Assembly (NCBI GenBank): GCA_034661055.1
Contig: JAYEKO010000085.1
Span: 1-25,163 of the forward strand
Direction of reading: 5' to 3'
From: Campylobacterota bacterium
GTDB taxonomy: Bacteria > Campylobacterota > Campylobacteria > Campylobacterales > Sulfurimonadaceae
DNA: 25,163 bases
Part shown: positions 1 to 25,163 of the stretch, piece by piece
How positions within the stretch are numbered: the first letter of the stretch is position 1
Layout: each line of letters starts with the position of its first letter
Notes under the pieces: model-generated
Databases searched by the model: none
The model's input: the letters and a program-made list of their open reading frames with translations, nothing else
Told to the model about the DNA's origin: nothing
Made by a program: the position numbers and the translations under genes

Positions 1-2
1 TA

Positions 3-134
3 GGTTCACAATATTGTGATTATTTTGAAAGTCTTAGTGGGTATTATTACATAGAATCCGATGGACCTTATACGCTGCAGAGATATGATTGCTCTGGAGG
101 GGGTCAGATATTTATTGAGATGAGTATTAAATAA
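3..134 (+). CDS. 3' end of an unidentified ORF entering from the left edge (GSQYCDYFESLSGYYYIESDGPYTLQRYDCSGGGQIFIEMSIK*)
   Basis: Open frame from the window edge to TAA at 132-134, directly abutting the convergent mobA stop; no recognisable motif. Confidence 0.45.
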   Translation, partial: GSQYCDYFESLSGYYYIESDGPYTLQRYDCSGGGQIFIEMSIK

Positions 135-710
135 TTATGGCAGGGCATTTAAAGCCTCTTCATACTCATGAGGATAATTTAAGTTAGCAAAGGCTTTTTC
201 ATTCTCAAAGTTGACAAAATAGGTTTTAGACTCTTTAAGAAGTTTTCCTAAGCGGTGATTATCTTCTTGAAGCATACATGTAAATTTTGAGTGTAGAGAA
301 CGGTGATAAATACCGCACATGGGGTGCATTCCTTGTGCTGTTTTAGCAATAATTGCATCAAAATCAGGAGCATCACAATTAATGAGCTGTGTTATCTCAT
401 TTATGCCTACAAAGGGAGTGTCAACACTAAGTACAAAGACCTTCTCAGCACTTAGTCTATTAAAAAGAGCGACAAATCCTGCAGTTGGTGCAAACGTATC
501 AATACCTTTTGGATCTTCAATAATATTACATGTAAATGGTACTTTTTCACTACTCTTGGTTGAAATACTGACATATTTAAAAATCTTTTTCATACGTTCA
601 TATTGGTACTCTACAAGAGTATTGTAGTCTCCAAAGGGCAGGAGTGACTTATCGGTTCTCATACGTGAGCTTTTACCCCCCGCAAAGATAACGCAGTGCA
701 TATCAAACAT
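135..710 (-). CDS. mobA: Molybdenum cofactor guanylyltransferase
   Basis: N-terminal IFAGGKSSRMRTDKSLL motif, VLSVDTPFV, HPMCGIYH, FANLNYP; GGAG RBS upstream. Confidence 0.92.
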   Translation of the reverse strand: MFDMHCVIFAGGKSSRMRTDKSLLPFGDYNTLVEYQYERMKKIFKYVSISTKSSEKVPFTCNIIEDPKGIDTFAPTAGFVALFNRLSAEKVFVLSVDTPFVGINEITQLINCDAPDFDAIIAKTAQGMHPMCGIYHRSLHSKFTCMLQEDNHRLGKLLKESKTYFVNFENEKAFANLNYPHEYEEALNALP

Positions 711-719
711 ACTGTTCTC

Positions 720-1829
720 CTAGGACCATGAAATACATGTAATTTCTGCTTGAGAGCCCAAGCGCATTTTAGGGCCCCAAAAACCGATGCCACTATTAAC
801 GTAAATATGGCGATCTTTACCTAAGCTATGCAGACCTTTTAGATAAGGTTGTGCCAATTTTACTAAATAACCAAAGGGCCAAATCTGTCCACCATGAGTG
901 TGACCACTTAAAATTAGAGAAGGAGTGAATCCCTGCAAATAGTTTAGATATTTTGGCTGATGGACCAGAAGAATGGAGGGAGCATTTTTAGGAATATCTT
1001 GCATGGCAGCATTGATATCTGGCACATGATGTTCGGCCCGAAAACCAAAAATATCATAAACTCCGGCAATATAAAAGTTATCCACTTTAGCAGAGCTGTT
1101 TTCAAGTACATGTATATCTAAAGTTTTAAGATGCTCTATGGTGTCTTCAATGCCGTGAAAATACTCATGGTTGCCTACTACATAAAAGGTCCCAAAACGA
1201 CTTTTAAGGTTTTTAAGTTCATCTATTATCTCTGAAATGGTTGAGACGTGGGCATCACTCAAATCTCCAGTAATGGTGATGAGGTCAGGGCGAAGTGCAT
1301 TGATCTTTGCAACACTGCTTTTGACGAACTCTTTATCAATGAGTCCCCCAATATGCATATCGCTAATCTGTACAATAGTGTAGCTTTTTCCATTGAAACG
1401 GTTCTGTTTTACATTAATATGATTGATTACAGCTTCCTTGGAGCCTTCATATACACCTGCACCAAGATAAGCACTCCCTAGAGCTAAAAATCCTAGGTCG
1501 CTGCTGCGTTTAAAAAAAGCACGTTTTTCTGTTTTAAAGGGAGTGTTTCTTTGAATTACATGTAAAATTTCATAGAGAATAGTTCCAATAAAGATTACAA
1601 ACCCCACACCAATACTAAGCGATAGTAAAAAATAGAGCTCTTTTGGCGGATTAAAAGTGTAGCGACTAAGGAGATAACCGGCAATTCCCAGCATATTTAC
1701 ATGCAAAAAAAACTTGAGGTAGCCTTTAGTTTTAGAATTTACATGTAGATGTTTTACTACCCGAGTGTAACCTAAGTAGTGTACCATTGCAAAAAAGATA
1801 GTTACAATTAACGGAAATAATATATTCAT
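720..1829 (-). CDS. Membrane-anchored calcineurin-like metallophosphoesterase (YkuE/YaeI-like)
   Basis: Motifs SDMH, TGDL, GNHEYFHG, HQP, SGHTHGGQI, GIGFWGPKMRLG; N-terminal hydrophobic helices. Confidence 0.9.
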   Translation of the reverse strand: MNILFPLIVTIFFAMVHYLGYTRVVKHLHVNSKTKGYLKFFLHVNMLGIAGYLLSRYTFNPPKELYFLLSLSIGVGFVIFIGTILYEILHVIQRNTPFKTEKRAFFKRSSDLGFLALGSAYLGAGVYEGSKEAVINHINVKQNRFNGKSYTIVQISDMHIGGLIDKEFVKSSVAKINALRPDLITITGDLSDAHVSTISEIIDELKNLKSRFGTFYVVGNHEYFHGIEDTIEHLKTLDIHVLENSSAKVDNFYIAGVYDIFGFRAEHHVPDINAAMQDIPKNAPSILLVHQPKYLNYLQGFTPSLILSGHTHGGQIWPFGYLVKLAQPYLKGLHSLGKDRHIYVNSGIGFWGPKMRLGSQAEITCISWS

Positions 1830-1908
1830 TTAGTGATTGTAACTAAAGAAGTCTAATGGATTTTAAAAGCTTGATTATGAGAAATATCTTGTTAATGCAA
1901 GAAGTCTA

Positions 1909-2196
1909 TTGCATACTGGGCATAAACTATTTTTGAGCTCTAAAGTTATCATTAATCGTGGCGAGCGAGATGGTGTGAAAGTGGGCACAACATTTAATGT
2001 TGGAGAGGTTGAAGAGTTGGTTGATCCAGATACTGGCAAAAAGCTTCAAAAGCTTCTTGTAAGAAGAGGAGGTAGTTATGCTACCTACACATTGACACAT
2101 AGTGAAGCTCGAGAAGTTATGAAAGATGTGAGACTATATAACCGTACACGACTTAAAATGATGGAAAACGCTAATACAGTAGTTATAACAAAATAA
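1909..2196 (+). pseudogene. Probable gene remnant; first half resembles the C-terminal beta domain of CsgG/FlgT-like proteins
   Basis: VIINRGERDGVKVGTTFNV..ELVDPDTGK motif; weak TTG start without a clear RBS; too short for a full protein of that family. Confidence 0.45.
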
Positions 2197-2228
2197 CTAC
2201 TGCTTTTTTTAAATAGTATGGGAAAAAT

Positions 2229-3494
2229 TTAGTAGTTAGCAGGATTGGCGATAACTCCGGCAATAGCAGAAGCAGCCGCAACAGCTGAGTTTGCCAAATA
2301 AACTTTTGAACTACGGCTTCCCATACGTCCTACAAAGTTACGGTTCGTGGTAGAAACCGCTACTTCATTGTCACCTAAAATTCCCATGTATCCGCCAAGA
2401 CAGGCACCACATGTTGGGTTAGAGACCACGCCACCGGCATCAATAATAATGTCAATATAGCCTAAGTGACTCGCTTCACGTAAAATACGCTGTGTTCCCG
2501 GAGTGACGATGAGACGAACATCCTCATGAACACGTTTACCTTTAAGAATCTCAGCCGCAATTTTCAGGTCTGAAAGACGACCATTGGTACAACTTCCAAT
2601 AAATGCCTGATCAATTTTAATCTCATCTGAGACCGCTTGAGTCAGGCTGTGCCCATTACTCGGTAAGAATGGGTAAGCAATAACCGGCTCTAATGCCGCC
2701 ACATCAATTTCAAGAGTTTTCACATAAGTAGCATCATCATCTGAGTAGTGAATTTTAGGCTCACGAGCCAGTGGTTTGTCTTTTAAAAACTCTGCTGTAA
2801 TCTCATCATAAGCAACAATACCACTTTTTGCGCCCGCTTCAATCGCCATGTTACACATTGAGAAACGGTCATCCATTGTTAGATGCTCTATGGTGCTACC
2901 GGTAAACTCTAAGGTCTGATACAGCGCACCATCAACACCAATCATTCTAATAATCTCGAGAATAATATCTTTACCTGTAGTAAACTCACCCGGCTTTCCA
3001 AAGAGCACTACTTTAATAGATTCAGGAACCTTAAACCAGTTGCCGCCGCTAATCATAGCAAAGGCTAAGTCGGTTGAACCCATACCCGTAGAAAATGCTC
3101 CAAGTGCACCGTGAGTACAGGTGTGTGAATCAGCACCGATGATGACATCACCAGGAACCACTAAGCCCTTTTCAGGAAGTAGTGCATGTTCAATTCCCAT
3201 ATCTTTTTCATCAAAAAAGTTTTTTAAATTATGCTTTTTTGCAAAATCACGACTAATACGGGCTTGATTTGCCGAGGCTATATCTTTAGCTGGAATAAAG
3301 TGGTCAAGAACAATTGAAAAGCCATCCGGATTAGCAAGGCTCTCAGCTCCACTATCTTCAAATGCCTTAATTGAAATAGGTGTTGTAATATCGTTACCGA
3401 TAACCATATCGATATTTGAGCGAATAATCTCACCCGCAAACACATCGTGTCCGACGTGTTCAGAAAAGATTTTTTCCGTAATGGTTTGTCCCAT
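2229..3494 (-). CDS. leuC: 3-isopropylmalate dehydratase large subunit (short, homoaconitase-like LeuC type)
   Basis: GADSHTCTHGALG, IGSCTNGR, PTCGACLGG and STTNRNFVGRMG aconitase-family Fe-S motifs; AAGGA RBS. Confidence 0.92.
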   Translation of the reverse strand: MGQTITEKIFSEHVGHDVFAGEIIRSNIDMVIGNDITTPISIKAFEDSGAESLANPDGFSIVLDHFIPAKDIASANQARISRDFAKKHNLKNFFDEKDMGIEHALLPEKGLVVPGDVIIGADSHTCTHGALGAFSTGMGSTDLAFAMISGGNWFKVPESIKVVLFGKPGEFTTGKDIILEIIRMIGVDGALYQTLEFTGSTIEHLTMDDRFSMCNMAIEAGAKSGIVAYDEITAEFLKDKPLAREPKIHYSDDDATYVKTLEIDVAALEPVIAYPFLPSNGHSLTQAVSDEIKIDQAFIGSCTNGRLSDLKIAAEILKGKRVHEDVRLIVTPGTQRILREASHLGYIDIIIDAGGVVSNPTCGACLGGYMGILGDNEVAVSTTNRNFVGRMGSRSSKVYLANSAVAAASAIAGVIANPANY

Positions 3495-3526
3495 TAAAAA
3501 GTCCTTACATGTAAATAATTACGCGA

Positions 3527-3532
3527 ATTATA
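3527..3532 (-). promoter_or_regulatory. Putative sigma70 -10 box (TATAAT) for leuC
   Basis: Perfect TATAAT about 33 nt upstream of the leuC ATG. Confidence 0.55.
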
Positions 3533-3754
3533 GCTAATTTTTTTAAAAATATTTACAGGAATATAAGTACGTATAAAACCTCTTTTTCATCTACTAGTGT
3601 CATTATCAAGTTTTCAAAAGTTTTTTTACTATATATAGCAAAAAAGAGCGATGAGTATTGTTTGAACTGTTGGTTAAACTTGAATAACCGTGACTACATA
3701 GAGATAGTTTAATATTATCAAATAATAATTATTTTCCTTTAAGCAAATTAAGAA

Positions 3755-3760
3755 TATAAT
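3755..3760 (+). promoter_or_regulatory. Putative sigma70 -10 box (TATAAT) for the rubrerythrin gene
   Basis: TATAAT about 36 nt upstream of the start; AAGGAG RBS at 3786-3791. Confidence 0.55.
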
Positions 3761-3796
3761 TTCTAATAGAAAAATATGATCGTTTAAGGAGAAGTG

Positions 3797-4456
3797 ATGA
3801 GACAGTATGAAACATATCGATGCAGTAAATGTGGTAATGAGATAGAGGTTCAAGAAGTGGGTGGGGGTGCTTTAGTTTGTTGTAATCAAGAGATGGAGTG
3901 TACTACTAAAAACCTTACTGCTGTTAACTTAATGAAAGCATTTGCCGGCGAGTCACAGGCACGAAATAAGTATGAGTTTTTTGCAGATGTAGCGATGCAA
4001 GAGGGCTTACATAGAATAGCAAGACATTTTCAAGAGGCAGCCAATAATGAAAAATATCACGCATTAGCAGAGTATAAAGCCTACAATAAACTTGTCAATA
4101 ATATTGAGTTAGACACGACAAAAAAGAATTTAACTTATGCTGCTGATGGTGAGCGTTATGAACATGAAGAGATGTATCCAAACTTTGCTGCTATTGCTAA
4201 AGAAGATGGCTTAGCAGATATTGCCAGACTTTTTAAAGCCATTGGAAAAGTAGAAGTTGAGCATGAAGCAGAATACTTAGCTCTAAAAGCAGCACTTGAT
4301 GCTGAAGGATTTTTTGACAGTGAAAACAGTGAAGAGTGGATATGTGAAGTGTGTGGTCATGTACACCGTGGTAAAAAGGCACCAAAGAGCTGTCCATTAT
4401 GTAAAGCTGACCAAGAGTATTTTAAGAAAAAATGCTCAGATGTGACTGCAGGGTAA
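3797..4456 (+). CDS. Desulforubrerythrin (desulforedoxin + rubrerythrin + rubredoxin-like domains; Campylobacter Rrc-like)
   Basis: N-terminal CSKCGN..CC, AFAGESQARNKY, EKYHA, GERYEHEEMYP, EVEH, C-terminal CEVCGH..CPLC; ATG 3797 chosen from RBS spacing (ORF track starts at GTG 3794). Confidence 0.9.
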   Translation: MRQYETYRCSKCGNEIEVQEVGGGALVCCNQEMECTTKNLTAVNLMKAFAGESQARNKYEFFADVAMQEGLHRIARHFQEAANNEKYHALAEYKAYNKLVNNIELDTTKKNLTYAADGERYEHEEMYPNFAAIAKEDGLADIARLFKAIGKVEVEHEAEYLALKAALDAEGFFDSENSEEWICEVCGHVHRGKKAPKSCPLCKADQEYFKKKCSDVTAG

Positions 4457-4479
4457 AGCTTCCTACAGTCTGTAATATT

Positions 4480-5259
4480 TTAACGCATCTGCTCTTTCAT
4501 CATCTTAGAGTAAAACTCTTTAGTGGTGGTTTTTTTGTAACCTTTTGGTATGGCAAAAAGGTTACTGTCAATTGATTTTTTAGAGATTAATGTCACTTCA
4601 GAGACTATCTGTGTTTGACCATAGCTCATATCTCGTGTACGCATTGGGAACCCTTTGTTCTCTAGGGGGTCTTGAGCATCACCGCTAGATTTCTGTATCT
4701 GCTTACCCATTTTAATCATCACGTTAATATCAATCTCTCTGCTCACAAGTTTGTCAACTTCTGGGCTTAGACACTCCTCTTCTTGAAACTGTTCAACCAT
4801 ATCGACAATAGAGTAAGTGTCACAACTATACCCTGCTACCTTAGCCGTTCCAGTTTTTTTAACAATAGGCTTAGGACGATCTTGCAGTTGGGGTTGAGCA
4901 TCCATACTCTGTTTCATTCGCTCAAGCATCATGGTAACTTGCGCCTCATCCATACCGCGTGCCAGCATCGCTTCCCTCATCTGCTGTTGCATCGCATTTT
5001 GCATATTTTTGGTTGTCTGACCGAGGTTTTTTGCGTAAGACTCCATGGAGTCCTGAAGATAGATTTTGTGTTGGTCTAAAATAACTGTAATCATCTGTTT
5101 TTTAGTATCAAAAATACTTTTACCCTCTGTTGAGACAACAAGCATTTTGCCATCTTTGTAATAAGTTTTTTCAATGTCGCCATCAGCATTGGAAGTAATT
5201 GTTAAATCGGCTAAAAGTGATGCCCCAAGTAAGGGAAGAATAAGTAAAGTTTTAAGCAT
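4480..5259 (-). CDS. Secreted DUF4412-like protein
   Basis: Signal peptide MLKTLLILPLLGASLLA; KKTGTAKVAGYSCDTY motif; C-terminal FAIPKGYK; AGGAG RBS. Confidence 0.7.
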   Translation of the reverse strand: MLKTLLILPLLGASLLADLTITSNADGDIEKTYYKDGKMLVVSTEGKSIFDTKKQMITVILDQHKIYLQDSMESYAKNLGQTTKNMQNAMQQQMREAMLARGMDEAQVTMMLERMKQSMDAQPQLQDRPKPIVKKTGTAKVAGYSCDTYSIVDMVEQFQEEECLSPEVDKLVSREIDINVMIKMGKQIQKSSGDAQDPLENKGFPMRTRDMSYGQTQIVSEVTLISKKSIDSNLFAIPKGYKKTTTKEFYSKMMKEQMR

Positions 5260-5351
5260 GTAAACTCCTGTGAAATTTATACCCTACGAGTATTTTACAC
5301 AATAGTTTAGCTAAAATGCTATTTAACAAAGATTTGGAGTGAATTTATAGA

Positions 5352-7067
5352 ATGAAAATGGTTATTTTTATGGCACTTTTGCTGGTGCTAAACTTACAAG
5401 CGACACAGCAGAGACCAACAGAGTTAGAACTTAAAAAGATGATAGGAAAAATGCTTATTGTAGGTTTTGATGGGCAGAGTGTTAAGCAAAACAGTGATAT
5501 ATACCGTTACATCAAAGAGTATGACCTTGGTGGTGTGATTTTGTTTGACAGAGATTACTATGCTAGAGATAAAACTAAAAATATTAAGAGTCCTAAGCAG
5601 CTGCAGGCGTTAACAGCACAGCTTCAGGCAATCTCACCAAGACCGCTGATTATCTCAGTTGATCAAGAAGGTGGAAAAGTGGCTCGTCTTAAAAGCAAAT
5701 ACGGCTTTAAAGCAACACCAAGTGCTTATGACATTGCCACTGAGCATAATGGAGCCTACGCTAAAAAGATGTACGATGAGTTAGCTAATGAATTACATGT
5801 AAATGGAATTACATGTAATTTTGCTCCAGTGGTTGATTTGGCTCTTAATCCAAAAAACAGAGTAATCTATCAGCTAAATCGTGCCTATTCAAAACAGGCT
5901 CCAAGTGTGGTGCGCTATGCTCAGATTTTTACGGATTCATTAAATGAACACGGTGTCATCAGTGTTCTTAAACACTTTCCTGGACACGGCTCTTCACTAG
6001 GTGATTCTCATGAAGGCTTTGTCGATGTCACTAAAACATGGAGTTCAAAAGAGCTAAAACCGTATGCGGAGCTTATTGAAAGAGATAAGGTCGATATGAT
6101 TATGACCGCCCATGTTTTCAATGCAAAACTCGACAAAAACTACCCAGCCACACTCTCACATAAGACCAATACTAAACTTTTAAGGGAGTATTTGGGTTAT
6201 GACGGTGTTATTGTTAGTGATGATTTGCAGATGAAAGCGATTGCCTCACAGTATGACCTTAAAGAGACCGTGACGTTGGCCATTAATTCAGGTGTAGATA
6301 TCTTACTTTTTGGTAACCAGTTGGCGCATCAAGATCTTCACAAGTTACTTGACGTCATTTATAAGCAAGTTAGAGCTAATAAAATTAAACTCTCTCGCAT
6401 TATAGAGTCCAATAAAAGAGTTGATACACTACTTAAAAAATTTTCTAAAATAGAGAGAATGGTTCAAAAGCCGATTGACTTTACTCCTAAGCGAGTAGCA
6501 ATGACAAAAGAGTACATCCGTACACATTACGATCTAAACGTGACTAATATTGTCATTGAGCCTAAAAGCATTGTTCTTCACTGGACTGCTATTATGGATG
6601 CAAATGAGTCGTATGCACGACTTAAAAGAGATACCCTCTTTACCGATAGAGAAGATATTGCAGCGGCAAGTCTTTTAAATGTCTCTGCTCATTTTTTAGT
6701 TGAGCGTGACGGCACCATTAATCAGCTTATGCCCGATAACTTCATGGCACGTCATGTAATTGGTCTGAATTACTCTAGTATTGGCGTAGAGAATGTGGGT
6801 GGGCAGAATAATGAGAACGAGGATCTGACTCAAGCTCAAGTTGATGCCAATGTGGAGTTGATACGACACCTTAAGCAGAAGTATCCTGACATTGAGTATC
6901 TAATTGGACATCATGAGTACCGTGCAATGGAGCAGACTTCGTTGTGGCTTGAAAAAGATGATGGGTACCGTACTGTTAAAAAAGATCCTGGTGAAAAGTT
7001 TATGAAAGCCGTTCGAAGCCGACTCAAAGACCTTGGATTTAAAAAAGCTCCAAAAGTGATGCATTGA
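5352..7067 (+). CDS. nagZ: Exported GH3 beta-N-acetylglucosaminidase (NagZ) fused to an Amidase_2 N-acetylmuramoyl-L-alanine amidase
   Basis: Signal peptide; GGVILF, VDQEGGKVARL, KHFPGHGSSLGDSH (NagZ signature), SDDLQM; C-terminal IVLHWTA, VSAHFLVERDG, ARHVIGLNYSSIGVEN, IGHHE, KDPG. Confidence 0.9.
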   Translation: MKMVIFMALLLVLNLQATQQRPTELELKKMIGKMLIVGFDGQSVKQNSDIYRYIKEYDLGGVILFDRDYYARDKTKNIKSPKQLQALTAQLQAISPRPLIISVDQEGGKVARLKSKYGFKATPSAYDIATEHNGAYAKKMYDELANELHVNGITCNFAPVVDLALNPKNRVIYQLNRAYSKQAPSVVRYAQIFTDSLNEHGVISVLKHFPGHGSSLGDSHEGFVDVTKTWSSKELKPYAELIERDKVDMIMTAHVFNAKLDKNYPATLSHKTNTKLLREYLGYDGVIVSDDLQMKAIASQYDLKETVTLAINSGVDILLFGNQLAHQDLHKLLDVIYKQVRANKIKLSRIIESNKRVDTLLKKFSKIERMVQKPIDFTPKRVAMTKEYIRTHYDLNVTNIVIEPKSIVLHWTAIMDANESYARLKRDTLFTDREDIAAASLLNVSAHFLVERDGTINQLMPDNFMARHVIGLNYSSIGVENVGGQNNENEDLTQAQVDANVELIRHLKQKYPDIEYLIGHHEYRAMEQTSLWLEKDDGYRTVKKDPGEKFMKAVRSRLKDLGFKKAPKVMH

Positions 7068-8554
7068 TACAGAGTGGTTTTGCCACCTTAGATTGGCTTG
7101 TTTTTGCAGCGTACTTTCTAATGTTAGCGATTACTTCTTTTATGCTTTCCCAAGGAAAAATTAGAAACTCTCGTGAGTATTTTGTGGGCGGCAACTCCAT
7201 GCCTATGTTGGCGGTTGCCCTCTCTGTTTTAGCAACGTCACAATCTGCCGCTACATTTTTAGGGGGTCCTGAATACTCCTACAGAAATGATTTGACCTTT
7301 TTAGGGTTCTATTTTTCAGCATTTTTGGCAGTTATATTTGTAGCTAAAGTACTAATTCCTCGTTTTTATGCCATTAAAGCAGTAACGGTGTATGAACTGC
7401 TTGAAATACGTTATGGCGAGAATGCAAAACGTCAGGCAGGAGTGATGTTTCTTATAGGACGACTCTTTGCTAGTGGTGCACGCCTCTACATTGGGGCACT
7501 TGCAGTCTCCATGATTTTGTTTAATGACATTACATTTTTACATGTAATTTATGCCATTAGCATTTTGATGATTGGTGCTTTGGCTTACACCTATTTTGGT
7601 GGTGTCAAATCGGTAATTTTTAGTGATATTATTCAAGCTATTACCTACATTGGAGCGGGTGTTGCGGTGCTTGTTTATCTTTACATGAGTTTAGATTACG
7701 ATATGAACAGCATCATAAGTATGTTAAGTGAACAAGAGAAGTTACGACTGATTGATTGGGAACTTAGCTTTTCATCAGAGGGAAAATTTAATATTTTTGG
7801 ACTACTTACTGGCTGGCTTCTTTTAAATATTGCTGCTTATGGACTCGATCAGGATATGACGCAAAGAGTCTTAAGCTGTAGAGATGCTAAAGCTGGACAG
7901 CGTTCACTCTACTACTCTATTGTTTTTACCATTCCTGTGGTCATGCTCTTTTTAGCCATTGGCCTACTGCTGTATCTATTTTACCAACAGCAAGAAGTTG
8001 TTCAAAATTTTAAAGGTGAGAATGTCACCATATTTATGTACTACATCTTAAATGAGATGCCAGATGGGCTTAGAGGGCTAGTCACTGTTGGAGCTGTTGC
8101 TGCTGCACTTTCAAGTACGAATTCTGTTTTGGGTGCCATGTCCTCTGTAGCAGTTGAAGATATTTACCGTCCTTTAAAAACAGAACAGGGTAGCGTTGAT
8201 GAAGCGCATTTTGTCAAAGCGGCACGTGTGGGGGTGCTGGCTTTTGCAGTGGCACTTTCACTTATGGCAATGCTGAGTTATATTGTTCATCAAGCCAGCG
8301 ATTTGCCACTACTGAGTTTTGCTCTGGGTGTAATGGCCTTTGCCTACTCTGGACTTTTAGGAGTCTATTTTTCTGCACTATTTACATCACGAGGTAGTGA
8401 AAAAAGTGTTCTGTTGGCTCTTATTAGCGGCTTTGTTACAGTACTGTCGCTTCAGCCCTATGTTTTTGGAGCCAACATCGGTTTTGCGTGGCAAATTGTA
8501 ATTGGAACTATTGTCTCTTTTGCTACCGCACAGTTAAAAAGCAGTGCAAAGTAG
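7064..8554 (+). CDS. Sodium:solute symporter (SSS family)
   Basis: EYFVGG, ATSQSAATFLGGP, YTYFGGVKSVIFSDIIQ, DQDMTQRVL, AAALSS; many TM segments; TTG start overlaps the nagZ stop. Confidence 0.9.
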   Translation: MIQSGFATLDWLVFAAYFLMLAITSFMLSQGKIRNSREYFVGGNSMPMLAVALSVLATSQSAATFLGGPEYSYRNDLTFLGFYFSAFLAVIFVAKVLIPRFYAIKAVTVYELLEIRYGENAKRQAGVMFLIGRLFASGARLYIGALAVSMILFNDITFLHVIYAISILMIGALAYTYFGGVKSVIFSDIIQAITYIGAGVAVLVYLYMSLDYDMNSIISMLSEQEKLRLIDWELSFSSEGKFNIFGLLTGWLLLNIAAYGLDQDMTQRVLSCRDAKAGQRSLYYSIVFTIPVVMLFLAIGLLLYLFYQQQEVVQNFKGENVTIFMYYILNEMPDGLRGLVTVGAVAAALSSTNSVLGAMSSVAVEDIYRPLKTEQGSVDEAHFVKAARVGVLAFAVALSLMAMLSYIVHQASDLPLLSFALGVMAFAYSGLLGVYFSALFTSRGSEKSVLLALISGFVTVLSLQPYVFGANIGFAWQIVIGTIVSFATAQLKSSAK

Positions 8555-8557
8555 CTG

Positions 8558-9865
8558 TTATGGTTTGTCTCTAGGCACAAACTCTAGTACTGTAGCGTTA
8601 ATGCAAAATCGTCTTGTGCCATCAGCTCTTGGAAATACATGTCCTAGGTGAATACCACTCTTTTTGGCAATGACTTCAATGCGCTGCATTCCAAAGCTAT
8701 TATCTTCTTTTTCAATGGTTGCATTATCTGCTGCCTTATAAAAGCTTAGCCATCCTGTCCCTGAGTTAAAACGCTCTCTAGTGTCAAAAAGGATGTCTCC
8801 AGAGAGTTTATCTACAAAGACACCATCAGGTGTATCTTTAAATATTTTGTACTGTTTGCAGAAACGACTGTCTGTGCTCTCATTAAAAGCGACTCTGTAG
8901 CTTTTAGAGTTTTTTCCAAGTTTAAAATCACCTAATGTCTTATAGAACTGTTTGGCATCCATAAAACCACGATGGGCAAATACCTCTTTAGTGTTGTCTA
9001 TAAAGAGTATAGTGGGTGTACCAGAGAGATCTGTTTTAATCTCAAACCCTTTTAGAGTATCTGCTGTGACTGTTCTAAGCGTAATGGAACCTCTGTATTG
9101 AGAACTTACCTCTTTTTCAAATTTTTCACAGTAAGGACAGTAGGATTTAGACTTTATAACAACTATCTCTTTGTTACCTAGAGGATGTATGAACTCTTTT
9201 TTTTCAGTATCTTTTTCAAACTGTACCCCTGTACTATGGTTAGGACAGTAGCCGTTAGGGTTATTTTTAAGATAGTCTTGATGGTACGCTTCTGCTGTAT
9301 AAAAGGTCTCTAGTTGTGCAATTTGCGTGACAATTTCTCCATAACCTTTCTCGCTGAGTAGCTCTTGGTAGCGCTTTTTTGTCTCATATGCGACTTCTTT
9401 TTGATTGACGGTGGTCCAAAAAATAGCACTTCTGTAGTTGTTCCCAATGTCATTACCTTGTCGATTGAGTTGTGTTGGATCATGAAGTTCCCAAAAAGAT
9501 TCTATGAGTTCTTTGGAGGATGCTTTTGTGTTATCAAAGGTGACTTTTACCGCTTCAGTATGGTTAATAATCTTAGAGTTTAACGGTAGTTTTCTATATT
9601 TTAAGACATCATCGTAGGTTGGATTATTGTAGTTTCCACCTACATACCCAGATGAGACGTCAGCAACACCATCTAAATGTTCAAAATGTTTTTCAACTCC
9701 CCAAAAACAACCTGCGGCAAAATAGATAGTCTCTATATTGCTTGAAACCACCTCTGTAGCGTTTGTATCGCCAACGGTGGTTGTTTCTATATTGTTTGCT
9801 GATGTACCCACGGTGTACCAAAAGTAGCCCATTAGTAGCACAAAAGTAGCCCATAACTTTTTCAA
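8558..9865 (-). CDS. msrAB: Exported peptide methionine sulfoxide reductase MsrA-thioredoxin-like-MsrB fusion
   Basis: N-terminal hydrophobic leader; MsrA GCFWGVE, HDPTQLNRQGND, AEAYHQDYL; central CPYC...GTPTILF; MsrB SGTGWLSF, HLGHVF, RFCIN. Confidence 0.9.
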   Translation of the reverse strand: MKKLWATFVLLMGYFWYTVGTSANNIETTTVGDTNATEVVSSNIETIYFAAGCFWGVEKHFEHLDGVADVSSGYVGGNYNNPTYDDVLKYRKLPLNSKIINHTEAVKVTFDNTKASSKELIESFWELHDPTQLNRQGNDIGNNYRSAIFWTTVNQKEVAYETKKRYQELLSEKGYGEIVTQIAQLETFYTAEAYHQDYLKNNPNGYCPNHSTGVQFEKDTEKKEFIHPLGNKEIVVIKSKSYCPYCEKFEKEVSSQYRGSITLRTVTADTLKGFEIKTDLSGTPTILFIDNTKEVFAHRGFMDAKQFYKTLGDFKLGKNSKSYRVAFNESTDSRFCKQYKIFKDTPDGVFVDKLSGDILFDTRERFNSGTGWLSFYKAADNATIEKEDNSFGMQRIEVIAKKSGIHLGHVFPRADGTRRFCINATVLEFVPRDKP

Positions 9866-10152
9866 TTTTATATTACCTTATTCTTTAATTTGCAATAGTA
9901 TATATTTACAATCTGAACAATTCATAAACATTTTTTATTTCTTCAATTGCCTTTATACTTTCATCTATCATCCTTTTTTAAAAATAATAGCTGATTATGA
10001 TTTTACAGAACTTTTATGACACTATCCAAGTACGAAGTCAAACATAGTTTGTCTATTAATGAAAACAAAGTAAAATGTAATTCATATTAGGGTTTTTAAA
10101 GTTGCCCATAAAGGTGTAATAGTCATAATGAAAAGCAAGATACTCCATAGAG

Positions 10153-11238
10153 ATGAGTAAGCTCTATATTGGTGTGATGTCTGGGACTAGTTTAGATGGT
10201 GTGGATGTGGTCTTATGTGAGATTGATGAATCTTCTTGTAGGCTGCTATTATCTTATGAGTACGGTTTTGATCAAGTGTTAAAAAAAGAGATTTTACATG
10301 TAATTTCACATGAGAGCTCTTTAGCACAAACAGGAAGGCTAAATCATCGCTTGGGTCTTCTCTTTGCTAATTCTGTGAACTCACTGCTAAAGCACCATAA
10401 TATTGACAGAAACAGTATTAGAGCAATAGGCTTGCATGGTCAGACACTTTGGCATGAATCCTCAGGGAATTACCCGTTCTCAATGCAGTTGGGTGATGCT
10501 AATGTAGTGAGCGTAGAGACGGGCATTGATGTGGTCTGTGATTTTCGTAGTAAAGATGTCGCTTTTGGTGGACAAGGGGCCCCTTTTGCTCCCGCCTTTC
10601 ATGAATTCTTATTTCAAGATTTAAAAAATACATGTATATTAAATATTGGTGGTATGGCTAACATTACAGTGTTGGGAGAAACACTTTTGGGGTATGACTC
10701 AGGTCCAGGAAATGTGCTTATGGATGCATGGATAGCAGAGCATAAAAATCTCCCTTATGATGCAGACGGAGCGTGGGCACAGAGTGGTGTATTTAATGTT
10801 GAATTATTAAAACAGTTTTTAGATGAGCCGTTTTTTATGCAGAGCGCTCCAAAAAGTACGGGACGTGAGATATTTAATCTTCAGTGGCTTCATAAGAGAC
10901 TTTATAGCAGCAATCTCAGCAGTAAAGATGTGCAGGCAACACTGCTTGAACTTACCGTTAGAACTATTGCAGATGAGGTAAAAAAGTTTGATGTTACGCA
11001 GCTTTTAGTGTGTGGTGGTGGTGTAAAGAACCACTTTTTAATGCAGCGATTAAATGAAGAGCTTTTAGATGTCAAAGTCACCTCGACAGACATTTACGGT
11101 GTCAGTAGTGAGTTTATGGAAGCCATGGCATTTGCTTGGTTAGCACATAAACGTCTAAATAGAGAGAGTGTGAATTTAAAAGAGGTGACAGGCGCATCTC
11201 AAAATGCTATTTTAGGAGGAGTTTATGCAGCTCATTAA
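10153..11238 (+). CDS. anmK: Anhydro-N-acetylmuramic acid kinase
   Basis: GVMSGTSLDGVD, HGQTLWH, DFRSKDVAFGGQGAP, LNIGGMANIT, DSGPGN, PKSTGRE, EAMAFAWLA. Confidence 0.95.
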   Translation: MSKLYIGVMSGTSLDGVDVVLCEIDESSCRLLLSYEYGFDQVLKKEILHVISHESSLAQTGRLNHRLGLLFANSVNSLLKHHNIDRNSIRAIGLHGQTLWHESSGNYPFSMQLGDANVVSVETGIDVVCDFRSKDVAFGGQGAPFAPAFHEFLFQDLKNTCILNIGGMANITVLGETLLGYDSGPGNVLMDAWIAEHKNLPYDADGAWAQSGVFNVELLKQFLDEPFFMQSAPKSTGREIFNLQWLHKRLYSSNLSSKDVQATLLELTVRTIADEVKKFDVTQLLVCGGGVKNHFLMQRLNEELLDVKVTSTDIYGVSSEFMEAMAFAWLAHKRLNRESVNLKEVTGASQNAILGGVYAAH

Positions 11239-12175
11239 TTATTATGTTGCTCGAACTAAATGGAAGGACTGGACCCTTGAACTAGCTTCTGCAGATGCTA
11301 GCTTTAGGCGTTATTTCCGGATTTATAAGGGAGATGAGAGTGTTATTTTAATGGACTCTTCCCTTGAAAAGGAGTCTTTAAAACCTTTTATTGATGTTAC
11401 TAATAGACTACTACATGTAAATGTAAAAGCGCCTCAAATCTTAGATATAAATATAGAAGATGGTTTTTTGATTATCGAAGACTTTGGAAATGCTCACTAT
11501 CTCAATGTTTTAGATGATACGAATTATGAAAAACTCTATTCGCAGGCAATGGCAGAAATTGTTACAATGCAGGATGCTAGTGCAGAGAATCTACCCTTAT
11601 ATGATAGAGATTTTTTACGTTTTGAGATGGATTTAATGCCACAGTGGTACTTAAAAGAGTATTTACATGTAAATTTGAGTGCTGCTCAAGAAGAGATGAT
11701 TAACACAAGCCTAGATGAGATCATAACGGAAGTGGAATTACAACCCCAGGGGTTATTTGTCCACCGTGATTATCATTCACGAAATATTATGATTCCTAGA
11801 GAGGGAGAGGTTGGGGTTATTGATTATCAGGATGCTATGAGTGGTGCGGTTACGTATGACTTGGTATCACTGTTAAAAGACTGTTATGTTGAGTATGATG
11901 CTCAAGAGGTAGAGCGTTTAGCTCTAAAGTTTCGAGATATGAAAAATTTACATGTAGATGATGCAACGTTCATTAGGTGGTTCGATTTTATGGGGTTGCA
12001 GCGACACATTAAAGTACTTGGTATTTTCTGTCGGCTCTACCTGCGTGATGGAAAAGATGGGTACTTAAATGATCTGCCGTTAACGCTCAAATATGTCATA
12101 CAGACTGCCAATAAATATGAGAAGACACGAAATTTGGCTAAACTTCTTAGTAGTATTAAACTGCCTAAGACATAA
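11225..12175 (+). CDS. amgK: Anomeric MurNAc/GlcNAc kinase (APH fold)
   Basis: ADASFRRYFR, HRDYHSRNIM, IDYQDA, YDLVSLLKDCY, GLQRHIKVLGIFCRL..RDGK; AGGAGG RBS; context with anmK and murU. Confidence 0.88.
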   Translation: MQLINYYVARTKWKDWTLELASADASFRRYFRIYKGDESVILMDSSLEKESLKPFIDVTNRLLHVNVKAPQILDINIEDGFLIIEDFGNAHYLNVLDDTNYEKLYSQAMAEIVTMQDASAENLPLYDRDFLRFEMDLMPQWYLKEYLHVNLSAAQEEMINTSLDEIITEVELQPQGLFVHRDYHSRNIMIPREGEVGVIDYQDAMSGAVTYDLVSLLKDCYVEYDAQEVERLALKFRDMKNLHVDDATFIRWFDFMGLQRHIKVLGIFCRLYLRDGKDGYLNDLPLTLKYVIQTANKYEKTRNLAKLLSSIKLPKT

Positions 12176-12184
12176 GGGGAATGT

Positions 12185-13075
12185 ATGAAATGGGATGACT
12201 TACGACGAAGTAGCAATATTGAAGATATACGTTTTAAAGGGGGTGCGAGTAGAGGTGCAGGACGTGGAAGTCTGCGCCTTTTATTGCCAATTGCACAGAT
12301 GCTTATTGGAACTAAGGTTGGACGCATTGTTTTAGTGGTAGGTGTCGTGGCATACTTTTTGGGATTTAATCCTTTAGCACTGCTAGACTCATCTTCCTCG
12401 TCATCACCAAGTGCCAAAGTCCAATCTTCTGTTGCAGATGATAGAAGTGCTGAGTTTATCTCAGCAGTATTGGCACAAACTGAAGATATTTGGGGACAAC
12501 AATTTGCCCAGTTGGGTGGAACCTACAAGGAGCCAAAGTTAGTATTGTTTCGTCAAAGTGTTCAGAGCGCTTGTGGTTATGCCAGTGCTCAGGTAGGACC
12601 GTTTTACTGCCCAGCTGATCAAAAAGTCTATTTGGACCTCGGTTTTTTTGATGAGTTAAGTCAGCGTCATGATGCTCCTGGTGATTTTGCACAGGCATAT
12701 GTTGTTGCTCATGAGATTGGGCATCATGTACAAAACTTAGTAGGTACATTAAATAAGTCACATAAAGCTAAACAGTTGGCTCAAGGAGATGAGAAAAAGG
12801 CTAACGCTATTCAAGTGAAAGTAGAGCTTCAAGCAGACTGCTATGCAGGTGTATGGGCCCATCATATTAATGCAAAAGGCAATATTATTGAGCAGGGTGA
12901 TATTGAAGAAGCTCTTAATGCTGCTAGTGCCATAGGTGATGATACACTACAGAAAAAAGCTCATGGTCATGTTGTTCCTGATAGTTTTACACATGGAAGT
13001 TCTGCGCAGCGAATGCAGTGGTTTGACAGAGGTTTTAAAAATGGCAATATGAGAGCGTGTAATACAGGAGCTTAA
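12185..13075 (+). CDS. YpfJ-like neutral zinc metallopeptidase with one N-terminal TM segment
   Basis: RRSSNIEDIR, SACG, GPFYCPAD, GDFAQAYVVAHEIGHHVQ (HExxH), ELQADCYAG, FTHGSSAQR. Confidence 0.9.
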   Translation: MKWDDLRRSSNIEDIRFKGGASRGAGRGSLRLLLPIAQMLIGTKVGRIVLVVGVVAYFLGFNPLALLDSSSSSSPSAKVQSSVADDRSAEFISAVLAQTEDIWGQQFAQLGGTYKEPKLVLFRQSVQSACGYASAQVGPFYCPADQKVYLDLGFFDELSQRHDAPGDFAQAYVVAHEIGHHVQNLVGTLNKSHKAKQLAQGDEKKANAIQVKVELQADCYAGVWAHHINAKGNIIEQGDIEEALNAASAIGDDTLQKKAHGHVVPDSFTHGSSAQRMQWFDRGFKNGNMRACNTGA

Positions 13076-13734
13076 TGATGAAAGCGATGATATTAGCAGC
13101 AGGTAGAGGTGAGCGAATGCGACCACTAACCGATGCGCTTCCTAAACCACTATTAGAAGTCCAAGGTAAACCGCTTATTGTATATCATATTGAAAAGCTT
13201 GCTAAAAATGGTTTTAAAGAGATTGTCATTAATCTTGCTCATTTAGGTTACAAAATTCCTGACGTTTTAGGCAATGGTTCTAAATGGAATGTAGAAATTA
13301 CTTACTCAGATGAACAAGATGAGGGAGCACTAGAGAGTGCCGGTGGCATCATTAAAGCTCTGCCTCTTTTAGGTAAAGAGTTTTTAGTAGTAAATGGCGA
13401 TGTCTGGTGTGATTATGAGTTTGATGCAGGTTTTAAATTAAAACAGCGATTAGCACACCTTATTTTAGTTTCTAACCCAGAGCATAATACCAAAGGAGAC
13501 TTTACCCTTAATGATGGTGTAGTGGCTAATGAGGGTGACAATAAGGTAACGTTTAGCGGTATTGGTTACTACCGTGCAGAATTTTTCAAACACTGCTCTT
13601 ACGGCAAAGCAGCATTAGCTCCGCTACTTAGAGAAGCGATGACTAACAGACGTGTTAGTGGTGAGTTATATGCTGGAACATGGCGTGATATTGGAACTCC
13701 TGAGCGTTTAAGGGAAGCTAATCAATCTTTGTAG
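13075..13734 (+). CDS. murU: N-acetylmuramate alpha-1-phosphate uridylyltransferase
   Basis: KAMILAAGRGERMRPLT..PKPLL, LESAGGI, VVNGDVW, NPEHN..GDF, TFSGIG, WRDIGTPERL; TAATG overlap with the upstream gene. Confidence 0.88.
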   Translation: MMKAMILAAGRGERMRPLTDALPKPLLEVQGKPLIVYHIEKLAKNGFKEIVINLAHLGYKIPDVLGNGSKWNVEITYSDEQDEGALESAGGIIKALPLLGKEFLVVNGDVWCDYEFDAGFKLKQRLAHLILVSNPEHNTKGDFTLNDGVVANEGDNKVTFSGIGYYRAEFFKHCSYGKAALAPLLREAMTNRRVSGELYAGTWRDIGTPERLREANQSL

Positions 13735-13754
13735 CAGTCTCTTTTTTTATAAGT

Positions 13755-14624
13755 TTAGGTGCGTACAATAGATGCTTTTAGTGTGTGGGTATCACCTGGT
13801 TCAATAGTGCGTGCATCATCAAAGGCGTTAGCACTCTCAATGCAGACCATAGTCTTATAGCTGTCATTTTCCATGGCACTCATACGAGCACATTTTTCTA
13901 TCCATGGGTTCCAGACTACAGCAGAATTAGAGCCATTAGTGCTAATAGTGATTTTTTTACGTTTGTCCATAAGATTAATAGGCTTATTGACGTTTTGATA
14001 GACACGATCTATCTCGCTATTGAAGGTAACAGCTCCCTTTTGAATTATATTCTCTCCTGTAAGCGCATCAAAATAGGGTTTGTTTTGAAGACCATTTACA
14101 TGTATATTTGAAATATGAGAAATATTAAAGTATGTGTGTAAGGCTTGAGTAATACTAAAGGCTTCTGTGTCAAGGTTTTTAGTGGTGAGTTCAAGTGAGA
14201 GTTCTCTACCAATAGTAAGGGTGTAGGTTAATTCAAATTGGTAGGGCCATAAGGTTAAAGACTCTTCAGAACTAACAAGAAGGAGAGTTAATTTGGAGGT
14301 GTTCTGAAGGTCTTTAGAGTCTATAAGTTTCCACATAAAGGTTCTTGCAAAACCGTGCTGGGGCATATCAGCATCGGTTTTGTGCATTCCAAACCATGGC
14401 CAGCATAGGGGAATGCCACCACGAATTGATTCACCTAAAGTGAAATTTGAAGCCTTGCTTACCCACAATAAGGGTGTTTCACCATGACGTTCATAGTGAA
14501 AGAGATGTGCACCTTGAAGTGCAATCTTAGCTTTGGCTATACTGTTGACAACTTCTATGTACTCAAAACCGTCGGGGAACGTTTTAAAAGAAATCAAACC
14601 TTTTCCTTTAATTTTTGAGTGCAA
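13755..14624 (-). CDS. D-hexose-6-phosphate mutarotase / aldose 1-epimerase family (YeaD-like)
   Basis: IALQGAHL, IRGGIPLCWPWFG, QHGFAR, ALHTYF, IDRVY, VVWNPW, MVCIES; TTG start uncertain. Confidence 0.88.
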   Translation of the reverse strand: MHSKIKGKGLISFKTFPDGFEYIEVVNSIAKAKIALQGAHLFHYERHGETPLLWVSKASNFTLGESIRGGIPLCWPWFGMHKTDADMPQHGFARTFMWKLIDSKDLQNTSKLTLLLVSSEESLTLWPYQFELTYTLTIGRELSLELTTKNLDTEAFSITQALHTYFNISHISNIHVNGLQNKPYFDALTGENIIQKGAVTFNSEIDRVYQNVNKPINLMDKRKKITISTNGSNSAVVWNPWIEKCARMSAMENDSYKTMVCIESANAFDDARTIEPGDTHTLKASIVRT

Positions 14625-14743
14625 AGAAATCTTCTTAATAATTTATTGATTAGTAATAATTATTAGATGTAGAAGTATAACTTATGAAAGCTGACGTTTA
14701 AATTAAAAAAATAATTAAATAAAAACGTCAAAGAAAGCATGGC

Positions 14744-16009
14744 TTACCAAGACTCTTTTTTATGTCCTTTTAGGGCATAGTATAAAATAAAGCCGTAGCA
14801 TGCAACTCCAACCATATAGGCGTTTTGCATACTGCTAAGCTCAGCCATTTTCCCAAAAAGCAGAGGTAAAAAGGCCCCTCCAGCAATTCCCATAATGAGC
14901 AGTGCGCTTCCTTGTGCTGTGTGTCTTCCTAGCCCTTGAAGTGCCAATGGCCAAATAGTTGGCCAAATAAGTGCATTACTAAGACCTAAGAGAGCTACAA
15001 AAGTAATGGGGTCAGGCAAGGTAGCAATACCACTCCATCCCCAAAGAGCAGAAGAGATGGTCGTGCTGTCACTTGAACTACTTAGGACTCCTATTAAAAA
15101 AACAACGCCTAAAGCGGCAGAGAGTATAAGTGCTTTCTCTTGAGAGATAAGCTTGGGAATCATGGTTACTCCAAAAGTGTAACCAATAACCATAAAAAAC
15201 ATTGTATAGGAGGTTAGGGCAGTAAAATTTTCAACTTGAAGTTGTGAGCCAAAGAGCCCAATAGTGTCACCAGCGATGACCTCAATGCCAACATAAAAAA
15301 ATAGTGCAATAGCACCAAGGATAACACGAGGGAACTGCATAATACTTGTTTTAGTAGTATTACTATTATTATTTTCTAGATCAAGATCAGGAAGGTTTGA
15401 GAATTTAACCAAAGCAATAAGCCCTGTTAGTGTAATGGCCATAATAATATAGGGGGTGATGAGTCGAGAGGCTAAGTTCTCTCTGTCAAGTTCACTAAGA
15501 GTTTCATGACTAAAGCTGTTAATATCAGAAAAAATAAGTGCAGTAAAAAAAAGAGGCACCAATACTCCAGCTGTTTTATTGATAATTCCCATAATACTAA
15601 TTCGCATTGCTGCGCTCTCTTGAGGTCCCATATGCACCACATACGGATTAGATGCTGTCTGTAAAATTGTTAGCCCGGTACCAAGAGTAAAGAGTGCGAT
15701 TAGAAAGAGGGTAAAACTTGCAGTAGTTGCAGCGGGAATAAAAAGTAAAGCGCCAATAACCATAATGCCAAGACCAATTGCCATGCCATTTTTATAGCCG
15801 GTTTTATTTAGTACATAAGACATTGGCAGAGCCATAATGGTGTAGGCGATGTAAAAAGCAAAGGTGACAAAGAGCGCTTCAAATTCACTGAGTTGGCAGA
15901 TTATTTTTAAAAAAGGGATGAGTGAACCATTGAGCCATGTCACAAAACCAAAGACAAAAAAGAGTGTTCCAATAATTAACATTGGTACTGTAGAAGACTT
16001 TGTACTCAT
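14744..16009 (-). CDS. FucP/GluP-family sugar MFS transporter, NagP (GlcNAc permease)-like
   Basis: FFVFGFVTWLNGSLIPFLK, GYKNGMAIGL, LQTASNPY, FFYVGIEVIAGDTI, LSNALIWPTIWPLAL; substrate inferred. Confidence 0.85.
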   Translation of the reverse strand: MSTKSSTVPMLIIGTLFFVFGFVTWLNGSLIPFLKIICQLSEFEALFVTFAFYIAYTIMALPMSYVLNKTGYKNGMAIGLGIMVIGALLFIPAATTASFTLFLIALFTLGTGLTILQTASNPYVVHMGPQESAAMRISIMGIINKTAGVLVPLFFTALIFSDINSFSHETLSELDRENLASRLITPYIIMAITLTGLIALVKFSNLPDLDLENNNSNTTKTSIMQFPRVILGAIALFFYVGIEVIAGDTIGLFGSQLQVENFTALTSYTMFFMVIGYTFGVTMIPKLISQEKALILSAALGVVFLIGVLSSSSDSTTISSALWGWSGIATLPDPITFVALLGLSNALIWPTIWPLALQGLGRHTAQGSALLIMGIAGGAFLPLLFGKMAELSSMQNAYMVGVACYGFILYYALKGHKKESW

Positions 16010-16010
16010 G

Positions 16011-16835
16011 TTAAACTCCTACGCTTTGAAGGTACTTTGCTACACCATCTTCATCATTAGTATGTGGCAGTACAATGTCGGCATATTTTTTTAGTTTATC
16101 GTGAGCATTGCTAACAGCAACAGAAGTTCCACTAAGTTGAAACATGCCAAGGTCGTTAAGGTTGTCACCAAAGACAGTAAAGTCTGTAAGATTACGACCA
16201 AGATAGTCACTGACAATGTTTAGACCGTGTGCTTTGTCTGCGTCAGCATGAAGAAGGGTTAAAAAATAGCATCCCATATACGCTTCTGGTGCTAAAATAT
16301 ATTTTAGGTTATTCTTAAAAATTGAGTGCAACTTATCTCTTAGATGCTTAAGGATTGACTCATCCCCCATATAGACCAGTTTGAAGTTATCACTCATGGT
16401 TCTAATCTCTTTTCTCTCTTGTAGATTGTCATCTTTAGTGTAACGTTTTAAGAGATTGTGTTGATACTCATTGCGCTGTGCAGGGTAGAGAAATGCTTCA
16501 TTAAGGTTTTGATCTTCTAATGCAAGAACAAAAGGATAAATGTTTAATTTTGCCCCTTCATCAATAATGGCATCGCCAAGGTCTTGAGTAATGAATTTTG
16601 TATCAATAATTTTTTTATCTTCAGAAACGATGAGAGATCCATCGAGTAGTATCATAGGTGCATTTACATGTAAATTCTTTAAAAACTGTTCGGTCTTTTT
16701 AAAGCTTCGTGCTGTGGCAACAGAGAGAATATGATTGTCTGTCTTAACGTTCCAAATTTTTTGTGTAAAAGGGCTAATACTTAGGTCTGTTCTTAAAAAT
16801 GTGTGGTCAAGGTCGGTAATATAAATGTTATTCAT
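16011..16835 (-). CDS. Cof-type HAD-IIB hydrolase (sugar-phosphate phosphatase family)
   Basis: Motif I DLDHT, motif II ATARS, conserved K (ADKAHG), motif IV GDNLND, NAH, NDEDGVA. Confidence 0.9.
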   Translation of the reverse strand: MNNIYITDLDHTFLRTDLSISPFTQKIWNVKTDNHILSVATARSFKKTEQFLKNLHVNAPMILLDGSLIVSEDKKIIDTKFITQDLGDAIIDEGAKLNIYPFVLALEDQNLNEAFLYPAQRNEYQHNLLKRYTKDDNLQERKEIRTMSDNFKLVYMGDESILKHLRDKLHSIFKNNLKYILAPEAYMGCYFLTLLHADADKAHGLNIVSDYLGRNLTDFTVFGDNLNDLGMFQLSGTSVAVSNAHDKLKKYADIVLPHTNDEDGVAKYLQSVGV

Positions 16836-16887
16836 AACTAGAAGTGTATCAAAAAGTTGCTATACTACTTAGATAATGGAGTAGAAA

Positions 16888-17625
16888 ATGATTAAATATT
16901 ATTTTACATGTATTTTATTGGTAACTTCTTTGATGGCTGAAGTGCAGACATCATACTATAAAAGCGGTGGTGTAAGATTGCAGCAAGAGCTTGAAAATGG
17001 AAAAGCAGAAGGCTTGACACGTGGATTTTATGAGGATGGAACACTTTTTTTTGAGACAGAATATGTAAACGGTATGGCATCAGGAATTAGTAGAGAATAC
17101 AATAAAAATGGTGAACTTGCTACGGTTAAAGAGTATCTCTCTGGTAAAAAAACTGCTGAGGTCTCTTTTAAAAATGGTAAAAAAAATGGTTGGTTTAGGC
17201 AATACAATTTAAATGGCACTGTTAAGCTTGAAAAAGAGTACAGAAATAATCTTTTAAACGGAATAACTCAGAGCTACTACGAAAATGGAAATTTACATGT
17301 AAAAATGAATATGAAGTCTGGAGTTTTACATGGAATCAGTGAGGAGTATTTTGACAATAAGGTTTTAAAAACTGAGACATCATATAAAAATGGCTTAGTT
17401 GATGGTATTGTAAAACACTTCTCAGAAGATGGAAAATTAGAGGCACAGCTTTTTTATGTAAAAGATAAAAAAAATGGCACCGCACTTTTTTATGATAAGA
17501 GTGATAAGATTCAACATGAAATTATCTTTAGTGATGATATGGTGGTAAAAGGCTATGCATATGGTAAAACAGGCGAGAAAAAGATTATGACCTACAAAGA
17601 GGTAAAACAGATAGGTTTTAAGTAG
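16888..17625 (+). CDS. Exported MORN-variant repeat protein (YwqK-like repeats)
   Basis: Signal peptide; repeated YY.NG.L..E..YKNG..G units; GGAG RBS and TGCTATACT extended -10 at 16858-16866. Confidence 0.8.
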   Translation: MIKYYFTCILLVTSLMAEVQTSYYKSGGVRLQQELENGKAEGLTRGFYEDGTLFFETEYVNGMASGISREYNKNGELATVKEYLSGKKTAEVSFKNGKKNGWFRQYNLNGTVKLEKEYRNNLLNGITQSYYENGNLHVKMNMKSGVLHGISEEYFDNKVLKTETSYKNGLVDGIVKHFSEDGKLEAQLFYVKDKKNGTALFYDKSDKIQHEIIFSDDMVVKGYAYGKTGEKKIMTYKEVKQIGFK

Positions 17626-17626
17626 T

Positions 17627-17926
17627 ATGTCAACAGAAGCAGAATCTGAATTTGAAGAAGACGCTGAACCATCATGGCTAATTAAACAGCGTGAAAATGC
17701 TTTAGAAGCAGAAGAAAACTACCAAAAAAAAGAGAAGATTGTCTATAAAAAAGGTGATCAAGTTGGAAATTTTCTTTTTGTGCACTACAATAAACATAAA
17801 AATAGAGCAACCTTTGAGTGCCAAGAGTGCGGTCGTTATTTTACGAGTAACATCTATGCTATTAAAAATAAAAAACGGTGTAAGTGGCATAAGTTTCATG
17901 ATAAGGTTTTTAAGAGAACTAGCTAA
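17627..17926 (+). CDS. Small hypothetical protein with acidic N-terminus and basic Cys/His-rich C-terminus
   Basis: 99-aa ORF starting 1 nt after the upstream stop; CQECG...CKWH. Confidence 0.6.
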   Translation: MSTEAESEFEEDAEPSWLIKQRENALEAEENYQKKEKIVYKKGDQVGNFLFVHYNKHKNRATFECQECGRYFTSNIYAIKNKKRCKWHKFHDKVFKRTS

Positions 17927-17933
17927 GTGTAAG

Positions 17934-18023
17934 TGGTGGACAGGGTGGGATTCGAACCCACGGAGGTATGACCCTCGCTGGTTTTCAAGACCAGTGCATT
18001 CAACCAGGCTCTGCCACCTGTCC
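17934..18023 (-). tRNA. tRNA-Ser(UGA)
   Basis: GGACAGG...CTGGT CT TGA AA ACCAG, long variable arm, GGTTCGAATCC, encoded CCA. Confidence 0.96.
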
Positions 18024-18048
18024 ACTGAATACGAAGTATTTATAAAGT

Positions 18049-18122
18049 TGGAGGCGCCACCCAGATTTGAACTGGGGATAGAAGCTTTGCAGGCTCCGGC
18101 CTTACCACTTGGCGATGGCGCC
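18049..18122 (-). tRNA. tRNA-Cys(GCA)
   Basis: GGCGCCA...GGAGC CT GCA AA GCTTC, AGTTCAAATCT, TCCA end. Confidence 0.96.
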
Positions 18123-18146
18123 ACCAGTTGTCAACTTTAATAATTA

Positions 18147-18233
18147 TGGTGCCCGGAGCCGGACTTGAACCGGCACAGTGTTACCACCGAGGGATTTTAA
18201 GTCCCTTGCGTCTACCAATTTCGCCATCCGGGC
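18147..18233 (-). tRNA. tRNA-Leu(UAA)
   Basis: GCCCGGA...AGGGA CT TAA AA TCCCT, variable arm, GGTTCAAGTCC, ACCA end. Confidence 0.96.
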
Positions 18234-18287
18234 ATTCATAGAAATACCTCAGTTAAAACATAAAAAAATGTCTTAACTGAGATATAA

Positions 18288-18362
<75 letters not shown>

Positions 18363-18395
18363 ACTAAAACAAGCTAAATTTTGTTTTGAGGTGGA

Positions 18396-18424
18396 AGTAT
18401 AGCTAAAAATATTTACCATGTAAA
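18396..18424 (-). promoter_or_regulatory. Sigma70 promoter of the tRNA operon (TTTACA-17 bp-TATACT)
   Basis: -35 at 18419-18424 and -10 at 18396-18401 on the minus strand, 17-bp spacer. Confidence 0.7.
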
Positions 18425-18455
18425 GTCTTTTTTCTAAGAAATCAGATAAATTCGC

Positions 18456-18461
18456 TATAAT
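18456..18461 (+). promoter_or_regulatory. Putative -10 box (TATAAT) for ilvD
   Basis: GCTATAAT upstream of the AAGGA RBS at 18494-18498. Confidence 0.6.
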
Positions 18462-18503
18462 CGCACTAATATATTTATAAAGATTAAAATAGTAAGGATT
18501 TTT

Positions 18504-20192
18504 ATGCGTAGTGATATTATTAAACGTGGGTTTGACAAGACACCACATCGTTCTCTTTTACGTGCAACAGGTTTAAAAGATGAAGACTTTGACAAACCAT
18601 TTATTGGGGTGGCTAACTCTCACATTGATATTATTCCAGGACATTTCTTTTTACAAGAGTATGGTCGTATAGTTAAAGATGCCATTCGTGAAGCTGGTGG
18701 TGTGCCATTTGAATTTAATACTATTGGTGTTGATGATGGTATTGCTATGGGTCATGAGGGAATGCTTTATTCTCTTCCATCTCGTGAATTAATTGCAGAC
18801 TCTATTGAAACTGTTATGAATGCTCACCAATTAGATGGACTTATCTGTATTCCCAACTGTGACAAGATTGTTCCAGGGATGTTAATGGGAGCATTGCGTG
18901 TTAATGTGCCGACAATTTTTGTTTCTGGTGGCCCTATGCAGGCAGGTCACAAAAAAGATGGTACGCCAATTGACTTGGCAACTGCTTTTGAAGCTGTTGG
19001 TGAACATGCTGAGGGTAAGATGAGTGATGAAGAGCTTTATGAAATTGAGTGTGAAGCGTGTCCAAGTGGTGGATCATGTTCAGGAATGTTTACTGCAAAC
19101 TCTATGAATACACTTTGTGAAGCTATGGGTGTGGCACTTCCAGGAAACGGAACTGTTCTGGCTATGACTCCTGAGCGAATTGAGATGGTAAAAGTTGCTG
19201 CAAAACGTATTGTTGAGATGGTTAAAGATGAGAATGCTGCAAAATGGAATATGCGTAATATCTTAAATGAGAAAGCAGTGCATAACGCTTTTGTAATTGA
19301 TATGGCAATGGGTGGAAGTTCAAATACGGTTCTTCACATGCTCTCAATTGCTAAAGAGGCAGAGGTGGATTTCAGTATTGATAAAATTAATGAAATTTCT
19401 GAGAATGTTGCCCATATTGCAAAAATTTCTCCGTCATTAACAACTGTTCATATGGATGATATTAACCGTGCTGGTGGGGTTAATGCGGTAATGAAAGAGG
19501 TGAGTCGTCGTGGTGGTGTACTGCACACTGATGCTCTTATGGTAACGGGTGAAACACTAGCAGAGCGTATTGCTGATGCTGAAATTAAAGATACAAACAT
19601 TATTCATACGAATGAAAATGCTTTCTCTCCAGTTGGAGGACTTTCAATTTTATTTGGAAACTTAGCAAAAGAGGGTGCAGTTGTTAAAACAGCTGGAATT
19701 ACACCAAATATGCGTCAATTTACAGGAACTGCTGTCTGTTTTAATTCTCAGCAAGAAGCTATTGCTGGAATTATGAGTCGTAAGGTTCAAGCAGGTAATG
19801 TTGTTGTTATTCGCTATGAGGGTCCTAAAGGTGGTCCAGGTATGCAAGAGATGCTAGCACCAACTTCACTTATTATGGGAATGGGTCTTGGTGAGAGTGT
19901 TGCTCTTATTACCGATGGTCGTTTCTCTGGTGCTACTCGTGGTGCATCAATTGGTCATGTTAGTCCTGAAGCAGCTGAGGGTGGTCTTATTGCTCTTATT
20001 GAAGATGGCGATGAGATTGAACTTGATGTTGATACTCACTTGTTACAGCTTAATGTTGATGAAGCGATATTGGCAAAACGTAGTGCTGCTTGGAAACCAA
20101 TTAAAAAAGAGGTGAAATCAAAATGGCTAAAACGTTATAGTCTTTTAGTCTCTAATGCTTCTAACGGTGCTGCTCTTAAAACAGAGCTTTAA
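18504..20192 (+). CDS. ilvD: Dihydroxy-acid dehydratase
   Basis: [68 protein letters not shown]. Confidence 0.97.
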
Positions 20193-20208
20193 TAGTCATC
20201 ACTGGGTT

Positions 20209-21984
20209 TTAGCCCTTGTGATTGAACTCTGGCACAATTTTTTTAAGTTGTGCTACTTTATTTTTACATGTAAATAACTTATAAATTTCTTCTTGTAGCT
20301 CTTTTCTCGGGTAGTGACTACTTTTTGCTATCATAATGGAGCTGAATTTTGTTTTTTCATCACTTGGGTCTATGAGTAGCTCTTCATAGAGTTTCTCTCC
20401 TGGACGTAAGCCACAAAATTCTATCTCAATTTCATCTTCTTTTCCATAAAGTGAAATCATCTGTGAAGCTAAATCAACAATTTTAACAGGTTCTCCCATA
20501 TCAAGAATAAAAAGTTCACCGCCTTTAGCGATAGAGGCTGCCTGTAAAACCAGTTGACATGCTTCAGGAATAAGCATAAAGTAACGTGTCATTCTCTCAT
20601 CTGTTACGGTTATTGGGCCACCATTTTCAATTTGAGATTTAAACTTAGGAATAACACTTCCGCTTGAGCCTAATACATTTCCAAAACGAACACAGACAAT
20701 TTCACTTTTTTTGGTATCAATATTTTGTGCATAGAGTTCAACAACACGTTTTGTAGTTCCCATTACATTTGTTGGACGAACAGCTTTGTCAGTTGAGATG
20801 ATTACTACTTTAGATAGGCTATATTTAACAGCAAGGTCAATGACATTTTTACTTCCAAGGATATTGTTTTCAATGGCAATATCAATATTGGCTTCACAGA
20901 TAGGGACATGCTTGTACGCAGCGGCATGGATAACTATGTCGATTGAGGTTGATCTAAAAAGTTCTTCGAGTTTGAGATAATCAGTTACAGAGATAAGCTT
21001 AAGTTTTGCATCTGGCAATTTCTCTCCAATTTGGTAGAGGTTGTATTCACTATTATCAAGAAGAGTTAGTGACGATGCTCCAAACTTTTGACACTGTAAG
21101 GCAATTTCACTTCCAATGCTTCCACCTGCACCAGTTATAAGCACTGATTTATTTTGAATAAAAGACTCCACAAGAGTATTATCAAGATCTTTGGGGTGAC
21201 GAGCAAGTAAATCTTCGATAGATAAATCTTGAAGTTTTTCATACTGTTCACCAAGAAGTTTTACTTTTTTTATCTCTTTAATGCCATAGTTTGAGAGAGT
21301 GTCATAAAGTGATTTAAGCGCAGATGTTGGTAGGTCTGCAGTAATGATGACTGCTTGAATATCATAGTTGCCTATTGTCTCTTGCAGTTGCATGTGAGAA
21401 TAGACTTTAAGATTATTTATATAAGTACCTTTTGCACTTTGTTCCTCATAATCTGCGAGGCAAACAGCTACGGGATAATATGGAATTTCATTATTGAGAG
21501 CACTTTTTATAATTGAAGATGTTTTAGGGTTGACACCGATAATTAAGGTCGGTTTGTAAGGATTAATATTTTGCTCAATTTTCATGCGTTTTGAGATACG
21601 TAGTATTCCTATAAAGACAAGAGAGAGAATCAGGTCAATAATGATTACACTACGAGGAAAAGGTTCATAATACTCATGAAATGAAATAAAAATAAGAAAA
21701 AAGATACTGTAAGCAAAAATATGAGCTTTAAAAATATTTTTTGATTCACTGAGTCCAAAAAAACGCCATATGCTAAGATAGATATTGTAGCGTAGAAAAA
21801 AGAGTAGTTTTAGAGAAAAAAGTGTAAAAAAGACAATCCAAAAGTTTGTTAGAAATTCTGAAGGTATTTGAAAATTAAAACGTAAAGCATAGGCACTATA
21901 GAGCGTAAGCATAGAGATGAGAAAATCTAAGCTTAGAAAGAAGATAATACGCTTTGCGTTGCTAGGTTTTAATATTCTAGTCAT
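20209..21984 (-). CDS. pglF: Membrane-bound UDP-GlcNAc 4,6-dehydratase (PglF/CapD/WbpM family)
   Basis: N-terminal TM helices; ITGAGGSIGSE, HAAAYKHVP, STDKAVRPTNVMGTTKR, VRFGNVLGSSGSVIP, GLRPGEKLYEEL. Confidence 0.88.
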   Translation of the reverse strand: MTRILKPSNAKRIIFFLSLDFLISMLTLYSAYALRFNFQIPSEFLTNFWIVFFTLFSLKLLFFLRYNIYLSIWRFFGLSESKNIFKAHIFAYSIFFLIFISFHEYYEPFPRSVIIIDLILSLVFIGILRISKRMKIEQNINPYKPTLIIGVNPKTSSIIKSALNNEIPYYPVAVCLADYEEQSAKGTYINNLKVYSHMQLQETIGNYDIQAVIITADLPTSALKSLYDTLSNYGIKEIKKVKLLGEQYEKLQDLSIEDLLARHPKDLDNTLVESFIQNKSVLITGAGGSIGSEIALQCQKFGASSLTLLDNSEYNLYQIGEKLPDAKLKLISVTDYLKLEELFRSTSIDIVIHAAAYKHVPICEANIDIAIENNILGSKNVIDLAVKYSLSKVVIISTDKAVRPTNVMGTTKRVVELYAQNIDTKKSEIVCVRFGNVLGSSGSVIPKFKSQIENGGPITVTDERMTRYFMLIPEACQLVLQAASIAKGGELFILDMGEPVKIVDLASQMISLYGKEDEIEIEFCGLRPGEKLYEELLIDPSDEKTKFSSIMIAKSSHYPRKELQEEIYKLFTCKNKVAQLKKIVPEFNHKG

Positions 21985-23087
21985 TGCAGAGCTTTTTTAA
22001 TTAACGAACAGATATGAAGAACATCATCATGACTCATTTGTGTTCCACTTGGTAAACAGAGTCCCTGTTTAAAAAGATTTTCACTCACGCCAGTACTTAC
22101 ATGTAAAGAGTCTTTAAATAAGGGTTGCAGATGCATAGGCTTCCATAAGAGGCGAGCTTCTATGTTATGCTTTTGCAATTCTTGGATTACATGTAAAGGA
22201 TCTGTTTTGCTCAATGTTAAAGTTGTAAGCCAGCGATTTCCCTTAGTATTTGGAAGCTCAGGCATAAACGTAATCTCTTTTACATCAAAAAGCTCTTGCT
22301 TGTACCATGAAAATATTTGCCTACATTGCATAACTCGTTCATCAAGTACTTCCATTTGAGCTACACCGATAGCAGCTAAAATATTGCTCATACGATAATT
22401 GTACCCATACTCTGTATGTTCATAATAAGGCATATCATCTTTTGCCTGTGTAGCGTAAAAAGATGCTTTGCGAATCCACTCTTTGTTGTGTGAAACTAAA
22501 ATACCACCACCTGATGTACTTAATATTTTATTCCCATTAAAAGAGTAAACTCCAAAATCACCAAAAGTACCACTTTGCTGATTTTTACATGTAGCACCCA
22601 TACTTTCTGCTGCATCTTCTATGAGGTAGATGCCGTGAGCCTTACATGTAAGGGTTATAGCTTCAATATCTGCGCACTGTCCATAGAGGTGTGTAAGAAT
22701 AAGTGCCTTAGGTTTTTTGGGAGCTTTTTTTATCGCCTCTTCAAGAATTAAAGGGTCTAGGTTCCAGCTTTTTTCATCACTATCTATAAAAATAGGGGAA
22801 GCATTTTGATATAAAACAGCACTTATTGAACCGATAAAAGTAAAACTAGAGGCTAAAACATAATCACCTCTACTAATCCCAAGAACTCGCAAGGCAAGAT
22901 GAATTGCGGAGGTGGCATTAATGGTAGCTAAGGCATAAGGTGATGAAGTATAATTTTGCACAATTTCTTCAAAGCGATTTACAAAGGGTCCGAGTGGGGC
23001 GATATAGTTACTCTCAAATGCTTGCGCAATATACTCTTGTTCTTTACCAGACATATGAGGAGGTGAGAGAAAAATTCTATTATCCAT
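21981..23087 (-). CDS. pglE: DegT/DnrJ/EryC1/StrS sugar aminotransferase (PglE-like)
   Basis: RIFLSPPHMSG, IEDAAESMG, SFNGNKILSTSGGG (PLP lysine), GYNYRMSN, WKPMHLQP, GLCLPSG; overlaps the pglF start. Confidence 0.85.
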   Translation of the reverse strand: MDNRIFLSPPHMSGKEQEYIAQAFESNYIAPLGPFVNRFEEIVQNYTSSPYALATINATSAIHLALRVLGISRGDYVLASSFTFIGSISAVLYQNASPIFIDSDEKSWNLDPLILEEAIKKAPKKPKALILTHLYGQCADIEAITLTCKAHGIYLIEDAAESMGATCKNQQSGTFGDFGVYSFNGNKILSTSGGGILVSHNKEWIRKASFYATQAKDDMPYYEHTEYGYNYRMSNILAAIGVAQMEVLDERVMQCRQIFSWYKQELFDVKEITFMPELPNTKGNRWLTTLTLSKTDPLHVIQELQKHNIEARLLWKPMHLQPLFKDSLHVSTGVSENLFKQGLCLPSGTQMSHDDVLHICSLIKKALQ

Positions 23088-23376
23088 TTTCTTGTGCTAT
23101 ATCTTCAAGATTTTTATAAATATCATCATTTTCTCTTTTGCTTACTGTTAAAACAAGTACAATGATTTCATTATCTTTAACTTCATAAATAAGTCTATAT
23201 CCAGCACTTCTTAGTTTAATTTTATAAATATTTTTATAGCCACTTATCTTATCTTTTTTTATTTTTGGGTTTTCTAATCTCTCATTTAGCTTTTTTTTGA
23301 ATTGTGTTTTTATAGAGAATTCCAGTTTATTCCACTCTTTATTGGATATTTCAGTGAAGATTAATTTATAAGTCAT
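23080..23376 (-). CDS. relE: RelE/StbE-family type II toxin
   Basis: YKLIF..KEWNKL, QFKKKL.ERLENP, YKIKLRSAGYRLIYEV, VSKRE. Confidence 0.9.
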   Translation of the reverse strand: MTYKLIFTEISNKEWNKLEFSIKTQFKKKLNERLENPKIKKDKISGYKNIYKIKLRSAGYRLIYEVKDNEIIVLVLTVSKRENDDIYKNLEDIAQENG

Positions 23377-23620
23377 TTATATCTATTCTAATTAAATCTT
23401 CATCATCATACTGTAGCCTCTCATCAATAATCTCACGAAGCTGATGATCTTCTATTATATCCATCATTCTCTCATAAAGCTCACTTGGTACGAGATAGGC
23501 ACTTGGTATATTATGATTCAATATTGCAACGGCTTCATTTCCTGCCTCTTTTAAAAGCTGTGTAGGTGATTTCTTGAGTTCGGTTATGCTTGCGCTGTAG
23601 TTTGCTAAAATAGATTCCAT
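23366..23620 (-). CDS. Phd/YefM (StbD-like) antitoxin
   Basis: ILANYSASITELKKSP, AVAILNHNIPSAYLVP; overlaps relE by 11 nt. Confidence 0.9.
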   Translation of the reverse strand: MESILANYSASITELKKSPTQLLKEAGNEAVAILNHNIPSAYLVPSELYERMMDIIEDHQLREIIDERLQYDDEDLIRIDINDL

Positions 23621-23631
23621 AATTTATCCTT

Positions 23632-23676
23632 TAATATGTACTAAATATTATACTTTATTTAGCTCTTTTTTGCCAA
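23632..23676 (-). promoter_or_regulatory. Promoter (TTGGCA-18 bp-TATAAT) and candidate operator (TAATAT-N7-ATATTA) of the antitoxin-relE operon
   Basis: -10 at 23647-23652, -35 at 23671-23676, inverted repeat 23632-23650 overlapping the -10 and start site. Confidence 0.55.
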
Positions 23677-23691
23677 TTTTTTTAATAATTT

Positions 23692-23712
23692 TTGCAGGAT
23701 TGCAGGATTGCA
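23692..23712. repeat. Short tandem repeat (TTGCAGGA)x2.6
   Basis: TTGCAGGA TTGCAGGA TTGCA directly after the vapC stop. Confidence 0.75.
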
Positions 23713-24084
23713 TCACAACAATTCACAATCATATAGTTCAAATTTTCTATCTACACTTATTATTTTATACTTTTTAGTAATAGCCTGAGATATAATCATT
23801 CTATCAAATGGATCACGATGATGAAATGCCAAGGAGCCTAACAATAAGGCACTGCTTGCATTAAAATCTAAAACATCTATACCCATTTCATCCAATACCA
23901 TCAACATATCTCCATCAAAATCTAAATTTCCAATCGATTTTTTTATCATTATCTCTGCAATGCTTAATGAACTTAAATATATATTATTATCTGAATCTTT
24001 TATATATTCTAAATGCTTTTGATTGATTTTTTTAAGATCTGCAGCCAACCATAAAAAGATATGAGTATCAATAATGATATTCAC
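23713..24084 (-). CDS. vapC: PIN-domain VapC toxin
   Basis: IIDTHIFLW, SSLSIAEI.IK, HHRDPFDRMIISQA, SVDRKF. Confidence 0.9.
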   Translation of the reverse strand: MNIIIDTHIFLWLAADLKKINQKHLEYIKDSDNNIYLSSLSIAEIMIKKSIGNLDFDGDMLMVLDEMGIDVLDFNASSALLLGSLAFHHRDPFDRMIISQAITKKYKIISVDRKFELYDCELL

Positions 24085-24329
24085 ACTTTACTTCCATAAA
24101 ACATCTCATTTATCTCCTGGACTTCACTATCAAAATCATCTGGTATATTTATTTTTCCTTCTAATTGTCCAAATTTTCTTATCTTTGTATTCTCTTCATA
24201 AGGCACTAGCATTGCAACTTTTTTATGTTTTTTACCATACTCAATCACAAATTTTTCTCCATAGTTTTGTACTTGTTCTAAGATAGATGATAAGTCTGAT
24301 TTAAATTGTCCCACTTGTACTGACTGCAT
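24081..24329 (-). CDS. Phd/YefM-like antitoxin partner of VapC
   Basis: QVGQFKSDLSSILEQV, VAMLVP, RKFGQLEGKINIPDDFD; 4-nt overlap with vapC; AAGGAG RBS. Confidence 0.85.
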   Translation of the reverse strand: MQSVQVGQFKSDLSSILEQVQNYGEKFVIEYGKKHKKVAMLVPYEENTKIRKFGQLEGKINIPDDFDSEVQEINEMFYGSKV

Positions 24330-24354
24330 TAGATAACTCCTTGATATTTGATAA

Positions 24355-24384
24355 ATTATATCTATATTTATGACAAGTTGTCAA
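24355..24384 (-). promoter_or_regulatory. Consensus sigma70 promoter (TTGACA-18 bp-TATAAT) with overlapping palindromic operator TGACAA-G-TTGTCA
   Basis: -35 at 24379-24384, -10 at 24355-24360, palindrome at 24371-24383. Confidence 0.75.
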
Positions 24385-24421
24385 GTTGTACTGGAGTGAA
24401 GATTTAATCTTATTCCACTGT

Positions 24422-24823
24422 TTAAATATCTCTTATAATTTTTGCAGGTATTCCAAATGCGATTACATTGTCTGGGATATCATCTATCACTAAACTATGC
24501 GCACCAATGATGGAATTTTTTCCAACTGTTACACCTGGAAGTAGCGTTGAATGACTTCCTATCTTAGAGTTATTTTTTAAGACAATTTCACCTTTTTTAT
24601 CATCAATCGTAGAAACGGAGTAAATAGAACAGTGAGAACCTATCTGCACATTATCTTCAATAATTACACCATATTGTGCATTTATATAACTAAAAGCTCC
24701 AATATCTGTAGCAAAACCTAATTTTAATCCATCTATATTTTGAACAACCCAATTGTATTTTGTAGGTTTTCCCTCGATAATTTCTGGATATTTCCAGTTA
24801 CTAAAACGATGTTTATTTTCCAT
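24422..24823 (-). CDS. Hexapeptide-repeat (left-handed beta-helix) acyltransferase
   Basis: IEDNVQIGSHCSI, IGSHSTLLPGVTVGKNSIIGAHSLV..DIP....FGIPAKII. Confidence 0.85.
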   Translation of the reverse strand: MENKHRFSNWKYPEIIEGKPTKYNWVVQNIDGLKLGFATDIGAFSYINAQYGVIIEDNVQIGSHCSIYSVSTIDDKKGEIVLKNNSKIGSHSTLLPGVTVGKNSIIGAHSLVIDDIPDNVIAFGIPAKIIRDI

Positions 24824-25052
24824 CTATTTTCTCTCCAAAAACTTTTCACAAAATAGAGTCGATGTTATCAGTTCAATATCTCTAGAGTAAAAATCCTTAT
24901 CATTTGAAATTATCAAATCACACTGCTCTTTTTGGGCTAATACAACCTGTAGAGTATTTTCTAAATCTTTATAATTTTTATCTTCTCTCATAAGCTTACA
25001 TGTAGAATTGCATCGATAAAATATTTGCATCGATAAATACCTTTTTATACAT
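24824..25052 (-). pseudogene. Disrupted PIN-domain toxin (frameshift plus probable internal deletion)
   Basis: ATG at 25052 gives the PIN N-terminus MYKKVFIDANI, then stops at 24996; the PIN C-terminus (DLENTLQ..AQKEQCDLIISNDKDF) is in another frame; about 76 codons in total versus about 130-140 for a PIN protein. Confidence 0.78.
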
Positions 25053-25163
25053 CCATATTTGCTTTAATCTCTTGGATAGTCAAATCTCCAAACAGACCAG
25101 TACCACTTCCTGCAAAAGCATAAAGTGCCTCTAACTTTTCCTGAACAGAAATCTCTTCATACT
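25045..25163 (-). CDS. 3' end of a probable antitoxin entering from the right edge (...YEEISVQEKLEALYAFAGSGTGLFGDLTIQEIKANMDV*)
   Basis: Open frame from the edge to TAA at 25047-25045, overlapping the PIN start by 8 nt as in TA pairs. Confidence 0.6.
   Translation of the reverse strand, partial: YEEISVQEKLEALYAFAGSGTGLFGDLTIQEIKANMDV

Follow-up and report, generated by a model that had tools for sequence, protein, structure and literature searches.

An iterated DNA-level palindrome shared by two families of sulfur-oxidising Campylobacterales and its possible role as a self-DNA tag

The locus raises the question of why one palindromic octamer, TACATGTA, recurs among unrelated genes along a 25,163-nucleotide stretch of DNA (the window; contig JAYEKO010000085.1 of GenBank assembly GCA_034661055.1, from a member of the Sulfurimonadaceae). 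Twenty-five exact copies were found between 275 and 24997, against a mean of 0.60 and a maximum of 3 in 100 dinucleotide-preserving shuffles. The octamer is the core of a decamer, TTACATGTAA, of which 14 copies are present (shuffle mean 0.02), and the consensus in the window's genus is the 14-mer ATTTACATGTAAAT (Table 1). These counts and coordinates reproduce those of the initial annotation, as do all four of the 14-bp palindromes that it described at 5807, 11661, 16662 and 22640; its placement of 24 of the 25 copies in coding sequence holds for the most part and is corrected to 23 of 25 in ORFs of at least 100 aa, the copy at 3506 being intergenic and that at 24997 lying in no listed ORF.

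Table 1. Copies of the palindrome in the window. The strand of every listed copy is given as (.); the strand of each ORF follows it in brackets.
Element	Coordinates	ORF or location	Phase and remarks
TACATGTA	275..282 (.)	MobA-like, 135-710(-)	phase 2, reads ..T-C..
TTACATGTAA	526..535 (.)	MobA-like, 135-710(-)	phase 2
TACATGTA	734..741 (.)	720-1829(-)	phase 2
TACATGTA	1107..1114 (.)	720-1829(-)	phase 1 (I-H-V)
TTACATGTAA	1556..1565 (.)	720-1829(-)	phase 1 (L-H-V)
TACATGTA	1740..1747 (.)	720-1829(-)	phase 1 (L-H-V)
TTACATGTAA	3505..3514 (.)	intergenic	11 bases from end coordinate 3494 of LeuC-like ORF 2229-3494(-)
TTACATGTAA	5793..5802 (.)	NagZ/AmpD-like, 5352-7067(+)	phase 1; first of close pair 16 bp apart
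AATTACATGTAATT	5807..5820 (.)		phase 2; 14-bp palindrome; second of close pair with 5793..5802
TTACATGTAA	7538..7547 (.)	sodium/solute symporter, 7064-8554(+)	phase 1
TTACATGTAA	10294..10303 (.)	AnmK, 10153-11238(+)	phase 1
TACATGTA	10629..10636 (.)	AnmK, 10153-11238(+)	phase 2
TACATGTA	11412..11419 (.)	AmgK-like, 11225-12175(+)	phase 1
ATTTACATGTAAAT	11661..11674 (.)	AmgK-like, 11225-12175(+)	phase 1; full 14-bp genus consensus
TACATGTA	11949..11956 (.)	AmgK-like, 11225-12175(+)	phase 1
TACATGTA	14097..14104 (.)	13755-14624(-)	phase 1
ATTTACATGTAAAT	16662..16675 (.)	HAD-hydrolase, 16011-16835(-)	phase 1; 14-bp consensus
TACATGTA	16905..16912 (.)	16888-17625(+)	phase 2
TTACATGTAA	17293..17302 (.)	16888-17625(+)	phase 1
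TTACATGTAA	20264..20273 (.)	sugar dehydratase-like, 20209-21984(-)	phase 2
TTACATGTAA	22097..22106 (.)	LegC-like aminotransferase, 21981-23087(-)	phase 1
TTACATGTAA	22187..22196 (.)	LegC-like aminotransferase, 21981-23087(-)	phase 1
TACATGTA	22586..22593 (.)	LegC-like aminotransferase, 21981-23087(-)	phase 2
CCTTACATGTAAGG	22640..22653 (.)		14-bp palindrome; C-rich flank is the usual dialect of other carrier genera
TACATGTA	24997..25004 (.)	outside listed ORFs of at least 100 aa	

The signal extends beyond the window. The 1.9-Mb genome of the source bacterium (G000; 92 contigs, 83% complete) contains 899 copies against 32-48 expected under Markov models of orders 1-3, and TACATGTA is its commonest 8-mer. 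The word occurs about once per one to two thousand bases in this bacterium and in a patchy set of relatives, and is about twice as dense on the window's contig (0.89 per kb) as in the genome on average (0.47 per kb). Of the 1103 ACATGT sites, 81% have the T...A flank; CATG as such falls below expectation (observed/expected 0.71). No halo of near-copies surrounds the word: its 24 one-mismatch variants total 755 where 987 were expected, and those changed at the two outer positions 72 where 148 were expected. None of 143 bins of 10 kb was empty (mean 4.72, variance 4.15 sites) and 9 gaps of at least 8 kb were observed against 13 expected under an exponential distribution; judged from these bin counts and gap lengths, in an assembly of 92 contigs, spacing looks Poisson-like. 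As a palindromic octamer many-fold above both Markov and codon-aware expectation over the whole genome, TACATGTA falls in the HIP1 class; it is a genuine DNA-level palindrome iterated across the lineage, akin to HIP1 and uptake sequences, as the initial annotation had suggested. A search of the literature for the word or its lineage found no report of iterated TACATGTA, in agreement with the earlier remark that the motif was undescribed there.

In 1721 ORFs the word was counted 742 times, against 128.9 +/- 9.8 when synonymous codons were shuffled with the protein kept and 32.6 +/- 5.9 when whole codons were permuted (30 shuffles each), so that the excess persists under both nulls. A coding- or RNA-level signal, such as a favoured peptide (LHV, TC-K), codon pair or RNA motif, would fit the over-representation of the tripeptides LHV (5.2x) and TCK (6.4x), but is scarcely credible. 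As the main cause it is refuted by these shuffles, by a density in non-coding DNA twice that in coding DNA (0.88 versus 0.43 per kb), by the spread of ORF copies over all three reading phases (505, 192 and 47) and both strands, and by orthologue mapping, in which peptides at the corresponding positions of a non-carrier are diverse; of the 619 H-V pairs whose codons read CATGTA, moreover, 504 follow a TA. Spacer density is alike between tandem, convergent and divergent genes (0.93-1.08 per kb) and density is flat along genes; the word is indifferent to gene features. This DNA-level signal has shifted protein sequences, producing a several-fold excess of Leu-His-Val and Thr-Cys-Lys, which matters for annotation, codon models and foreign-DNA detection in these abundant environmental bacteria.

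When orthologues were aligned with those of the non-carrier relative G153, 3 of 91 sites were gapped, none was shared, and amino-acid identity at motif codons was 0.39-0.50 (gene median 65%). Gapped sites were few in all orthologue comparisons (3/91, 5/91, 5/65, 0/85, 0/43, 2/71 and 4/88), and a dispersed repeat of REP or MITE type was rejected, the copies not being insertions relative to orthologous DNA; the earlier statement that the motif is neither an operator nor a REP element is upheld. The word is created by point substitution where protein constraint permits, not by insertion, and existing sites are held against change even at synonymous positions. G000 and G002 share 28 of 85 and 28 of 43 sites (33-65%) against 7-13% for control 8-mers, and the carriers G082 and G231, each of which also has private sites, share 50 of 69 and 50 of 84 (60-72%) against 23%; where amino acids are identical in the latter pair, 47 of 49 motif sites are kept, compared with 29-42% of control 8-mers. 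In syntenic intergenic DNA of the same pair, 0 of 4 motif sites, a tiny sample, were conserved against 30% of controls. At the private sites of G000, the orthologue in G002 differs by about 3.9 of 8 bases on average, so that these were not simple one-step conversions, though divergence is high. Between genera, 12 of 86 sites are shared (control 7%), so most sites are young or turning over.

Among relatives, TACATGTA is hyper-abundant in several Sulfurimonadaceae genera and in a second Campylobacterales family; most Sulfurimonadaceae genera are without abundant copies, and in none of 11 other families sampled was it hyper-abundant. Carriers are several genera from two families of sulfur-oxidising Campylobacterales, with decamer abundance graded from about 20 to 1300 among species and close relatives, and the outer flanks differ by lineage in sequence logos, which for other genera comprise 11-18 sites each. 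Of 29 close pairs, 16 lie between genes, and every one of these 16 forms a hairpin of 8-22 bp, with energies of -6.9 to -30.8 kcal/mol, compared with -1.2 to -8.6 for shuffles; several of these pairs occupy short convergent or tandem gaps, and tandem 14-mers 17 bp apart were found repeatedly in spacers. The word is absent from recently acquired DNA: G082 contains two motif-free low-GC stretches, one of 39 kb with integrases, a type I R-M system, a resolvase and a replicase and one of 36 kb with an O-antigen/S-layer locus, and the 23.6 kb surrounding the R-M genes of G193 and G231 hold 0 sites.

The window's genome encodes an orphan D12-class enzyme with 53-54% identical relatives named 'Modification methylase NlaIII' by their source, and its putative CATG specificity is inferred only from those names. 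Of the 36 strong carriers, 23 have a full-length NlaIII-like homologue, as do 9 of the 12 intermediate genomes and 8 of the 51 non-carriers; this association may in part reflect shared descent since related genomes are non-independent. The enzyme tree contains a carrier-only clade of the window's own genus (support 100/100) and a second carrier-only clade comprising f20-g56, g5 and g3 (95/93), and the gene's surroundings are constant within each carrier lineage, made up of housekeeping genes with no nuclease gene among them. Thirteen of the 36 strong carriers are without the enzyme, and no homologue was found in the six strongest carriers of the large genus. Two of the thirteen, the closed genomes G082 and G193 (340 and 397 decamers), gave no PF02086, PF01555 or PF00145 match and G231 has only two C5 genes together with a PF02384 match that is interrupted by a stop, so that no scanned methyltransferase family is intact in all three; the NlaIII-like methyltransferase appears dispensable for the word. 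Nor can a plain CATG enzyme explain a word of 8-10 bp, given the under-representation of CATG. The TACATGTA non-carrier G153 over-uses GCATCT instead (1081 in ORFs versus 417 +/- 18 under synonymous shuffling), with different D12 methyltransferases; GCATCT is elevated only in G153, G163, G165 and G133 (1690-2700 per Mb, against at most about 1180 in 68 others), and the same four, among 58 genomes, are the only ones with a distant D12 enzyme, encoded as a tandem pair at 2 of the 4 loci.

The MutL_C profile PF08676 detected MutL in none of 62 genomes, the control search being positive for 11 of 14 reference genomes; Vsr was not found in the one genome searched for it, G000, which is 83% complete. 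Neither methyl-directed mismatch repair nor very-short-patch repair is therefore available, and repair directed by methylation, as put forward for HIP1, is ruled out here. Very-short-patch repair was also rejected as a cause on the ground that the sole C5 methyltransferase of G000 does not follow the word's distribution, its close homologues occurring only in two non-carriers. All 62 genomes searched had ComEC, and 71 of 72 panel genomes had secretins; both occur irrespective of carrier status and so do not discriminate carriers. No reader protein for the word was found.

Tentatively, these observations are best explained by a lineage-wide iterated palindrome with a putative reader, most likely a self-DNA tag resembling an uptake sequence. 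A candidate sequence-specific reader would recognise the double-stranded word, probably as a dimer because the site is a palindrome of 10-14 bp; its most likely role would be self-DNA tagging for natural transformation or recombination, and new copies would then spread by molecular drive, through preferential uptake or recombination of DNA bearing the tag. Orphan NlaIII-like methyltransferases probably methylate the adenine of the CATG core in most carriers, and the methyl mark would be a frequent companion of the system and not its engine. The lineage flanks, the intergenic hairpin pairs, the absence from foreign DNA and the presence of ComEC and secretins speak for an uptake-like role, as do the precedents of CtsM-methylated RAATTY and of HIP1 in transformation and type IV secretion; against it stand the missing reader, the non-discriminating competence genes, the youth or turnover of most sites, the perfect symmetry of a word unlike known uptake sequences and, on a sample too small to carry weight, the unconserved intergenic copies.

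The enzyme association and the pairing of GCATCT with a D12 enzyme point to a methylation-centred mechanism of the HIP1/Elhai type, which is ranked lower and which we regard as unlikely. A resident orphan adenine methyltransferase would mark the word and a methylation-dependent process (repair bias, protection or CtsM-like methyl-dependent uptake) would make and keep copies, enzyme-free carriers having undergone recent loss or possessing an unrecognised methyltransferase. The two carrier-only clades, the nuclease-free housekeeping neighbourhood and the independent GCATCT parallel are consistent with this, and the portion of Elhai 2015 consulted (PMC4390886) gives the same rule for alternate HIPs. 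Of the proposal in the initial annotation that the CATG or ACATGT core is a methyltransferase target driving accumulation, the companion enzyme is borne out but the driving role is not: G082 and G193 are enzyme-free, the D12-less pair G082 and G231 keeps its sites strongly conserved and has private ones, MutL and Vsr were not found in the genomes searched, CATG is depleted, eight non-carriers have the enzyme, and kinship may account for part of the association.

It is likewise improbable that the word is a chromosome-architecture site, to which an abundant dimer associated with the nucleoid or organising the chromosome would bind and whose copies would be preserved by selection on chromosome structure. 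The perfect palindrome would suit a dimer, the core is expected to be easily bent from its pyrimidine/purine alternation, TA and CA/TG steps and A/T-tract flanks, and the full occupancy of 10-kb bins, the conservation above controls and the recurrent tandem 14-mers would agree, as would the selection and nucleoid role argued for HIP1 in the consulted part of Xu et al. 2018 (PMC5861425); yet spacing looks Poisson-like and not regular, no candidate protein was found, and most of the family's genera manage without the word. Very unlikely, in our estimate, is a functionless by-product, in which a lineage-specific replication or repair bias with no dedicated reader turns near-copies into the word. 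The somewhat depleted one-mismatch variants, the graded abundance and the location of copies at the weakest constraint speak for it, and the possibility is raised for alternate HIPs in the same portion of Elhai 2015 (PMC4390886), but no known short-patch or mismatch system was found (Vsr 0/1, MutL 0/62), and a bias specifying 10-14 bases would still require a sequence-specific protein. We are doubtful of the broader proposal of a family-wide self-DNA code of word plus orphan adenine methyltransferase in MutL-less sulfur-oxidising Campylobacterales, in which each lineage would use TTACATGTAA or GCATCT, its own D12 enzyme and a putative transformation or recombination reader. Were it true, one word common to two families would define gene-exchange communities in sulfidic habitats, and a word kept without its enzyme would show reader and marker to be separable.

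The purpose and origin of HIP1-like palindromes have been debated for some thirty years, with evidence until now from one phylum. The present case, with a different core in a lineage without MutL, makes the question testable: natural carriers with and without the companion methyltransferase, several closed genomes, graded abundance and a sister lineage with a different word and methyltransferase allow methylation, repair bias and uptake to be tested cleanly as causes, both by comparison and by genetics. Like HIP1 (GCGATCGC), as described in the consulted portions of PMC4390886 and PMC5861425, TACATGTA is an exact 8-bp palindrome some 20-30x over expectation at about 1 per 1-2 kb, lies in genes and spacers, is written into proteins, is patchy among relatives, is conserved between species above controls, and encloses a smaller putative methyltransferase target with conserved orphan enzymes in most carriers, with exceptions. 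In contrast to HIP1, it is AT-rich with a CATG core, occurs in a different phylum, is accompanied by a D12-class adenine methyltransferase of NlaIII type and, going by the same portions, has fewest, not most, of its one-mismatch variants at the two terminal bases; without MutL, a ratchet of methyl-directed repair as proposed there could not operate, and the distribution here looks Poisson-like by bin counts and gap lengths. Parts of two further reports state that HIP1 increases transformation efficiency in Synechococcus (bioRxiv 10.1101/2024.09.10.611283) and that its abundance correlates with type IV secretion system protein families (PMC13756078).

The Dcm/Vsr system is unlike the present one in that G000 has no Vsr, its only C5 enzyme does not track the word and the effect here is far larger. 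Very-short-patch repair and the CCWGG excess in E. coli illustrate how a bias at a methyltransferase target can raise a palindrome and lower its near-copies. We know of no report of hyper-iteration of RAATTY. In the same order as the present carriers, Campylobacter jejuni takes in only DNA methylated by CtsM at RAATTY, a palindromic site whose adenine is methylated by an orphan enzyme and which in that system serves self/foreign discrimination at uptake, according to the part of PMC10046745 drawn on here. That site is short and degenerate, unlike the word of 8-14 bp found here, some carriers of which are without a candidate methyltransferase. Known uptake sequences are not, to our knowledge, palindromes, and the near-absence of enrichment among one-mismatch variants is sharper around TACATGTA than is known for USS. 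Unlike the USS of Pasteurellaceae and the DUS of Neisseriaceae, TACATGTA is a perfect palindrome, occurs as the same decamer in two families and is known here from sequence alone, with a receptor only postulated; like them, it is found about once per kb as a core with weaker flanks in lineage dialects, occupies weakly constrained protein positions with a measurable proteome effect, forms intergenic hairpins from inverted pairs and is missing from acquired islands, in genomes with competence genes.

Counts of the 8-bp palindrome TACATGTA (the word; core ACATGT) and of its 10-bp form TTACATGTAA (the decamer) were compared with 100 dinucleotide-preserving shuffles of the window, which gave means of 0.60 (maximum 3) and 0.02, respectively, against 25 exact words and 14 decamers observed. 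The excess described in the initial annotation is thus real, the positions it gave for four 14-bp palindromes are correct, and the host genes are unrelated, as it claimed, and of ordinary function (MobA, LeuC, a peptidoglycan-recycling set of NagZ/AmpD, AnmK, AmgK, MurU and NagP, IlvD and sugar-modifying enzymes). Copies are mostly coding, as it stated, but its figure of 24 of 25 becomes 23 of 25 when taken from the list of ORFs of at least 100 aa. Genome-wide counting against a Markov null, a check it had proposed, carried the signal beyond the window: in the assembly under study (G000; 1,908,352 bp, 92 contigs, the window being contig C85, 36.2% G+C) the word is the commonest 8-mer (n = 899, against 32-48 expected at Markov orders 1-3). 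The T...A flank is present on 899 of 1103 ACATGT sites, CATG itself is under-represented (0.71), and one-mismatch variants fall below expectation, both when all 24 are summed (755 observed, 987 expected) and at the two outer positions (72 observed, 148 expected), so the word stands without a halo of near-copies. The logo reaches the 14-mer ATTTACATGTAAAT, and at positions -3 and -2 neither G nor C exceeds 5%. All 143 10-kb bins contained at least one copy (mean 4.72, variance 4.15), long gaps between copies followed an exponential fit, and no regular spacing was seen in bin counts or gap lengths.

Within the 1723 ORFs called in G000 lie 744 of the 899 copies: 505 in phase 1, reading L/I-H-V, 192 in phase 2, reading T-C, and 47 in phase 0. 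Density is nonetheless twofold higher in non-coding than in coding DNA (0.88 vs 0.43 per kb), is equal in tandem, convergent and divergent spacers (all 0.93-1.08 per kb), and has a flat profile along genes. Codon-aware nulls, also proposed in the initial annotation, left the enrichment intact, with 742 copies observed against 128.9 +/- 9.8 after synonymous-codon shuffling that kept the proteins and 32.6 +/- 5.9 after whole-codon permutation; the excess is not a coding artefact. The proteome is shifted, with LHV found 411 times (79 expected) and TCK 126 times (20 expected).

Orthologues were compared by ORF calling, reciprocal best hits and codon mapping. Against a non-carrier, that is, a genome not rich in the decamer (G153; 0 copies in 400 kb), 91 sites of G000 were mapped, of which 3 were gapped and 0 shared; LHV was faced by IKV, LNI, IHL, KKV and other peptides, and amino-acid identity at motif codons was 0.39-0.50 against a gene median of 65%. 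The few gaps, diverse partner peptides and low motif-codon identity show that copies arose by substitution at variable positions and not by insertion. Between G000 and its congener G002 (median amino-acid identity 75.6%), common sites made up 28 of 85 and 28 of 43, respectively, against 7-13% for same-phase control 8-mers, and at phase-1 sites with identical amino acids the word was kept at 14 of 22 and 14 of 14 (control 14%). G082, a carrier of another genus, shared 12 of 86 sites with G000 (control 7%), and mismatches were bimodal: none at 12 sites, one at 1, two at 6 and three to five at the bulk. G082 and the carrier G231, 80.6% identical in nucleotides over aligned codons, had 50 of 69 and 50 of 84 sites in common (controls 23%) and retained 47 of 49 where amino acids were identical (controls 29-42%); both also had private sites. 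In an intergenic sample of only 4 sites, 0 were conserved. The first 400 kb of G082 gave only 13 reciprocal best hits with G153, too few for a direct carrier/non-carrier comparison within their genus.

Judged by its AnmK relatives, the organism belongs among Sulfurimonas-like Campylobacterales. Decamers were counted in 301 genomes of its family, of which 32 had at least 100, 17 had 20-99 and 252 stayed below 20; counts of the reversed control word were 10 or lower throughout. Genomes with at least 100 comprised 6/6 of the genus of G000 (213-468), 4/4 of g3 (872-1146), 4/4 of g5 (772-1182), 11/12 of g37, 1/1 of g19 and 6/154 of the large genus g2 (322-425). Two closed genomes of g37 differ strongly, at 367 and 48 decamers. 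Across the order, 251 genomes sampled from 13 families revealed a second positive family (f20; 8 of 10 genomes, 49-1312), and none of the 224 genomes in the 11 other families had more than 6 copies. Flanks read ATT|core|AAT in the genus of G000 and C(C/T)T|core|A(R)G in g3, g5, g37, f20-g56 and G082, the logos outside the former drawing on only 11-18 sites per genus. Viral contigs bearing the 14-mer had a single copy in 68 of the 80 matches listed, which is consistent with chance and has no bearing on phages of these hosts. The five-copy stretch of one viral contig (see table) has the look of an operator or iteron array local to an unrelated phage rather than of a signal spread over the genome.

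One D12-class adenine methyltransferase is encoded in G000 (326 aa, DPPY motif), between xseA and sppA and with no nuclease gene beside it. Its CATG specificity is assumed solely from the source names of relatives, which at 53-54% identity read 'Modification methylase NlaIII'. The genome further contains one C5 enzyme with a small (203-aa) neighbour and a 908-aa type IIG-like ORF, and no PF01555 gene or Vsr; type IIG-like enzymes usually read asymmetric sites. Close homologues of the C5 enzyme and its neighbour occur only in the non-carriers G013 and G011, and the C5 enzyme was therefore rejected as partner. Of 36 strong carriers, 23 had a full-length D12 homologue, as did 9 of 12 intermediate genomes and 8 of 51 non-carriers. 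In a careful tree of 44 D12 sequences, carrier-only clades comprised the genus of G000 (100/100) and f20-g56 with g5 and g3 (95/93), and a short-branched group (97/95) held carriers and non-carriers of four families together; a union clade of all carrier enzymes, present in a quick tree, was unsupported. The gene neighbourhood is kept within each carrier lineage. By sequence reading, none of the adjoining ~210-aa ORFs is nuclease-like; those in the genus of G000 resemble secreted proteins, and the g3/g5 neighbour is RecO-like.

None of the six strongest g2 carriers had a D12 homologue. No match to PF02086, PF01555 or PF00145 was found in two closed genomes, G082 and G193, and G231 had no more than two C5 genes and a PF02384 match broken by an internal stop. 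MutL_C was detected in 0 of 62 genomes by a search that was positive in 11 of 14 reference genomes, which removes the repair ratchet that Elhai proposed for HIP1, the cyanobacterial iterated palindrome (PMC4390886). Enzyme-less carriers, site retention between G082 and G231 and the absence of MutL together argue against methylation as the engine. The link to a CATG methyltransferase drawn in the initial annotation is thus supported as an association but not as a driving mechanism.

A second word, GCATCT/AGATGC, was counted in ORFs of the first 400 kb of G153 (C1:1-400000), giving 1081 occurrences against 417 +/- 18 after synonymous shuffling and 293 +/- 15 after codon permutation, or about one per 370 bp with no strand skew. 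Across 72 genomes it was raised only in G153, G163, G165 and G133 (~1690-2700 per Mb, at most ~1180 elsewhere), and these four alone among 58 genomes had a distant (30-37%) D12 homologue. The gene adjoins an aminotransferase gene in 3 of 4 loci (G163, G153, G165), and 2 of 4 loci hold a tandem D12 pair; an asymmetric site would need a tandem methyltransferase pair. The four genomes may be one lineage, and the pairing may therefore count as a single evolutionary event. Separately, the same stretch of G153 has no TACATGTA, where codon shuffles predict 6-7 copies, and ACATGT and GCATGC stand there at 0.53 and 0.12 of Markov expectation; palindromes with a CATG core are thus avoided in this genome.

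Foreign DNA is without the word. Two low-GC stretches of G082 (39 and 36 kb) are free of it, the second holding a T2SS, an S-layer gene and an O-antigen locus, as are the surroundings of R-M genes in G193 and G231 (23.6 kb fetched). As the 39-kb element (see table) lacks it, the word could mark resident versus acquired DNA in carrier genomes. Close pairs (at most 46 bp apart) numbered 29, of which 16 were intergenic, though non-coding DNA is only ~9% of G000. Spacings of 11-12 bp and of 17 bp recur; at 17 bp, two 14-mers stand 3 nt apart. All 16 intergenic pairs fold into hairpins of 8-22 bp (-6.9 to -30.8 kcal/mol, shuffles -1.2 to -8.6), several of them filling very short convergent or tandem gaps.

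Coordinates of features in the window, a carrier genome and a viral contig
Sequence	Positions	Strand	Feature	Copies of the word
Window	5352-16009		Peptidoglycan-recycling cluster, including YpfJ-type metallopeptidase, MurU, NagP-like transporter, AnmK, AmgK and a 571-aa ORF fitting both NagZ and AmpD models (possible fusion)	
Window	17937-18362	-	Four consecutive tRNA genes (Rfam RF00005, 58-67 bits)	None inside
G082:C1	152008-191152		39-kb low-GC integrated element: two integrases, type I R-M system, resolvase, ParA, PIN, replicase	0
IMGVR_UViG_3300025301_001295 (16.3 kb, 51% G+C)	3800-4060		Non-coding stretch of ~250 bp near contig end	Five, three as TTACATGTAA

ComEC was found in 62 of 62 and a secretin in 71 of 72 genomes, carriers and non-carriers alike; being universal, they are uninformative as discriminating genes, leave transformation plausible everywhere and point to no reader. 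Within g2, strong carriers mostly had 3-5 secretin matches (one genome 1) and non-carriers 1-3, and a ~590-aa secretin type occurs chiefly in carriers without the D12 enzyme; both patterns may reflect kinship. Literature searches found, among the titles listed, none reporting TACATGTA or the decamer as a bacterial genomic motif (subscription journals outside scope), nothing on the word in the listed titles and abstracts on palindromes and methylation in Sulfurimonas, and nothing linking uptake sequences with Sulfurimonas; a further combined search likewise had no relevant paper among those listed. A 5mC study lists CGCG, CCNGG, GATC and CCGG for S. denitrificans.

The word operates at the DNA level, created and held by a sequence-specific process that depends neither on gene features nor on mismatch repair nor, in some lineages, on any recognisable methyltransferase. 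Coding or RNA explanations, set beside the codon-aware nulls and the higher non-coding density, have next to no likelihood, and a functionless bias is improbable. A methylation-centred mechanism has the D12 association in its favour and the enzyme-less carriers against it, and is considered unlikely, though next in rank after the leading reading; the same grade is given to a chromosome-architecture site, to be viewed with the bins that are never empty and the apparent lack of regular spacing.

An uptake or recombination tag is ranked first, tentatively, on the universal competence genes, a likeness to known uptake sequences and two precedents. The word shares with uptake sequences its lineage-specific flanks, hairpin pairs, weakly constrained placement and absence from acquired DNA. 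Methyl-marked uptake is described within the same order for C. jejuni CtsM and RAATTY (PMC10046745), and recent work on HIP1 points to transformation (bioRxiv 10.1101/2024.09.10.611283; PMC13756078).

Follow-up and report, generated by a model that had tools for sequence, protein, structure and literature searches.

How might a bacterium return its cell-wall amino sugars to peptidoglycan synthesis when the muropeptide permease AmpG is missing? The question is raised by a gene cluster in the 25,163-nucleotide contig analysed here (the window), from a sulfur-oxidising, Sulfurimonas-like bacterium of the family Sulfurimonadaceae, phylum Campylobacterota. A first-pass annotation listed nine genes and proposed that muropeptides are dismantled outside the cytoplasm and that free anhydro-MurNAc (anhMurNAc) and GlcNAc enter through two dedicated transporters. 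Each of the nine genes was found where it had been placed (Table 1); an exported MsrA-Trx-MsrB protein encoded on the minus strand was absent from that list. We consider it somewhat probable (about 0.62) that the cluster specifies an AmpG-independent, anabolic salvage route for peptidoglycan sugars, in which fragments would be dismantled in the periplasm.

Table 1. Genes of the cluster, with window coordinates, strand and basis of assignment
Feature	Coordinates	Strand	Basis
Exported NagZ (GH3 beta-N-acetylglucosaminidase) - Amidase_2 (MurNAc-L-Ala amidase) fusion, bifunctional by prediction	5352..7067	+	Pfam, NCBIfam, N-terminus
SSS-family Na+/solute symporter	7064..8554	+	PF00474
MsrA-Trx-MsrB (msrAB), exported	8558..9865	-	sits between symporter and anmK
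AnmK, anhydro-MurNAc kinase (anhMurNAc -> MurNAc-6P)	10153..11238	+	NF007139, PF03702
AmgK-like anomeric MurNAc/GlcNAc kinase	11225..12175	+	APH fold, NF045759 below cut-off
YpfJ-type membrane-anchored Zn metallopeptidase	12185..13075	+	NF050010
MurU, MurNAc-alpha-1-phosphate uridylyltransferase (-> UDP-MurNAc)	13075..13734	+	NF045761
YeaD-like hexose-6-phosphate mutarotase, aldose-1-epimerase fold	13755..14624	-	PF01263, PDB relatives
NagP-like MFS permease, proposed GlcNAc importer	14744..16009	-	NF046060 below cut-off
Cof-type HAD-IIB sugar phosphatase, candidate for MurNAc-6P	16011..16835	-	PF08282, TIGR01484

Missing canonical genes and distribution of the cluster

The window's own assembly is 1.9 Mb long and 83% complete; absences from it are weak and rest on relatives, which here comprise 81 Sulfurimonadaceae genomes (66 of high quality; 38 with AnmK, AnmK+, and 43 without, AnmK-) and a sample of 251 Campylobacterota genomes. 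The genes ampG and murQ, reported earlier as missing from the window, are missing from this 83%-complete assembly as a whole: AmpG had no match, and MurQ only a 21-bit match against a cut-off of 302. Neither NagA nor LdcA was found in the same 83% of the genome, where Mpl likewise gave nothing above cut-off and SLT domains gave three matches. The AmpG model TIGR00901 was passed by none of the 81 family genomes (one 19-bit match) and by none of the 251 phylum genomes.

The gene order NagZ(-amidase), SSS, AnmK, AmgK, MurU recurs in relatives, and the arrangement exceeds chance by far. Within Sulfurimonadaceae, an SSS orthologue is present in 37 of the 38 AnmK+ genomes and in 0 of the 43 AnmK- genomes; in the phylum sample, SSS orthologues and AnmK share the same 9 of 251 genomes, and both are found in 0/81 and 0/105 genomes of the two biggest families. 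An SSS match lies upstream of AnmK at 27 of 30 fetched Campylobacterota AnmK loci, the other three having less than 550 nt available upstream of AnmK, and at 0 of 19 proteobacterial AnmK loci. Of the metagenome contigs, 51 extend 1.5 kb or more beyond SSS on its downstream side; AnmK is at most 1 kb away in 33 of these and at most 7 kb away in 38, and 13 have SSS without AnmK within downstream reach. An OprD-type porin adjoins SSS in some metagenome contigs. The range of the system covers Sulfurimonadaceae together with a single genome sampled from a second family, and not the phylum at large.

Exported hydrolases

The fusion protein joins a GH3 NagZ domain (PF00933, residues 29-359, 3.2e-64) to an Amidase_2 domain (PF01510, residues 404-530, 1.1e-18) that is kin to T7-lysozyme-type amidases. 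Its N-terminus, MKMVIFMALLLVLNLQA, contains a signal-peptide-like h-region, with the signal peptide covering approximately residues 1-17. In the 83%-complete assembly it is the sole GH3 gene and the sole Amidase_2 gene, and a search there for cytoplasmic nagZ or ampD returned nothing beyond it. NagZ and amidase are fused in five genera (g1, g2, g3, g5 and g10) and are two separate exported proteins in others. Classic signal peptides occur in 23 of 25 fusion homologues among the matches listed, at 17 of the 19 NagZ loci examined and at eight of nine standalone amidase loci, the remaining one (L070) running into the edge of its locus. Nearly all relatives thus carry such signals, which supports the proposal that dismantling begins in the periplasm.

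NagZ is found in 37/38 AnmK+ and 6/43 AnmK- family genomes. Exported NagZ, amidase or both also occur in genomes of many genera without any salvage genes (for example G043 and G033), which indicates that the roles of these hydrolases extend past salvage. Amidase_2 enzymes that work in the periplasm on (anhydro)MurNAc-peptides are familiar from E. coli (AmiD) and P. aeruginosa (AmpDh2/3); those are stand-alone lipoproteins, whereas the window's domain is soluble, exported and, in several genera, fused to NagZ.

Two candidate sugar transporters

The SSS and fusion genes share 4 nt. The nearest solved relative of its product (E = 9.8e-39, about 25-30% identity) is SiaT (PDB 5nv9), described as a Na+ symporter for sialic acid, a carboxylated N-acetyl amino sugar (PMC5931594). 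The carboxylate-binding residues Ser60 and Thr63 of SiaT align with invariant Ser61 and Thr64 of the SSS protein; a Tyr stands in place of Gln82, and the position of Arg135 is taken by Ala136, with conserved R133 and R140 one helical turn off. The cargo proposed for SSS would likewise be a carboxylated N-acetyl amino sugar, the genomic context pointing to muramic acid for the window's protein and not to sialic acid as in SiaT. In the SSS tree, the query clade is distinct from the NamZ-linked clade (including NamZ-fused SSS) and from the NanM-linked clade. We propose SSS as the importer of anhMurNAc, and it probably carries GlcNAc-anhMurNAc as well.

The NagP-like permease scored 525 bits with NF046060 (NagP_SO3503), under the cut-off of 625, the next family being gluP (244 bits); it is present in 34/38 AnmK+ and 3/43 AnmK- genomes, and we infer that it imports GlcNAc. 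NagZ N-termini were read in 16 AnmK+ genomes. A signal peptide is present in fourteen, of which 13 encode NagP. The two signal-less cases, G008 and G036, are both without NagP, and in them the HAD and mutarotase genes are direct neighbours; joint loss of NagP and the NagZ signal peptide fits release of GlcNAc in the periplasm. In G040, which has an exported fusion, NagP is missing beside HAD on a 6.2-kb contig of a 92%-complete genome, so that this genome is either a single counter-example or an assembly gap. A further genome, G080, keeps the fusion, AmgK, HAD, NagP and mutarotase and has lost SSS, AnmK and MurU; it looks like a GlcNAc-only remnant, in line with a two-branch wiring.

In G008 and G036 the signal-less NagZ lies directly beside SSS and AnmK, and would be idle unless SSS there brought in the disaccharide. 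Comparison of their SSS proteins with 19 others shows changes at just 2 of 156 invariant columns, which suggests that free anhMurNAc alone is too narrow a cargo. Import by two transporters is in this respect supported comparatively, with the proviso that the cargo proposed for SSS must be widened.

Kinases, uridylyltransferase and phosphatase

AnmK, single-copy in the source assembly, exceeds its cut-off (NF007139, 477 against 367 bits; PF03702, 9e-137), as does MurU (NF045761, 300.8 against 250 bits), which is found in 38/38 AnmK+ and 1/43 AnmK- genomes. The AmgK-like kinase has NF045759 as its best NCBIfam match (246.6 bits, under the cut-off of 550); its gene overlaps anmK by 14 nt and adjoins murU in relatives. 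The YpfJ-type peptidase passes NF050010 (365.6 against 250 bits), and tblastn across 49 loci detected it only in the window and at L012. AnmK and MurU are separated by about 1.85 kb in the five other genus-g1 genomes and by about 0.94 kb in G064, a difference suggesting that the amgK-murU operon carries YpfJ as an insert throughout this genus; membership of YpfJ in the salvage system is doubtful.

No true MupP was detected in the 83%-complete assembly, where the best scores with NF009696 (cut-off 359 bits) were 68.5 and 48.6, and none of the 81 family genomes passed (top score 128 bits), as the proposal had anticipated. The Cof-type HAD protein (PF08282, 1.5e-43; TIGR01484 above cut-off; TIGR00099 129 against 137 bits; Cof/YidA-type PDB relatives) is the best candidate for a non-orthologous stand-in. 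It is encoded in all 38 AnmK+ genomes but also in 11 of the 43 AnmK- genomes, so that the assumed co-occurrence with AnmK holds for SSS and NagP and is less specific for HAD. The mutarotase (PDB 2hta, 3.6e-44; yeast hexose-6-P mutarotase 2ciq, 1.3e-33) occurs in 37/38 AnmK+ and also in 17/43 AnmK- genomes; it is less specific to the system than had been assumed, and its membership is doubtful. Taken as a whole, canonical genes elsewhere in the genome, together with transporter and HAD genes that do not accompany anmK-amgK-murU in relatives, were not what we observed.

Alternative explanations

SSS could instead be a functional analogue of AmpG that imports GlcNAc-anhMurNAc or whole anhydromuropeptides, with the exported NagZ and amidase serving mainly wall remodelling and free anhMurNAc not being a physiological cargo. 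The little-changed SSS and signal-less NagZ of G008 and G036 speak for this, as do exported hydrolases in genomes without salvage genes. However, where NagZ is exported (14 of the 16 N-termini read), cleavage of the disaccharide would take place outside and only imported anhMurNAc could feed AnmK, NagP tracks the exported form (13/14) and is lost with the signal-less one (2/2), and amidases are exported even in G008 and G036, which makes whole muropeptides an unlikely cargo. Carriers of the SSS family typically transport small solutes, and we regard this account as unlikely. Slightly less improbable is that HAD, NagP and mutarotase form an independent module serving the uptake of GlcNAc or a hexose, or YigL-like relief of sugar-phosphate stress, a generic HAD-IA enzyme dephosphorylating MurNAc-6P. 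The HAD protein does match the YigL model, weakly; the frequency of HAD and mutarotase in AnmK- genomes (both are kept without AnmK in G080 and G043), inserts of 1.5-6 kb between murU and the HAD-NagP-mutarotase operon in relatives, and two Gph-like HAD-IA genes in the source genome, possible alternative MurNAc-6P phosphatases, are all consistent with it. Against this, NagP is almost restricted to AnmK+ genomes and its loss goes together with NagZ relocation, HAD is in every AnmK+ genome, and Gph-like matches (E <= 1e-25) do not follow AnmK, 0/5 other genus-g1 genomes having one. In addition, HAD lies convergently 21-824 nt past murU, with no NagP between, in the second-family genome G252 and in metagenome contigs (HAD follows murU directly, without NagP, at L080, L164, L180, L161 and L146).

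The cluster might also scavenge mainly the peptidoglycan debris of neighbouring cells rather than the products of its host's own turnover. Periplasmic dismantling and high-affinity Na+-coupled import would suit foreign fragments equally, the porin next to SSS in metagenome contigs would be in keeping with such uptake, and Tannerella is described as scavenging by a related logic (PMC7670621). The computed data nevertheless fit own and foreign fragments alike, and the cluster has no conserved gene dedicated to outer-membrane uptake; cross-feeding, which is compatible with the salvage reading and not exclusive of it, is possible as the main role, with the odds against it. A catabolic pathway using cell-wall sugars as carbon and nitrogen source, for which sugar transporters and glycosidases would be typical, is very improbable, given that the cluster's end enzyme, MurU, is biosynthetic and that neither MurQ nor NagA was found in the 83%-complete assembly.

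Comparison with known systems

Anabolic MurNAc recycling in Pseudomonas is described as running through AmpG, NagZ, AmpD, AnmK, MupP, AmgK and MurU (PMC5371407, PMC5371409). As set out there, it shares with the window the core from AnmK through a phosphatase to AmgK and MurU, which leads to UDP-MurNAc and bypasses MurA/MurB. It differs in having AmpG, a single muropeptide permease where the window would have two monosaccharide permeases; in its cytoplasmic NagZ and amidase, exported and fused in the window; and in its Gph-like HAD_2 phosphatase MupP, for which the window's candidate is of the Cof-type HAD-IIB class (Pfam Hydrolase_3).

B. subtilis and Tannerella come closest as precedents. As in the window, exo-glucosaminidase and amidase of B. 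subtilis act outside the cytoplasm and monosaccharides enter separately, but this Gram-positive uses PTS transporters and a catabolic MurQ exit, whereas the window belongs to a diderm, with an anhydro sugar as substrate, SSS and MFS import, a purely anabolic path via AmgK/MurU and fused hydrolases. Tannerella forsythia is reported to combine MurT-MurK-MurQ with AmgK/MurU and AmpG; according to its authors no anhMurNAc importer is known, and MurT is named as a reasonable candidate (PMC5790795, PMC7670621). MurT is described as a member of the sodium symporter superfamily that takes up a muramic-acid sugar, and its host is, as here, a diderm with AmgK/MurU; unlike the window, Tannerella as described there relies on AmpG to obtain disaccharides, works through MurK/MurQ and is without AnmK. 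Agrobacterium, in a lineage described as lacking AmpG, likewise recycles peptidoglycan through another transporter, the ABC importer YejBEF-YepA (PMC9790009); in that account whole muropeptides enter and are processed in the cytoplasm, whereas the window would use secondary carriers after periplasmic processing.

Proposed pathway

Under the salvage reading, lytic transglycosylases, for which the SLT-domain genes are candidates, would free GlcNAc-anhMurNAc-peptides in the periplasm, where the exported fusion, judged by its domains and signal peptide, would strip off GlcNAc and the stem peptide. SSS, translationally coupled to the fusion gene, would bring in anhMurNAc with Na+, probably tolerating an attached GlcNAc, and the NagP-like permease would take up GlcNAc. 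AnmK would then yield MurNAc-6P, from which the Cof-type HAD-IIB enzyme may remove the 6-phosphate in the role of Pseudomonas MupP, a step in which our confidence is about evenly balanced. AmgK would phosphorylate MurNAc and GlcNAc at C1, MurU would yield UDP-MurNAc, and UDP-GlcNAc would come from GlmU, an enzyme that we assume. As neither Mpl (above cut-off) nor LdcA was found in the 83%-complete assembly, the stem peptide would not be re-used as a unit. The cluster is a plausible variant of known recycling routes and, no catabolic exit having been found, it would save its host biosynthetic cost rather than feed its energy metabolism.

Gene content of the proposed recycling cluster

ORF listing combined with Pfam and NCBIfam scans recovered, at matching coordinates, every gene that the first-pass annotation had assigned to a peptidoglycan recycling cluster in this region (see table). 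AnmK, which is present as one copy in the window's own genome (G000), clears the NF007139 cut-off of 367 bits with a score of 477; MurU likewise exceeds its cut-off (NF045761, 300.8 against 250 bits), as does YpfJ that of its NCBIfam model. The kinase has the AmgK model NF045759 as by far its top match, at 246.6 bits and thus under the cut-off of 550, and the assignment is supported by the position of the gene in the operon between anmK and murU. The permease similarly matches NF046060, the model of the Shewanella SO3503-type GlcNAc permease NagP, far better than any other family: it scores 525 bits, short of the 625-bit cut-off, with gluP a distant second at 244 bits. The sodium/solute symporter (SSS) fold of the transporter is identified by PF00474 (5.4e-27) and TIGR00813 (1.5e-47).

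Coordinates of the cluster genes and of related features
Feature	Position	Strand	Remarks
NagZ-amidase fusion	window 5352-7067	+	571 aa; GH3 NagZ at residues 29-359, Amidase_2 at 404-530
SSS symporter	window 7064-8554	+	4-nt overlap with the fusion gene
Exported MsrA-Trx-MsrB	window 8558-9865	-	between symporter and anmK; not in the first-pass list
anmK, amgK-like kinase, YpfJ-type Zn peptidase, murU	window 10153-13734	+	successive overlaps or gaps of at most 10 nt
YpfJ-type Zn peptidase	window 12185-13075	+	wedged between amgK and murU
Cof-type HAD-IIB phosphatase, NagP-like MFS permease, YeaD-like mutarotase	window 16835 down to 13755	-	second unit, convergent on murU
PseB/FnlA-like membrane-anchored UDP-GlcNAc 4,6-dehydratase and LegC/PseC-like aminotransferase	window 20209-23087	-	downstream of the cluster
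Reduced cluster of genome G080	locus L060, G080:C4:124000-139000		HAD-NagP-mutarotase faces MltB-like transglycosylase, AmgK and fusion
SLT_2 (MltB-like) lytic transglycosylase	locus L021 14795-15803		adjoins mutarotase
SLT_2 (MltB-like) lytic transglycosylase	locus L060 7307-8293		adjoins mutarotase

The genome assembly comprises 1.908 Mb in 92 contigs, of which the window is contig C85, and is 82.96% complete. Both the fusion and the symporter have close homologues with Sulfurimonas or Campylobacterota names, and the loci fetched with AnmK are mostly from Sulfurimonas MAGs. A promoter and terminator scan of positions 5000-17200 gave counts no higher than those in shuffled sequence (37 versus 34.9; 10 versus 8.5). 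The two genes downstream of the cluster are nonulosonic-acid or bacillosamine-type sugar genes, unrelated to salvage.

AmpG, MupP and cytoplasmic hydrolases

The absence of ampG and murQ that the first-pass annotation had noted in the window extends to the assembly: TIGR00901 (AmpG) is without a match in G000, and MurQ is represented only by a 21-bit match against a cut-off of 302. As the periplasm-first proposal requires, neither a cytoplasmic nagZ nor a cytoplasmic ampD was found there, the sole GH3 and the sole Amidase_2 domain being those of the fusion, with its N-terminus that by eye resembles a signal peptide; nor was any nagA found. For MupP we used NF009696 (cut-off 359 bits), picked out by scanning HAD-like ORFs, and the two Gph-like HAD-IA ORFs found in G000, at C53:8856-9506 and C78:20868-21512, reach only 68.5 and 48.6 bits.

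Because a genome that is 83% complete cannot prove absence, we examined those of relatives, namely 81 genomes of Sulfurimonadaceae (66 of high quality) and 251 genomes of Campylobacterota. None of the 81 exceeds the AmpG cut-off, the only match among them scoring 19 bits, and the E. coli and Caulobacter controls are over it. Nor does any of the 251 genomes sampled from the phylum exceed it; 17 of them have MFS relatives at 59-159 bits, and none of these 17 belongs to Sulfurimonadaceae. MupP is over its cut-off in none of the 81 family genomes (best score 128 bits), nor in any control genome.

Within G000, at 82.96% completeness, no Mpl over its cut-off and no LdcA was found, and three matches to SLT-domain lytic transglycosylases were. 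No MurA over cut-off was detected in G000 either, the only match to TIGR01072 being AroA (C84:4936-6219). MurNAc auxotrophy from a missing MurA was rejected as a reading of an 83%-complete assembly alone, and the missing gene is probably an assembly gap; were the gene lacking from complete relatives too, the cell would depend on salvage, as Tannerella does.

Co-occurrence of the symporter with AnmK

A search with AnmK yielded 49 loci, 30 of them of Campylobacterota type and 19 proteobacterial. An SSS match lies upstream of AnmK in 27 of the 30 Campylobacterota-type loci, the other three having less than 550 nt upstream of AnmK, and in none of the 19 proteobacterial loci. On the opposite strand beyond murU, 17 of the 30 hold NagP and 16 hold the HAD gene; some loci (L025, L043 and L038) have room enough, yet are without the NagP and HAD genes found elsewhere at this position.

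AnmK is present in 38 of the 81 family genomes. As kin are not independent, we give counts without statistics. An orthologue of the symporter, at 56% identity or more, is found in 37/38 genomes with AnmK and in 0/43 without it, the latter holding only paralogues of 27-29% identity; the single exception, G051, has a decayed cluster. The corresponding figures are 38/38 and 1/43 for MurU, 37/38 and 6/43 for NagZ, 34/38 and 3/43 for NagP, 36/38 and 18/43 for the amidase, and 37/38 and 17/43 for the mutarotase.

In the phylum sample, the set of genomes with an SSS orthologue and the set with AnmK coincide, at 9 of 251. Eight belong to Sulfurimonadaceae (G000 included) and one, G252, to a second family; the two largest families of the sample have no genome with either gene (0/81 and 0/105). 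The scope of the system is thus Sulfurimonadaceae together with one or more genomes from a second family. A metagenome scan with an 18-sequence SSS alignment returned 80 contigs, close relatives only, all at 66-81% identity. Among the 51 with at least 1.5 kb 3' of the SSS gene, AnmK lies within 1 kb in 33 and at 1-7 kb in five, and was not found on that side in 13, some of which show the SSS gene with the amidase alone or beside an OprD-type porin. The linkage of SSS and AnmK in metagenome contigs is strong, not universal. In three contigs (L132, L115 and L135) the AnmK-less SSS gene is divergent from a gene for an OprD-family porin, an arrangement that may reflect uptake across the outer membrane or another function of this transporter.

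Predicted export of NagZ and the proposed GlcNAc permease

The fusion begins with MKMVIFMALLLVLNLQA, which by eye looks like a signal peptide of the Sec type and not of the lipoprotein type: a short charged stretch leads into a hydrophobic core that closes with small-x-small, and cysteine is absent. The protein also carries KHFPGHG...DSH, which we take to be the NagZ signature, and LHWTA, GHHEY and KKDPG, presumably the metal and catalytic motifs of Amidase_2. NagZ and amidase are fused in five genera (g1, g2, g3, g5 and g10) and split in six (g7, g8, g9, g16, g18 and g20; NagZ about 370 aa, amidase about 220 aa), and the amidase alone is kept in many genera without AnmK. Judged by eye from N-termini, classic signal peptides are present in 23 of 25 fusion homologues (library proteins P0008 and P0009 have short atypical starts), in 17 of 19 NagZ loci when the frame is read upstream to the previous stop, and in eight of nine standalone amidase loci, the remaining one (L070) running into the locus edge. 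The two NagZ genes without a signal are those of genomes G008 (L085, G008:C139) and G036 (L087, G036:C123), in which the codons that precede the conserved beginning of the mature protein encode no hydrophobic stretch; in G008 this frame enters the preceding gene. The amidases of both genomes retain signal peptides.

NagP is absent from four genomes with AnmK: G008, G036, G040 and G051. In G008 and G036 the HAD and mutarotase genes are direct neighbours, which makes the lack of NagP a clean loss and not an assembly gap. In G040 the locus lies on a 6.2-kb contig of a 92%-complete genome. The cluster of G051 is decaying: AnmK is truncated, the HAD gene contains stop codons, and both SSS and NagZ are absent. 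Across the 16 AnmK-positive genomes in which NagZ was read, NagP is present in 13 and absent in one (G040) where NagZ has a signal peptide, and present in none and absent in two (G008 and G036) where it has not, a small sample that may reflect one evolutionary event. This is the pattern expected if exported NagZ were to free GlcNAc in the periplasm for import by NagP, and it supports a tie between NagP and an exported NagZ as read from these gene sets. G008 and G036 amount to a natural rewiring of pathway topology.

In a further genome, G080 (99% complete), SSS, AnmK and MurU have been lost, whereas HAD, NagP, the mutarotase, AmgK, the fusion and an MltB-like transglycosylase are still there. 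Its cluster looks like a GlcNAc-only remnant, and the losses fit a division into a muramic-acid branch (SSS, AnmK and MurU) and a GlcNAc branch (NagP and AmgK). The lytic transglycosylase that adjoins the mutarotase in two loci has no counterpart at that place in the window.

A candidate MurNAc-6P phosphatase

Since AnmK yields MurNAc-6P and AmgK needs free MurNAc, the route requires a 6-phosphatase. MupP is described as a Gph-like HAD (PMC5371407). The HAD protein of the window bears the signatures of the Cof type (PF08282, 149.8 bits; TIGR01484, 64.7 bits, over its cut-off of 41.8; TIGR00099, 129 bits, just under 137), and its N-terminus reads DLDHT, a DxD motif. The first-pass annotation counted it as part of the system, and this is borne out to the extent that it is present in all 38 family genomes with AnmK, with no MupP orthologue in any of the 81. 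It is also found convergent just 3' of murU, without NagP, in G252 and in metagenome contigs, with distances from murU of 21 nt (L164 and L180), 469 nt (L161) and 824 nt (L146); among the 18 contigs that extend 2.5 kb or more past murU, eight have HAD and only two NagP. On the other side, HAD is found in 11/43 genomes without AnmK, G080 and G043 being cases where it is retained, and generic HAD-IA enzymes are available in G000. On balance we regard the Cof-type enzyme as a plausible, unproven stand-in for MupP, and consider the odds that it is the MurNAc-6P phosphatase to be about even.

Mutarotase, YpfJ and the msrAB insert

The mutarotase belongs to the YeaD or hexose-6-phosphate mutarotase group (2hta, 3.6e-44; 2ciq, 1.3e-33). 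AnmK adds water with inversion (PMC10570956), from which we would expect an alpha product. An anomer-matching role for the mutarotase was nonetheless set aside, as the gene is widespread in Sulfurimonadaceae and a housekeeping role is as likely as one in salvage. YpfJ has an N-terminal membrane anchor, from which its catalytic domain would face the periplasm; that it trims released stem peptides there is conceivable. Among the 49 AnmK loci it occurs in the window and L012 only, and from gene spacing it appears to be a genus-wide insert. Both the mutarotase and YpfJ are doubtful parts of the system. We know of no function for YpfJ, and its operon context is a lead on one.

The MsrA-thioredoxin-MsrB fusion has a signal-like N-terminus and is peculiar to the window: no match to it was found in the 49 AnmK-fetched loci, including the closest (L012), where another insert, about 1.3 kb long, occupies this spot. 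The same site between SSS and anmK holds a DNA methylase in L021 and Mrr with a metallophosphatase in G252, and seems to be an insertion hot spot.

Probable cargo and relatives of the symporter

The first-pass annotation proposed import of free anhMurNAc. We retain anhMurNAc as proposed cargo, but a free sugar alone is too narrow: G008 and G036, whose NagZ has no signal, imply membrane passage of a disaccharide, for which the symporter is the only candidate in the cluster. On these genomic grounds it probably takes anhMurNAc and tolerates GlcNAc-anhMurNAc too. A retuning of its substrate in G008 and G036 was considered and rejected for lack of a clear signal, as their symporters depart from the rest in just two columns (A258V and S285A) among 156 that are otherwise invariant.

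In the representative library the symporter has 8142 relatives with E <= 0.001, of which 760 reach E <= 1e-30, and the nearest outside the Campylobacterota cluster is from Rheinheimera mesophila (WP_046520392.1, 51% identity). Among solved structures the best match is that of the sialic-acid symporter SiaT (5nv9), in which Ser60 and Thr63 bind the carboxylate (PMC5931594). These align with Ser61 and Thr64, invariant in the 18-sequence alignment; SiaT Arg135 aligns with Ala136, and conserved arginines are found at 133 and 140. The alignment is suggestive only of a carboxylate pocket. Fused relatives include SSS-NamZ (P0346) and NanM-SSS (P0374 and P0382). P0346 (913 aa) combines an SSS domain with both NamZ exo-muramidase domains; it is a singleton, its only source being one contig of 6.6 kb, so adjacent genes may have been joined by read-through. 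A FastTree phylogeny of 121 of the 150 listed representatives (rows with 440-620 residues after trimming; 29 dropped) puts all three fusions in the half without the query, so they are uninformative on its clade, and we rejected them as Rosetta-stone evidence for its substrate. Look-alikes among Bacteroidota clusters (Protein Atlas) serve as a lead only.

Discussion

Recycling in diderms is usually described as dependent on AmpG, with an ABC system in some Alphaproteobacteria as the exception. The co-occurrence data, the absence of AmpG and the exported NagZ and amidase together back the reading of the first-pass annotation, in which recycling here is periplasm-first and AmpG-independent. The window cluster has the same cytoplasmic core as the Pseudomonas shortcut, with a putative AmgK, but is without AmpG and without cytoplasmic NagZ or AmpD, and has another candidate phosphatase. 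As in the B. subtilis rescue pathway, an exo-glucosaminidase and a MurNAc-L-Ala amidase (here of the Amidase_2 fold) are exported, in this case as predicted from signal-like N-termini; whereas B. subtilis uses PTS import through MurP followed by MurQ, the window cluster has SSS and MFS carriers, and G000 only the 21-bit MurQ match.

For Tannerella, an importer of MurNAc from the sodium-symporter superfamily has been described (PMC5790795). The window transporter likewise has the SSS fold, its link to a muramic sugar being genomic linkage to AnmK only. The Tannerella authors call the uptake route of anhMurNAc unresolved (PMC7670621). AmpG-less recycling via an ABC importer is reported for Agrobacterium (PMC9790009). 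The combination proposed here (a diderm, an anhydro sugar as substrate, SSS plus MFS import, a NagZ-amidase fusion, an anabolic-only exit and a Cof-type phosphatase) does not appear in the papers compared. A search of the open-access literature returned nothing linking Sulfurimonas to peptidoglycan recycling or Campylobacterota to AnmK; papers on anhMurNAc and a symporter exist, none of them on the window system.

We give a probability of roughly 40% to the joint reading that the SSS clade represents the first importer dedicated to Na+-coupled uptake of anhMurNAc, also accepts GlcNAc-anhMurNAc and takes the place of AmpG in an entire diderm lineage; that the Cof-type HAD-IIB enzyme is a non-orthologous replacement of MupP; and that relocation of NagZ between periplasm and cytoplasm is offset when a GlcNAc permease is acquired or lost. 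The finding is moderately surprising and readily testable. If true, the joint reading would make of recycling a modular, evolvable circuit. The cluster points to a third solution, in which periplasmic processing is combined with import of monosaccharides via secondary carriers. It also supplies a candidate importer of anhMurNAc, and a candidate MurNAc-6P phosphatase for organisms that have AnmK, AmgK and MurU but not MupP. For chemolithoautotrophs, which fix all their carbon, salvage of amino sugars is a real saving, and the system may also allow cross-feeding on the wall debris of neighbours.
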